From an uncultured Acidobacteriota bacterium (lineage in GTDB: Bacteria; Acidobacteriota; Vicinamibacteria; Vicinamibacterales; UBA2999): a DNA stretch of 64,000 bases. Of the stretch, positions 1 to 64,000 are shown in pieces. The stretch covers positions 10,641 to 74,640 of the forward strand of contig CAWIWS010000006.1 of the NCBI GenBank assembly GCA_963839865.1, read 5' to 3'. The position numbers and the translations under genes are program-made. Under the pieces are notes generated by a model that searched no databases, was not told where the DNA came from, and worked only from the letters and a program-made list of their open reading frames with translations. How positions within the stretch are numbered: the stretch's first letter is position 1; each line of letters opens with the position of its first letter.

Positions 1-106
1 CGAGGATGACGATGGCCTTCTCGGCCGGGACTTGAGCGGTGCGGCACGCTCCCGAGAGGAAGGCGGCGGCGACAATGGCGAGAAATGCACGCCGGGCAAG
101 GCTCAC
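1..106 (-). CDS. 5' end of a probable lipoprotein, truncated by window edge
   Basis: Manual translation from GTG at 106: MSLARRAFLAIVAAAFLSGACRTAQVPAEKAIVIL; signal peptide with lipobox-like SGAC. Confidence 0.5.
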   Translation of the reverse strand, partial: MSLARRAFLAIVAAAFLSGACRTAQVPAEKAIVIL

Positions 107-139
107 TCCGTGAGTGTATCAGGGGATACGATCAGGATC

Positions 140-1656
140 GTGGACGACCAGTCGGCGGTCATCGCGTTCCTCGGCGGACCCCGCCACCCACGGCGGCAAC
201 GCCGTGGAACGCATCGACACGCACAGCGCCCACGTCTTCCTCGCGGGCGACAGCGCGTACAAATTGAAACGCGCCGTCCGCTACGATTTTCTCGACTTCT
301 CCACCATCGACCTGCGGCGCGCGGCGTGCGAGGCTGAAGTCCGCCTCAACACGCGCACGGCGCCGGACGTCTACCTGAAAGCCGAGCGCATCACACGCGA
401 GTCGGACGGCCGCCTCGCGATCGGCGGCATCGGCGACGCCGTGGACTGGGTCGTCGTGATGCGGCGCTTCGACCAGGACGGCCTCCTCGATCGCCTGGCC
501 GCGAAGCGCGCGCTGCCCCTCTCCCTGATGCCGCAGCTCGCGGACGTCGTCGGACGGCTGCATGCCTCCGCGGACGCGAGGCCGGACCACGGGGGAGTCA
601 GAGGCATGTCGTGGGTTGTCGAAGGCAACGCCGCGGTGTTCGAGGAATACGCCGACGTGCTGCCGCGCGACGCGGCCACGCGCGTCATCGCGCTCTCACG
701 CGCCGCCCTCACGAGACATGCGGCGCTCCTCGACTCCCGCCGGGCCACCGGGCACGTCCGGCAGGGTCACGGCGACCTCCACCTCCGGAACATCGTCCTC
801 ATCGATGGCTCGCCGGTGCTGTTCGATGCGATCGAGTTCAACGACCGCATCGCGTGCACGGACGTGCTCTACGACGTCGCGTTCCTGGTGATGGATTTGC
901 TCCGCACCGGATTCCGCCGCGCACGCCACGGTTTTCCTCAACCGGTATCTCGAAGCGCACGACGAGCTGGGCGGCCTCGCGCTGATGCCGCTCTTCCTTT
1001 CCTGCCGCGCGGCGGTTCGCGCGAAGGTGACGGCGATGGAGGCCCGGCTTTCGCGTGGGGAGCCTGCCGAACGCGATCGCGCGCTCGCGCGCACGTTCCT
1101 GGAAGAAGCCGAGGCATTCCTGCGACCGTCGTCTCCACGGTTGATCGCCGTCGGCGGATTGTCGGGCACCGGGAAGTCCACGCTGGCCGCGAGGCTCGCG
1201 CCCGGCCTGGGCGCACCTCCCGGCGCGATCGTGTTGAGGAGCGACGTGATTCGTAAGCTGCTGTTCGGGCTGCCACCGGAGACGCGGCTCGGCCCTGAGG
1301 GCTACACGGCCGATGTCTCGCGCGAGGTCTATGCGAGCCTGGCCGCGCGCGCCACGAGCGCCCTCGAGGCTGGCTTCACAGTGATTGCCGATGCGGTGTT
1401 CGCGGACCCGGAGAAGCGGCTGTCGATCGAGACCGCCGCGCGCGCCGCGGGAGTGCCGTTCACCGGACTCTGGCTGGACGCGCCCGTCGACCTGATGCGC
1501 ACGCGCGTGGAGGCGCGGACGAGCGACGCGTCGGATGCGACCGCGAGCGTGATCGAACGCCAGGCGGCGAAGGGCCTCGGCCACGTGTCGTGGCATCGCA
1601 TCGCGGCGGGGGACGGGCCGGACGAGACGGAGCAGCGCGCGCGAGCGATCCTGTAG
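140..1656 (+). CDS. Bifunctional aminoglycoside-phosphotransferase-like / AAA_33 P-loop kinase protein (frameshifted)
   Basis: THSAHVFLAGDSAYKLKR, GHGDLHLRNI, FDAIEFN in ORF 114-1256; Walker A GGLSGTGKST, RSDVIRK and SDA motifs in ORF 985-1656. Confidence 0.85.
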
Positions 1657-1668
1657 CTCCCCGGAGTC

Positions 1669-1881
1669 TATCCACAGATTTCACGGATGACACAGATGGG
1701 CAATGCCGCGCCTGCGCGGGGAGCCGGTCAACGACCGGGCTCCCAACAGCGCGCGAGCGCGACCTCGTGAGCCACTGGTGATCGCCGGGCTCACGAGTCG
1801 CGCGCGCGCGCTGTTGGGCGGCGCTTCGCGCCGCCCCGCGCGGGCCGGAGTCATCTGTGTAATCTGCGTAATCTGTGGATA
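1669..1881. repeat. 213-bp multi-hairpin palindromic element between convergent genes
   Basis: 30-bp imperfect terminal inverted repeats (1669-1698 / 1852-1881), inner IR 1742-1773 / 1788-1818, plus small side hairpins. Confidence 0.85.
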
Positions 1882-1897
1882 AACGTTGTTTCGGGGG

Positions 1898-2245
1898 TTA
1901 CCCGTCGATCACGACGCCGCCACAAGCGTCACACTTGCCCGTCGCGGCGGCCACGCGCTCCGACGCGTCTTTCAACATCGCGTTGCATTGCGGGCATCGC
2001 GGCCGGGCGGCACGGCGGCGCCGCTCGAAGCGCCATACGAGCCACCCCACCATCGCGATGTACGCCGCGAACACGGTGCCGGTGAGTTCGAGCCGGGGAT
2101 CATCCGCGAGATTCGCGCTGGCCCACCGAATCAGGACCAGCTGCGCGAGGCCCAATCCGACCGCCACGGCGGCAACGATGCGGCCGTCGGATTGCTCGAT
2201 CTTCCTCACCGCCGCGCGCTGCGCGTCGAACGACTCGCGATTCAT
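1898..2245 (-). CDS. Small membrane protein with C-terminal Zn-ribbon
   Basis: Two hydrophobic segments followed by CPQC...CDAC. Confidence 0.65.
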   Translation of the reverse strand: MNRESFDAQRAAVRKIEQSDGRIVAAVAVGLGLAQLVLIRWASANLADDPRLELTGTVFAAYIAMVGWLVWRFERRRRAARPRCPQCNAMLKDASERVAAATGKCDACGGVVIDG

Positions 2246-2291
2246 GTCTCAACGTTTGTACACCATCCGGCGCGCGACGAGGACCCCTGCG

Positions 2292-2747
2292 CTACGCCGG
2301 CGCGATCGCCACCTTGCGGTGCTGGCTGATGGCGCGCATCGCGTCAACGATGGCCTCGGGCCTGGCGGACTTGCCGTCCCCGAACAGCACGATGTCGTTC
2401 ATCGAGACGATGCCGACCAGTGCGCCGTGTTCGTCGATCACGGGCAACCGGTGGACCTGGTGATCGCGCATCGCCGCGAGCGCCTTCGCCACGTCGTCTG
2501 CGGGCGCCACGCCGATGACCCGGCGTGAGGTCACCTCGTCGGCGGTGATGCGCGCGGCCGGGCCTCCCTTGGTCGCCACGGCCATGCAGATGTCCCGATC
2601 GGTGATCACCCCGGCCACGTGGCCCATCTGGTCCACGATCGGCAGGAGGCCGCAATCGTGGTCCCACATCAGCTTGGCGGCTTCGGCAAGGTTGGTTCCA
2701 GGCGCGCACGCGACAACGTTGGTTGTCATCAGTTCAGAAACCTTCAT
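2292..2747 (-). CDS. CBS domain protein
   Basis: MKVSELMT, GLLPIVD, GVITDRDI, HRLPVID, GIVSMNDI form a tandem CBS pair. Confidence 0.9.
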   Translation of the reverse strand: MKVSELMTTNVVACAPGTNLAEAAKLMWDHDCGLLPIVDQMGHVAGVITDRDICMAVATKGGPAARITADEVTSRRVIGVAPADDVAKALAAMRDHQVHRLPVIDEHGALVGIVSMNDIVLFGDGKSARPEAIVDAMRAISQHRKVAIAPA

Positions 2748-2770
2748 CGATTCACCCTCGGGTGAATTCA

Positions 2771-2786
2771 TGCAGGTAGCGCGCCA
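2771..2786 (-). promoter_or_regulatory. Putative sigma54 (-24/-12) promoter for the CBS gene
   Basis: TGGCGC-GCTAC-CTGCA on minus strand, about 25 nt upstream of the ATG. Confidence 0.5.
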
Positions 2787-2966
2787 CGGCGCGCGCATCG
2801 GCGCCATCTCGGATGGCCTTGCGGGATAAGGTGTTACGCCGGATGCAATTCACCCTGGAAGCAGGCTGGCGAGGTCTCGCTGCCGGGTACCCGCCACACC
2901 GCCGAGCCTTCCCCACCGGCGCCGAGGCGCCGGCCCCACGTGCCCCACCGCGGGTGACCGACGGCC

Positions 2967-4573
2967 CTACTTGCGCTGGAGGTAGCTCCATGTGGCCGGC
3001 GGCGCCAAGCCCTCGAGCGCGAGGGTCTTCACGACGCCGCTCGCCAGATCGATTGCGCGAATCGCGTGGTTGTTCGTGTCGGCCACGTATAGCGTCGCGC
3101 CTTGCCCTGAGCGAGCGTCCGCGCGAGTCGAAGGGGCCACGGACAACCCACCCGGCTCGAAGAACCGCGCGCCGGCTGCCGGTCCATCGGTGTGTCCCGC
3201 CTGCCCCGTTCCCGCAACCGTCGTCACGGCACCGGTCTTTGGATCGAGCACCTTGATCTTGTGGTTGTAGGTGTCCGCGATGTACACGCGGCCCTCGTGC
3301 ACGGCCACGCCCAGGGGATGCTGCAACCGCGCCTTGTCGCCCTTGGCGTCCACGTCACCAAACTCGAAGAGATCGCCTCCGGCAAGCGTCGTCACCGTGT
3401 TCGTGGGCGGCAGCGCCACCGCGCGGATGATGTTGGCCTCCGCGTCCGCCACGTACAGCGTGTCCCCGTCGATCGCCAGCCCGGACGGCTGCGCGAAGGT
3501 CGCCGTCCTCACGGGCCGTCCTTCCGCGCCTCCTCGCCCGTGCCCGCGTAGGGGTACGCCTGGTCGTGCAGGAGATCGATCACCCACAACTGGTGCGGGC
3601 CGGCCATCGCGATCATCAGGATGCCGCGCTTGAGCGCGAGATCCCACGGGGAGTTGAGGTCCAGCCGCAGCGCGTCGCCGCCGTCGCCGCTCCACCCGCC
3701 CTGCTTGCCGGTGCCCGCCACCGTGTGGACCATCCGCGCCTGGAAATCGACGGCGCGGACCTGGTGGTTCTCGGTGTCGGCGACGTAGAGGGTCTCCTCG
3801 TCAAGCGCAAGGCCCTGCGGCCGGTAGAAGCGCGCCTGCGGGAAGATGGCGTCGTTGTCGCCCTGCAGCCCGGAGCCCACCGTTTCGATCACGCGGCCGT
3901 CGAGCGACGCGACGACGATGCGGTTGTGGTTGGAGTCGGAGATGAAGAGGCGATCGCCCTTTGCGTCGGCGAGGACCTTGCCGGGATACAAGAGCGGCCG
4001 GTCCGGGATGTCTCGCGCGCTCGAGCGTGAGCGGCAGCGGCGCGCGATTGATCGGCTTGCCCTGAGCGGCTCGCCGGCCACCGGAGTCGACGGGCCGTCG
4101 AAGACGCGAATGACGGTGCGGATCGCGTCGATGAACCCGTCGAGGTTGCCCTCGCCCATCGCGGTGCCCACGAGGTTGCCGGCCGGGTCGATGATGACGC
4201 GTGTGGGCCACGCCTGCACGCCGTACGCGCGCCAGATGGCGTGGTTGGCGTCGTTCGCGACGGGATGCTCGATCTCGTAGCGCACGAGGATGCGCCGCAG
4301 GTTCTCCGTGACCTTCTCGTTGGCGAACTTCGGCGAGTGCACGCCGATCACGACGAGCTCGTCGGGGAAGCGCTGCTCGAGCGTCTTCAGGTCCCGCAGG
4401 ATGTGCATGCAGTTGACGCATCCGTAGGTCCAGAAGTCGAGGATCACCACCTTGCCGCGCAGCTGCGCCATGGTGATGGGCGCGGACACGTTCAACCAGT
4501 CGACCGCTCCCGCGAGTTCCGGTGCGGCAATCGGGCCCTGGGCCTCAGGCGCGTGTTCTTCTCCGTCTGCCAT
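2967..4573 (-). CDS. Thioredoxin-like + NHL repeat protein (NHLRC2-like; frameshifted)
   Basis: LDFWTYGCVNC, IGVHSPKF, AWPT; repeated LYVADT/SNHxIR NHL blades. Confidence 0.9.
3101..3135. repeat. REP-like element copy inside the NHL gene
   Basis: cttgccctgagcgagcgtccgcgcgagtcgaaggg; encodes PSTRADARSGQG. Confidence 0.75.
4056..4094. repeat. REP-like element copy in the Trx-NHL linker
   Basis: cttgccctgagcggctcgccggccaccggagtcgacggg. Confidence 0.7.
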
Positions 4574-4576
4574 TCG

Positions 4577-6060
4577 TCAGCGCCCTGCGGCGCGCGTGGC
4601 CGCGCGCAGCCAGTCCGCGCGCGCCACGGTGTCTTCGCGGTCGAGCCACGTGTCCACCGGCCACGGGAGGCGCCACGTCCAGTTGATGTCGTCCACGACG
4701 GCCGGCGTGTTGATGCGGTCGGTCCAGCCGAACACGTCCTGCACCAGCATCAGCGAGAGCGCGGACCCGGCGGAGAGCAGCGACAGCAGCACGGCCTCGC
4801 GCCCGGCCTCGGTCTTCCCGTCCTCGGTGGCGGCCAGCGGCGCGATGTCGTGCGAACCGGTGGTCGCCACGGACAGCTCGGGGAATTCGCGCGGGTCGAT
4901 CGGCGCTGCGCCGGGCCGGTCCCAGTGCTTCTCCCAGCGGAGGACCTTGAGGCCGGGGAGCGAGAGGCGCATCATCGATTCGCGGACGAAGGGCGGGATC
5001 ACGCCCAGGTCCTCGGCGATGACCTCGGACGCGGGCTTCCCTCCTCGCCACAGGATCTCGACGAGCGTCTCGCCGAGCGCGATCTGCGCTTCCTCCTCGG
5101 CCGGCGAGAAGAACGCCGGCGTCGCCGGGTCGATGGGGCGGATGTAGGTCCGGTAGAGGCCCACCAGGTGATCGATGCGGAAGCCGTCGTAAAGCGCCGC
5201 GTAGCGGCGGGCGCGCGAGCGCATCCACGCGAACCGTTCTCGGACATGGCCTCCCATCGCCATGGCGGCAGGCCCCAGTCCTGGCCCGTCTCGCTGAAGG
5301 CGTCGGGCGGCACGCCGATGGTGGCGTCGAAACGGAACTCGCCCTGCCGTGTCCAGACGTCCGGGCTGTCGGCCGAGATCATGAACGGCAGGTCGCCGAA
5401 GATACGCGTGGGCCACGCGAGCCGTTTGGCCTCGCTCCACTGCTCGCACGCAATCCACTGCAGATAGCGCCGGTAGCTGATCTCGCCGTGGAGCGCCCGG
5501 CGCGCCTGGTCCACCGCTTCGGCCTCCGCGCGCGAGAGCGGGTCCGGCCAATCCTGCCACCGGTGCTCCTCGTGCAGGGCGTGCAGCGAGCGGAAGAGCG
5601 CGTAGTCGTCGAGCCACCAGCGCTCGCGCGCGCAGAACTGGTCGAAGCGCGCCGCCCGCGGCGTGCCGCGCGCGACCTCGAGGCGCAGGAAGCGAATCCC
5701 ACGACCGGCGGAGCCACCGCTCCTTCATCTGCCGCACGCCGACGTAGCGAATCCGCTCCGACTGCCGCAGCGCGGCCAGTTCCGACTTGTCCGCGAGGTC
5801 GAAGGCCAGCTCCCCGCCGATGGCGGTGAAGTCCGGGACGTCGGCCATCGAGATGTAGATCGGATCGAGCGCCATCGCCGTCATCGCCGAATACGGCGAC
5901 GTTCCATCGGCGGCATCTCGTTGATCGGCAGGATCTGCAGCACGCGCTGCCCCGCCTCCGCCGCCCATCGCGAGAACGGCGCGAGGTCACGAAACTCCCC
6001 GATGCCCCAGCCCTGGGAGGACACGAGCGAGAAGAGCGGGACGATGAGGCCGCTTTGCAC
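4577..6060 (-). CDS. malQ: 4-alpha-glucanotransferase (GH77; frameshifted)
   Basis: SGLIVPLFSL..WGIGEF, LQILPIN, SPYS, FGDLPF, GVPPDAFSETGQDWGLP, RIDHLVG, IAEDLG, INTP..NWTWR. Confidence 0.9.
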
Positions 6061-7229
6061 TAGCGCTTCTTTCCTGCCGCGCGGGCTGAGGACGCGCGAC
6101 ACGCCGGCTTCGAACGCGGCCGGCTCGAGGAGGAGGCTCACCACGACGTGGGCGCCGCTCGTGAAGTCGAAGAAATATCCCGGGTGCACGAGCACATCGT
6201 CCTGCTCGAGGAGGTCGAGGGCGAGCGCCTCTTCGGTGCCCACGGCCGGCACCTGCAGCACGGCGGACCAGCCGCCTTCCACGGGGAGCACCGTCACCTC
6301 GGGGAACGCCGCCGCGGCCCGCGCAGCCGCGCGAGGTTGCGCCGTGACGCGCGCGAATCTGCCGCCGGATCGCGGCGCCGCGCTCGAGAAACGCCGGGGC
6401 GGCCACCTGCGCCGGCGTGGACGCCGACAGGTAGGTGTCGGCGACGATCTCGTAGCCGGCCAGCGCGTGATCGATCGCGCGCTGCGGTCCGCCGAAGCCG
6501 ATCCATCCGAGCTTGACCTGCGGCAGGCCGGCGGATTTCGACAGGCCGCCGAGCGCGAAGGTCAGGACCTCGTTCTGTGACAGCACGCAGGCGGCGTGCG
6601 GCGCGGGGTCGAGCGGGTAGTCGGCGAACACCTCGTCGCCGATCATCGCCCACTGCTGCTCGGCGCAGATCGCGGCGACGGCCGCGAGGTCGTCGCGGTG
6701 AAGGAACGATCCCGTGGGGTTGTTCGGCGACACGATCATAGCGCGCGCACCCCGGGCACGGCGCGCGCCGCACCGAATCGAGGTCGATGCGCCAGGCGCC
6801 GTGGTATTCGAGGTCGTACGGCACGGCGGTGATCGACTCGAGGCGCGTGAGGTGTTCGAAGAGCGGATAGCTCGGCCGCGGCACGAGGACGCTCTCGCCC
6901 GCGTCGCAGAGGAGCTTGAAGAGCAGCGCGTAGGCCTCGCTGGTGCTGGCCGTGACGGCCACGCGGTCCGCGGAAAGGACGATCCCGCGCCGGCGGAAGT
7001 CCGAGGCCACGGCCGCGCGCGCGGACCACAGGCCCAGCGGGAGCGGGTTGTACTCGAGGCCGGCCGGGTCCGCCAGCGGCGCGAGCAGGTCGACCGGGTA
7101 TACGAGGCCCACGCGGGTCGGATTCGACTCGGTCAGATCGATCACCGGGACGTTGCGCCGGCGCTTGCCGTCGATCGCGCGCGACAGCGCGTTGGGCTCG
7201 AGGCTCGGCGGAAGCCGCGACGAGATCAT
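6060..7229 (-). CDS. PLP-dependent aminotransferase class I/II (frameshifted)
   Basis: DLTESNPT, TASTSEAY, PSYPLF, SPNNPTG, DEVF, GLSKSAGLPQVKLGW, HPGYFF. Confidence 0.88.
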
Positions 7230-7235
7230 GTCATC

Positions 7236-9296
7236 TCAGCGGCCGACCAGTTCGACGCGCTGGATGACGTCGCCTTCGAGCACGCCATCGACGGCGTCCA
7301 TGCCGTCGATGACGGAGCCGAACACGGTGAAGAGGTGATCGAGGCGCGGCGAGTCCACGAGGTTGACGAAGATCTGCGCGTCGCCGGTGTCGCGGCCGCG
7401 CGTCGAGACGCCGACGGTGCCCCGCAGGTGCAGGCCCACTTCATCGCGCATGTAGAAGGCGTCGCCGCTGTACTCGTTGGCGCCCGGGCTGCCGCCCTGG
7501 ATGACGAAGTTGGGCGCGATGCGGTGGAACGTCAGCCCGTTGTAGTAGCCCTCGCCCGCCCGGCGCGCGATGCGCAGCGCCGAGAGCGGCGCGGCGTCCA
7601 CGTCCAGCCCCACGTCGAAGGAGCCGCCGCCGGCCATCACGAAGCGCAGCGACTTGCCGCGCAGCGCGTTGACGGCGGCCAGCGTCACGCCGGGCGCAGG
7701 CAGCGGCTGCGGCGCGGGCGTGCGCGGGGACTTGGTCCACTCCTGCAGGATCTCGGCGGTCTTCTCCGCGACCCTGGGGTCGAAGTCCTTGAGATAGCCC
7801 TCGAGGTTGATCGCCTGATCGGCGGCGTTCAACGCCTGCAGCCGCGACAGGATCGCCATGCGCGGATCGCGCGAGGTGTCCCTGTGATCCCTGGTGATGC
7901 GGCCGAGCGCGGTGACGAGCGCGGGCACGGCCTTCGGCGCGCCAGCGGGATCCGTGAGGCCCTTGGTCGCCGTGATCACGAGCTGGTAGTCCGGGCGGGT
8001 CAACGCCTCGAGCGCGAGCACGACCGCTTCCGGGCGCTTGGCGTCGATGAGCGCCGAGAGCGCCGCTTCCCGGACGTTGTCGTTGGCGTCGCGGGCCAGG
8101 GTGGCGAGCACGTCAAAGGCGGCGAGGGTCGCGGCCGCGCGCGCGGCGTACATCCGCACCTGCCACGTCGCGTGGGTCGCGTAGCGCGGCAGCGCCTTGC
8201 CCCCCTCCGCGGGCGTCGTCTTTGCGAGCGACACGAGCGCGTGCGCGGGCGCATGCCAGGTCCGCGGCTGCGTGGAGAGCGCTTCGACGAGCACCGCAAG
8301 GTCGGTGGAGGGGCCGTCGGCCGCGGGGCAGCCGTTGCCCAGCTGATCGATCGCCTGGAGCTTCACGTGCGGGTCGGCGTCCTTGACGGCCGCGCGCACC
8401 GGGGCGCACGACGTCTTCTGCAGCTGGCGTCCCCACGCGCGGAGGCCCTCCCAGCGCACGTGCGCGTCCTTGTCGGCGAGGGCGCGCCTGAGGAGGCCCT
8501 CGCGGTCCTCCAGGACGCCATCCGCGCCCGCGGCTTGCGCCGCCAGCCGGCGGACCTCCGCGTCGCTGTCGAGCAGCGCGCGGTCGATCACGGAGGGCGT
8601 CGCCTCGTTGCCGGTGATGAGCGCGGCCATCGCCAGCCGGCGGGTCAGCGCGGAACGCGGATCGGCGGCGGGGCGCTGGGCCGTCGCCGCCCAGCGGAGG
8701 AGATCCCAGGTGCGTCCGTTGAAAGTGCCGAGCTTCCGCGCGCGCGCCGTTCGCGCGAGCGACTCGAAGCCGCGGACCGATCCGACGAGCGCCGCCGCTT
8801 CCACGTCGTTGAACGAATCCGGCGCGGGCAGCCCCTGCATCAGCACGGCCTCCGCCTGGCCGACTTGCGCGGCCGTGTCATACGGCAGTCGGCCGAGCGC
8901 GGCCACGATCTCGCCCCACGATTCCCACGTGCCCAGCCCCGCGTCGACACCCGCGCGGTCGATCAGCAGGCGCTGCACTTCCACGACCGCCTCGGGCGTG
9001 CGCGCCATCTGGGCCAGGGCGTCCGCCGCCTCGGCGCGAACGCCGACGTTGTCGGCAAGCGCGGGCGCGACCCAGCGAATCTGCTCGGGCTGCTCGAGGC
9101 GGCCGAGCGCGCGAATCCCGCGTCGCCGCTGCGCGCCGTCGGCCATCGCGTCGCGAATCATCGCCGCGTTGCGGGTGTCCTCGCCGATCAGGATCTTCTC
9201 GAGCGCCGCGGCCTGCGCTTGCGCCGGCGGCTGCGGCTGTGCAAACGCCGGCACCGACATCAACGCGAGGGTCAGGGCGAGTAGCAGTTTCTGCAT
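7236..9296 (-). CDS. Secreted HEAT-repeat protein with C-terminal cyclophilin-type peptidyl-prolyl isomerase
   Basis: Signal peptide; repeated DxxxxVRxxA units; YYNGLTFHRIAPNFVIQGG, GRDTGDAQIFVN, FGSVIDGMD. Confidence 0.88.
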   Translation of the reverse strand: MQKLLLALTLALMSVPAFAQPQPPAQAQAAALEKILIGEDTRNAAMIRDAMADGAQRRRGIRALGRLEQPEQIRWVAPALADNVGVRAEAADALAQMARTPEAVVEVQRLLIDRAGVDAGLGTWESWGEIVAALGRLPYDTAAQVGQAEAVLMQGLPAPDSFNDVEAAALVGSVRGFESLARTARARKLGTFNGRTWDLLRWAATAQRPAADPRSALTRRLAMAALITGNEATPSVIDRALLDSDAEVRRLAAQAAGADGVLEDREGLLRRALADKDAHVRWEGLRAWGRQLQKTSCAPVRAAVKDADPHVKLQAIDQLGNGCPAADGPSTDLAVLVEALSTQPRTWHAPAHALVSLAKTTPAEGGKALPRYATHATWQVRMYAARAAATLAAFDVLATLARDANDNVREAALSALIDAKRPEAVVLALEALTRPDYQLVITATKGLTDPAGAPKAVPALVTALGRITRDHRDTSRDPRMAILSRLQALNAADQAINLEGYLKDFDPRVAEKTAEILQEWTKSPRTPAPQPLPAPGVTLAAVNALRGKSLRFVMAGGGSFDVGLDVDAAPLSALRIARRAGEGYYNGLTFHRIAPNFVIQGGSPGANEYSGDAFYMRDEVGLHLRGTVGVSTRGRDTGDAQIFVNLVDSPRLDHLFTVFGSVIDGMDAVDGVLEGDVIQRVELVGR

Positions 9297-9326
9297 CGTT
9301 TTCTGGGGTTTCGGGGCCTGACCCCG

Positions 9327-11246
9327 TTACAACTGGCAAGAATACTCAAGCATCTGGGTGGTCAGATCGCAAGGATATGAAATCTGCACATCCGTGATCT
9401 CGCCGTCCGGGCCCCGGACCGGCTGGAGCCGGGGCATCACGAAGCCGGTATACGACGGCAAGTTTAGGTGGTCCACTCGGGCCACCACCTCGTCCCTCAA
9501 TTCCGGGTCGAAATGCACGCCGTAGGTTTCAAACAACGCCTTGGCCGCCGCGTGGTCGCCCTCGGACTTGATGCGCTGCACCTCGGCCAGCAGCCGCGCC
9601 ACCCCGGCATGAAACTGGTCGGTGTCGGCCACGACGAAGTACGTCTTCTCGTCGCGCCGGCGGACGTCGATCGCCTTGGTGTTCGCCAGCAGCCAATGGA
9701 CGATGGCCTGGCGGTTGCGCATGTGGTCTTCCTCGAGCTGCGCGCCTTCGCGGACGCGCCGGAGCTGCACGAGCGCGTTGCGCGCGTAGGCCTCGTACTC
9801 CGTCTGCACGATCGCCTGTTGCTCGTCCTTCGGCACGAGGCCGAGCTCCGCGAGATACGGATCGGCGACGAAGTACAGGGCCACCAGGTCCGCGCGTGAT
9901 TCCTCCAGCGCGGAGTACTGCTCCTTGAGCAGATCCTGCGGCGTCATGGTGATGCCTTCCGCCATGCGGCCTGAGCCGTGCCCGAGCACCTCGTGGATCT
10001 CGGTGGTCAACTCGCCGGCAAACGCGCCCCAGCGCTTCGCGCGCTCGACCTCCGCGGAATCCCACGCGAACTCCTGCCGGAAGCTGTCGGGGGTGGACTG
10101 CTCGTACGCCTCGAGGACGTTCGAGAGCGACACGGACTTGCTGCCGTACTGCTCGCGGATGCGCTGATCGTTCGGCAGGTTCACGCCGATCGGCGTGATG
10201 GGCCCGGAGTCCCCGATCTCCACCACGACCTCGATGGCCTGCGCCGACACGCCCGTCACCGTCGGCTTGCGGTACCGCGGGTCCACCGGCATGCGGTCCT
10301 CGAACCACTGCGCGTGCGTCGCCAACGCCTGGATCTTGTCGGTCTTCTCGTGGTTGGCGTAATAGACCACGCCTTCCCACGCGCCCTTCATCCCGCGGGC
10401 GTCCGTGTAGACCTCGATGAAACCGTTCATCGTGTCCACCGACGAGTGGCGGTTCTGCACCCACGCGATGTCGAAGGCCTCGCGGTCGGCCTCCTCGCCG
10501 GTCTCGTACCACCGGATGAGCGCGGTCAGCGCGCGCGCCAGTCCCTCCGGCGCGTGCGGCACGGCCTGGCGCAGGTGCTTCACGATGTTGCGGATCTGGT
10601 GGTCGTAGAGCCCGCCAATCCGGTAGACCTCCTCGACCAGCTGCCCGTCGCGCTTGGCCAGGCGGGAGTTGAGCTGGTTCCGCTCCGTGAAGCCGTCGAG
10701 GTCCGACATCTTCACGCCGTCGTAGAAGTTGTTGGCGCTGCGTTCCAGGATGTCGTGGCCGTCACCAGGGGTCTTGTTGGTGACCATCGGCTCGAAGTCC
10801 GGATCGAAGAACATCGGCGCGAGCCGTCCGACGAGCTCCGCGACGCCCTCCCCGGGCACGAGCTCGAAGATCGCGCCGTTCGCCCGGGCCGTCTCGGCCG
10901 CGCGCACCAACTCCGCCTGGTCGAGCCGCAACAGGAACTTGCGCGCGGTCAGGTTGTTGTACGGGCCGGTGTTGATCCAGAACAACTTCGTGTAGCGCGT
11001 GATCTCCGCGAGCGTCGCCTCGGGAATGCCGGCGCCGTTGGCCACGATCGCCTCGAGCAGCTTCCGCATCGGCAGGTTGAGGCGATGCCGCTGGTCGTAA
11101 TAGATGTCCCGGCCCGCGAGCGCCGCCTCGTACAGGTGCCAGACGAGGATCTTCTCCCGGAGCGGCAGCCCCTCGAAGCCGTCGGCGTAGAGCTGCACCA
11201 CCGCCGCGTCGTCAATCTGTTCGAGCAGGTACGGCCGCGAGCTCAC
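9327..11246 (-). CDS. Dipeptidyl peptidase III (family M49)
   Basis: HEVLGH (HExxGH) and EESRAD zinc motifs; IGVNLPN, GSKSV. Confidence 0.92.
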   Translation of the reverse strand: MSSRPYLLEQIDDAAVVQLYADGFEGLPLREKILVWHLYEAALAGRDIYYDQRHRLNLPMRKLLEAIVANGAGIPEATLAEITRYTKLFWINTGPYNNLTARKFLLRLDQAELVRAAETARANGAIFELVPGEGVAELVGRLAPMFFDPDFEPMVTNKTPGDGHDILERSANNFYDGVKMSDLDGFTERNQLNSRLAKRDGQLVEEVYRIGGLYDHQIRNIVKHLRQAVPHAPEGLARALTALIRWYETGEEADREAFDIAWVQNRHSSVDTMNGFIEVYTDARGMKGAWEGVVYYANHEKTDKIQALATHAQWFEDRMPVDPRYRKPTVTGVSAQAIEVVVEIGDSGPITPIGVNLPNDQRIREQYGSKSVSLSNVLEAYEQSTPDSFRQEFAWDSAEVERAKRWGAFAGELTTEIHEVLGHGSGRMAEGITMTPQDLLKEQYSALEESRADLVALYFVADPYLAELGLVPKDEQQAIVQTEYEAYARNALVQLRRVREGAQLEEDHMRNRQAIVHWLLANTKAIDVRRRDEKTYFVVADTDQFHAGVARLLAEVQRIKSEGDHAAAKALFETYGVHFDPELRDEVVARVDHLNLPSYTGFVMPRLQPVRGPDGEITDVQISYPCDLTTQMLEYSCQL

Positions 11247-12616
11247 AGCGGAACCTCGACGGTCTGCCCCTGCGTGGGAATCTCCACCTTCCACCCAAGC
11301 TCCTTCGTGATGCGCGACTGCAGCGCGGCCTGGGCCGGCAGTTCACCGTGCACGAGATACGTGATCTGTGGCGCGCGGGGAAACGTGCGCAGCCAGCGAA
11401 GGATCTCATCCGAATCTGCGTGCGCCGACATGCCGTTGAGCCGCTCGATCTTCGCGTGCACCGGAACCTGCTGGCCGTACATCTTCACGTATTTCGCGCC
11501 CTCGATCAGCTGGCGGCCGCGCGTGCCCGCGGCCTGGAAACCCACGAACAGGACCGTGTTGCGCGGGTCCGGCAGCTCCGCGAAGAGATGATGCACCACG
11601 CGCCCGCCGGTGGCCATGCCGCTCGACGCGAGGATGATCGACGGCCCCTCCGTCTGCACGAGCCGCTTGGACTCCTCCGCGGTCTCGACGGCGTTGAACC
11701 GCGGGACCGCCCGCTTCATCGTCGCCAGTTCCGGGTCGAGCTCGTTGACCCGCCGTTGATAGAACGCGAGGCCTTCGAGCGCCATCGGGCTGTCCACGTG
11801 GATCGGCAGCGCGGGAATCTTCTTCTCGTCCTCGAGGCGGAACAGCCAGTAGAGCAACTCCTCCACGCGCCCGATCGCGAAGGCCGGGATGATCAGCTTC
11901 CCGCGGCGCTCCACCGTGTCCTTGATGATGCGCGCGAGGCCGGCGCCGTGATCCTCCGCGGGATGCAGGCGATCGCCGTACGTGGATTCCATCAGCAGGA
12001 CGTCGGTCTCCACGCCGGGCGAGGGATCCGGCAGGATCGGGCGGCTGTAGCGGCCCAGGTCTCCGCCGAACAGCACGCGACCGCCGCCGTCACCGCGCCG
12101 GCGCGCCAGCACGTACGAGGACCCCAGCAAATGGCCCGCGTTGACGAACTCGACCTCGATCTCCTTGCCCACCTGGATCGGCTTGCCGAACGGGCACTCC
12201 TGGAATCGCGACAGCGCCTCGGTGGCGTCGGCTTCCGTGTAGAGCGGCAGCGCGGGCGCGTGCTTCGAGAAGCCGTGCCGGTTGGCGTGCCGCGCGTCTT
12301 CCTCCTGGATACGGGCGGCGTCGGGCAGGATGAGGCGCGACAGGTCGTGCGTGCCGCCGGTGGAGTAGATCTTGCCCTTGAACCCGCCGGCCACCAGCCG
12401 CGGCAGCCACCCGGTGTGATCCAGGTGCGCATGCGTCAGGACGACGGAATGGATGGTGTCGGGAGGAACGGCCAGGGCGGCCCAGTTGCGAAGGCGCAAC
12501 TCCTTGAGCCCCTGGAACAGCCCGCAATCAAACAGCGTGCGCTGCCCGTTGACCTCGAGAAGGTGCTTGGAGCCGGTCACGGTCCGGGCGGCTCCAAGAA
12601 ACGTCAGTGTGGCCAT
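11243..12616 (-). CDS. MBL-fold beta-CASP metallo-hydrolase (RNA processing nuclease family)
   Basis: FLGAARTVTGS, THAHLDH, AGHLLGS, MESTYG, SGMATGGR, SAHAD, VHGE. Confidence 0.92.
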   Translation of the reverse strand: MATLTFLGAARTVTGSKHLLEVNGQRTLFDCGLFQGLKELRLRNWAALAVPPDTIHSVVLTHAHLDHTGWLPRLVAGGFKGKIYSTGGTHDLSRLILPDAARIQEEDARHANRHGFSKHAPALPLYTEADATEALSRFQECPFGKPIQVGKEIEVEFVNAGHLLGSSYVLARRRGDGGGRVLFGGDLGRYSRPILPDPSPGVETDVLLMESTYGDRLHPAEDHGAGLARIIKDTVERRGKLIIPAFAIGRVEELLYWLFRLEDEKKIPALPIHVDSPMALEGLAFYQRRVNELDPELATMKRAVPRFNAVETAEESKRLVQTEGPSIILASSGMATGGRVVHHLFAELPDPRNTVLFVGFQAAGTRGRQLIEGAKYVKMYGQQVPVHAKIERLNGMSAHADSDEILRWLRTFPRAPQITYLVHGELPAQAALQSRITKELGWKVEIPTQGQTVEVPL

Positions 12617-12650
12617 CCCAGCAACTTTACTAGACAATCTGTCACGGACG

Positions 12651-12780
12651 GGCCACGAGACACGAGACACGGAGACGGCCAATTCTTGATAGCCAGGTGT
12701 GTTCGACTGGACCAACATGAAACGGGTAACGAAGTGATTAGACCAAGGTTTTTCTCCGTGTCTCTGTGTCTCTGTGGCCT
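12651..12780. repeat. MITE-like inverted-repeat element (family A)
   Basis: ggccacgagacacgagacacggaga ... ttctccgtgtctctgtgtctctgtggcc; similar to copies at 14.8, 27.5 and 29.3 kb. Confidence 0.8.
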
Positions 12781-14137
12781 GTTTGTGGTCCCGTCGGGCG
12801 CGGCGGCACAGACACCGGCGCTCGCGGCGTTCAGCGACGCGCTGGAGGCACTCGCCGTGCAGGTCGGTCCCAGCGTCGTGCAGATCAACGTGTCGGGCTT
12901 CACGGTGGCGCAATCGGCCGCGTCCGGGGGCGACACGCTGCTCGAGCATCAGCGCGGCACCGGCTCCGGCGTCATCCTCGACGCCTCGGGTTACATCATC
13001 ACGAACTACCACGTGGTCGAAAGCGCCCGGCGCGTGCAGGTGGTGCTCTCCGCGCCCCGCCCGGGCGGCGCCGCGTCCCTCGTCCGGACCACCGGACGAA
13101 CGCTCGACGGCACCGTCGTCGGCATCGACGAGGAGACCGACCTGGCGGTGATCAAGGTCAACGCCACGGGGCTTCCCGCCATCACGATCGGGGACTCGGA
13201 CACCCTGCGCGCGGGCCAGATTGTCGCCGCCTTCGGCAGCCCGCTCGGCCTCGAGAACTCGATGACGATGGGGGTGGTGAGCGCGGTCGGGCGACAGCTG
13301 GAACCCGACGACCCGATGGTCTACGTGCAGACCGACGCGCCCATCAATCCCGGTAACAGCGGCGGCGCGCTCGTCAACATCAAGGGACAGCTCGTGGGGA
13401 TCAACACGCTCATCCTCTCGCAGGGGGGCGGCAACGAGGGCCTCGGCTTCGCCGCGCCGAGCAACATCGTCCGAACGGTGTTCGAGCAGATTCGGAAGTC
13501 GGGGCGCGTGAAGCGCGGCACCATCGGCGTGGCGGCGCAGACGATTACGCCCACGCTCGCGGCCGCGCTGAAGCTGCCGCAGGACTCGGGCGTGATCCTC
13601 GCGGACGTCTATCCCGACGAGCCCGGCGAGAAGGCGGGCCTGCTGATCGGCGACATCGTCCTCTCGGTGGACGGCAAGCCGATGGAGAACGGGCGGCAGC
13701 TCGAGGTGAATCTGTACCAGCGCGCCGCGGGTGACGTCACCACGCTCGTCGTTCTGCGCGGCGGCCAGCGGCTGACGCGGCCGGTGGCCGTCGCGGAGCG
13801 GGAGGACGATCCGGCGCGGTTTTCGGAGCTGGTGACGCCCGAACGCAACCTCGTGGAGCGGCTCGGCATCCTCGGCGTGGATCTCACGCCGGAACTCGCC
13901 GCCAAGGTGGGCAGCACGCGCGTGCTCCGGGGCGTCGTCGTCGCGTCGCGCGCCCTGATGAGCGCCGCGGAATACGGGCTGCAGCCGGGTGACGTGATCG
14001 TGGGGGTCAACGGCGCGCCGGCCGGATCGCTGGCCGACCTGCGCAGCATGATCGGGCGCCTGCCGACCAACGCCCCATGCGCGCTCCAGGTCCTGCGCCA
14101 GGGGGACCTGCTGTACCTGTCGTTCGAGATCGAGTGA
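12734..14137 (+). CDS. HtrA/DegP-type serine protease with two PDZ domains
   Basis: GSGVI, TNYHVV, DLAVIK, QTDAPINPGNSGG; PDZ motifs AGLLIGDIV and GLQPGDVI; probable GTG start at 12734. Confidence 0.92.
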   Translation: MIRPRFFSVSLCLCGLFVVPSGAAAQTPALAAFSDALEALAVQVGPSVVQINVSGFTVAQSAASGGDTLLEHQRGTGSGVILDASGYIITNYHVVESARRVQVVLSAPRPGGAASLVRTTGRTLDGTVVGIDEETDLAVIKVNATGLPAITIGDSDTLRAGQIVAAFGSPLGLENSMTMGVVSAVGRQLEPDDPMVYVQTDAPINPGNSGGALVNIKGQLVGINTLILSQGGGNEGLGFAAPSNIVRTVFEQIRKSGRVKRGTIGVAAQTITPTLAAALKLPQDSGVILADVYPDEPGEKAGLLIGDIVLSVDGKPMENGRQLEVNLYQRAAGDVTTLVVLRGGQRLTRPVAVAEREDDPARFSELVTPERNLVERLGILGVDLTPELAAKVGSTRVLRGVVVASRALMSAAEYGLQPGDVIVGVNGAPAGSLADLRSMIGRLPTNAPCALQVLRQGDLLYLSFEIE

Positions 14138-14138
14138 T

Positions 14139-14814
14139 CTACCGGGCGTACTTCACGAGCGCGGCCGTCCAGGCGGCCACGGGTTCCGGGGCGCCGCCGA
14201 GGTGGTCGAACACGATCTGCCCGGTGCGATAGCCCATGCCGTAGAAGCGGTCGTTGGCGTCGCGATCCTGGCGGATGGTCGATGCCGTTCAGGTTGACGC
14301 CGGCGAACAGCCCGCGCGTGCGTGAGTAGCTGAGGATCTGCGCGCGCATCTGGATGTCGGTCGCGGCGCTCGCGTCCCGGCCCGATCGGGCCCGCCGCCA
14401 CCGACGCGTTCGCGCCGATCTTGAACTGGTTGCTCACCAGTTGCTCGAGCCCGCGCTGGTTGTTCACCACGAGGATGAGGTCCACGGACTGGCCGCCGAT
14501 CTGCGCGCCGATGCTGCCGCCCGTGATCGTGAGGAACGCCGGCGAGGACCACGCGCCGCTCGTCTTGTCCCGCACGCTCAGGATGCCGCGCCCGTGCTCC
14601 CCGCCCACGACGAAGCCGCCCTTGAGCATCGAGGGGAACACGGCGATGCCTTCCGCCTTCTCGAGAATCGCCCGCGGCATCGACTTGTCCGCGGCGCTCA
14701 TGATCTCGTCGAGCACGATGGTGGCTTCGCGATCCGCTTCGCTTCATCCGTCTGCGCAAGCCCGATCAACGGCAGGGCTAGCGCCACGCTCAGCGCGAGG
14801 AGGATTTTCTTCAT
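14139..14814 (-). CDS. SYLF/YSC84-like lipid-binding domain protein (frameshifted)
   Basis: Signal peptide; KGGFVVGGEHGRG, GGSIGAQIG, ASVAAGP, YSRTRGLFAGVNL. Confidence 0.88.
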
Positions 14815-14835
14815 GGGCTCCAATATCGCATAAAA

Positions 14836-14969
14836 CGGACGGGCCACGGAGACACGGAGGCACGGAGAAGACCAACTCTTACTAAATGCCGGTGCCGCTA
14901 AGCAGCCCTGGCCTTTGGAAAGAATTGGTCTTCTCCGTGTCTCCGTGTCTCCGTGGCTCGTACGTGATC
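14836..14969. repeat. MITE-like inverted-repeat element (family A)
   Basis: ccacggagacacggaggcacggagaagaccaa ... ttggtcttctccgtgtctccgtgtctccgtgg. Confidence 0.85.
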
Positions 14970-16238
14970 TAGAGGATGTTCGGCGCGCCGGCGCGGTAGT
15001 CGGCGCCGAGGATCGACACCGAGCTCGACGCCCAGCCAGTTGTCGAGGATCTTGGCGTAGACGGATCGGAAGTCGGTCTCCCACTTCACGTCGCCGGCGC
15101 TGTTCTCGAGCGTCGGGTTGCGGGGTCGGTGTTGAGGTTCGGCGGCGGTGCCGTAGATGCCGCCGCGCACGAGGCCGCCGAGCACCATCATGTTGGCGCC
15201 CGCGCCGTGGTCGGTGCCCTGGCTGCCGTTCTCGCTGATGCGCCGGCCGAACTCCGAGTAGACCAGCACGAGCGTGTTGTTCAGCATGCCCTGCTGGCTC
15301 AGGTCGTCGTAGAACGCCTTCAGTCCGTCGCCGAGCGTCGCCATCAGGTTGAAGTACGAGCCCGTGCTGACGCCTTGCGACGGCGTGCGTGTCGAATCCG
15401 CCGGTCTGCACCCAGAACACCTTGGTGCCGATCTGCTTGTTCATCGCGCCGGCCACGGCCTGCAGCGCCTGGGCGAAGCCGTTGTTCGGGTAGGTCACGC
15501 GACGGCCGGTACGCCGCCACGGTGGCGACGCGGTCCAGCGTGCTCAGCGCCGCCTGCGTCGTCGAGTTCACGAACGCGAGGTGCGGGCGATCGACCGGGA
15601 CGTGCGACGCGATGCGCGATCTGCGCCGTTCGCTCGTAGCCGGCTTCGGTGCCGGTGTTGGGGCTCGAGAAGCGAATAGGTCGCCGGGCTCGTGATGGCC
15701 GGCACGCCCACCTTGTTGGCCATCAGCGGCCGCGGCGTTTCGCGCTGCGTGTTCCAGCCCACCAGCGGATCGACCGGGCGACGGCAGCTGGTCGAGGTAG
15801 CGCCCGAGCCATCCCGTGCCGTGCGCGTTGGTGGTGCTGGCCGTGCCCCAGATGTCAAAGCCGGTGAAGTGCGACCGGCTCTGGTTCGCGTAGCCGGTGC
15901 GCTGAACGATGGCCAGGCGGCCGGCGTCGAAGATCGACTTCAGCCCCGTCAGCCGCGGATGCAGGCCGAGGTCGACGTTCGAGGAGTCGGCGCCGATCTG
16001 CAGCACGCTGCCGGCCGGGACGGCGATCGTCGGGCGGCGCGCTGGCAGTAGAACGGATCGCGATACGGAATCACGGTGCTCAGCGAATCGTTGCCGCCGC
16101 TCAGGTACACGACCACGACGGTTCCGCGACGGCACGCCCTGCGCGAGCGCGATGTCGCACAGCACCTGCGGCGCGGCGAACCCGAACGTGAACGCGGTCA
16201 CGCCGCTCTTGACGAATTGACGTCGTCGAGAAATTCAT
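14969..16238 (-). CDS. DUF1501 domain protein with Tat-like signal (frameshifted)
   Basis: RRQFVK N-terminus; LSGGND, GLHP, SRSHF, TGWLGR, GGFDTH, SEFGR..ENGSQGTDHG, DFRSVY. Confidence 0.88.
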
Positions 16239-16268
16239 GTTGTCCCCTGCGTCTCTGCGTCTCAGCGG

Positions 16269-17730
16269 TCAGTTGAACTGCGTACTCGCCCGCGCCGACG
16301 ATCAGGCGGGTCAGCCCGGGGATGCTTGCTGCTGCAGCTGCGCATCCGTTCCCGTCCACGCGCGCCGACCGGAGGTAGTCGAGCATGGCCTGCGTCTGCG
16401 TCGAGTTGAAGCCCATCGTCCTGAAGCGGCGCGAGCATGTATTCGAGCACGCGTTCCGGGCGTCTGGCGGTAGGGCTGCAGCGTCGCGCGCGAGATTGAA
16501 GCGCTGGTTCGCCGCCAGCGTGGCCGCGAAGTTCATGCGCGACAGCATGCCCGACGTCGAGAACCAGCCCGGCGCCGAGTTCCCAGCCGTTGACGTCGGG
16601 CGGCTCGTAGAGCTGCTGGCCCATGTTGCTCAGCGGCGTCATGGCGTTGTTCACCGAGAAGCCGCTCCAGCCCACTTCCTTGATCGATCGCACGACGTAT
16701 TCCGCCGGCCAGGAGTAGCGCTGGAAGAAATTCGCCGGGTCTCAGGAACTGCGGCGACGTGAACAGCGTGCGCAGCATCGCCTTGATGTTGTAGTTGTTG
16801 CCAAGGTACGCGTTCGCCATCGAGGAGATCAGCGCCTGCATCGGGATCGGCGGTCTCGTTGACGAAGAACTTGTAGAGGCGCGTGGCCAGGCGCCGCGCC
16901 GTCGCGGGGTTGCGGGCCAGCGCCAGCACGAGATCCAGCGCGTCCTGCTCGCCCTGCGCCGACGGAGCGGGCGGGAATGGTCTTGCCGCCGTCAGGGTAG
17001 ATCGCAAAGGTGAACGTCTTCGCCGTGGTGTCGTGGTCGGCGGGACGGTAGACGTAGCGAGTACCAGCTGCCGGTCGTGCTCGCGCGATCGCCGTTGATC
17101 TGCCAGTTGAAGCCGGTGAACACGCGGGCCGCGGCGTACACGTCGGCTTCGACGTAGTTGCCGATGCCCAGGCTGAACAGCTCCATGATCTCGCGTCCGA
17201 AGTTCTCCTGCGGCCGCGTGCGCGTGTTCAGCTGGCTGTCGAGCCAGTAGAGCATCGCCGGATCCTTCGCCATCTCCCACAGCAGCGTCGCGAAAGCTGC
17301 CGGTGCCGAACTGGCGCAGCAGCTGAATCTGGCCGCGGCTCGCTGCCTGCAGGCTGGACGGGTCGTCGTCCATCAGCTCGCGTCGCGCGCTCCTGCCCCA
17401 CGGCGCCCGCCACCTTGCTGTAGGCGGTCGCGAAGTGGTTGTGCCAGAAGAGCGCCATCTTCTCTTCGAGCGGCCGCTGCGAGTGGACCATGCGGAACAG
17501 CCAGCGCTGCCGCGCGTCGTTGATGACGCGTGTTCGGCGAGAACGGCTGGCCGGTCGCGTGGTGATGCCGACGTAGTCGGGCAGGCCGATCTTGGCGTCG
17601 ATGATCGGTCGAGCTGGTTCTCGTAGTTCAGCAGCCGATCGATCACCGTGTCGACCGGCAGTGCCGCCCAGGCCGCGAGCTCAGCGGGACTGGCCCCAAA
17701 TCCCATGCGTCGAAGGATGTGCTCGAGCAT
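16269..17730 (-). CDS. DUF1800 domain protein (frameshifted)
   Basis: HILRRMGFG, EKMALFWHNHFAT, PAMLYWLD, ENFGREIMELFSLG, ARVFTG, PPDVNGW. Confidence 0.88.
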
Positions 17731-17826
17731 GCTGTTCCTCAGCGATACTAGTCGGCCGGATCGTAACCTCGACGGTACGGATCACAGTAAATGCCCGCGA
17801 ATGTAACAACCTGCCGACGAGAACTG

Positions 17827-20600
17827 TCAGGCGTTGCGCGGCGCTTGCCCCAGGGCTGAGCAGGTTGGCCATCAGGCGGAATGCACCATCCGTGCCGGCC
17901 GGCAGCTGCCGCCACAGGCCGAGGCCCACGTACAACCAGCGGCCCTGGCCCACCTTGGCCTCGACCAGCGCGCCGAGCTTGGCGCCCTTGTTGTACGGGA
18001 ACGGCTCGGTGAATTCGACCAGGTCCTGGTACTGCGGGTCGCGGCCCGCCGTGTCGAAGAAGTAGAGGCCGCGTTCCTGCACCCAGCCCGTCCAGTCGGC
18101 GCGCGCCGATGGCGTTGGGCGCGTTGAACACCGGATGCTGCGGCGCGAGCAGCTTGAGCTCCGCGTTCTCGTCGGTCACGCGCTCGCGGCCCACCTTGCC
18201 GGGATACGGGCCGTACTGCGCGTCGTTGAACTCGAACTTGTTGTACTGGACGATCACCGTGCCGCCGGCCTTCGCGTAGTCGAGCAGCCGCTGGTTGTAG
18301 GCGCGCAGGTCGCTGCGCCGCTCGTAGGCGCGCACGCCGGTCATGATCACGTCGTACTTGCGACAGGTCGCCCCACGCCAGGTCGTCGGCGCCGATGAAC
18401 GACAGCTTCACGCCGAGCTGCTCGAGCGCGGCGGGCACCTCGTCGCCCACGCCCATCACGTAGCCCACCGAGAGGTTCGGCTTCACCGCCACGTCGAGCG
18501 CCTTCACGGTGATCTCGCGGCGCCACGCAGCACGTGGCGGCGCGTCGTGTGCGGGTACTCCACGAGCTGGTAGCCCATGCGGTACGTCGCGCGTGCCCTC
18601 GGACGCCGACGAGCTCGCGCCACCGCCTTCACGGTGAACTGGTTGCCGCCGGGCTTCATCGCGGCCTGCGCGAGCACGGGCGGCGGCGGCGGCGTCAGCG
18701 CGAACCGCACGGTCATCGCCTCGTCTTCGCGCGAGAACGCGACGGCCTGCGTCGCCGGCGTCGCCCGCCATCCCTGCGGCACCTCCAGCGCGACCTCCGC
18801 CTTCGCGGCGCCCTTGGCGTGGTTGACCACGGTGACGCGCACGTCCTTCGCCGTGCCACGCGCGTTCGTGCCGGCGTCGGCGCGCGTCGGCACGATCAAC
18901 GTCTCCGGGCGTCGCCGTCACGGCAAACGCGGGCACGACGTGGATTTCGGCGCGCTTCTCGCCGCTGAACAGGTTGCCTTCCGACCGCGCCTGCACGGGG
19001 ATCGTCATCGGGAACTCGACGCCGCCGATGACGAGCGTGAAGGTGGCGGTGTACGGCGTGGGCCGGAACGGCAGGCCGAACGGCACGTCGGGATCGAGGA
19101 TGAACCGCGCCGCGTCCTTGGCGTACTTGAAGTGCGCGGCGGTGAGCCGCGCGTCGGCGGGAATCGTGCCGCCGGTGGCCGACGGCGTCCGCGAAGCCGT
19201 TCAGCGCGCGCGCCTTCACCACGACCGGCACCGTGCCGCGAATCGCCGCGAGCATCTGCACCTTGCACCGGCTGGCCCGCCACGACGAGGCCGTCGTCCG
19301 CCACCGCGTCGAGCTTGACGTCGGCCGCCACGGCGAGCGCCTGGGTGAACTGCGCTTCCTTCTGCTTCGAGCCGGAAGTCGATCTCGTAGCGCGCGCTGT
19401 CGTCGATCGGCATGCTGCGCCAGGTTCACGCGAAGCGTGCGGAGGGCGGTGAGGCCCAGCGCAAGGGGCGGCACGGTCGCGGCGGTGCCGTGCGCCGCCA
19501 GTTCCGCGCGCGCCTTCGCGACGCTCCCGGTGATCGCGGTCAGCGCGGACGTGAGGCCGGCCGGCGGGTTGGCGCCCGCGAACTTCGCCAGGCCCGCGAG
19601 CGTCGTGTCGACGCCGTCGAACGGCTCCTTCTCCGCGCGGTCCACGCCGTCGGGCAGCACGGTGTCGCGCAGCCGATACGCGCGCGACGCTGCCCACGCC
19701 GCCGGCTTCGCCGTCGGAGAGCGGCAGCAACTGCGACATGCCCTGGCACTTGTGATGCTGCGCGCCTCGGCCGAGATCTCGTTGCAGGTGCGGCCGAGCA
19801 CCGCGTCGTAGTAGGCGCCGCCCTCGAACATGAGCGGGGTCTTGGCGCCGTCACCCGGCAGTTGCGCCACGCGTGGCGCGCGCCCAGCTTGCCCTGAGCC
19901 TGCCGAAGGGGACCCACCGGGCCCGCCACGGCCGCCCGGGCCCGGCCCGAAGCCCGGCCGTGTAGTAGTACTTCTTCGGCTGCCACGGGCGCAGGCCTTC
20001 CTCGATCTGCTCGGGGAACTGGTTCGGGTCCGCCGCCGCCCGGAACGCCTCGAGCGTGAGGCGCGCCGAGGTCTGGTGGTGCTGGCCGCCGCCCTCGCCG
20101 TCGAAGATCGAAGCCGACGATCACGTCGGGGCGGATCGTGCGAATCATGCGCACGAAGTCGCCCGAGAATCTCCTGGTGGCCCCACTTCTCCAGCGTCTC
20201 TTCGACGCTGAACGAGTAGCCGAAGTCCACCGCGCGCGTGAAGTACTGCTCGGCGCCGTCGAAGCGGTGCGCGGCCAGCAGCTCCTCGGTGCGCAGCACC
20301 GCGAGCGACTCGAACAGCTCGGGGCCAATCTCGTTCTGCCCGCCCTCCCCGCGCGTCGCCGTCACGAGCGTCGTGCGAAACCCCTTCCCGTGCGAGTAGT
20401 ACGCGAGCATCGCGTTGTTCTCGTCGTCGGGATGCGCCGTGGTCATCATCAGGGTGCCCACGGTGTCGAGCTTGCGGAGCGCGAGCTCGAGCGCCGGCTC
20501 GCCGCGCATCGCGGCGATGGGCTGCAGCTGATACTGGGCGGAGGGGACGGTCGCGGCGAGCGCCGCAAAGAGGATGACGAGGAAGGGCGGTGCGGCGCAT
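17827..20600 (-). CDS. Secreted PIG-L/LmbE family deacetylase with NEW3-like and C-terminal GATase-like domains (frameshifted)
   Basis: [32 protein letters not shown]; [25 protein letters not shown]. Confidence 0.85.
19888..19910. repeat. Minimal REP-like element inside the PIG-L gene
   Basis: cttgccctgagcctgccgaaggg; encodes PSAGSGQA in a Gly-rich loop. Confidence 0.65.
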
Positions 20601-20612
20601 TGGGATCGACTC

Positions 20613-20711
20613 CGGGAGTCGGGAGTCGGGAGTCGGGAGTCAGAAAAACGAGAAGTCGGGAGCCGGAAGTCGGATGTCCTTCGACTCCCGACTCCCGACT
20701 CCCGACTCCCG
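20613..20711. repeat. Inverted pair of GGGAGTC heptamer arrays
   Basis: (gggagtc)4 ... (gactccc)4 hairpin. Confidence 0.9.
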
Positions 20712-20722
20712 TCACGATCTGG

Positions 20723-23644
20723 TTAGAAGCGCACCCGGAACCCGAGCTGGAACTTCCGCTGCTCGTAGCCCGAGGGGTTGGTGAACTGGTACGGGTCGCT
20801 CGGAATCGGGTTCACCGGGTTGCCGGCGGTGTCCACCGGCGTGGAGGTCGTGATGCCCGCCATCTGCTCGGTGTTGAACACGTTCTTCAGCTCCGCGATG
20901 ATCTCGCCGCGCACGTTGCCGCGCACCGGGATCCAGCGCGTGTAGCGCATGTCCACGTTCTTGCGGGTCGGCAGGTAGAGCGAGTTGCGCGCGACGCCCA
21001 GCGGGCGGTCGCTCAGCACGCCGTCGCCGTTCAGGTCGCGGTTGGCCGGGATGTTGATGGGCAGGCCGCTGTTGAACTGCAGCAGCAGGCCGATCTCGTT
21101 GCCGTTCAGCAGGCCGTGCACGAAGGCGTTCGACGAGCTGTTCTTCGACGAGTAGACGATGTTGCCCGTGAAGTTGTGGCGCATGTCGAGCGGGTTCGGG
21201 CCGCGGTCGCGATCCAGGTTGCTCGGGTCCGACCGGCCGGATTCGGCCTGCACCGTGAGCTGCGTGAGCAGCGGCGTGTTGTCCAGGCCCTTGCCGAGCG
21301 AGTACTGCACGTTGAACGTCACGCCCTGGGAGAAGCGCTTGTTGGCCTGCACCGTCATGCGACTTGAAGGTCGAGTCGCCGATCGACTGCACTTCGTTGA
21401 TGTGGTTGAACCGCGGATCCACGCGGGTCGCCGCGCTCACCGCCGTGCTGTAGATCGGCCGGCCGTCGGCGAGCGTGCCGATCGGGTTGATCAGGTTGAC
21501 GTCGGTCACCACGGGCAGCTGCGAGCCCTTGGCGTACATCACGTTGACCGACGCCGTGAAGTCGGTGGCGATCGAGCGCTCGACCTGCGCGTTCACCTGC
21601 CAGGTGTGCGCCACCTGGAAGTCGGAGTCGACCGCCCACGGCGACTGCTGGCTGAGCGTGCCCGTGCCCGCGGCGGCCGGGAACGCCGGCGCGCCCGCCG
21701 AGGTCGGGTTGAAGGTGTAGGACGGGCGCCTTCGGCGATCCGCGAAATCTGCAGCGCCTGCTCGTAGCCGCCGAGGATCGCCTGGTCGTACATGATGCCC
21801 GTGCTGGCGCGGAACACCGTCTTGCTGTCCACCGACCAGGCCATGCCCGACGCGGGGCCCGAAGTTGTTGCGGTCGATGTTGAAGCTCTGCGTCTGCGTG
21901 AGCGGCGCGTTGGAGAGGCCCGCCGGGTAGTTGTAGAGGTCGTAGCGCACGCCGTAGAGCAGCTTCACGCGCGGCGCAATCTGCCAGTCGTCCTGGATGA
22001 ACGTGCTGAAGATGTTCGTCGACATGTTGAAGTCCAGGTCGCCCTGGAGCTGCGTCATCGTTCGAGTAGGCGAACGGGTTGAGGCCCGCCTTCGCGTCGA
22101 GATACGCGGCCGTCGTCGGGAACGTGTAGATCCACTGCGGCGCGGCCGACGCGCTGGTCGTAGACGTGCTGGAAGTCGAAGCCGACCTTGTAGCTGTGGT
22201 TGCCGCGGATGTAGGTGAAGTTGTCGATCACCTGCGTCATGTTCTGCTGGAAGTCGAAGCCCGCGTTGCCCTGGCCGGTGGCCGACACCGGGCCGCCGAA
22301 GCCGGCGACGCCGGAGATGAGGATCGCGGGGCCCGTGCCCGAGTCGCTGTTGGCCACCGAGCTCTGGTGACGATGCGCGTACTGCACGCGGAGCTCGTTG
22401 AGCTTGTTGGCGCTGAACGTCGTCACGAGCTGGCCGGCGATCGAGTCCATCGCGTCGAGGAAGTCCGTGGCGCGCTCGAGGGTGTTGATGCCGCCGCCGC
22501 TGTTGTAGGGCGCGTCGTTGTGGAACTGCACCCAGCGGACCGTGGCGCGGTTGGAGCTGTTCACCTGGTAGTCGCCCTTGGCGATCAGGAACTTCGCCGT
22601 CTGCACGTTCGGCGCGGCGGCCGGCTGCGGCTTGAGGCCGAGAATGCGCCACCGTCGCCGGCGGGCACCGTGATGAGCGAGTTGGACGACAGGTCGCGGC
22701 GCGGTCTGTTCCCAGCCGGTGTAGAAGAACAGCTTGTTCTTGAGGATGGGCCCGCCGATGTTCGCCGTGCCGGTGTCCACCTTGGTCTCGGGCTTGGTCG
22801 CGTTGGCCGGAACGTCGGGGCAGTTCGCGGCGACAACGCCGGAGCAGCCGAAGAAGAAGGGGAAGGCGCTGAACTCGCGGCGGCGGAACAGGTAGCTGCC
22901 CTGGCCCTCGGAAGGCGTTGCTGCCCGACGGCGTCACGGCGTTGAACACCATGCCCATCGTCTGGCCGAACTCGGGCGCGAAGCCCGTGGTGACGACCTT
23001 CACTTCCTGGATCATCACTTCAGACATCGGCAGGAGGCGCAGGCCCGCGCGGTCCTTCTCGGTGTTGGTGTTGCCGTCGATCTGGTAGTTGATGCGCATC
23101 GCCGCGCCGTTGGCCGCCAGGCGGGGCACGCCGAACTCGACGTTCTCGATGCCCGTCACGCCGGGCTGCACGAGCGCGAAGTTGTACGGGTTGCGCGCGA
23201 CGAGCGGCAGCGAGTGCACTTCCTGGTCGCTCATCGTGTGGCCGATGTCGATGCGCGCGGCGTCGAGCAGCGGCGAGTCGGCGGTGACGAGGATCGTCTC
23301 GCTGACGGCGCCCACGCCGAGCACGACGTTGACCGTCGCCGTCGATCCGACCGACAGGCGGATGCCGGTCTGCTGGTAGCCCTTGAAGCCCTGGAGCTCC
23401 GCGGTGACCTTGTAGTTGCCGAGCGGCAGCAGGGGCGCGCGATAGAGGCCCCGCTCGTTGGTGACCACCACGCGCTGGTCGCCGGTGTCGAGGTTGGACG
23501 ACGGTCACGGTGACGCCGGGCAGCAGCGCGCCCTGCTCGTCCTTCACCGTGCCTTCGATCGTGCCGTTGGTGGCCGTCGACTGCGCGGCCGCTGAAGAGA
23601 CGAGAGCCAGACTCAAGTATGAACGCCGTGAGTATGCGGAACAT
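20723..23644 (-). CDS. TonB-dependent receptor (Oar-like, carboxypeptidase regulatory-like N-domain; frameshifted)
   Basis: GTVKDEQGALLPGVTV, LPLVARN, YQIDG, FAPEFG, FIQDDW, GVRYD, NNFGPR; C-terminal QLGFRVRF. Confidence 0.9.
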
Positions 23645-23781
23645 AGGGGAGTACACCCTCCAAAGCGCGAACCGCCGCAGGCCCGAAATAGGGCGCGCCG
23701 GACGCGAAGTTCAGTCAGTCAGTATAGATGACGGAAATGAGACGCTCAAAGATTCGGCGAGGTTTCGCCGAATGGATCGGG

Positions 23782-24140
23782 TCAGCTCCGCTTTCGGCGC
23801 TCCCCGTGGCGCCGGTCGCCCTTCCGGCGCTCGGCGATCCCGGGCGGGGGCCCGAGGTTCGCCTTCCGGCGGTCGGCCGCCCGCCGCTCCCTGGCCGCCC
23901 GGCGCTCGGCGGCCGCGGTCAGGGCCGCCTTGCGCGTGGCCTCCGCCATTTCCTTCTGGAGCCGGACCGTCCGGCGGGCCGGATCGAGCACCTCGAGCAG
24001 ACGCGTCGTGCGCCAGCGCGAGCCCCGGGATCGCACGGCGGATTGCCGAATTTCTCGCGAAGGAACGCCGCCGCCTTCAGGATGGCTTCACGCTGCCATC
24101 CCTGGAGCGGGTTGATGCGAAAGATTCCGGAGTCCGCCAC
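23782..24140 (-). CDS. Hypothetical protein with C-terminal ERR/DRR repeats (frameshifted)
   Basis: ORFs 23919-24140 and 23782-24036 join; tail ERRAARERRAADRR..ERRKGDRRHGERR; GGAGG RBS. Confidence 0.6.
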
Positions 24141-24149
24141 GGAGGCCTC

Positions 24150-25383
24150 CTACAGGTTGCGCGAGAACGAAAAGAACTGATCCGCCTTGTCCGCCTGGCC
24201 CTGGACCGACCGCAGCAGGATCCGGCTCGCCAGGAACGCGCGGGCCGGGTCGTGCAGCGTGCCGAAGGCCAGATGCTGGTGCGGAAAGTTGCGATGCGTG
24301 CCCGCATACAGCACGTCGTCGATGCTGTGCGCGAGCGGCGTGTCCCAGCCAAACGCCGGCGCGGCGCCGGAGATGGCGGGATAGAGCCGCGACAATTCGT
24401 ACATCAGCTGGCCCGTGCGCTGGACCAGCGTGGCCTCGCGCAGCCTGGCGGCCGGGCGGCGCTGGTCCGCGCCGGAGAAAACAGCGCGATGATCCGCCGT
24501 CCACCAGAGCTGGTGCGCCGGCGCGTCGGTGTCGCAGAGGATGTCGGCGCGCTTGCCGAGCTGCGGCGCGCACGGCGGCCGGGAGCGGCTCGGTCATCAC
24601 CGTGTAGCGATCCTCGAAGCGGAAATGCCGGCGGAGCGCCTTGAACAACTCGGTGGGCTCGCCCGTGCACAGCACGGCGGCGCGCGGTGACGATCGTGGA
24701 TCCGTTCTCCAGCGCGATCGTGGCGACCTTGCGATCGAACGTGATGCGCGCCACGCGCGAGCGCTCGAAGAACTTCGCGCGGCGCTTGAGGGCCGCGGCG
24801 GCAAAGCCCAGGGCCAGCCGATACGGATCGACGAAGCCCCAGTCCTTGAGGCGAATGCCCCCCGCCGCGGGCACGGCGACCGAGCGCGTGATCGCGGCGG
24901 GCAGTTGCCACGGCGCATGGAGGCCCGCGTCGTCGCGATCGGCCGCGTCGCGGCGCAGGATCTTGTCCGGCTGGCCCGCGGGGATCACGCGCAGCGCGTC
25001 ACCGATGTGCAGGTCCGCCTTGATGCCGAGCCGCTTGACCGTGGCCGCCAGCTCGCGCGGCGCGCGGCTCGATTCCTCGAAGAGGGCGCGCGCGGACGCG
25101 GCGTCCCGCCCGCGACGTCGAGATCGCGGAACGACTCGCACGCTTCGCTCGAGAAGAAGCCGCTCGCGCGGGCGGTGCCGCCCTGGCCGATGCGATGGGC
25201 CTCGAGCAGGATGACCTTCAGGCCCGCGGCGGCGCAGGCCTGCGCCGTCATGCAGCCGGTCATGCCGCCGCCGATGATGACGAGCGGGGCGGTGATGTGG
25301 CCCTTGAACGCCGGAAACTCCGGTCGCTTCTTCACGGGAACGGCGCCAAGCCATGGCGAGACACCGTAGCGGGTCTGAGGCAC
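24150..25383 (-). CDS. FAD-dependent oxidoreductase (DAO/DadA family; frameshifted)
   Basis: VIIGGGMTG, LLEAHRIGQGGT, DPYRLALG, FFERSRV, YELSRLYP. Confidence 0.85.
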
Positions 25384-25399
25384 GAACTGAATTCTATCC

Positions 25400-25428
25400 G
25401 GGAGTCGGGAGTCGGGAGTCGGGAGTCG
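25400..25428. repeat. GGGAGTC heptamer array
   Basis: (gggagtc)4. Confidence 0.85.
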
Positions 25429-25464
25429 ATTCCAGGTCGCAATATTTCACGAAACTGCACGATT

Positions 25465-26602
25465 TTACGCTTTGACCGTCCGCCGTCTTTCCGCCTCAAG
25501 CAGGCGCTTCTTCCGCTCGATACCCCAGCGATACCCGCCCAGTCCGCCGTCGGTCTGGACGACGCGGTGGCAGGGCACCACGAGGCAGACAGGGTTGGTG
25601 GCACACGCCCGCGCCACCGCCCGCGCCGCCGTCGGCTTGCCGATGGCGCGCGCGACCTCCGCGTAGGCGCGCGTCTCGCCGCAGGGGATCTGCTGAAGGG
25701 CACGCCAGACCTTCCACTGAAAGGCCGTGGCCTGCACGTCGATCGGCAGGGCCACCGACGCGTCCTGTCCGCGCAGGTGCTGGACGATGGCCTTGACCCA
25801 TTCGGGCCTGGGCTTCTCCCTGGCGCGGATGTCGGCGGCGGGATACTCGCGGCGCAGATCGCGTTCGAGCGCCGATTCGTTGTCGCCCAACTTCACCGCG
25901 CACACGCCGTTGGCCGTGGCGGCGATCAGCACGTGACCGAGCGGGCTCGCCACCACGGCGTACCCGATGCGCATGCCGGCGCCGCCGCGCCGGTAGTTCG
26001 ACGGCGACATCCCGCGGCCCGTGGGCGGCGCTTCATACACGCGGCTCGGCGAGCCGTACCCGGCCTCGTAGATCGCGGTCGTGACATCGCGCCCGTCGCG
26101 CAGGCTCGACCGCAACCGCCCGGCGCGGACGGCCGCCTGGTATTCGCGCGGCGACAGGCCGACGATCGCCTTGAAGCGCCGCTGGAGGTGGTGCGGACTC
26201 ATCGACGCCACGCGCGCGAGGTGGCCGAGCGTCACGGCCTCGTCCGCGTGCGTCGCGAGGTACGCGGACGCGCGCGTCACGGCCTCGATGCCGGGTTGCG
26301 ACACGCCAACGGTATCCGGACGGCAGCGCTTGCAGGCACGAAAGCCCGCCTGCCGCGCATCGGACGGCGTGTTGAAGAAGCGCACCCGATCGGCCCGCGG
26401 CCGCCGGCTCGGACAGCTCGGGCGGCAATACACGCCGGTGGAAGTGACCCCGTAGACAAACGTCCCGTCCGCCCGCGCATCGCGCGCGGCGAGAGGCTGC
26501 CAACGGGGATCCAGGCTGGTGGGGCTCCCCCCGCCTTCGCAAGGGCTTGCCCTGAGCGACGCCCTTCCGTTTCGGGGCGGAGTCGAAGGGCCACGAGTTC
26601 AT
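25465..26602 (-). CDS. ada: Bifunctional Ada transcriptional regulator / O6-methylguanine-DNA methyltransferase (frameshift near 5' end)
   Basis: FVYGVTSTGVYCRPSC, FRACKRC, AraC-type HTH (SPHHLQRRFK), TAFQWKVW, VPCHRV. Confidence 0.93.
26546..26590. repeat. REP-like element in the ada 5' region
   Basis: cttgccctgagcgacgcccttccgtttcggggcggagtcgaaggg; encodes PFDSAPKRKGVAQGK. Confidence 0.75.
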
Positions 26603-26672
26603 GCTGCATCATGCGGCTAAATTAGGCCAGCCCGCCCCAGGGACGCGATCCGGGGATTGCGGTCAGAGTGAA

Positions 26673-26778
26673 GCTTGTCACGGCTTACGGCTTACGGCTT
26701 GCGGGCGCTTGTCACGGCTTGCGGCTTACGGGCGCTTGTCACGGCTTACGGCTTACGGTTCCCGACTCCCGACTCCCG
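26673..26778. repeat. GGCTTAC heptamer array with ~27-nt higher-order unit, followed by GACTCCC units
   Basis: gcttgtcacggcttacggcttac-like x3, then cccgactcccgactcccg. Confidence 0.85.
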
Positions 26779-26796
26779 AGAAGTATCATCCCGTCA

Positions 26797-29312
26797 ATGC
26801 TCCGAAAGTTCCTGCGCGCCGGCGGCATCGCGCTGGCCGTGGTTGCGCTGGCACTGGTGGCCGCGGTGCTCTATGCGGGCTACCAGCTGCGCGCCAGCTT
26901 GCCGGCCATCGACGGGACCGCGTGCCGTGCCGGGGCTTGGCGGGCCGGTGACGGTGACGCGCGACGCGCTTGGCGTGCCCACCATCACCGGTCGTTCGCG
27001 TGAAGACGTCGCGCGGGCGCTCGGATTCCTCCACGCGCAGGACCGCTTCTTCCAGATGGACCTGCAACGGCGGCAGCCCGCGGGTGAACTCGCGGCGCTC
27101 GTCGGCCCGCGCGCCGTCGAGGCCGATCAACAGGCGCGCCTCCATCGCCTGCGCGACGTGGCGCATCGCGCGCTCGATCTCACGGACCCACCGTACCGGC
27201 GACTGCTCGACGCGTACGCCGATGGCGTCAACGCCGGCCTCGCCGCGCTCGGCGCGCCGCCGTTCGAATACCTCGTGTTGCGCGCGACGCCGGAGCCCTG
27301 GCGCGCCGAAGACACCATCCTCACCGTGCTCGCGATGTTCAACACGCTGCAGGGACGCCAGGCGGGCTTCGAACAAACGCTCGGCGCGCTGCGCGACACG
27401 CTGCCCGACCCGATGTTCCGCTTCCTCACCGCGCCTGGATCCGATTGGGAGACGCCCGTCCTCGGCAGCCCGCTCGTCCGGCCGCCGATTCCGGGTCCAG
27501 ACGTGTATCGACCTGCGGCATCACGTACAAGCCACGGAGACACGAAGACACGGAGAAGATCAATTTCTTGAAGACGCCGGGACCGCTACGCGGCACCAAC
27601 CAATCCAGGAGGATGGCTTTCTCCGTGTCTCCGTGCCTCCGTGGCCTGTGCGTGACGGCGACGAGGCCGCGATCGTCGGCAGCAACAACTGGGCGGTCGA
27701 CGGCGCGCACACGGCGTCCGGGCGGGCGCTGGTGGCGAACGACATGCACCTGGCGCTCGGCGTGCCGGTGCATCTGGTACCGCGCCTCGCTCGCCTTCCC
27801 GGATCCCGTGGAGCCGTCCGACACGCTGCGCGTCACGGGCCTCAGCCTGCCGGGCCTTCCCTCCATGGTCGTCGGCAGCAACGGCCACGTGGCGTGGGGC
27901 TTCACCAACAGCGGCGGCGATTGGAGCGACCTCGTCCGCATCGAACCAGACGCGCACGATCCGTCGAAGTACCTCGACGCCCGACGGCCCGGCGGCCTTC
28001 GAGGTCTTCACCGAATCCATCGGGGTGAAGGGCGAAGCGTCGCGGCCGTTTGCCGTCCGCTGGACCACCTGGGGCCCCATCGTCTGGAAGGACGCGAAAG
28101 GACGTGAGTACGCGCATCGGTGGGTCGCGCACGATCCGGAAGTGATGTCCTCCGACATCAGCAAGCCGGAGCGCGCGCGGACGGTGGACGATCTGCTCGC
28201 GGGCGTGGCCGGCCTCGGCATGCCCAACCAGAACACGACGATGGCGGACGAGAGCGGGCGCATCGCGTGGACGGTGGGCGGCGTGATTCCGAGGCGCGTG
28301 GGGCACGACGGCTCCACGCCGGAATCCTGGGCCGACGGCACGTCGCGCTGGGACGGCTACCTGCCCGCGGACGAATTCCCCCGCATCGTCGATCCGGAGA
28401 ACGGCCGGATCTGGACGGCCAACGCGCCGGTGGTGGACGGGGCGATGTTGACGACGATCGGCGAAGGCGGCTATGCCGATGGCATTCGCGCGCGGCTCAT
28501 CCGCGATCGGCTGATGCAGATCGCGAGGGCGACGCCCGGCGACATGCTCGACCTGCAGTTGGAGAACCGCGCGTTGTTCCTCGAGCGGTGGCGCACCCTC
28601 ATCCTGGACACGCTTGCGCGGACCCAGGGACATTCGGGCCAGGCCGATCTCGAGGGCCGCCGCAAGGACTTCGAGGCGCTCGTCGAGTCGACGTGGACGG
28701 GGTACGCGTCATCGAACTCGACCGCGTATCTGCTCGTGCGCGCGGTCCGCGCCACGCTCGTGCGCGAGGTGATGACGTCGCTCACCGCGCCCGCCGCCGC
28801 GATCGACCCGACGTTTGACTACACGCGGTCCCTCCGCGGCGAAGGGCCCGTGTGGCAGCTGCTCACCGAGCGTCCACTGCACCTGCTCGATCCGAAGTAC
28901 GCCACGTGGGACGACCGGATCCTCGCGGCCGTGGACGCGACGATCGCGGACGTGACCGCCGACGGCCGCACGCTCTCGGCGCACACCTGGGGAGACGCCA
29001 ACCGGGCGCGAGATGCGGCATCCGCTGGCGTCGGCGATTCCTCTTCTGGGCCGGTGGCTCAACATGCCGTCGGACCCGCTACCGGGCGACGTCTTCGTGC
29101 CGCGCGCGCATGCGCCGCGCACGGGGCCCTCGGAGCGGATGGTCGTGTCACCCGGCCGGGAGGCCGAGGGCATCCTGAACATCCCCACCGGGCAGAGCGG
29201 ACATCCGCTCTCGCCGCACTACGGCGATCAATATCGCGCCTGGCTGAACGGCGAGCCCACGCCGTTCCTCCCCGGCCCCGCCGTGTCGACGTTGACGCTC
29301 ACGCCTCGGTGA
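26797..29312 (+). CDS. Penicillin acylase family Ntn-hydrolase (S45; frameshifted)
   Basis: RDALGVPTI, GFLHAQDRFFQMDL, GSNNWAV (N-terminal nucleophile Ser), ANDMHL, AWGFTN, WTANA, PTGQSGHPLSPHY. Confidence 0.92.
27521..27655. repeat. Family A inverted-repeat element inside the acylase gene
   Basis: tcacgtacaagccacggagacacgaagacacggagaag ... ttctccgtgtctccgtgcctccgtggcctgtgcgtga. Confidence 0.88.
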
Positions 29313-29447
29313 TCACGTACAGGCCACGGAGACACGAAGACACGGAGAAGATCAAGGCTTCCAAAAGCCAGTGCCGCTCCGCAGCATGGTCTTTACAAAG
29401 ATTGGTCTTCTCCGTGTCTCCGTGTCTCCGTGGCCCGTACGTTGATC
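29311..29447. repeat. Family A inverted-repeat element between convergent genes
   Basis: gatcacgtacaggccacggagacacgaagacacggagaag ... cttctccgtgtctccgtgtctccgtggcccgtacgttgatc. Confidence 0.88.
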
Positions 29448-30589
29448 AGCACAGCACGTCGCGCGCGGCTAGGGCTTTCGCGGCGGCGTCATCCGGCGTT
29501 TCGCCGAGCGCGGTGATGTGGCCCATCTTGCGGCCCGACGCGCGGCGTCGGCCTTGCCGTAGAGGTGCAGCTTCACGTCGGGGATCGCCATCGCCGCGGC
29601 CCAGTCGGGCTCGCCGTTGATCCACAGGTCCCCGAGCAGGTTCACCATCGCCGCCGGACGCATCTGCGTGGCGTCGCCGAGCGACAGGCCGCACACCGCG
29701 CGCACCTGCTGCTCGAACTGGACTGGTGACGCACGCGTCGATCGTCAGGTGTCCGGAGTTGTGCGGCCGCGGCGCGATCTCGTTGACGAGCAGCGCGCCC
29801 GTCGCTTCGTGACGAAGAACTCCACGCACAGCACGCCGACGTAGCCGAGGTCCTCCAGGACCCGGTGCGTGAAGTGCACCGCCTCTGTCGCGAGGCCGTC
29901 GGGCACGCGCGCCGGGCTCACCGACAAGTCGAGGATGTGGTTGCGATGGTGGTTTTCGATCGCGCCGTAGTGCGCGAACTCGCCGTCGAGGCCGCGCGCC
30001 GCCACCACCGAGATCTCGTGCGAGAAGTCCACGACGCGCTCGATGATCGCTTCCTGGTGCCCGATGAGTCCCCACACGCGCTCGGCTTCCTCGATGGCGT
30101 TGATGCGGTGCTGGCCCTTGCCGTCGTAGCCGAACACCGCCGTCTTGACGATCGCCGGGCAGCCCCACCATGCCGAGGCCCACCGCCAGCTCGTCGAGCG
30201 ACTGCGCCTTGGCAAAGGGCGTGACCGGAAAGCCATGATCGGCGAGGAACGCCTTCTCGCGCGCGCGTTGCTGCGTGATGTGGAGGGCGGATCCGCTCGG
30301 CCGCACCGGCACGTGCTCGGCCGCGGCGTCCGCCGCGTCGGTCGACACGTTCTCGAACTCGAAGGTGATCACGTCCACGCCGCGCGCGAACGTGCGAATC
30401 GCGTCGAGGTCGTCGTACTCGGCGCGCATCTCCAGGTCGGCGACCTGCCCGGCGGGGGTGTCGACGCCCGGGCGACAGCGTGTGCACGCGGTAGCCCATC
30501 CGCTCGCGCCTCGAAGGCCAGCATGCGGCCCAGCTGTCCGCTGCCCAGCACGCCGATGCGTGGCGCCCGGCAGCGACGATGCGGTTCAC
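29446..30589 (-). CDS. purK: N5-carboxyaminoimidazole ribonucleotide synthase (frameshifted)
   Basis: [49 protein letters not shown]. Confidence 0.93.
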
Positions 30590-31073
30590 GGCAGCGTGTC
30601 CTCGCGGACCTTCGCCGTCTGCTCCGCCGCGGAACTGTCGGAGCCGCTCGCGCAGTTGCGGACGCGACGTGGCGAGAATCTCGACGGCCAGGATGCCGGC
30701 GTTGGTCGCGCCGGGCTTGCCGATCGCCAGCGTGCCCACCGGCACGCCGCCGGGCATCTGGACGATGGAGAGCAGCGAGTCGAGGCCCTGGAGCGCGGCG
30801 CTCTGCACCGGCACGCCCGAGGACGGGAAGCACGGTGTGCGCCGCGACCATGCCTGGCAGGTGCGCGGCGCCGCCCGCGCCCGCGATGATCACCTGGATG
30901 CCGCGCGCCTCTGCGCCCTGCGCGAACTCCGCCATCCACAGCGGCGTGCGGTGCGCCGAGACGACCTGCTTCTCATAGGGCACGCCGAACCGCTCGAGCA
31001 TCTCGACGGCGTGGGACATCGTCTCCCAGTCGGACGTCGAGCCCATGATCACGGCTACAAGAGGATCGGACAT
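30586..31073 (-). CDS. purE: N5-CAIR mutase (frameshifted)
   Basis: [44 protein letters not shown]. Confidence 0.95.
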
Positions 31074-31079
31074 AGGCAG

Positions 31080-31094
31080 ATCGTCAAATTCTAT
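31080..31094. promoter_or_regulatory. Putative LysR-type T-N11-A box between purE and the nhaR-like gene
   Basis: ATCG-TCAAATT-CTAT imperfect dyad in a 33-bp divergent gap. Confidence 0.4.
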
Positions 31095-31106
31095 ATCCTT
31101 ATCTCC

Positions 31107-32030
31107 ATGGAGTGGCTGAACTACCACCACCTGCTGTATTTCTGGACGGTCGCGCGCGTGGGCACGATTGCCCGCGCGAGCGAGGAGCTGCGGCTGGCCC
31201 AGCCCACCATCAGCGGGCAGATCCGCGCGCTCGAAGTGCAACTCGGCGAAAAGCTGTTCCAGCGATCCGGACGAAACCTCGTGCTCACCGAGATGGGCCG
31301 GGTCGTCTATCGATACGCGGACGACATCTTCGCCCTCGGCCGCGAGTTGATGGACACGCTCAAGGACCGCCCCACGGGGCGGCCGATGCGGTTCCAGGTG
31401 GGCGTGGCGGATGAAGTGAGCAAGATGATCGCGTACCGCCTGCTCGAGCCCGCGCTCCGGTTGCCCGACCCCGTCCGCATCGTCTGTCGCGACGGCGCGC
31501 CCGAGCGACTGATCGCGGATTTGGCGACGCACGCGCTCGACCTCGTCATCGCCGATGCCCCGATCGCGTCGACGGTGAAGGTAAAGGCCTTCAGCCATCC
31601 CCTCGGCGAGACGCCGGTCAGCGTGTTCGGCACCACGAAGCTCGCGGCGGCGTATCGCAAGGGATTTCCGCGCTCGCTCGATGGCGCCCCGTTCCTCCTG
31701 CCCACCGACGGCAAGACGCTGCGCCGCGCGCTCGATCAGTGGTTCGACCAGCAGGGCCTCCGTCCGCGCATCGTCGCCGAGATCGACGACAGCGCCTTGT
31801 GGAAGACCTTCGGGGAGGCCGGCGCGGGGCTCTTCGTGGCGCCCACGGCGATCGAAAAGGAAGTGGCGCGGCAATACGGTGTGACGGTGGTGGGACGAAT
31901 CGACGCGATCCGCGAGCGGTATTTCGCGATTTCGGTGGAGCGCCGGCTCAAGCATCCGGCCGTGGTGGCCATCTCGGCCGCCGCCAACGAGACGCTGGCC
32001 GCCATGCGGAAGAAGCGATCGGCAACGTGA
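31107..32030 (+). CDS. nhaR: LysR family transcriptional activator, NhaR-like
   Basis: [48 protein letters not shown]. Confidence 0.85.
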
Positions 32031-32050
32031 AGATCGGGCAGAATGGCCCT

Positions 32051-33415
32051 ATGAAACGCTGGCTTTCCACCCTCGGCCTGCTGCTGGCCTCCGCGGTCGC
32101 TCTTGGGGCGCAGCAAGCTGCGCCTTCCGCGGCCGCGCTCTCGGTTCCCTTCACCCAGTTCACGCTGCCCAACGGCCTGCACGTCATCCTCCACCGCGAC
32201 ACGAGCGTGCCGGTGGTGAGCGTCAACGTGTGGTACCACGTCGGATCGGCCAACGAGCGCGTCGGCCGCACGGGGTTTGCGCACCTCTTCGAGCACCTGA
32301 TGTTCGAGGGATCGATGCACGTGCCCGAGGGCGCGTTCGACGAGTGGCTCGAGGCCGCGGGCGGCAACAACAACGGGTCCACCACCGAGGACCGGACCAA
32401 CTACTACATCGACCTGCCGAACAACGCGCTCGAGCTCGCGCTCTTCCTCGAGTCGGATCGCATGGGCTTCCTCCTCGACGACAAGGCGCCGGCCAAGGTC
32501 GACGGCCAGCGCGACGTCGTGAAGAACGAGAAGCGGCAGAGCGTGGACAACCAGCCCTACGGCCAGGCATTCGTGCAGCTCGCCTCGCTGCTCTACCCGC
32601 CGACGCACCCGTACAGCTGGCCGGTGATTGGCTCGATGGAGGACCTGAGCGCCGCCAGCTTCGAGGACGTCGCGCGCTTCTTCCGCACCTACTACGTCCC
32701 GAACAACGCCAGCCTCGTGATCGCCGGCGACATCGACCTCGACGGCACGAAGGCGCTCGTCGAGAAGTGGTTCAGCGACGTGCCCGCGGGCCGCGGCGAG
32801 GTGCCGCAAGCTGTCGCCGCCCACGCCCGTCCTCGATGGCGTCAAGAAGAAGACGATCACCGACAAGGTGCAGCTCCCGCGCCTGTACCTGGCGTGGCAC
32901 ACGCCCGCGCTCTTTCAGCCGGGCGACGCGACGATGGACATGGTGTCGAGCGTGTTGACGGGCGGGAAGAACTCGCGGCTCTATCGCCGGCTCGTCTACG
33001 ACATGCAGATCGCGCAGGACGTCCAGGCGTTCCAGCAGTCGCAGGCGCTGGGCAGCAACTTCATGATCATGGCGACGGCGCGGCCGGGCCAGACGCTCGA
33101 CGACCTCAAGACGGTGATCGACGAGGAGATCACCAGGCTCGCGAAGGCGCCGCCCGAGGCGCGCGAGGTCCAGCGCGCGATGAACCAGACCGAAGCGTCT
33201 TTCTACCGGCAGATGGAGCGCGTCGGCGGCTTCAACGGCAAGGCCGAACCAGCTGAATGCCTACTACACCGCCACGGGCAGCCCGGACTACTTCGCGAGA
33301 GGACCTGGCGCGCTACCGCGCGCTGACCGCCGCCGACATCCAGGCCGCCGTCGCGAAGTACCTGCCCAACGACCGGCGCGTCGAGCTGAGCGTGGTCCCC
33401 GAGGAGAAGAAGTAA
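32051..33415 (+). CDS. M16 (pitrilysin) family peptidase, catalytic subunit (frameshifted)
   Basis: Signal peptide; GFAHLFEH inverted zinc motif; TTEDRTNY, LESDRM, YVPNNA. Confidence 0.92.
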
Positions 33416-34854
33416 TGCGCCGCCTGTCCCTGTCCCTGCTCGGTGTCCTCTGCCTGTCGATCGGGATCGTCGCGCAGGCGCCGGACCGCTCCAAGCCGCC
33501 CGCGATCGGGCCGGCGCCCACGCTGAAACTGCCGGCCATCCAGAAGCGCACGCTGGGCAACGGCCTCGCGGTGTGGATTGTCGAGCACCACGAGGTGCCC
33601 GTCGTGCAGGTGAACCTGATCGTGCCGGTCCGGCAGCGCGGCGGATCCGATCGGCAAGTACGGCGTCGGCAGCCTCACGGCCGCGATGCTGGATGAGGGC
33701 GCGGGCACGCGATCGTCGCTGGAGCTCGCCGACGCCATCGAGTTCCTCGGCGCCAGCATCACGACCAGCAGTTCGTTCGACGCGTCGATGGTCCGCCTGT
33801 CGTCGCCGGTCGCGCGGCTCGGCGACGCGCTGCCGCTGCCAGGCCGACATCGCGCTGCGGCCGACGTTTCCCGCGAAGGATCTCGAGCGGCTGCGCAAGG
33901 AACGGCTCACCAGCCTGCTGCAGGCGCGCGACAACGCCGCCGCGCTCGTCCAGCTCGCGTTCCCGCGCGTCGTCTACGGCACCGACCCATCGCTACGGCA
34001 CGTCCGCCGAACGGGTTGCCGGCGGCGATCGAGTCCCTCACGGTGGACGACCTGCGCACGTTCTACCGCGTCCACTACCGCCCCGACAACGCCACGCTCG
34101 TCGTCGTGGGCGACGTGACGCCGGCGACGGTGCTGCCGCTGCTCGAAAAGGCCTTCGGCGGCTGGAAGGGCGAGGCGATGGCGCCGCTGACGGCCGCCGT
34201 GCCCGACGGCGCCGCAGCTGACCCGCCGGCAGATCTACCTCGTGGACAAGCCGGGCGCCGCGCAGTCGCAGATCCGCATCGGGTGGGTCGGCGTGCCGCG
34301 CTCCACGCCGGACTACGCGACGCTCGAGGTGCTCAACACCATTCTCGGCGGCTCGTTCACCTCGCGGCTCAACCAGAACCTGCGCGAGAAGAACGGCTAC
34401 GCCTACGGCGCCAGCTCGGGATTCGACATGCGCCTCTCCGCCGGGACCGTTCCTCGCGGCCGCCGGCGTGCAGACGGACAAGACGGCCGACGCGCTGCGC
34501 GAGTTCTTCGTCGAGCTGAACGGGATCCTGACGCCGGTGCCCGCCGAAGAACTCGCCAAGGCGAAAAACTACGTCGCGCTCGGCTTCCCGGGCGAGTTCG
34601 AAACCACGGGTGACCTCGCACGAAAGCTGGAGGAAGTCGTGATCTACGGCCTGCCCGACGACACCTTCAGCGCGTTCGTCCCGGCCGTGACCAAGGTCAC
34701 CGCCGCCGACGTGCAACGCGCCGCCGCGCGCTACATCCAGCCGGAGAAGATGGCCGTGGTGGTGGTGGGCGATCGCGCGGCCATAGAAGCCGGCATCCGC
34801 GCACTCAATCTCGGGCCGATCAATATCGTGTCCGTTGATGATCTGTTCCGATAG
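33415..34854 (+). CDS. M16 family peptidase, non-catalytic partner subunit (frameshifted)
   Basis: LGNGL, MLDEG (no HxxEH), YRPDNA, SRLNQNLREKNGYAYG; TAATG overlap with upstream gene. Confidence 0.88.
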
Positions 34855-34873
34855 AGTCGGGAGTCGGGAGTCG
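34853..34873. repeat. GGGAGTC heptamer array
   Basis: gagtcgggagtcgggagtcga immediately before the DinB ATG. Confidence 0.75.
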
Positions 34874-34876
34874 ACG

Positions 34877-35374
34877 ATGACGCTGAATCTGAGCCTGGAC
34901 GAACTGCTCGCATGGACCGGGGAAGAGCGCGCGAAATGGCAGCCGTGGTTTCATTCGCACCCGGGGGCGCTCAATACGACCGTGCAGCCGGGCGGACGGT
35001 TTCCCACGGTGTGGTCTCTCGTCGACCATACGTTGCTCGTCGAGGTCCGTCACACGCTGCGGCTGAAGCGTGAGGACCTGCCGGGCCAGACGGGGGTGGC
35101 CGTCAACGACATCGACGGCCTCTTCGCATACGGCGCGCGCGGACGCGTGGCGCTCCATGCGTATCTCCAGACGCTGACCGCCGAAGACGCGACGACCCCG
35201 CGCGAGGTGGTCGTCCAGTCGGGCGGCAACTTCAAGATGACGCCGCGCAAGCTCCTCTTCCACATGGCGCTCCACGAAGTGCGGCACTGGGCGCAGATCG
35301 CCGCCGCCGTGCGCCTGGCCGGTTACGTGCCGCCGGGCGATCACGATCTCTTCTACTCGAAGGCGTTACTGTAA
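34877..35374 (+). CDS. DinB family protein
   Basis: LVDH..VE and LFHMALHEVRHWAQI metal-binding His pattern; HDL C-terminus. Confidence 0.85.
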   Translation: MTLNLSLDELLAWTGEERAKWQPWFHSHPGALNTTVQPGGRFPTVWSLVDHTLLVEVRHTLRLKREDLPGQTGVAVNDIDGLFAYGARGRVALHAYLQTLTAEDATTPREVVVQSGGNFKMTPRKLLFHMALHEVRHWAQIAAAVRLAGYVPPGDHDLFYSKALL

Positions 35375-35419
35375 GGGCCTGAGGGCTTAGGGCTTAGGGA
35401 TTGACGGCTTGAAATCCGC

Positions 35420-36731
35420 GTGAAATCTGCGTTTAATCTGCGGCCCTCTGTGGCCGTCATTGGCGGCGGGGCGGCGGGGCTGGTGGCCGCGATATTCGCC
35501 GCGTCGTCCGGGGGCGACGTTCTCCTCCTGGAGCGCACCCCAGACGGCGGCCGCAAGATTCTCATCAGCGGCGGCGGGCGCTGCAACATCCTGCCGTCCG
35601 CGCTCGCGCCCGAGCGCTTCGTCACCGACTCGCCAGCCCACCTGCTGCGCGGCATGCTGCGCGCCTGGCCGCTCCATGAACAACGCGCGTTCTTCGAAGA
35701 CGAAGTGGGCATCCCGCTCGCGCTGGAAGAGGAGTCGGGCAAGTTGTTTCCGCAGTCGAACAAGGCCCGCGACGTGCGCGATGGCCTGCTCGCGCTGGCG
35801 CGCGCGCGCGGCGTTCGCCTGCAATTCGACACCAGCGTCACCGCCCTCGAATCGATCGGAAGATGGCTGGACGATCGGCACCACCCGCGGCCCCGTCCAG
35901 GCCTCGCGCGTGATACTCGCCACGGGTGGCCTCTCGGTGCCGGCGACGGGCAGCGACGGCACCGGCCTGCACGTCGCGGCCGCGCTCGGTCATCGCATGG
36001 TGCCCACCTACCCGGCGCTGACGCCCTTGCTCGGCGGATCGGATCCGGCGCACGAACACGCGTTCCTCGCGGGTGTGTCGCTCACCGTCCGCCTGCGCGC
36101 GAAGGTCGGCGCCAAGGTCACTGAGACCACGGGCGGCTTCCTCTTCACGCACCGCGGCTACAGCGGCCCAGCGGTGCTCGACATCTCGCACGTCGTCACG
36201 CGTCCCGTTCCCGACTCCCGGTTCTCGACTCCCGACTCCCGGCCTGCCCTGAGCGGAGTCGAAGGGCTCCCGACTCCCGTCGTGATCCGAGCCCAGTGGT
36301 CCCCGCTCGACGCCGCCGCCTGGTCGCGCGCGTTCGAGGCGCCGGCGGCATCGGTGGCCACCATCCTCGCGCGCCATCTGCCCGCGCGCCTCGCCGAGCA
36401 CCTGATGGGCGAGGCCGGCGTGCCGCTCGACCGGCGCACGAGCGATCTGCGCCGCACCGAGCGGCTGGCGCTCGTCGATCGCCTCACCGCGTACGTCCTG
36501 CCCTGGACCGGCGATGAAGGCTACAAGAAGGCCGAAGTCACGGGCGGCGGCGTGGCGCTGGACGAGGTCGATCCACGGACGCTCGAGAGCCGCCGGTGCG
36601 CGGGGCTCTTCCTCTGCGGCGAGCTGCTCGACGCCTTCGGCCCCATCGGCGGTCACAACTTCGCGTGGGCCTGGGCCACCGGCCGGGCCGCGGGCCTCGG
36701 CGCTATAATGAACGTTCCTCCCGGGAGATGA
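35420..36731 (+). CDS. HI0933/BaiN family FAD-binding flavoprotein (frameshifted)
   Basis: VIGGGAAGL, GRKILISGGGRCN, GKLFP, LATGG, FLFTHRGYSGP, AEVTGGGV, GELLD..GPIGGHN. Confidence 0.92.
36203..36279. repeat. Composite GACTCCC array + REP-like element in frame inside the flavoprotein gene
   Basis: cccgttcccgactcccggttctcgactcccgactcccgg-cctgccctgagcggagtcgaaggg-ctcccgactcccg; encodes PVPDSRFSTPDSRPALSGVEGLPTP. Confidence 0.85.
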
Positions 36732-36736
36732 GCCAC

Positions 36737-37525
36737 ATGAAGCGTGTATTGCTGTCGGCCGTGCTCGCGTGCTCGATCGCGGCTCCCGCTTTCGCCGACG
36801 TCACCATCAAGCAGACGATCGCCGGCAAGGCGATGGGCAACGCCACGAGCGCCGTCACCACGACGTACGTGAAGGGCCTCAAGATGCGGTCCGACACCGT
36901 GATGGGCGACACGGTGCGCTCCACGATCTTCGACGTCGACGGGCAGAAGATGTACATCTTCGACTCGAAGAAGAAGGAAGCCGACGTGTGGGACATGGCC
37001 GCGTTCGGCGCCGAGGTGTCCAAGAACGTCCAGGCCGGCGAGGTGAAAGCCTCGATCAAGCCGAACGGGCAGACCAAGGAGCTCCTCGGCAAGACCGCCA
37101 GCGGCTACGACATGGAGATCTCCGTGCCCGCGACGATGGGCGGCGAGAAGGGGATGAAGATGACCGTCGTCCTCACCGGTCCGATGTGGATCGTGAAGGG
37201 CGCGCCGGGCACCGCGGAATACCTGGCGTTCTACAAGGCGGCCGTCGAGAAGGGCTGGATCTTCAGCGACCCGCGCGCGGCCAAGGGCCAGCCCGGGCAG
37301 GCCAAGGCGATGTCCGAGATGTACAGGCAACTCGCCGCGGCGGGCGGCGTCGCGTACGAAACCGAGATGAGCATCAAGATGGACGGCGAGGGCCCGATGG
37401 CCGGGATGATGGCCAAGATGGGCGGCATCACCTCCACCACCACCGTGCAGTCGATCGAAACCGGATCCCTGGCCGCGGATTTGTTCGCGCCGCCGGCCGG
37501 ATACAAGCTGAACGAAAAGAAATAG
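36737..37525 (+). CDS. Secreted protein, DUF4412-like
   Basis: Signal peptide ending AFA; YVKGLKMR; C-terminal LFAPPAGYK. Confidence 0.7.
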   Translation: MKRVLLSAVLACSIAAPAFADVTIKQTIAGKAMGNATSAVTTTYVKGLKMRSDTVMGDTVRSTIFDVDGQKMYIFDSKKKEADVWDMAAFGAEVSKNVQAGEVKASIKPNGQTKELLGKTASGYDMEISVPATMGGEKGMKMTVVLTGPMWIVKGAPGTAEYLAFYKAAVEKGWIFSDPRAAKGQPGQAKAMSEMYRQLAAAGGVAYETEMSIKMDGEGPMAGMMAKMGGITSTTTVQSIETGSLAADLFAPPAGYKLNEKK

Positions 37526-38377
37526 TTGTCTTCCTTCCTGTCCCTGCTGCGCCGCGAGTCTTCCAGCGTCATCGCCGTCGAGCTGCGCCCGCCCCGGGCG
37601 GAACTCGCGTCGGCCGAGGGCATCGACGCGTGGATTGACACCTACCACACGATCCGGTCGCTCTCGCGCCAGGACGTGCGCGTCATGGTCACCGACAGCG
37701 CCGTCGGGGCGCAGGAGGAGAACAACCTCCGGCACCTCATCGCCAACCTCGGCGACACGGTGCCGCGTCACCACATCATCCCGTTCCTCACGTCCAAGCA
37801 CTCGGTCGAGTTCTGCCTGGCCTACGCCGACCAGACGGTGCAGAGCGGCTTCCCGTCGCTCGTGGTGCTGGGCGGCGACAAGCACGTGGGTCGTCCGCGT
37901 TGCCTCGAGCACGCGTGGCAGCTGCGGAAGCTCATTCGCGAGCGCCATCCCGAGCTCGAACTCGGCGGGTGGGCCAATCCCACGGCGGACCCCGAAGGCC
38001 AGGTGGAGTTCCTCCTGCAGCCGGAGGCGTCGGCCGATTTCTACCTCACGCAGATCGTGTCGCACCACCAGGCCGATCGCGTGGACGCGTTCCTCGCGGC
38101 CGGACGCCGGCGCGGCCTCGCGTTGCCCGGCGTCTTCGGCGTCTTCTACTACCGCAGCGCCAACCCGAAGACCCTCGAGATGTTGAGCCAGTTCCTGCCG
38201 GTGCCCGTCGAGGCGCTGCAGCGGGAATTCGCCGAGGGCGCGACGCCCGTGGACGTCTGCGCCCGGACGATCCGCTCGCTCGATCGATCTCGGCGCGCGT
38301 CATTTCTACGTCAGCAACCTTCCCGCGCGGCGCACCGCCGCAACCCTGAACACCATTCTCGACAAAGGCAGGAGTAG
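37526..38377 (+). CDS. Methylenetetrahydrofolate-reductase-like fold protein
   Basis: VELRPP, VTD, LVVLGGD, GGWANP, ADFYLTQ, HFY (after a late frameshift) follow the MetF motif order. Confidence 0.6.
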   Translation: MSSFLSLLRRESSSVIAVELRPPRAELASAEGIDAWIDTYHTIRSLSRQDVRVMVTDSAVGAQEENNLRHLIANLGDTVPRHHIIPFLTSKHSVEFCLAYADQTVQSGFPSLVVLGGDKHVGRPRCLEHAWQLRKLIRERHPELELGGWANPTADPEGQVEFLLQPEASADFYLTQIVSHHQADRVDAFLAAGRRRGLALPGVFGVFYYRSANPKTLEMLSQFLPVPVEALQREFAEGATPVDVCARTIRSLDRSRRASFLRQQPSRAAHRRNPEHHSRQRQE

Positions 38378-38409
38378 GGGCGACCCTCTAGGTCCGCTCC
38401 AGACACATC

Positions 38410-39597
38410 ATGGGTGTTTTCTACGACTCGGTTCCGCTCTCCGCCATCGTCAAGATTCGCGACTTGATGTTCACCGTCAAGGATCCGTTCCGCCTCGACC
38501 AGGGCGACGTGTCCTTCGACGCGCCCGAGACCTTCAAGCAGGGGATGATCAAGGCGATCGCGGCGAACCACACGCACTACCTGCCCACGCCGGGACTGCC
38601 GCGCCTCCGCCAGCTCGTCGCGGAGAAGCTCCGCACCAAGAACCACATCCCCGTCGAGAGCGACGACGACATCGTCATCACCAACGGCGGCACGCACGGC
38701 ATCTACGCCGTGCTGCACGCGCTGCTGGAGCCGGGTGACGAGATGATCGTGCCCGATCCGGAGTGGCCGCCGACGATGGCGATCACCATCGCGGCGCGGG
38801 CCAAGCCGGTGCAGGTGCCGCTGCACGAGCACCTCGGCTTCCGGTGGGACCTCGACGAGTTCGAGAAGGCCATCACGCCGAAGACGAAGGTCCTCTACGT
38901 GAATTCGCCCAACAACCCGTCGGGCGGCCTCCTCACGCGCGCGGACCTCGAGCGCATCGCGGCCATCGCGCGCGAGCGCAACCTCTGGGTGATTTCGGAC
39001 GAGGCCTACGAGGACCTCGTGTACAAGGGCGAGCACGTGAGCATCGCGTCGCTGCCGGGGATGTACGAGCGGACGATTCCGATCTACACGCTCAGCAAGT
39101 CGTACGCGGTGACGGGCGTGCGCGTGGGCTACTTCGCCATCAAGGACAAGGCGCTGCGCGCGCGCGCCACCAAGCTCGTGCTCTACACGACCAGCAACGT
39201 CTGCTCCATCGCGCAGCACGGCGCGATCGGCGCGCTCGAAGGCTCGCAGGACTGCATCAAGGGCTTCCAGGCGGAACTGCTCGGCCGCCGCGATTTCTTC
39301 TATGCGGGGCTCCGCGAGGCGGCGCCCGAGGTGTTCTCGGGCACGCCGCCCGACAGCGCGTTCTACGCGTTCGTGAAGATCAACGAGGCGTGGGCGAAGA
39401 AGGCGGGCCTCACCGGTCCGTCACTGTCGTGGGCGATGGCGGAGCACCTGATCAAGCACGCGCGCATCGGCTGCGTGCCCGGCGTGGACTTCGGTCCCAG
39501 CGCGGAAGGCTACCTGCGGCTCTGCTTCGGCCGCAGCCGTGAGGAGCTCACGGGCGCGCTGGCGTCGATGAAGGAGCTGTTCGCGCGCGTCATTTGA
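38410..39597 (+). CDS. PLP-dependent aminotransferase class I/II (aspartate aminotransferase-like)
   Basis: GLPRLR, NSPNNPSG, SDEAYE, LSKSYAVTGVRVG, VPGVDFG, YLRL. Confidence 0.93.
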   Translation: MGVFYDSVPLSAIVKIRDLMFTVKDPFRLDQGDVSFDAPETFKQGMIKAIAANHTHYLPTPGLPRLRQLVAEKLRTKNHIPVESDDDIVITNGGTHGIYAVLHALLEPGDEMIVPDPEWPPTMAITIAARAKPVQVPLHEHLGFRWDLDEFEKAITPKTKVLYVNSPNNPSGGLLTRADLERIAAIARERNLWVISDEAYEDLVYKGEHVSIASLPGMYERTIPIYTLSKSYAVTGVRVGYFAIKDKALRARATKLVLYTTSNVCSIAQHGAIGALEGSQDCIKGFQAELLGRRDFFYAGLREAAPEVFSGTPPDSAFYAFVKINEAWAKKAGLTGPSLSWAMAEHLIKHARIGCVPGVDFGPSAEGYLRLCFGRSREELTGALASMKELFARVI

Positions 39598-40331
39598 CGT
39601 GCCGTCCTCCATCGACACGAATCGTTTCACCGGTGACGAAATCGCTGTGGACCAGGAACAACACGGCCTTCGCGATTTCGTCCTCGCCGCCCCAGCGCCC
39701 GAGGGGCGTGGCCTTGACGACCGCGGCGCTCTCCTCGTCCGACGTCCCTGGCGGCGCGACGATCGGGCCCGGCGCGATGGCGTTGACGAGCACCTGGTCC
39801 GCGGCCAGTTCGAGCGCAAGCGCCTCGGTGAGCGCTATCACGCCCGCCTTCGCCACGTAGTACGGGAGATAGCCGAGGTAGCGTGGCCGTCCGCTGCGCG
39901 CCACCCAGTCCGCGAAATTGATGATGCGGCCGCCGCCGTGCTTCGACATCTCGGCCGCCGCGGCTTTTGACACGAGAAACGCCGCGCGCAGATCCACCGC
40001 GAGCTGGCGATCCCAGTCGGCGTCGGTGAGCTCGGCGAACGGCTTGGCCACGTACAACGAGGCCATGTTCACGAGCACGTCGACCCGGCCCCACTCCGCC
40101 ACCGTGGCGTCCACGATGCGAGTGCAGTCGGCGGTGTTGGACACGTCCGCCTGGATGACGAGGGCCCGTCGGCCGAGCGCGCGAACGACCGCGGCCGTGT
40201 CGTCGGCCTCGCGGCGTGATCGGTTGTAGACGAGCGCCACGTCGGCGCCGCGCCGAGGCGAGCGCGGTGGCCACCACCGCGCCGATCCGCTTGCCGCCCG
40301 TGACGAGAGCTGTCTTGCCGTCGAGTTCCAT
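39590..40331 (-). CDS. SDR family oxidoreductase (pteridine reductase/FolM-like; frameshifted)
   Basis: LVTGGKRIG, VNMAS, INFAD, YYVAK (YxxxK), VNAIAPG, VDGG. Confidence 0.85.
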
Positions 40332-40345
40332 GTTCGTGGCGCGCG

Positions 40346-41168
40346 TCAGTCCAGGTGTTTCACGAGGATGACTTCGTTGCCGAGCTCGCTATAGCGCATT
40401 TCGTCCACCAGGCCCTTGGCGAGCAACATGCCGAACCCGCCCGGCCGCATGCCGAGCCTGTCTCGCTCGGCCATGTGGCCGATGGGGTCCACGGTGGTGG
40501 CCACCAGTTCCGGCGCCGCTGGGTTGAAGCCGGTGCCCGGATCCTTGAAGTAGTAGACCATCGCGCGCTTCGTGCGAATCGCGTGCACGTCGACCACCTT
40601 GTCGGGATCGAAGCCCGCGCCGTGCTCCATCGCGTTCAGCAACACTTCCCGGAACGCCGTGATCAACTTGAAGCGATCCGATTCCTGGAGGTCGCCGGCC
40701 AGTTCCGTCATGAACCGCACCAGTCGATCCGCCGTCGCCCGCCGGCTGGCCACGCGCATCGCGATCCAGTCGGGGACGGCCGAGAGCACCTGGATCCCGT
40801 TGTGCCAGTCGCCTTCCTCGAGTGCCGTGTCGATCGACTGCCGCAGATCTTCCCGGTTGACCGGCATCGTGAAGCAGGCGAACACCTTGGCACGGAGCGC
40901 CGCGATGATCTCGGCCGGCGTGAGTTCGTCGGCCAGGACGATCGTGCGGATCCCGGGCTGCAGGGCGTGGGCTTCCTGGACGATGGCCATGTCCTCCGTC
41001 GCGGTCGTCGACGGATTGGTGACGATGACGTCGAACGCGCGCGAGCGCATCAGCCGGATGGCGTCGGCTTCGCCGCACGTCTCGGTCGACCTGGCAATCC
41101 GGCCAGTCCGTCGCCGCGATGTGCAGGCTGGACCACGGAAACGGGCCGATAACCAGGAGGTGTCGCAT
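40346..41168 (-). CDS. Degenerate receiver domain + RsbW-like anti-sigma HATPase domain (frameshifted)
   Basis: EVLLNAMEHG, KDPGTGF, GGFGMLLAKGLVDEMRY; N-terminal FDVIVTNP..ALRAKVFACFTMP resembles a receiver domain. Confidence 0.75.
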
Positions 41169-41309
41169 CAGGTGTTCCCGAAGGATAGCGGTTTGACGGT
41201 GCCGGGCCAGCCGGCGTTTGCATACGTATCGCGTAAGGCCTTTCGCCGGGCGTAACTGCCGGCGCCGCTGAAAGGCTGTAAGTCGCTGGCTTTGCTGGCC
41301 GACGCGAGC

Positions 41310-41325
41310 TGGCTCGCATCGTGCT
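41310..41325 (+). promoter_or_regulatory. Putative sigma54 promoter for the CHRD gene
   Basis: TGGCTC-GCATC-GTGCT about 50 nt upstream of the start. Confidence 0.35.
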
Positions 41326-41376
41326 ACCGCATTCCCCGCGCCGCAAGTGTCTTGGGGCGACAAAGGAGCGATGGCG

Positions 41377-41860
41377 ATGCGACGTGTACTTTCTCTTGTA
41401 AGCGCGGGCGTCCTGGTGCTGCTGGCCTCGGCCGCGCAGGCGCAGGCACAGACCATCACCTTCACGGCGGCCCTGCACGGCGGCAACGAGGTGCCCGGCG
41501 TGGTCACCGGCGCGGCCGGCACCGGCACGGTCACCCTGAACGTGGCCACCCAGGTGGTGACCTATCGGATCGACGTCTACAACATGCCGGTCGGCACGAC
41601 GGCCTCGCACTTCCACGTGGGCGCGCCCGGGCGTGGCCGGTCCCGTCGTCGTCAACTTCACGGTGGTGCCGAACATCTCGAACGACTTCGCGATCAGCGG
41701 GACCGCATCGGCCACCGACCTGGTGCCCCGCGCCGCCCAGGGCATCAATTCGTGGGAGGACTTCGTCCAGGCGCTGATGCTCGGCAACATCTACATGAAC
41801 GTCCACAGCACGGCCAACCCCGGCGGAGAGCTCAGGGGACAGGTGATCAGAAACCCGTAG
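41377..41860 (+). CDS. Secreted CHRD domain protein (frameshifted)
   Basis: LHGGNEVP, SHFHVG, YMNVHSTANPGGELRGQ. Confidence 0.9.
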
Positions 41861-41864
41861 AGCC

Positions 41865-41992
41865 GGTTCAGCACGGGGGTTCAGCACGAGGGTTCAGCAC
41901 GGGGGTTCAGCACGGAGGTTCAACGGCGTCGAACCGAACCTCCGTGCTGAACCCCTGTGCTGAACCTTCGTGCTGAACCTCCGTGTTGAACC
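41865..41992. repeat. Inverted pair of 12-nt GGTTCAGCAC-unit arrays
   Basis: (ggttcagcacgn)4 ... (cgtgctgaacc)4 long hairpin. Confidence 0.9.
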
Positions 41993-42024
41993 ACAAGCTT
42001 CATGAGGTACACTTTTTGAGCCTC

Positions 42025-42729
42025 ATGAAGCTGTCGATCGTCATGCCTGCCTACAACGAGCAGGCCACCATTCGCGAAATCGTCTCGCGCGTGCTCGCCG
42101 TCGATCTCGGGCCGGTCACCAAGGAACTGGTGATCGTGGACGACGGGTCGAAGGACGGGACGCGGGACATCCTGAAGGAACTGGACGGCAAGGACGGCGT
42201 GCGCGTGCTCTTCCAGCCGCAGAACCAGGGCAAGGGCGCGGCGGTGTGGCGCGGCATCCGCGAGTCCACCGGCGACATGGTCGTCATCCAGGACGCGGAC
42301 CTCGAATACGACCCGCGCGAATATCCGCAGCTGATTCGGCCCATCCTCGACGGCGAAGCCGACGTCGTCTACGGCTCGCGCTTCCTGGGCTCGCCGCGCG
42401 GCCATCGCGTGCTGTACTTCTGGCACTCGGTGGGCAACCGGCTGCTGACGATGCTGTCGAACATGTTCAGCGACCTGAACCTGACCGACATGGAGACCTG
42501 CTACAAGGTGATGGTGCGGAAGGTGGCCGACCGGCTGGACCTGCAGTCGCGCGACTTCGGCATCGAGCCGGAGATCACGCAGAAGGTGGCGGCCATGCGC
42601 GCGCGGATTTACGAGGTGCCCATCTCGTACCACGGGCGCACCTACGAAGAAGGCAAGAAGATTGGCCTGAAGGACGCGTTCAAGGCCGTCTACACGATCG
42701 TCCGCTTCTGGGGCTGGACGCCGAAGTAG
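42025..42729 (+). CDS. Glycosyltransferase family 2 (DPM1/ArnC-like)
   Basis: [52 protein letters not shown]. Confidence 0.93.
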
Positions 42730-42739
42730 GCCAGAGGGC

Positions 42740-42808
42740 CGGGTAGGTCGGGTAGGCCTGGTGGGTCTATCTGACCCCACGAGCCCACCAGACCTACCAG
42801 ACCTACCG
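42740..42808. repeat. Inverted 9-nt unit arrays between convergent genes (possible terminator)
   Basis: gggtaggtcgggtaggcctggtgggtc ... gagcccaccagacctaccagacctacc. Confidence 0.75.
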
Positions 42809-42814
42809 GCCTTC

Positions 42815-43510
42815 TTACGCGAGCACCTTGATCACGACGCGGCGGTTCTGCGCGCGGCCGTCGCGGGTGTTGTTGGGCGCCACCGGCTTCTCTTCGCCGT
42901 AGCTGATGACGTTCATCTTGTGCAGCGGCACCTGGTGCTTCTCGTAGAGGTAGCGCTTCACGGCTTCGGCGCGCTTCAGGCCGAGCGCCTCGTTGAACTT
43001 CGCGTCGCCGACGTTGTCGGTGTGGCCTTCGATCTCGATCCACACCGCCGTCTTGTTGTCGGCCTTGAACTTGGCCACCATCTGGTCGATGGCCGCCTTC
43101 GCTTCGTCGGGCAGGTCGGCCGCGCCGAACTTGAACTTGCCCTTGTCCTCGCTGAGCACGGTCTCGAAGATCAGCTTGCGGGTCTCGGTCTCGACGGCCG
43201 CGGCGTGCGCGTCGGCCTTCTTGCCGACTTCGGCCGCCGGTGGCGGCGGCGCCGTTGGCCGAGCTTCGGCGGCCTGCTGCGCCTGGCCGGCGGCGGCGTT
43301 GGCGGCCTGCGGCCTTCTGGTCGACCTCGCCGATCTTCTGCTCGTTCTGCTTGACGCGCTCCTGCGTCTCCTCGAGCGACTTGCGAGCGTGCCGACCTTC
43401 TCGTTGACGTCGCCCACCGACTGGCGCACGAACTTCTTGGTCGCGCACGCGGGCGCCACGGCCAGCGTTACGGCAAACACACCCACCACGAACATGGACT
43501 TGCGCATCAT
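42815..43510 (-). CDS. OmpA family lipoprotein
   Basis: Lipobox VAPAC; IEGHTD, LGLKRAEAV, SYGEEKP, NRRV. Confidence 0.92.
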   Translation of the reverse strand: MMRKSMFVVGVFAVTLAVAPACATKKFVRQSVGDVNEKVGTLASRSRRRRSASSRTSRRSARSTRRPQAANAAAGQAQQAAEARPTAPPPPAAEVGKKADAHAAAVETETRKLIFETVLSEDKGKFKFGAADLPDEAKAAIDQMVAKFKADNKTAVWIEIEGHTDNVGDAKFNEALGLKRAEAVKRYLYEKHQVPLHKMNVISYGEEKPVAPNNTRDGRAQNRRVVIKVLA

Positions 43511-43553
43511 TCGTCTCCTTCACTCAGATCACCAGATCATTCAGATCACACGT

Positions 43554-44516
43554 TCACGAAATCCGACCGCCGCCAGCGACGTATCCGCCGCGCGCGCGGA
43601 CCGTCATGTCCTTCTTCTTCGTCCGAATCTCGATCGGATGCCAGCCCGCGTCCGCGCCCGGCTCGAACGCGATCAGATACATGCTGCCGCAGCTCGTCGA
43701 TCACCGACGCGCGCCGCCAGGCTGGCCGACGCCGACGTGCTGGCTGTAGAACAGCGCGCCGCCCGTCCACCGCGCCAGGTCTGCGATCGTGCCCACCGAG
43801 GCCGGCACCTGCGACTGCGTCTGCGGCGTCGCGCGATCCGATGTCCGGGGTCGTCGATGGGCAGCACGACGGCGATCACGTAGACCGGCACGTCGATCGC
43901 CGCGGCCATGCCGAGACTTCCGCCGGCGTCAGCCGGCTCGCCGTGTCGATGCCGTCGGTCAGCACCACGACGGCGCGGCGCTGGGTTGGCCGCGCTCGCC
44001 ACGCGCGCGGCCGCTTCGGCAATGGCATCGTGCAGCGAGGTGGCCCCGAACGGATCGACCTCCCCCAGCGCGCCCTGCAGGGCACGCGTATCGACCGTAA
44101 ACGGGGCCACCTCGTGCAGCCGGCTGTCGAACGCAAACAGCGCGGCTTCGTCGCGGCCCTCCTCCAACCAGGACAGGAGGTGATGGGCCGCAAACTTCGC
44201 GGCGGTCATGCGGGCGGCGACGTCCATGCTGCCGCTCACATCGAACAGGATCGCCAGGCTCACGGGCGCCCGGTCGGCGCGGAACTCGCTGATCGCGCGG
44301 CGCGTCGCCGCGGTCGAACACTTCGAAGTCCCGGGCGGTCAGGTCCCGGACGAGCCGTCCCTTTCCGTCGCGGACCGTCGCGCTCACGGTGACGAGGTCG
44401 ACGCCCGCCTCGAAACATCGCGCCGGCGTCCGGCCGGCGTCCTGCGCCAGGCCTGGCGCCGGGACGATCATGAGCCCCGCAGCCCAGCACGCGACGGCCA
44501 GGATCACCCGCCGCAT
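43554..44516 (-). CDS. VWA domain protein (Acidobacterial type; frameshifted)
   Basis: VDLVTVSATVRD, LFDVSGSM (MIDAS), TSLHDA, VVLTDGIDT, VRARGGY. Confidence 0.88.
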
Positions 44517-44528
44517 GCCCTCCCTATA

Positions 44529-44544
44529 TCCAAACGCCTTGCCA
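44529..44544 (-). promoter_or_regulatory. Putative sigma54 promoter for the VWA-OmpA genes
   Basis: TGGCAA-GGCGT-TTGGA, about 13 nt upstream of the ATG; non-canonical -12. Confidence 0.3.
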
Positions 44545-44738
44545 AACCCGTAACACGTTGACAGATTAAGACTTAGTATCTAACAGCGGCCTGCTGGACG
44601 CGTATGCTTACGGCAGGAGCCAGTGTACGGTGTAGCAATTACATGATGCTATGCTCAGGTGCGCGTAGCGGCTCGCTGCACGATGCTGGGCACCGACCTG
44701 GCACCTGCACCGACGCTGGCACCGAGTTCCGGCTGATC

Positions 44739-45975
44739 ATGCCATCGCCGTCACCACCGATCGCCGCCATCCGTACCGCGCAGCGCGTGGACCGCTTCAC
44801 CTACGCCATCCGCAACATCGTCGCCGAGGCGAAGAAGGTCGAGGCAGACCGGGATGCGGGTGCGCTACCTCAACATCGGCGACCCGAACCAGTTCGGGTT
44901 TCTCACGCCGCCGCACCTGATCGAGGCGGTGGCCAAGGCGATGCGCGATGGGCACAACGGCTACACGCCCTCGCCCGGCATCGTCGAGGCGCGCGAGGCG
45001 GTGGCGGCGGATTTCGCGCGCGCGCGGCGTGGCGGTGTCGCCCGACCGCGTGCTGATCACGTCGGGCACGTCCGAGGGCATCGAGCTGGCGCTCACGGCG
45101 ATCGTGGACGAAGGCGAGGAAGTGCTCGTGCCGTCGCCCACCTATCCGCTCTACACCGCGGTGCTCGCGAAGATCGGCGCGGTGCCGGCCTACTACCGCA
45201 CCGACCCGGCCAATCGGCTGGCTGCCCGACCTCGAGCACATCCGCAGCGCTCATCAACGCGAAGACGCGCGCGCTCGTGGTGATCGATCCGAACAACCCG
45301 ACCGGCGCGATCTATCCCGAGTCGACGCGGCGCGCGCTGATCGCGCTGGCCGAGGAGCACGGGCTCGTGATCCTGGCCGACGAGGTCTACGGCGACCTGG
45401 CGTACGACGGCTCGGTGCCGCCGATGGCGGCGCTCGACAACCAGGCGCCGATCATTTCCTACTCGAGCCTGTCGAAGGCGTATCTCGCGCCCGGCTGGCG
45501 CGCGGGCTGGATGGCGGTGGGCGCGTCGCCGCGCCTCGACGCCGCGCTGGCCGCGATCAAGAAGCTGGCGGACGGCCGCCTCTGCAGCCCCGGCCCGATG
45601 CAGTACGCGGTGACGGCGGCGCTCACCGGCGATCGATCGCACCAGGTCGCGTTCCGTCAGCAACTGCGGGAGCGCGCCGACGCTGACGACCGACGCGCCT
45701 CAACGCCATCCCCGGCATGTCGTGCGTCGCGCCGAAGGCCGCGTTCTACGCGATGCCGCAGGTGACGCTGCCCGCCGGGAAGACCGACCAGGACTTCGTG
45801 CTCGGCGCTGCTGCGCGCGAAGGGCATCCTGTGCGTGTACGGATCGGGCTTCGGCATGGCGGCCGACGGCGGCTTCTTCCGCGTCGTGTTCCTCGCGTCG
45901 CCGAAGGATCTGGGCACGATCTACGACGACATGGCGGACTTCACGGCCGGCTACCTGCGCAACGCGCAGGCGTAA
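44739..45975 (+). CDS. PLP-dependent aminotransferase class I/II (AlaA-like; frameshifted)
   Basis: FTYAIR, LNIGDP, GTSEGI, PTYPLY, DPNNPTG, ADEVY, LSKAYLAPGWRAGW. Confidence 0.9.
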
Positions 45976-47017
45976 TGTCCAATGAGCCGCGCAAGCTGAT
46001 CGTCTTCGCCATCTTCGCCGCCGCGGTCGCGGTGATGCTGCTGTGGACGGTGTACGAGGTGCGAGGCCAGCTGCTGCTGATCTACGTCAGCGGCCTGTTC
46101 GCCACGGGCATCGCGCCGCTCGTGCGGATGATCGAGCGGAAGCGCGTGTTGCGGCATCCGCACGCGGCGCATGCCGCGCTGGGTCGCCATCCTCGCGATC
46201 TACCTGACGGTGCTCGCCCTGCTCGCCGGGCTCGTCGCGGCCGTGTTCCCGCCGATGGTGATGCAGGCGCAGCAGTTGTGGAGGGACCTGCCCGCGCGCG
46301 TGGACGCGATTCAGCGGCAACTGGTGGCCTGGGGCGTGTTCCCCGCCACCGTCACGCTGCAGGACCTGCTCCAACGCCTGCCGTCGGGCAGCGCGGACGT
46401 GGTGTCCACCATCCTGGCCGGCCTCTGGGGATTCGTCGGCGGCCTGTTCGGCATGATCGCCATCCTCATGCTGACGTTCTACCTGCTGGTCGAATCGCAG
46501 GGCGTCTTCGACCTCTTCGTCAAGCTGTGTCCGCCGCAACACCGCGAGCGCGTCGCCGAGGTGAGCGCGCGCGTCGCCGTGAAGATCAGCGCGTGGCTTG
46601 GCGGCCAGGCGCTGCTCGGCATGATCATCGGCGTGACGTCCGGGATCGGCCTGGCCCTGCTCGGGGTGCCCTACTTCTTCGTGCTCGCGCTCATTGCGGG
46701 CATCGGCGAGACGATCCCGATGGTCGGTCCGATTCTCTCGGCCATTCCCGCCGTCGCCGTCGCGCTCACGGTGTCGCCGGGCCTGGCGGTGATGGTCGCG
46801 GTGTTCTTCATGCTGCAACAGGGGATCGAGAACAACTTCCTCGTGCCGCGAGGTGTTGGGCCGCCAGGTGGGGCTGAGCGCGGTCACGGTGATCGTCGCG
46901 CTGGCGATCGGCACCGAGCTGCTCGGGTTCGTCGGCGCGATTCTCGCGGTGCCGACCGCGGCCATCGTGCAGGTGCTGGTCGAAGAGCTGGTGCTGGACG
47001 ACAAGACGCCGGGCTGA
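45975..47017 (+). CDS. AI-2E family transporter (frameshifted)
   Basis: Multiple TM segments; LTFYLL, WLGGQ, IPMVGP, QGIENNFLVP, GAILAVP. Confidence 0.88.
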
Positions 47018-47024
47018 GTCGTCG

Positions 47025-49009
47025 ATGGCGGACTCCACGAACAATCAACCCGGCGCCCTGTCCGCCGCCCTCACCTACACCGTCGCTCGCGCTCGTCATG
47101 ACCTGGCCGCTCGCGCTCGGCCTCGGGCGCGACGTGCCGGGCGACCTCGGCGACTCGCTCCTCAACATGTGGATCCTCGCGTGGGGATCCGAGCACGTGC
47201 CCGCGGCTGCTCGCCGGCGCGATGTCGTGGACGGCGTTCTGGAACGCCAACATCTTCCACCCGGACCCGCTCGCGCTCACGTTTTCGGAACACCTCTTCG
47301 GGCAGACGCTGCAGATCCTGCCGGTGTACTGGCTCACCGGCAACGTGATCCTCTGCTACAACCTGCTGTTCATCTCGACGTTCGCGCTCTCGGGGTTCGG
47401 CACCTACCTGCTCGTGCGCGACCTCACCGGCGATCGGCGCGCCGCGTTCTTCGCGGGCCTCATCTACGGCTTCCTGCCGTACCGCATCGCGTCGGTGCCG
47501 CACATGCAGGTGATGAGCTCGCAGTGGATGCCGTTCGCGCTCTACGGCCTCAACCGGTTCGTGACCACGCGGGTCGCGGCGCGCGCTCGCCGGCGGGACG
47601 GCGGCGCTCGTGATGCAGAACTGGTCGTGCGGCTACTACCTGCTGTACTTCGCGCCGTTCGCGCCGATCTTCGTCGTCCACCGCATGTGGGTGGCGGGCA
47701 AGCTCAAGGACGCGGCGACCTGGCTGTCGCTCGTCGGCGCCGCGATCGTGACGCTGGCCCTGACGCTGCCGTTCCTGCTGCCGTACACCGAGGCGCAGCA
47801 GCGGTACGGCTTCGAGCGTCCCTTCGGCGAGATCGTGCTGTTCTCGGCCAACGTGTGGTCCTACGTCACGGCGGCCGAGCCGCTCCGCCTCTGGGGCCGG
47901 GCGCTGCGGTTCTACCCGCACGGTGAAGGGGAGACGTTCCTCGGCTTCGTGCCGTGGGTGCTCGCCGTGGTGGCCGGTGTCGGCGCCGTGCGCGCCGCGG
48001 CCGCCGCGCCGACACGCGCGCCCTCGCGCCTCGCGATGCGCGTGCTGACATGGCTGCTCCTCGCCGCCGTCCTCGTGCAGGGCGTCGCCGTCCTGAGCGC
48101 GGTGGTGTTCGGCGGCTTCGACACGAAGATCTTCGGGCTGGCGTTTCGCGCGCGAACGCCGGTGCGCCTGCTCGATCCAGTTCGCGGTCGCCGTCGGGCT
48201 CCTGCTGATCGTCTCGCCGCGCGCGCGCCAGGCCTCCGCCCGGCTGTCCCGATCGCCGGTCGCTGTTCTTCGCCGGCGCCACGCTCCTGGCCATGTGGCT
48301 GTCGCTCGGTCCGCTGCCGTCGGCCGGCGACCAGCACCGTGTCGGGCTTCGGGCTCTACGGCGTCCTCTACACGTACGTGCCGGGCTTCAACGGCGTGCG
48401 CGTGCCGGCGCGCTACGCGATGATCGCCGGCTTGTTCCTCGCCGCTGTCGCGGGTTTCGGCGCGGCCGAAGTGATGAAGTGGAAGCGGGGCGCGCTGATC
48501 GTCGCCGTGGCCGGCGTGCTCGCCCTCCTCGAAGGCGCGGCGGTGCCGCTGGATCTCAATCACGCGTGGGCGCAGAACGAGGCGATGCCGCCGTCGCGCG
48601 TGTTTCCCGCGGCGCAGGCGCCGCCCGTCTACGCCCGCGTCGCCGCCTTGCCGGACGGGGCCGTGATCACGGAACTGCCCTTCGGCGATGCCGCGTGGGA
48701 GATCCGCTACGTCTACTACTCCGCGGCCCACTGGAAGCCGATCACCAACGGCTACAGCGGCTCGTTTCCGCCGGCCTATAAGCGGCGGGTCGCGCGGCTG
48801 CAGGCCGTCGGCCACCGCGCCCGACGCCGCGTGGGACGCCCTGCTCGAGTCGGGGACCACGCACGTCGTCGTCCACGACGCGGCGTTCGCCAGGCCCGAA
48901 CGATGCCACGATGCTCAGGCAGTGGCTCCTCGCCCACGGCGCGGCCATCGTCGGACGCTTCCCGGATGGCGATACGCTCTACAACGTCCGTCCGGCGATG
49001 AGGATGTAG
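47025..49009 (+). CDS. Multi-pass membrane protein, GT-C/YfhO-like glycosyltransferase (frameshifted)
   Basis: DLGDSLLNMWILAW, ANIFHP..LTFSEH, RVPARY, ELPF, HWKPITNGYSG. Confidence 0.7.
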
Positions 49010-49039
49010 AATCCGCGGCACGGGAACCCGGCATCCGAT

Positions 49040-49098
49040 CCCGTAGAACCTGTTGAACCCGTCGACCCTGTAGAACCTGTCGCAACCCGTTGAACCCT
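49040..49098. repeat. 9-nt tandem array (GAACCCGTN-like)
   Basis: cccgtagaacctgttgaacccgtcgaccctgtagaacctgtcgcaacccgttgaaccc. Confidence 0.75.
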
Positions 49099-49110
49099 GC
49101 TTGACCCTAA

Positions 49111-50288
49111 GTGGCCAAAGACTTCTTCGCGCGCTACACCCACGACCTCACCTCCGACGAGCTGGGCAAGCTGTTCACGCGCGAAACGCCGGAAGCCTAC
49201 CGGTTCTTCGCGCGGGGCATCAACACGGCCGAGCTCGACGGCCTGCCCTGGTTCAAGAAGTGCGTGAAGTACGCCCAGGGCGTTCTTCCTGGCCTTCACG
49301 ATGCGCCTGTCACCGGCGCGCCGGCTGATGTACGGCGTGGCGCTGGCCGCCTCCGTGATCGGCCTGCTGCAGCTGTTCCGCGGCTTCGGGTTGATGCGCG
49401 TGCCGGTGCCGATCGCGCTCTTCTTCGTGCACGTCCGCGTGCCCGCCCCGCTCTTCGCCGATGGCACGCTCTGGCTGCTCGGCGGGTTCCTGTTGATGAA
49501 CCTGCTCGTGCTGCTCGAAGTGGCCGACCGCCTCTCGCTCAAGCGCGACCTCGAAGTGGCGCGCGAGATCCAGCAGGCGATGCTGCCCGACGGCACCTGG
49601 TCGGGGCCCGGCGTCGAGGCCTTCGGCCTGACCAAGCCCGCCAACACCGTGGGCGGCGACTTCTACGACATCCTGCCGCAGCCCGACGGCACGGTGCTCG
49701 TGGCGCTCGGCGACGTGGCCGGCAAGGCCAGCCCCGCGGCGCTGCTCATGGCGTTGCTCCTCGCCATCCTGCGCACCCTCGTCGACGAGGACCTGCCGCT
49801 GCCCGACGCTCGTCCGCCGCCTCAACCTGCAGGTGGCGCGGCACGCGCCGGCATCGCGGTTCATCACCCTCTTCCTCGCGTCGTTCAACCCGGCCACGGG
49901 TCGGCTGGCGTTCGTCAACGCGGGCCAGACACCTCCGCTCCTCCGCCGGCAAAATGGGACGATAGAGCGCCTGATGAGCGGCGGCGTGGCGCTCGGCATG
50001 TTCGAAGGCAGCACCTACGAAGAGGGCGAGCAGCAACTGAACGACGGCGACGCGCTGCTGATGTACAGCGACGGCCTGACCGAGGCCGAAAGCCCCGACG
50101 GCAAGCCGTTCGACGAGGCCGGGCTCGAACGCACGCTGGCGTTGCACGCGGGCGCCTACCAGGCCTCGGCCGCCGCCACGCTGGGCCGGGCGATTTTCGA
50201 CGCCGTCGAGCGGCATCGTCGCGACCAGCGCCTCCAGGACGACCTCACGGTCCTCGTGCTGAGCCGGGTCAGAAATTCCGTGGCCTGA
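49111..50288 (+). CDS. Membrane-bound PP2C/SpoIIE (RsbU-like) phosphatase (frameshifted)
   Basis: AREIQQAMLP, VGGDFYD, GDVAGK, FITLF, NAGQ, YSDGLTE, DDLT. Confidence 0.9.
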
Positions 50289-50321
50289 TCCCGATGCGGC
50301 TGGCGTCTAATTGAGGACGGC

Positions 50322-53186
50322 TTGCCTGAGCTGCGCTCGGGGCTACCTGGCTTACGTCTGACGGCTTGCGGCCCTCTCTGTTCTGATCCGCCCTCTGGTC
50401 CTCCTGCTCGTCCTGTCGCCTCGCCCGCTTTCGCGGGGCAGGCCGACGTGCGCGCGCCGGATGCCGAGGAACTGTCGATCCAGGCGTTCCTGCAGGCGGT
50501 GGAGACCTCCATCTCGACGATGGACCGCCAGCGGTGGATCGATCTCCTCTCGCCCCTCGCCGACAGGGACCAGTCCCTCGAGTTCTTCGACGCGATGGTG
50601 CCGCAGGGCATCACGCGCGTGGTCGTCAAGGAACGCGACCGCTCGCCGCTCTTCGGCGCGCTGCCGGGCGAAGGGTACCGGCTCGTCACCGAAGTGTTCA
50701 TGGAGACGGGACCCCGCGGGCGCATCGCCACGTGGCGCCTCGACATCCGGCGCCCGCGCGGCGAGGACATCGGCCCCCAGCCGTGGCGCATCGTCTCGGA
50801 GGATCGCCTCTCGTCGGTCGAAGGGCTGCACCGCCTCGTCGCTCCATCCCGACCACCAGTTCACCGCGCGCAACCTGGTCGTGCCCGCCGTCGACTTCGA
50901 GCTGCGGCTGCCCGCGGGCGACGTCTTCGTCGCCGAGACGCCGGAAGGCGTCACCGCGCTCGTCCTCCTCGGCGAGGGCACGATGGTGTTCCAGCCCGGG
51001 CCGAAGGAGGAGCGCGGACAGCTGAAGATCTTCTGCCGGCGTCGAGGCGCTCGAGACGCCCGTTCACCGCGGCCTTCGTGCGGCTCAACCCGTTCGAGTT
51101 CGAGCAGACGATCGCCGCGGGCATGCTGGAGCCCGTCGACGCGCGACCCGCGCGTCTACCGGCGCGCGCAGGGGGTGTTCGACGACGAGGTGGGCAAGTC
51201 GTTCAGCCTCGACCTGAGCGACCTGAGCCGCGATACGTGGTCGCTGCTGCCGCAGCCGGGCGATTTCGTCGCCGAGGTGCGCACGCGGCGGTACGACGCG
51301 ATCACCTACGCGCGCGCGGCCGGCGAGCCCGAGGACGTCACGATGTTCCAGCGCGTCGCGCAAGCGCAACATCTCGTCGTACGCCTCGGCGCAGAAGCTC
51401 GCGAGCCGCGGCCGCTTCTACGACGAGGACGACCTCGCCGAGTACGACGTGATGGACTACAACGTCGACGCGGCGTTCCAGCCCGCGCGCGACTGGATCG
51501 ACGGCACGCACGCGGCTGAAGCTCCGCGTCACCTCGTTCGCACTCGGCGTGCTCACGCTGCGCCTCGCGGACAACCTCACCGTGACATCGGTGACGAGCG
51601 ACGAGCTCGGGCCGGCTGCTCTTCCTCCGCGTCAAGAACCAGAACAGCATCGTCGTCAACCTGCCGACGCCGGTGGCGCGAGATTTCGTGCTCACGTTGA
51701 CCATCGCGTATTCCGGCCGGATGCCGAGCCAGGGCATGCAGGAGGAGTCGGTGACCGTGGCCGCGGAACAACGGAACTCGCAGCCGGATGACCTGTCGCT
51801 GGTGCCGGCCGAGCCCAAGTGGTTGTACAGCAACCGGACCTATTGGTATCCGCAAGGCGGGGTGACCGACTACGCGACGGCGTCGATGCGCATCACGGTG
51901 CCCGCGGAGTACGACGTCGTGGCCTCGGGCGTCCCGGCGTCGGGGTCGCCGTCGTACCTGCGCGGCCGCGCCGCCCGCGAGCGTGGCCCGCGCCGTCTAC
52001 ATCTTCCATGCCGCCGCAGCCGCTGCGGTATCTCGGGGTCGTGATCAGCAAGATGTCGCGCGTCGACGCCGCCACCGTGGCGCTCGACATCGTCCCGCCG
52101 GCGCCGCAAGCGCTCAGGCCCGCGGCGCCCGAGCCGCCGCGCCTCCCGTCCGCGAGCTTGCAGGCGCAGTTGGCCAGCCTGCAGGCGGTGGTTCGTCCCG
52201 TGCCCCCCGTGGGCGGCCGCAACACCGTGTTTCTCGCGGTGGACGCGAACAAGCGGCAGGAATCGAGGGCCCGTGACGCGATCGACACCGGCGCCGAGAT
52301 CCTGCGGCTGTACGCCGGGCTCATCGGCGACGTGCCGTACGACACCTTGACGATGGCGATGGTCGAGGACGAGGTGCCCGGCGGTCACGCGCCCGGGTAT
52401 TTCGCCATGCTCAACTACCCGTCGCCCATGGCGGGCGTCACGTGGCGCAACGACCCGGCGACTTTCCAGAATTTTCCGGAGTTCTTCATGGCCCACGAAC
52501 TGGCGCACCAGTGGTTTGGCCAGGCCGTGGGGTGGAAGAACTATCACGAGCAGTGGTTGAGCGAGGGCTTCGCGCAATATTTCGCCGCCCTCTACGCGCG
52601 GGAGCGCCGGGGCGAGCCGGCGTTCCGAGAAATCCTGCGGCAGTTCCGGCGCTGGGCGCTGGACGACTCCGACCAGGGGCCGGTGTACCTGGGCTATCGC
52701 CTGGGTCACATCAAGAACGAGTCCCGGGTCTTCCGCGCGCTGGTCTACAACAAGGGCGCGGCGGTGCTCCACATGCTGCGGCGCCTGGTGGGCGACGAGG
52801 CGTTCTTCAAGGGGATCCGCCGCTTCTACGCCGAGAACCGGTTCAAGAAGGCGGGCACGGACGACCTCCGCAAGGCCATGGAGGCCGAGAGCGGCCGGAG
52901 CTTGGAGCGGTTTTTCGAGCGCTGGATTTACGACTCGACCCTGCCCCGCCTGAAGTTCTTCTCTGTGCTGGACGGCACGGACCTGGTCGTGCGGTTCGAG
53001 CAGGTGGGCGAGGTGTTCGACGTGCCCGTCACGGTCACCGTGACCTACACCGACGGCCGGACCACCGAGCACGTCGTGGCCGTGACCGACCAAGTCACCG
53101 AAGCCCGGATTCCGCTGGCCGGCACGCTCCGCAGCGTGGACACCAACCAGGACGGCGCCGCGGTCGCGCTGATTGAGAAGAAGTAG
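50322..53186 (+). CDS. M1 family aminopeptidase-like protein (frameshifted; start uncertain)
   Basis: AHELAHQWFG..WLSEGFA (HExxH-18-E), VYNKG..LHML, FFERW. Confidence 0.85.
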
Positions 53187-53191
53187 CTCGG

Positions 53192-53259
53192 GGCCTGGGT
53201 CCTGGGTCGTAAGCCGTAAGCCGTAAGCCGTGACAAGCGTCCGTAAGCCCCTAAGCCCT
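53192..53259. repeat. GTAAGCC heptamer array
   Basis: gtaagccgtaagccgtaagccgtgacaagcgtccgtaagcccctaagccc. Confidence 0.85.
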
Positions 53260-53278
53260 GAAGTATCATTTAGAGGCA

Positions 53279-55112
53279 ATGGAAAACGTCACGCTGACCA
53301 TCGATGGCCGCCAGGTTTCCGTGCCCAAGGGCACGACGGTTCTCCAGGCCGCCAGCGAAGCGGGAATCCAGATTCCTTTCTACTGTTACCACCCCGGCCT
53401 GGGCATCGACGCCTCGTGCCGCGTGTGCCTCGTGAAAATCGAGAAGATGCCCAAGCTGCAGACGTCGTGCTCGACGCCGGTGGCCGAGGGCATGGTGGTG
53501 CACACGCAGGACGCCGAGTCGGTCGAGGGCCGCGCGGGGGTGTTCGAGTTCCTGCTGGTCAACCACCCGCTGGATTGCCCGGTGTGCGACAAGGGCGGCG
53601 AGTGCCCGCTCCAGGACTTCTCGTACACGTACGGCAAGGGCGAGAGCCGCATGGACTTCCCCCGCCGCACGTTCGACGGCGAGGGCGTGAAGGCCGACGT
53701 GGACTTCGGCCCCACGCTGATGCTCAATCGCAACCGCTGCATCATGTGCACGCGCTGCGAGCGCTTCATGCGCGAGGTGGACGGCGACGCGCAGATCGGC
53801 GTGATCAACCGCGGCAACGGCAGCGAGATTGCCACCTTCAACGAGCAGGGCATCCACTCGCTCCTCTCGGGCAACCTGATGGACGTCTGCCCCGTCGGCG
53901 CCATCACGACCAAGCACTACCGGTTCCGGTCGCGCCCGTGGGACAACCCGCACGCCGTGGACACCACGTGCACGGGGTGCTCGAAGGGCTGCAGCACCAC
54001 GTCGTGGCTCAAGGCCAAGCCCGAGTGGGCCAAGGGCTCGCGCCTCGTGCGCATCACGCCGCGCCACAACCCCGCGGTCAACGATTTCTGGATGTGCGAC
54101 ATCGGCCGCTTCCAGTACCTCTGGGTCGAGGGCGACAACCGCCTGAAGAAGCCGACCATCCTGACCAAGGACGGCGTGCAGCAGGTGGCCACGTGGAAGG
54201 ACGCGCTCACGCGCGTCCGCGATCTGCTGAACGCCGCCGGCCGTCGCGATCCGGCGTCGGTGCGGATGCTCGCGTCGGCGCACGCGTCGCACGAGGAGCT
54301 GTTCCTGCTCAAGCGCCTCGCCGAGGATCTCAAGGGCGAGGGCGGCGCGTCTCACGTGCACGTCGCGTGGCGGCGCACCGAGAAGCAGCAGCCGGCGGGC
54401 ACCAAGTTCCCGGTTCCGGCCACCGACGCGCCCAACCTCACCGGCGCGCAGGACCTGGGCCTGGCGGTGAACGGCACGCTCCAGACCGAGTGCGACCTGT
54501 CCAGCCTCCGCGCGGCCATCGACCAGGACCGCGTGGCGGTGTTGTACGTGGTGGACCCCGGTCCCGAGGGGTCGATGGGCGACCTCACGTGGATCATCGA
54601 GGCCCGCAAGAGCGGCCGCCTGCCCGTGATCGTTTACCAGGGCGTGCTGCAGACCGAGATCGCGAAGATCGCCGACGTGGTGCTGCCCGGTGCCGCGTGG
54701 GTTGAGAAGGACGCCTGCTACACCAACGACCAGGGCATGGTGCAGGCCGTGTCGAAGGCCCTCGCCTCGCCGGGCGAAGCGGTCGAGGACTGGCAGATCC
54801 TCACGAGCGTCGCCGCGGCGCTGGGCCTGCCCTACACCTACACGAGCTCGCACGAGGTGCGCGCTGGACGTGGCGCGCCTGCTCGGCACGATGACGAAGT
54901 ACGCGACCCTCACCGAGCAGGTCTTCAACCGTCCCGTGAGCGCGGAGACCTGGCTCAAGGCGAGCAACCCGATGGAGCGCTGGAAGTGGGACGCGATGTT
55001 CCAGGACCTGCCGCCGGTGAAGGGGCACAACGTGCAGATGGAAGGCGCCCATCGGTCCACGGTGATCCCGCTGCGCCTCGTGACCGAAGAGATCTCGCGC
55101 GCATCTGAGTAG
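53279..55112 (+). CDS. nuoG: NADH-quinone oxidoreductase subunit G-like protein (frameshift near 3' end)
   Basis: CYHP..SCRVC..TSC (N1b), NHPLDCPVCDKGGEC (N5), CIMCTRC..CPVGA (N4), CTGCSKGC..MCDIGR (N7). Confidence 0.85.
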
Positions 55113-55137
55113 GGATAACTGTTATCCTGAGCCGGAC

Positions 55138-56397
55138 ATGGCTCGCCGATCCCGACGGCTGGTTCTCCTCTTCGTGGGCCTGCTCATCACGGCGGGCCTT
55201 GGGTATCGCGCCCAGCAGGACGAGCGGGCGCTTTCCGCGCTCCGTGCGCACGCGGTCGCCGAGGATCGCGCGGCCGACGCCGGCCTCCTCGCCATCGGTG
55301 ATCTCCGCTCGGCCCTGTATGCCTACGTGTCCGCCGGCCAGGAGATCGGCCCCTGGGCGCAGCGGGCCTCCGCCGGCGTCGACGCCCTTCGCGAACACCT
55401 CCTCGCCCTCGATGCCGCCGTCGCCCGTTCGGGCAGTTCGATGGCCGACGCGCTCGACGGCCTCGACCAGTTCGAGGCGGCCGAGAAGCGCGCGCGCAAC
55501 TACGCCGACGTGCGGCCAGTCGCTGCTCGCCGGTGATGTCATCTTCACCGAAGCGCGGGACCTGCTCGACGGCCTCGGCAAGCAGGTGACGACCACGCGC
55601 GACGCGCTGCGCCGCGACGCCACCGCCCGCGAGGACGGCCTGGTGCTGGAACAACGCGCCCTCGCCGCCGGCGCCCTCGGCCTATGGATCGTGATCGCCC
55701 TCCTGCTCGTCCCGACCCCGAAGACGCAGGCGCAGGCACAGACGCTGGCGAATACAGAAGAACAAATAACAAATAACGAAGGCGCGACCAGCCTGAACCT
55801 GTCGTTCGATCGCCTGGACTCGCCCGCCTCCGCAGCACCCTTGGCACCCGTAAGCACCAGCACCCCACCTTTGGCACCCCTGGCACCCTTGGCACCCTTG
55901 GCACCTCGGTTCCTCGCTCGTCCTCCGCCGCCGAAATCTGCAGCGACCTGTCCGCCCTGTCGGATGTCGGCGCGCTGACCGGCGCCCTCGCGCGCGCCGC
56001 CGATGTCCTCGGCGCCTCGGGCGTCATCGTGTGGGTGGCGTCCAACGACGGCAACCAGCTCGCCCCGGTAGCCTCGCACGGCTTCGACCCGCGCATCCTC
56101 GCGCGCATCGGGACCATCCCCCGCGACAGTTCCAACCTCACGGCGGCGGCCTTCCGCGAAGCGTCCGCGCGCGTCACCGCCGCGTCGGGCGCGCTGCCCG
56201 CGGCCGTGGCCGTGGCCCTCTGCGGACCGTCGGGTCCGGTCGGCGTGTTGTCGGCGGAACTGCGCCAGGGCGCGGCGGCCGACGATGCGTGCGTCGCGTT
56301 CGCGACGATCTTCGCCGCGCAACTGGCCACCCTCGCCCTGCCCGTGCCGGCGGCGGCCGGCGCCGATTCATCCTGGCCCCAGCAGGCGCAAGCCTGA
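55138..56397 (+). CDS. Membrane protein with periplasmic helical domain and C-terminal GAF-like domain (frameshifted)
   Basis: Two TM segments flanking a helical region; ASGVIVW..AVALCGPSGPVGVLSAE..FAAQLA. Confidence 0.6.
55834..55906. repeat. 9-nt GCACCCTTG tandem array within CDS
   Basis: Encodes APLAP..LAPLAPLAPLAP. Confidence 0.75.
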
Positions 56398-56428
56398 TCG
56401 CGGGCCCCGTGCTCGACGGGGATCTCAG

Positions 56429-56806
56429 ATGAGCCTGTCCGTTGTTCTCGCGGAAGACGATCCAGACATCCAGCTCGTGGCGCGTCTCGCCCTCAAGCGC
56501 GTCGGCTTCATCGTGCGCGTGGTCGGCAACGGCGTGGAGGCCCTGGCCGCCATCCGCGAGCAGCCGCCCGACGTCGTCCTGCTGGACTGGATGATGCCGG
56601 AACTCGACGGCCCGGAAACGTGCCGCCAGATCAAGTCGGACCCGGCCATCGCCGGGATTCCCGTGATCTTCCTCACCGCCAAGTCGCAGGAAGCCGAGAT
56701 CCAGCGGGGCCTCGCCCTCGGCGCCGCCGGATACGTCACCAAGCCCTTCGACGCCCTCGCGCTCGGGCAGCAGGTGAAGGACATCATCCTCGCCGCCAAG
56801 CCGTGA
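56429..56806 (+). CDS. Single-domain response regulator
   Basis: LAEDD, LLDWMMPELDG, FLTA, YVTKPF. Confidence 0.93.
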   Translation: MSLSVVLAEDDPDIQLVARLALKRVGFIVRVVGNGVEALAAIREQPPDVVLLDWMMPELDGPETCRQIKSDPAIAGIPVIFLTAKSQEAEIQRGLALGAAGYVTKPFDALALGQQVKDIILAAKP

Positions 56807-59511
56807 CGATCCGCAGCCGCGCGTTCGCCGCCTTCGCGTGGCTGGTCCTCGTCTCCGGCGCGATGACGGGCCTCGTCGTTTACTCCTACCGGGAGTCGGA
56901 GCGCCTGCAGGCGCAGCAGCAGCGGCAGAGTGAAGTCCTCCAGTTGCAGGCCACCGCCTGGCGCGCCCTCATGGAGATGAAGGCCGACCAGCGCGAGTTC
57001 CTGCTGACCGGATCGCTGCCCCTGCGCGATCGCCGCGAGCGCGACCGCCGCGTCTACACGTCGTCGATCGCGCAGTTGAGCACGATGGTCGACAACCCCG
57101 GCCAGAGCCGCCGGCTGGCCGCCGTCCGCGACGCGGCCGAGAGCTGGACGAACACGTTCACCGACGGGTTGCGCGCCTCGACCGCCACCATCGCCGAGTC
57201 CGAGATCATCATCCGCGAGAGCGACACGCGCTTCGAGCCCCTCTCGCAGGCCCTGGTGGCCTTCGAGACGCAGGAACGTGAATTGATGCGCGAGGCGGTG
57301 GACCGCGAGAGCAGGCGCCTTGCCACCTTCACCTACATCGTGGGCGGCCTGGCCGGTCTCGGTGTCGTGACGATCCTCGGGTTGCTCGCGGGCACCAAGC
57401 GCATGCTGCTCGATCCGTTGAAGCGCCTCACGCAATCCGCCGACCGGATCGGCCACGGCGATTTCACCGCGGCCCACCAGACACTGCGCCGGGATGAGAT
57501 CGGCGTGCTCTTCAACTCCTTCGCGACCATGGCGCAGGCGGTGCAGAGCCGGGAGAAGGAACTCGCGTCCGCGCTGTCGGAATCGCGGCGCCTCGCCGCC
57601 GCGTCGGCGGAGGCCAGGGCCCTCGTCGAAGCCGCGCACGCCGAGCTGATGGCGACGATCGAGACGGTGCCGGCGGCGCTCTTCCTCTACGAGGCTCCGA
57701 GCGGCCTCGTGCGCATGCGCAACCACGCCGCGGTGGAGATCTTCGGCGTCCCGCCGAACGATCCGGCGCTGCAGTCGCAGTATCTCAGCCGCTTCCGCAT
57801 GGTCAATCGCGACGGCTCGGCCTGTCCGCCCGAAGAGTGGCCCGAGGTGCGCGCGTTGCGCGGCGAGCAGGTGGTGGGGCACGAGCTCGACATCCACCAC
57901 CCGGACGGCCGCGTCTTCTGCGTCATCGCGAGCGCCGCGCCGCTGAAGAACGACCTGGGCCACATCGTGGGCGCCGTCGTCGCGCTGCAGGACATCGCCA
58001 AGCTCCGCGAGGTCGATCGCCTCAAGGACGAATTCGTTTCCACGGTGAGCCACGAGCTGCGCACGCCCCTCACGTCGATTCGCGGATCGGTGCAGCTCGT
58101 GCTCGACGAGCCGGGGTCGGTGCCCGACCCCGAGCACCAGCAGTTGCTGCAGATCGCGCTGAACAATTGCGAGCGGCTCGTGCGCATCATCAACGACATC
58201 CTCGACGTCGCGAAGATCGAGTCGGGCAACGTCACGCTGAACAGGAAGGCCTGCCAGGTCGCCGATCTGGTCCGGACGTCCATCCAGGTGGTGGAAGGCC
58301 CCGCGCGCGGCGCCCAGGTGACGCTCTCCGCCTCGCTGCCCGCGAAGCTGCCGCCCGTCCTGGTGGACTCCGATCGCATCGTGCAGGCGCTCGTCAACCT
58401 CCTGTCGAACGCGGTCAAGTTCGCGCCGCCCAACTCCACGGTGACCGTCGGCGCCACGGTGGACGAGGGCGTCGTGAAGATCACGGTGGCCGACCAGGGT
58501 GACGGGATTGCGCCCGAGAACCTCGCGCGTCTCTTCCGGAAATTTCAGCAGGTGGACGCGTCGTCTTCGCGCCGCAGAGGCGGCACGGGCCTGGGCCTGG
58601 TCATCACGAAGACGCTGGTGGAATTGCACGGCGGCCGTATCTGGGTGAACAGCGAGCCGAAGAAGGGCACGACGTTCACGTTCACGCTGCCAGTGGCGCC
58701 CGCGGAGTCGGCGGTGGCGCTGGCGCCCGTGGCCGCCAACAAGGATGGGTCCGCGCGCCTCGCCGTGCGCCGCGTGCTCGTCGTGGACGACGATGATGAC
58801 TTCCGAGCGGTGATGCGGAAGCAGCTCACGCGCGCGGGCTACGTCGTGCTCGACGCGCGCGACGGCGCCTCCGCCCTGCACGTGGCGCGGACGACCCACC
58901 CCGACGTGATCACGGTGGACCTGATGATGCCCGGCCTCGATGGCTGGTCGTTCATCGAACGCCTGCGCGAAGAGCCGTTGCTGGCGCACATCCCGGTGGT
59001 CGTCGTGTCGGGCGCGCCGGAGGCGGGGGCCGGGCGCCTGCCGTCGGAGATTCCCGTGGTGCCGAAGGGCGAAGGCCAGGATCGCATACTGCGCGAAGTG
59101 GGCCAGGCCCTCGGCAGCCGTCGCGGCGCCACCATCGTCGTCGCGGAAGACGACGATGACCTGAGGGGCGTGCTGGCGGCGTCGCTGGCCCGCGGCGGAC
59201 ACCGCGTGATCCAGGCGCGCGACGGCGGCGAGGCCCTGGCCGCCATCGACCGCCAGCGCGTGGACCTCGTCGTCCTCGATCTCTGGATGCCGAACGTGGA
59301 CGGCTTCGAGGTCCTCGAGCGGATCCGCTCGGCCGGCGACGCCACGATCCCGGTGGTGGTGGTCTCGGGCGGAGATCGGGCGGCGTCGGAGGTGCGCGCG
59401 CTGGGCCTCGGCGCGAATATCTTCCTGACCAAGCCCGTCGACGCCGCGGCGCTCACCGAGGAAGTGACCCGCCTGCTTACGCAGGCCGCCGGATCTACGC
59501 CGGCCGACTGA
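56803..59511 (+). CDS. Hybrid sensor histidine kinase (CHASE3-like, HAMP, PAS, HisKA, HATPase, two REC)
   Basis: DEIGVL, VSHELRTPL, NLLSNAVKF, DQGDGI, GGTGLGL; REC motifs VDLMMP and LDLWMP. Confidence 0.93.
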   Translation: MTIRSRAFAAFAWLVLVSGAMTGLVVYSYRESERLQAQQQRQSEVLQLQATAWRALMEMKADQREFLLTGSLPLRDRRERDRRVYTSSIAQLSTMVDNPGQSRRLAAVRDAAESWTNTFTDGLRASTATIAESEIIIRESDTRFEPLSQALVAFETQERELMREAVDRESRRLATFTYIVGGLAGLGVVTILGLLAGTKRMLLDPLKRLTQSADRIGHGDFTAAHQTLRRDEIGVLFNSFATMAQAVQSREKELASALSESRRLAAASAEARALVEAAHAELMATIETVPAALFLYEAPSGLVRMRNHAAVEIFGVPPNDPALQSQYLSRFRMVNRDGSACPPEEWPEVRALRGEQVVGHELDIHHPDGRVFCVIASAAPLKNDLGHIVGAVVALQDIAKLREVDRLKDEFVSTVSHELRTPLTSIRGSVQLVLDEPGSVPDPEHQQLLQIALNNCERLVRIINDILDVAKIESGNVTLNRKACQVADLVRTSIQVVEGPARGAQVTLSASLPAKLPPVLVDSDRIVQALVNLLSNAVKFAPPNSTVTVGATVDEGVVKITVADQGDGIAPENLARLFRKFQQVDASSSRRRGGTGLGLVITKTLVELHGGRIWVNSEPKKGTTFTFTLPVAPAESAVALAPVAANKDGSARLAVRRVLVVDDDDDFRAVMRKQLTRAGYVVLDARDGASALHVARTTHPDVITVDLMMPGLDGWSFIERLREEPLLAHIPVVVVSGAPEAGAGRLPSEIPVVPKGEGQDRILREVGQALGSRRGATIVVAEDDDDLRGVLAASLARGGHRVIQARDGGEALAAIDRQRVDLVVLDLWMPNVDGFEVLERIRSAGDATIPVVVVSGGDRAASEVRALGLGANIFLTKPVDAAALTEEVTRLLTQAAGSTPAD

Positions 59512-60341
59512 ACGTCGCCGGCGATTCGAGGGTGGCCTTCACGGTTGTCTCCTTCTTGTCGCGCACCAAGCCGAGGGTGACCTCGCCGCCGGCCTTCGAG
59601 AGCTCCCGCACGAGCGCCTCCGAGTCCCGCACGTGCGTGCCGTTGACGGATGTGATCACGTCCCCCGCCTTGAGGCCCGCCTTCTTCGCGGAGGAGTTCT
59701 CGGTGACGCTCGACACCAGCACCCCGCCGTCCTTGGCGCCGAAGTACTCGGCCAGTTGTGGCGAGAGCGACTCGATCGAGACACCAAGGCGGCCGCGCGA
59801 CGGGGCCATGCCCGGCATGTTGAAGTCGCGGAAGCCCTGCATGCCGCGCTCGACTTCGCGGCGAATCTCGTCGCCGTCGATCTCGAAACTTCTCGCGGAC
59901 GCGCGGGCTTCGGGCGTGGCGTCAACCGTTTGCCGCTGACCGTTCCGCAGCACCGCCATCCGGACCTGGCGGCCTTCAGGGGTCTCCTGCACGAGGCGGG
60001 TGAATTGACGGGCGCTGCGGACGCGTTCGCCGTCGGTACTCGACCACGACGTCGCCGGCCTTGAGGCCCGCCTTCTCGGCGGGGCTCGCCGCGGTGACTT
60101 CTTCGATGCGCACCCCGGCCTGGGCGGCGCCCTTGGCGTCCGACGCGGCGAGGTCGGCGACCCTGACCCCCAAATGGAGGCCCCCGCCGAGCATCGTGGC
60201 GAAGCCGCGCCCGTCGGCGACGATCACGTCCCGCCGGGGCGCCTCGGGGCGCCTGGGTTCCTGCGCGCCGATGGACGATACGGCGGCCACGACGGCCACC
60301 GCGAGAACCGCGAAAAACACTGCGAACTTTGCTGGCTTCAT
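59495..60341 (-). CDS. Secreted tandem PDZ domain protein (frameshifted)
   Basis: Signal peptide; HLGVRV..SPAEKAGLKAGDVV; RLGVSI..AKKAGLKAGDVI; no protease domain seen. Confidence 0.82.
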
Positions 60342-60411
60342 AGGAGCGTTCTCCTCCCTTTCACTCCGTCTGACGCCGAGCCCAGGCACCCGGCCGGGCT
60401 GTTCGTCCCAG

Positions 60412-60500
60412 CCCGTAAGCCCGTCCTTCGACTCGGCCCGGTGGGCCTCGCTCAGGACAAGTAAGCCGTAGGCCGTAAGCCGTAAGCCGTGACAAGCCGT
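60412..60500. repeat. REP-like element nested in a GTAAGCC heptamer array
   Basis: cgtaagc-ccgt-ccttcgactcggcccggtgggcctcgctcaggacaag-taagccgtaggccgtaagccgtaagccgtgacaagcc. Confidence 0.85.
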
Positions 60501-60512
60501 TAGAATCTCTGA

Positions 60513-61861
60513 ATGCCGAAAAGCGGAGACCAGAAGAAGGCCATCCTGGAGCGGGCCGAGCGGGAGCGGGTGAAGTTCCTGCGCCTGCAGTTCACCGACA
60601 TCCTCGGGCGTCATCAAGAACGTCGAGGTGCCGGACCGCCAGTTCGCCGAGGCGCTCGACGGCAACATCATGTTCGACGGCTCGTCGATCGAGGGCTTCG
60701 TCCGCATCGAGGAATCGGACATGTACCTGCGGCCCGACCTCGCCACCTTCCAGGTGTTTCCGTGGACCGACGCCAGCGGCGCGAAGGTCGGCCGCCTGAT
60801 CTGCGACATCGCCAATCCCGACGGCACGCCCGTTCGCCGGCTGTCCCGCGCACGACGCTCAAGCGCGTGATCGCGCATGGCCGCCGACCGCGGCTTCACG
60901 ATGAAGGCCGGGCCCGAGGCCGAGTTCTTCCTGTTCCAGCGCCGCGACGGCCGGCCCACCACCGAGACGCACGACGTCGGCCAGCTACTTCGACCTCGCG
61001 CCGGTCGACCTGGGCGAGGACGTGCGGCGCGAGATCGTCGCTCGCGCTCGAGCAGATGGGCTTCCACGTCGAGGCCGCGCACCACGAGGTGGCGCCGGGC
61101 CAGCACGAGATCGACTTCCGCTACGACGACGTGCTGACGACGGCCGACAACGTCAGCACGTTCCGGTTCGTCGTGAAGAACGTGGCGCTGCGCAACGGCC
61201 TGCACGCCACCTTCATGCCCAAGCCGATCTTCGGCATGAACGGCTCGGGCATGCACACGCACCAGTCGCTGTTCTCCGGCGGCGACGAACGCGTTCTTCG
61301 ACCCGCGACGGCCGATGGCAGCTGAGCCAGACGTGCCTGCACTACATCGGCGGCCTGCTGCGGCACGCCAAGGGCTTCTGCGCGATCACCAACCCGCTGG
61401 TGAACTCGTACAAGCGGCTCGTGCCGGGCTACGAGGCGCCGACCGGCGATCGCGTGGTCCGAGAAGAACCGCAGCCCGCTCGTGCGCGTGCCCGCGGCGC
61501 GCGGGCACGGCCACGCGCATCGAGCTGCGCATGCCGGATCCGTCGTGCAATCCGTACCTGGCGCTGGCCGTGATGCTGCGCGCGGGCCTCGACGGCATCG
61601 AGCAGAAGATCGATCCCGGGCCCGCCGGTGAACAAGAACATCTACAAGATGAGCCACCGCGAGCGGCGGCACCTGCGCATCGACGACCTGCCCGGCAACC
61701 TGAGCGAGGCGCTCGACGAGCTCGAGAAGGACGACCTCGTGCGGGAGACGCTCGGCGAGCACATCTTCAAGCACTTCCTCGAGGCCAAGCGCGAGGAGTG
61801 GGCCGACTACATCCGCCACGTCTCGCCCTGGGAGATGGACCGCTACCTCGGCGTGTATTGA
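60513..61861 (+). CDS. glnA: Glutamine synthetase type I (GSI-alpha-like; frameshifted)
   Basis: [68 protein letters not shown]. Confidence 0.95.
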
Positions 61862-61950
61862 TCGGCGGACAGCGAACGTCCGCCTTCACGGACAGCCAGG
61901 GCGAGCTCGTGATCTGAGGGCCCGGGTGATTGCTCGATCGGCTAAGCGCC

Positions 61951-62031
61951 GATCCGCGTCGATCTGCGTTTTATCTGCGTTTAATCGCGTTCAATCTGCG
62001 TCCAATCTGCGGCCTGCGTTTAATCTGCGGC
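61951..62031. repeat. ATCTGCG-unit tandem array (related copy at 35413-35443)
   Basis: atccgcgtcgatctgcgttttatctgcgtttaatc...aatctgcgtccaatctgcggc...aatctgcggc. Confidence 0.8.
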
Positions 62032-62047
62032 TGGCACGACCCTTGAA
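62032..62047 (+). promoter_or_regulatory. Putative sigma54 promoter
   Basis: TGGCAC-GACCC-TTGAA; perfect -24, non-canonical -12. Confidence 0.4.
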
Positions 62048-62151
62048 GTAGTGGGGGTCAGGCCGCGGCGGATCACCGAAGGGCGTTCTTTCAGGCAGGC
62101 GCTGGCATCGCCGCTCTTCGGCTTCAACTTTCACGCATCCGTCCGCGGCTT

Positions 62152-62218
62152 CTCAGCCGAAGGTTCAGCACGCGGGTTCAGCGCGAAGGTTCAGCACGCC
62201 GGTTCAGCACGGAGGTTC
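62152..62218. repeat. GGTTCAGCAC-unit tandem array (half element)
   Basis: Same unit as 41865-41992, four to five copies. Confidence 0.85.
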
Positions 62219-62220
62219 CT

Positions 62221-62573
62221 ATGAGCCCCAATCGCAACATCGTCTGGGTGTCGGCCATCGCGCTCCTCACCATGCTCGGCGCCGCGTGCGCCACTGCCGG
62301 CAGCCCTCGATTTCCCAGGTGCAGACCAATCCCGGGCGGTATGCGGATCACACCGTGACGGTCGAGGGCGTGGTCACCTCGTCGTTCGGCATCCCCATGG
62401 TGCCGTTCAAGATCTATCGCGTCTCCGACGGCTCGGGCGAGATGCTGGTGGTGTCGGACGGCAACCGCCTCCCCACCAAGAACGCGCGCGTCCGCGTGCG
62501 CGGCGAGGTCCAGGAGTTCGCCCTGATCGGCGGCCGCTCCTTCGGGCTCCACTTGAAGGAGAAGACGCGTTAA
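62221..62573 (+). CDS. Small OB-fold lipoprotein (frameshifted)
   Basis: Lipobox GAAC; VTVEGVV, YRVSDGSG, VRVRGEV. Confidence 0.7.
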
Positions 62574-62598
62574 GTACTTGTAAAAGAACGACTTGCGT

Positions 62599-62672
62599 GT
62601 CACGGCTCACGGCTTACGGCTTACGGTGCCGTCAGCCGCACCTCCGTGAGCCGCAAGTCGTAAGCCGTGGCA
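62599..62672. repeat. Inverted GGCTTAC/GTAAGCC heptamer hairpin
   Basis: gtcacggctcacggcttacggcttacgg ... ccgtgagccgcaagtcgtaagccgtggc. Confidence 0.85.
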
Positions 62673-62713
62673 GGTAAACCCCGCGTTTGTGAAACATAGT
62701 ACAATCGCTGGCT

Positions 62714-63447
62714 GTGGAATCCATTGAACACCCCTCCGCGGTAGTTGCGCTCATCAACGCGCTGCTCGGCCTGGTGGGCATTCACGTGCCGGACCATATC
62801 GCGTTCGTCGCGCTGATCACCCTCTTCGTCCTGGTCATCGGCCTGGCCATCCGCTCGCAACTGAGCGTCGAAAATCCCGGCAAGCTGCAGATCGTCCTCG
62901 AGGACCTCGTCTCGTTCCTCGTGGCGCAGCTCGAAAGCCAGATGGGCAAACGGGCCGCAAGTACCTGCCGCTGCTCGGCACCCTCTTCGTCTTCATCCTG
63001 ATCGGCAACCTGATGGGCCAGATTCCCGGCCTCGGCTCGCCCACGAGCAACATCAACGTGCCGTTCGCGTTGCGCGCTGACGCTGTGGCTCTACTATCAC
63101 GCGCAGGGCGTGATGACGAGGGCCCGATCAACTACCTGATGCACTTCGGCAAGATGCCGGGCGTGCCGATCGTGATGGCGCCGATGATCTTCATCATCGA
63201 GATCATCAGCCACCTGTCGCGCGTGCTGTCGCTCACGCTCCGCCTGTTCGGCAACATCTTCGGCGAGCACCTCGTCGTGCTCATCATCGCCAGCATCGTC
63301 CCCTTCATCGCGCCGCTGCCGATCCAGTTCCTCGGCCTCATCGTGGGCCCGCTGCAGGCGTTCATCTTCCTGACGCTCGGCGCCATCTACCTCAGCGCCG
63401 CGACGCACGTCGACGACCACGGCCACGAAGCCGAAGCCGCGCACTGA
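62714..63447 (+). CDS. atpB: F0F1 ATP synthase subunit a (frameshifted)
   Basis: PGKLQ, GNLMGQIPG..PTSNIN, IEIIS..RVLSLTLRLFGNI (essential Arg), LQAFIF..IYL. Confidence 0.92.
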
Positions 63448-63448
63448 C

Positions 63449-63645
63449 GGCCTACGGCTTGTCACGGCTACGGCTTGTCACGCAGGCTTACGACTTACGG
63501 CGTACGGGGGTGCGGCTTGCAGGTACCGCAAGTCGTAAGCCGTAGGCCGTGACTAGGTGACCCGCAAGTCGCAAGCCGCAGGCCGTGACTAGTGACCCGC
63601 AAGCCGTAAGCCGTAAGCCGTGACTAGTGACCCGTAGGCCGTGAC
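63449..63645. repeat. Inverted heptamer arrays with ~34-nt higher-order unit between convergent genes
   Basis: ggcttgtcac/ggcttac left arm; ccgcaagtcgtaagccgtaggccgtgactag(g)tgac x3 right arm. Confidence 0.88.
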
Positions 63646-63649
63646 GTGA

Positions 63650-64000
63650 TCAGGGTTGCTTGCGGCCGTACACGCCGCCGGTGGCGAGGCGGTCGAAGTA
63701 GCTGAACGCGGCGGCTGCGATGTCGTGGATCGCGCGTTCGCCGTCCGGGTCGTGCGCCAGGTAGGTGGTCATCACCGACAGCGCGAAGGGCCGGCCCGGG
63801 AGTTCCACCACCGCGGCCTCGGCGCGCACGCCGTCCAGTTCGCCCGTCTTGCTGGCCACCGGCACGTCTGCGGGAACGGCGTTGCGGATTTGCCCGGGCA
63901 CCTCGTGGAGCACCTTGCGGGCCGCGTCGCGGCTTTCGACCTTCAGGCCCTGACCCTTCCAGAGCAGCTCGGCGATCCGCGCGAGGGACCCGGGGCTCGC
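63650..64000 (-). CDS. 3' part of a serine hydrolase (class A beta-lactamase-like fold)
   Basis: VPVASKTGELDGVR (KTG motif), RPFALSVMT; runs off the window edge. Confidence 0.8.
   Translation of the reverse strand, partial: ASPGSLARIAELLWKGQGLKVESRDAARKVLHEVPGQIRNAVPADVPVASKTGELDGVRAEAAVVELPGRPFALSVMTTYLAHDPDGERAIHDIAAAAFSYFDRLATGGVYGRKQP

Follow-up and report, generated by a model that had tools for sequence, protein, structure and literature searches.

The 64-kb window, the whole stretch of DNA analysed here, holds six copies of a short structured repeat, and the pattern given in the original prediction matches exactly these six places. As had been claimed, five copies fall within coding sequence; the sixth lies in a divergent intergenic spacer. 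Two copies share one gene, which encodes a thioredoxin-NHL repeat (Trx-NHL) protein (2967..4573, minus strand) and is split by an assembly frameshift near 3515; one metagenome contig covering this position, a near-identical single contig with a depth of 2.1, has an extra base after 3515 that restores the frame. Copy 1 (3102..3134, plus strand, long form) is a 33-nt addition (~3103-3135 in the nucleotide alignment, with a gap in L010, L012 and L013) that reads PSTRADARSGQG and is flanked by GGLSVA and TLYVADTNNH. Its peptide is missing from 10 of 11 orthologs, in agreement with the proposed interruption of an NHL blade. In an AlphaFold model (pLDDT 84.4) the insert lies between strands E136-142 and E156-161, at a position where the other blades have a two-residue turn, and in this predicted structure it occupies the beta-hairpin turn of its blade. 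Copy 2 (4057..4093, plus strand), also in this gene, is a long form in the linker that joins the Trx and NHL parts; its arms contain one mismatch (GTCGACGG). The alignment places a 48-nt gap here in L009, L010 and L012; the window copy itself has a core 12 nt shorter, plus a 1-nt gap. Two relatives that are not sisters on the tree also have this site occupied. The frame PVDS..AQGKP first given for copy 2 is probably wrong, as both orthologs bearing the copy read PST..LRA; the suspected indel nearby is seen in the alignment, a -1 change being followed by a +1 change after the copy, 55 alignment columns apart. Trx-NHL orthologs with open frames of 533-564 aa bear such repeat peptides.

The remaining copies are dispersed. 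Copy 3 (19889..19909, plus strand, short form) sits in a Gly/Pro-rich linker of a minus-strand PIG-L-family deacetylase-like gene, the N-terminal part of which spans 18896..20509 with several assembly frameshifts (orthologs are ~920-990 aa). It lies within a 45-nt addition (~19878-19922) and reads SPSAGSGQA, a peptide missing from 13 of 14 PIG-L orthologs; an ortholog with a 921-aa open frame bears such a peptide. Copy 4 (26547..26589, plus strand, long form) is found in the N-terminal linker of ada (25465..26612, minus strand; methylated-DNA methyltransferase / AraC-type regulator), with MMQHELVA, the orthologous start, on one side and LDPRW on the other, and its peptide is missing from all 14 Ada orthologs. 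Because the orthologous start is MMQHELVA (window 26612), the repeat is read as LRLRPETEGRRSGQA, and the earlier reading PFDS..AQGKP is probably mistaken; the indel expected close to this copy is again seen, since reaching LDPRW takes one more frameshift, near a G6 run. Copy 5 (36244..36265, plus strand, short form) reads PALSGVEG in a variable loop of a plus-strand HI0933-like flavoprotein (35420..36731, with one assembly frameshift), inside a composite 60-66-nt addition (~36205-36270) with CCCGACTCCCG repeats on either side; its peptide is missing from 15 of 15 orthologs. Copy 6 (60425..60460, minus strand, long form) is the intergenic one: the gene on one side encodes a PDZ-domain protein (minus strand), that on the other a glutamine-synthetase-like protein (plus strand), and GCTTACGGC-type repeats flank the copy.

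The six window copies are genuine and far above chance, as the distribution of the repeat in the 5.18-Mb genome confirms. The predicted pattern matches 19 places genome-wide, and the exact arms GCCCTGAGC and GTCGAAGGG, separated by 0-60 nt, occur 18 times; each of three controls in which the arms were reversed or swapped gave 0. One mismatch per arm raises this to 96 matches against 22, 37 and 27 in the controls. The high-confidence set comprises 33 short-form copies (1 in the control) and 15 long-form copies (0 in the control), and 5 of these 48 fall within the window, where ~0.6 would be expected by our own arithmetic in a post-hoc comparison. The motif is present in all 31 genomes sampled from the order, at 1-127 copies each versus 0-2 for the control.

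Of the two kinds of motif-flanked gene that had been suggested, RAYT-type and GIY-YIG, the second was found and no RAYT-type gene with the motif was. The genome contains one single-domain GIY-YIG gene of 87 aa, outside the window (C22:270422-270685), directly downstream of a tmRNA and of the element, present there in three or four copies. The protein matches Pfam GIY-YIG (E 9.4e-20) and its nearest solved chains are the UPF0213 proteins 1zg2 (E 2.4e-12) and 1ywl (E 1.2e-10); an NCBIfam search gave no match. A copy in the orientation of the gene lies 16-170 nt upstream at 17 of 22 GIY-YIG loci of the same order (E<=1e-8), and at none of the seven loci belonging to a second class of small GIY-YIG genes. 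In public genomes the motif occurs no more than 320 nt upstream of the gene in 70 of 78 loci, sampled from Acidobacteriota, Gemmatimonadota, Nitrospirota, Planctomycetota, Verrucomicrobiota, Binatia, Methylomirabilota, Proteobacteria and others, and 53 of the 78 have a tRNA or tmRNA gene ending less than 400 nt upstream. Placement of this motif just upstream of a single-domain GIY-YIG gene across many phyla is a new observation, and it suggests, by position only, that the 87-aa nuclease has the element as its partner repeat. Against this link, among more distant homologs (41-49% identity, sampled evenly within the phylum) the motif is upstream in just 1 of 15. Copy number does not follow gene presence either: five genomes with 23-87 copies, among them G010 and G009, both rated 100% complete, have no class-1 GIY-YIG match, and the gene-bearing G020, G023, G028 and G029 have only 1-2 copies.

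That the repeat is a classical REP mobilised by a RAYT, a Y1 tyrosine transposase of the IS200/IS605 kind, would suit the four Y1_Tnp matches (PF01797) in the genome and the description of REPs, in the available text of PMC3733652, as short imperfect palindromes of which some are known within genes. No copy lies within 1.5 kb of any of the four Y1_Tnp loci, however, the flanks of the six copies (..CTTGCCC / ..CCTGCCC / ..CTTGTCC) contain no GTAG tag, and the motif tracks the GIY-YIG gene instead, which leaves a RAYT origin with hardly any probability.

The element has an outer stem, GCCCT/AGGGC, and a conserved non-canonical core, GAGC ... GTCGA, in which tandem G.A pairs are possible. The short form is closed by a 2-4-nt loop (~21-24 nt in total), and the apex of the long form is a variable inner hairpin (up to ~51 nt in total). 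The description of the element as a palindrome is apt for the 4-5 bp outer stem and the variable inner stem, which can pair, but for nothing else, and the pairing is thermodynamically weak. More specifically, seven of eight folded strands of the window copies do not beat their shuffles (z from +0.13 to +1.59; z is -0.48 for the eighth), and nearest-neighbour energies do not make the window copies stable hairpins, which counts against the explanation favoured below. Compensatory changes do support the structure. Across 28 cassette hairpins, 90% of cells pair, and sliding the partners lowers this to 31-44%. The pair 6:27 occurs as U:A in 16 hairpins and as C:G in 8, and 13:19 as G:C in 23 and as A:U in 3; the covariation score of 0.203 exceeds the 0.131 of shuffles, none of 500 reaching it. 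In the genome itself, flanks complementary at five of five positions accompany 18 of 806 core matches versus 1 of 378 for the control. Cassettes most often have GCGAAGC or GCGNAGC at the apex, and C-GNA-G is found in short forms; such apices mark very stable DNA, not RNA, mini-hairpins. The d(GCGAAGC) mini-hairpin, reportedly the work of Hirao and co-workers in the 1990s, has the same apex as the cassettes, but belongs to the physical chemistry of oligonucleotides and is no genetic element.

Covariation looks alike in RNA and single-stranded DNA, and the pairing could belong to an RNA structure at work in transcripts, as a regulatory or terminator-like motif; many long-form copies do lie at gene ends, 16 of 29 sites having one coding flank only. 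Such a role is very unlikely given that no Rfam family matches, that copies occur in either orientation relative to genes, that the apex is the DNA hallmark just described and that the gene beside the repeat codes for a DNA nuclease domain.

Within genes, the copies are lineage-specific additions in the NHL, PIG-L, Ada and HI0933 comparisons, and the lengths of the additions (33, 45, 48 and 60-66 nt) are all multiples of three. They fall in the beta-hairpin turn of one NHL blade, in linkers (two, plus one at an N-terminus) and in a variable loop. Judged from ortholog ORFs and gap lengths, the window's own genes having assembly indels, the repeat adds residues without breaking the frame. In relatives with better assemblies, copies lie within ORFs of 419-718 aa that are intact. 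A rough GC3-phase method that requires coding flanks on both sides and on one strand classes 26 of the 48 high-confidence copies as coding, compared with 1147 of 2000 random positions, and in two good assemblies 8 of the 29 sampled sites are inside intact ORFs; the mainly extragenic placement of REPs does not fit these counts. The four aligned insertion boundaries show neither terminal inverted repeats nor target-site duplication, and a MITE was rejected on this basis; their absence also weighs against the explanation favoured below. Neither of the contrary outcomes named in the original prediction, orthologs with the peptides but without palindromy or insertions that break the frame, was seen. 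Its interpretation is supported; the repeat is presumably mobile and its peptides translated.

The assembly is full of single-base indels, and the genic copies might instead mark truly broken genes, with the enlarged proteins absent from the organism. Frameshifts are many in the window genes, the reading frame changes within ~60 nt of each of copies 2, 3 and 4, and in this assembly a phase change across the copy is commoner (10 of 26 genic copies) than at random positions (198 of 1147), an excess that could reflect true frameshifts rather than assembly errors. Pseudogenes are nonetheless an improbable explanation: the frameshifts are spread over the genes, not just beside copies, one of them is missing from the near-identical metagenome contig (a single contig at depth 2.1), and relatives have intact ORFs with copies.

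The six sequences are probably copies of a dispersed structured DNA element of the repeat-plus-nuclease kind, linked to the GIY-YIG gene and behaving like the Rickettsia palindromic elements (RPE). By analogy with Ssn nucleases, which according to the available text of Chenal et al. 2025 (PMC11893778) bind and cut their own hairpin repeats solely as single-stranded DNA, an activity demonstrated by experiment, the nuclease would most likely recognise the folded hairpin on single-stranded DNA and nick beside it. Repair or strand transfer after the nick may then spread copies through the chromosome, entering genes about as frequently as any other place. Copies that keep the frame in turns, loops or linkers would survive, and the protein would gain 7-22 residues and presumably be made and work in its enlarged form.

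A different view of the same hairpins is that they are recognition sites through which the nuclease serves a cellular role, for instance in recombination, transformation or replication control, like the one proposed for NTS in Neisseria, and that the genic copies arose by ordinary mutation or gene conversion rather than by self-spreading and were retained for this role. The sequence and structure of the hairpin are conserved across phyla, and at one orthologous genic site two double compensatory changes separate the inner stems of the G010 and G003 copies, as though the structure had been maintained; the available text of the Ssn work likewise favours a role of NTS in transformation in Neisseria (PMC11893778). 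Against this, presence is patchy among close relatives at identical sites, copies occur in unrelated genes in both orientations and several reading frames, their number ranges from 1 to 127 within one order, and repeated origin of 9+9 nt arms by point mutation is implausible. A purely cellular role is rather unlikely, and the nuclease-linked dispersed element is preferred.

A bolder form of this preferred reading may be put forward only tentatively. It would be a previously undescribed, multi-phylum cassette of ~0.5 kb at tRNA/tmRNA 3' ends, pairing a UPF0213-like single-domain GIY-YIG nuclease for single-stranded DNA with a d(GCGAAGC)-type hairpin, seeding copies chromosome-wide, reinserted at or precisely lost from the same codon in non-sister species, and supplying soil and sediment bacteria with a general source of new surface loops in their proteins. 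That non-sister lineages have the same site occupied poses the question of whether insertion is targeted or excision precise. If the nuclease link is true, a large group of uncharacterised GIY-YIG proteins of 80-100 aa, outside the published Ssn motif, gains a concrete partner DNA, and a second natural pair of single-stranded DNA hairpin and nuclease becomes usable for single-stranded DNA tools. Recurring odd peptides in the predicted proteins of such genomes (PST..SGQA, LS.VEG, PFD.AQG) would be explained, with a warning for annotation that they derive from DNA repeats. The conversion of repeats into protein segments, as in Rickettsia, would extend to free-living, GC-rich soil bacteria, with entry into genes at about the rate of random positions.

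Comparison with known systems shows both likenesses and differences. Like the Ssn nuclease and its NTS/dRS3 repeats (SRM) in Neisseria, as presented in the available text of PMC11893778, it joins a small single-domain GIY-YIG protein (94 aa there, 87 here) to a neighbouring hairpin repeat that is also dispersed genome-wide, with the pairing found across many phyla. The nuclease was compared with Ssn by domain, size and neighbouring repeats rather than by cd10448 membership. Unlike the Ssn arrangement, where the repeat lies on one or both sides of the gene, the repeat here is upstream and is preceded by a tRNA or tmRNA. The SRM pattern HGTCWYN(0-2)YYVSBRHN(0-5)WNVSBRGN(0-2)RNCYNB overlaps none of 30 exact copies and matches none of 78 GIY-YIG loci from -400 to +700, and the element was rejected as the published Ssn-related motif. 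For in-frame genic copies, the available text of PMC11893778 has no mention ('in-frame', 0 matches).

REP/RAYT and IS200/IS605 systems likewise have a protein gene adjoining its own hairpin repeats and a likely single-strand substrate, but their enzyme is HUH/Y1 rather than GIY-YIG. The GTAG and CGTC REPs (Di Nocera et al. 2013, PMC3733652, in the text available) are also short structured repeats, some intragenic and often in opposite-orientation dimers; the element is set apart from them by tag, stem length, loop and tail, a distinction drawn from their text description, not a consensus. CGTC REPs are described there as having an unpaired CGTC (or TGTC/CCTC) tag, a stem of 8-9 bp starting from A-T pairs, a 4-5 nt loop and a CCA-like tail, with no linked transposase found. 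In the window copies GAAGG is preceded by AGTC or GCC, the outer G+C stem has 4-5 bp and there is no CCA tail, and this type was rejected. In outcome the element resembles the RPE, which the same source, in its available text, describes as in-frame repeats in conserved-protein genes that add peptide segments (PMC3733652), and the present element is likewise inserted in frame with added segments. RPE-4 and RPE-6 are CGTC-tagged with stems of 8-9 bp (PMC3733652, available text), whereas the element here has no CGTC tag, an outer stem of 4-5 bp and a conserved non-canonical core. The RPE host is obligately intracellular, whereas the hosts of this element are free-living soil or sediment bacteria.

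The repeat described six times in the window proves to be a family dispersed throughout the genome. The pattern matches exactly six places there (copies 1 to 6, at 3102, 4057, 19889, 26547, 36244 and 60425), copies 1 to 5 on the plus strand and copy 6 on the minus strand, each where it had been described. Genome-wide it gives 19 matches, in an assembly of 5.18 Mb and 30 contigs that is rated 64.6% complete and holds the window at C6:10641-74640. Exact matches to both arms, GCCCTGAGC ... GTCGAAGGG, separated by 0-60 nt, occur 18 times in the genome and 0, 0 and 0 times in three controls with arms reversed or swapped; with one mismatch allowed per arm, the genome yields 96 matches and the controls 22, 37 and 27. 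Because the arm matches exceed all controls, the repeat is real. Two forms can be distinguished, a short one with an apex of 2-5 nt and a long one with GA-[inner hairpin]-GA between the arms; under a stricter definition these number 33 (control 1) and 15 (control 0) genome-wide. All 31 sampled genomes of the order carry the motif, at 1-127 copies each. Five of the 48 high-confidence copies lie within this 64-kb window, where our own post hoc arithmetic gives about 0.6 expected. In one relative, G030, the short form is arrayed in tandem with a period of 24 nt, or eight codons per unit (C282:13869-14006, C405:34557-34646 and C305:5430-5519).

The original description of the repeat as a palindrome holds for GCCCT, which pairs with AGGGC, but the arms are complementary in part only. 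Conserved between the outer pairs are GAGC and GTCGA, which are capable only of G.A-type mismatches and two G-C pairs. On DNA folding, seven of eight strands of the window copies were no better than shuffles (z +0.13 to +1.59) and the eighth reached z -0.48. Despite these folding energies, pairing is supported by compensatory change at the sequence level. With the core fixed, flanks complementary at 5/5 positions occur in 18 of 806 genome matches versus 1 of 378 in the control, and outer-stem variants include GCCCC/GGGGC, ACCCT/AGGGT, GTCCT/AGGAC and GGCCT/AGGCC. Among 28 hairpins from the nuclease cassettes discussed below (39 anchor matches, less 11 judged on visual inspection to be chance anchors or fragments of longer forms lying out of register), 90% of cells pair versus 31-44% when slid, and pairs 6:27 (U:A 16, C:G 8) and 13:19 (G:C 23, A:U 3) covary. 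The inner stems of the long forms are hypervariable yet perfectly paired, and in the relatives G003 and G010 lengths from arm end to arm end cluster at 33, 39 and 45 nt by hand tally. The sequence d(GCGAAGC) is a classic DNA mini-hairpin of very high stability. The idea that the inner stem is copied from its flanks finds no support, since for 11 of 26 copies a 7-mer of the core recurs in the near flanks, and for 8 of 26 in far flanks. At gathering scores no Rfam family matches the window; around the cassette, at E<=1, only the tmRNA is returned.

Because the host genes in the window are broken by many single-base indels, reading frames there are untrustworthy to the base. The Trx-NHL gene (2967-4573) is split near 3515, the PIG-L gene (18896-20509) about four times within 900 nt and the HI0933 flavoprotein gene (35420-36731) once, and a TonB-dependent-receptor-like ORF (20712-23471) is garbled in appearance. 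A near-identical metagenome contig lacks the break at 3515 (a single contig, depth 2.1). Metagenome contigs matching the window are 151-260 nt long and of low depth; their variants at 3117-3121 may originate in other repeat copies, and none of those listed bridges copy 2 or copy 3. Five of the six public sequencing runs listed share small parts of the window words (0.05-0.13), the sixth, added from the same study as X1, shares next to none, and no RNA run is among the six. The in-frame claim rests on gap lengths and on relatives with intact ORFs, and these support the original interpretation of a repeat placed in frame in genes. Of 29 sites sampled in G003 and G010, 8 fall within intact ORFs (419-718 aa) and 16 have coding sequence on one side only; 1 site has no coding flank and 4 are ambiguous. 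By a rough GC3-phase method, 26 of 48 copies genome-wide fall in coding regions versus 1147 of 2000 random positions, so that no avoidance of genes is apparent.

Ortholog alignments and gap lengths agree with the prediction that the genic copies are inserted DNA. Copy 1, read as PSTRADARSGQG between GGLSVA and TLYVADTNNH in the Trx-NHL gene, adds exactly 33 nt at a site that reads GDT/GNT in 10 of 11 orthologs, and in the ortholog L008 that nucleotide position is occupied by a short-form copy. In a 197-aa AlphaFold model (12-row alignment, mean pLDDT 84.4), the insert is placed between strands 136-142 and 156-161 with a block mean pLDDT of 76, the adjoining blocks having 97 and 87, and other NHL blades have two-residue turns at the equivalent point. 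The site of copy 2 in the same gene, after ..RVFD, is filled in the window and in L011 and L013 (48 nt in both relatives) and empty in eight. These carriers form no clade in the tree; the sisters of L013 (L014, support 99/98) and of L011 (L015, 91/89) lack the copy, so that three changes are required on the tree. At this site, L011 and L013 have inner stems that differ by two double compensatory changes. Compared with the closest relative, L074, copy 3 adds 45 nt to a Gly/Pro-rich linker of the PIG-L gene, and it is absent from 13 of 14 orthologs covering the site; the linker of one of these orthologs, L080, contains PSTRADARSGQA. For copy 4, ada orthologs begin MMQHE(L/V)VA.. and 0 of 14 have the repeat, in a gene whose linker up to LDPRW is hypervariable. 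A long-form copy in G003 lies in intergenic DNA about 150 nt upstream of the start of the ada ortholog (L096), the window's own copy being within the 5' end of ada. Copy 5, in the HI0933 gene, is a composite addition of 60-66 nt absent from 15 of 15 orthologs. Five copies are located in coding regions and copy 6 is intergenic. The peptides PELVEG, LSLSKG and PFDKLRA of many hypothetical proteins correspond to this DNA motif.

Two further repeat families are found nearby. Units of the GCTTACGGC type, read LTAYGLR / AVSRKP, occupy 26650-26790 upstream of ada and 60461-60495 flanking copy 6, and two more long-form copies with the same flanks lie at C7:8191-9047. A third family consists of CCCGACTCCCG units, with readings TPDSRLPTPDS or GVGSRESG; it often stands on both sides of the short hairpin to form a composite element, within genes and outside (window 36205-36290, 20449-20715 and 25332-25703; C20:599196, C20:655715 and C28:74167). 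The copy 5 loop of some HI0933 orthologs holds other repeat-derived peptides, VASGFSRT and GLRQGFGGQ; these and NVASGFSRTTA are found in the same loops of relatives (L060-L062, L066 and L067 for HI0933; L012 for Trx-NHL). The HI0933 and Trx-NHL loops are hot spots for several unrelated repeat families.

A search for a motif-flanked gene, for either a RAYT/TnpA transposase or a GIY-YIG nuclease, had been suggested. The hairpin is found at 0 of 4 Y1-transposase loci but does accompany a GIY-YIG nuclease gene. The genome carries one small GIY-YIG ORF (87 aa, Pfam E 9.4e-20), directly downstream of the tmRNA and three or four repeat copies; NCBIfam has no family for it, and its nearest solved chains are UPF0213 proteins. 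This mini-cassette (C22:269820-270685; locus L001/L027 899-1764) has a conserved order, tmRNA/tRNA gene, reverse hairpin at its 3' end, forward hairpin and 87-aa GIY-YIG ORF, with further loci at L028-L052 and L157-L236. The RNA gene varies between genomes (tmRNA or tRNA-Leu, Ala, Arg, Glu, Ile, Met, Gln, Asn or Ser), which suggests movement of the cassette itself to the 3' ends of tRNA/tmRNA genes.

Small GIY-YIG matches at E<=0.001 occur in 22 of 31 order genomes, the present one counted. At E<=1e-8, 17 of 22 order loci have a gene-oriented copy 16-170 nt upstream, often preceded by an opposite-oriented copy abutting the 3' end of tmRNA, tRNA-Arg, -Glu or -Leu; such an RNA gene is present at 12 of 21 order loci. 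A second small GIY-YIG class has the hairpin at 0 of 7 loci; this family (..RFVYVLKS..YYTGLTSD..HNAGRCPHT..FEKYLKSGSG..) is found in many relatives (L045-L047, L055, L056 and L135-L137). Among the best 80 public loci ranked by similarity, 78 have enough upstream DNA, and of these the motif lies no more than 320 nt upstream in 70, and a tRNA/tmRNA gene ends within 400 nt upstream in 53. Their hosts are Vicinamibacterales and other Acidobacteriota, Gemmatimonadaceae, Nitrospirota, Ignavibacteria, Binatia, Planctomycetota, Verrucomicrobiota, Lentisphaeria, Kiritimatiellia, Methylomirabilis, delta- and betaproteobacteria, Sphingomonas and an actinobacterium. In an even phylum-wide sample, a homolog at E<=1e-12 occurs in 16 of 120 other genomes and the motif lies upstream of 1 of 15 homologs outside the order. 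Set against the similarity-ranked loci, this indicates a linkage that weakens as the proteins diverge. No hit to the first (class-1) GIY-YIG kind was obtained in five genomes that carry 23-87 copies, two of them rated 100% complete.

It is very probable that this is a dispersed repeat with in-frame genic insertions, and a specific link to this GIY-YIG gene family is likely with only slightly less confidence. That the nuclease drives the spread of the repeat is the preferred but tentative proposal, with chances a little short of even. Under this proposal, the hairpin would be the cognate ssDNA hairpin of the adjoining nuclease and would spread via nuclease-initiated events on single-stranded DNA, and selection would spare genic copies only where the frame is kept and the loop is tolerant. 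Same-site occupancy in non-sister lineages, hypervariable paired inner stems and copy-rich genomes without the gene are left unexplained by this mechanism.

Searches of a literature library found no paper with both CCTGAGCGA and GAGTCGAAGG, no link of UPF0213 or YhbQ to GIY-YIG and nothing relevant on a GIY-YIG/tRNA/tmRNA hairpin-repeat cassette; the Minerva preprint has no passage on GIY-YIG or tmRNA. REPs tagged GTAG and CGTC, intragenic ones included, have been described (Di Nocera et al. 2013, PMC3733652), and that paper equates the Rickettsia palindromic elements RPE-4 and RPE-6 with the CGTC types. Their tag, stem, loop and tail are unlike those found here, a separation made from the text descriptions, which limits any claim of novelty. 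The published SRM pattern (PMC11893778) fits 0 of 30 copies here and 0 of 78 gene loci, and a term search of 10 supplementary files of the same paper found neither arm sequence. In the system described there, hairpin repeats (NTS/SRM) are bound and cut as ssDNA by Ssn, the single-domain GIY-YIG proteins of cd10448, and SRMs flank 71% of the genes for homologs (Chenal et al. 2025, PMC11893778).
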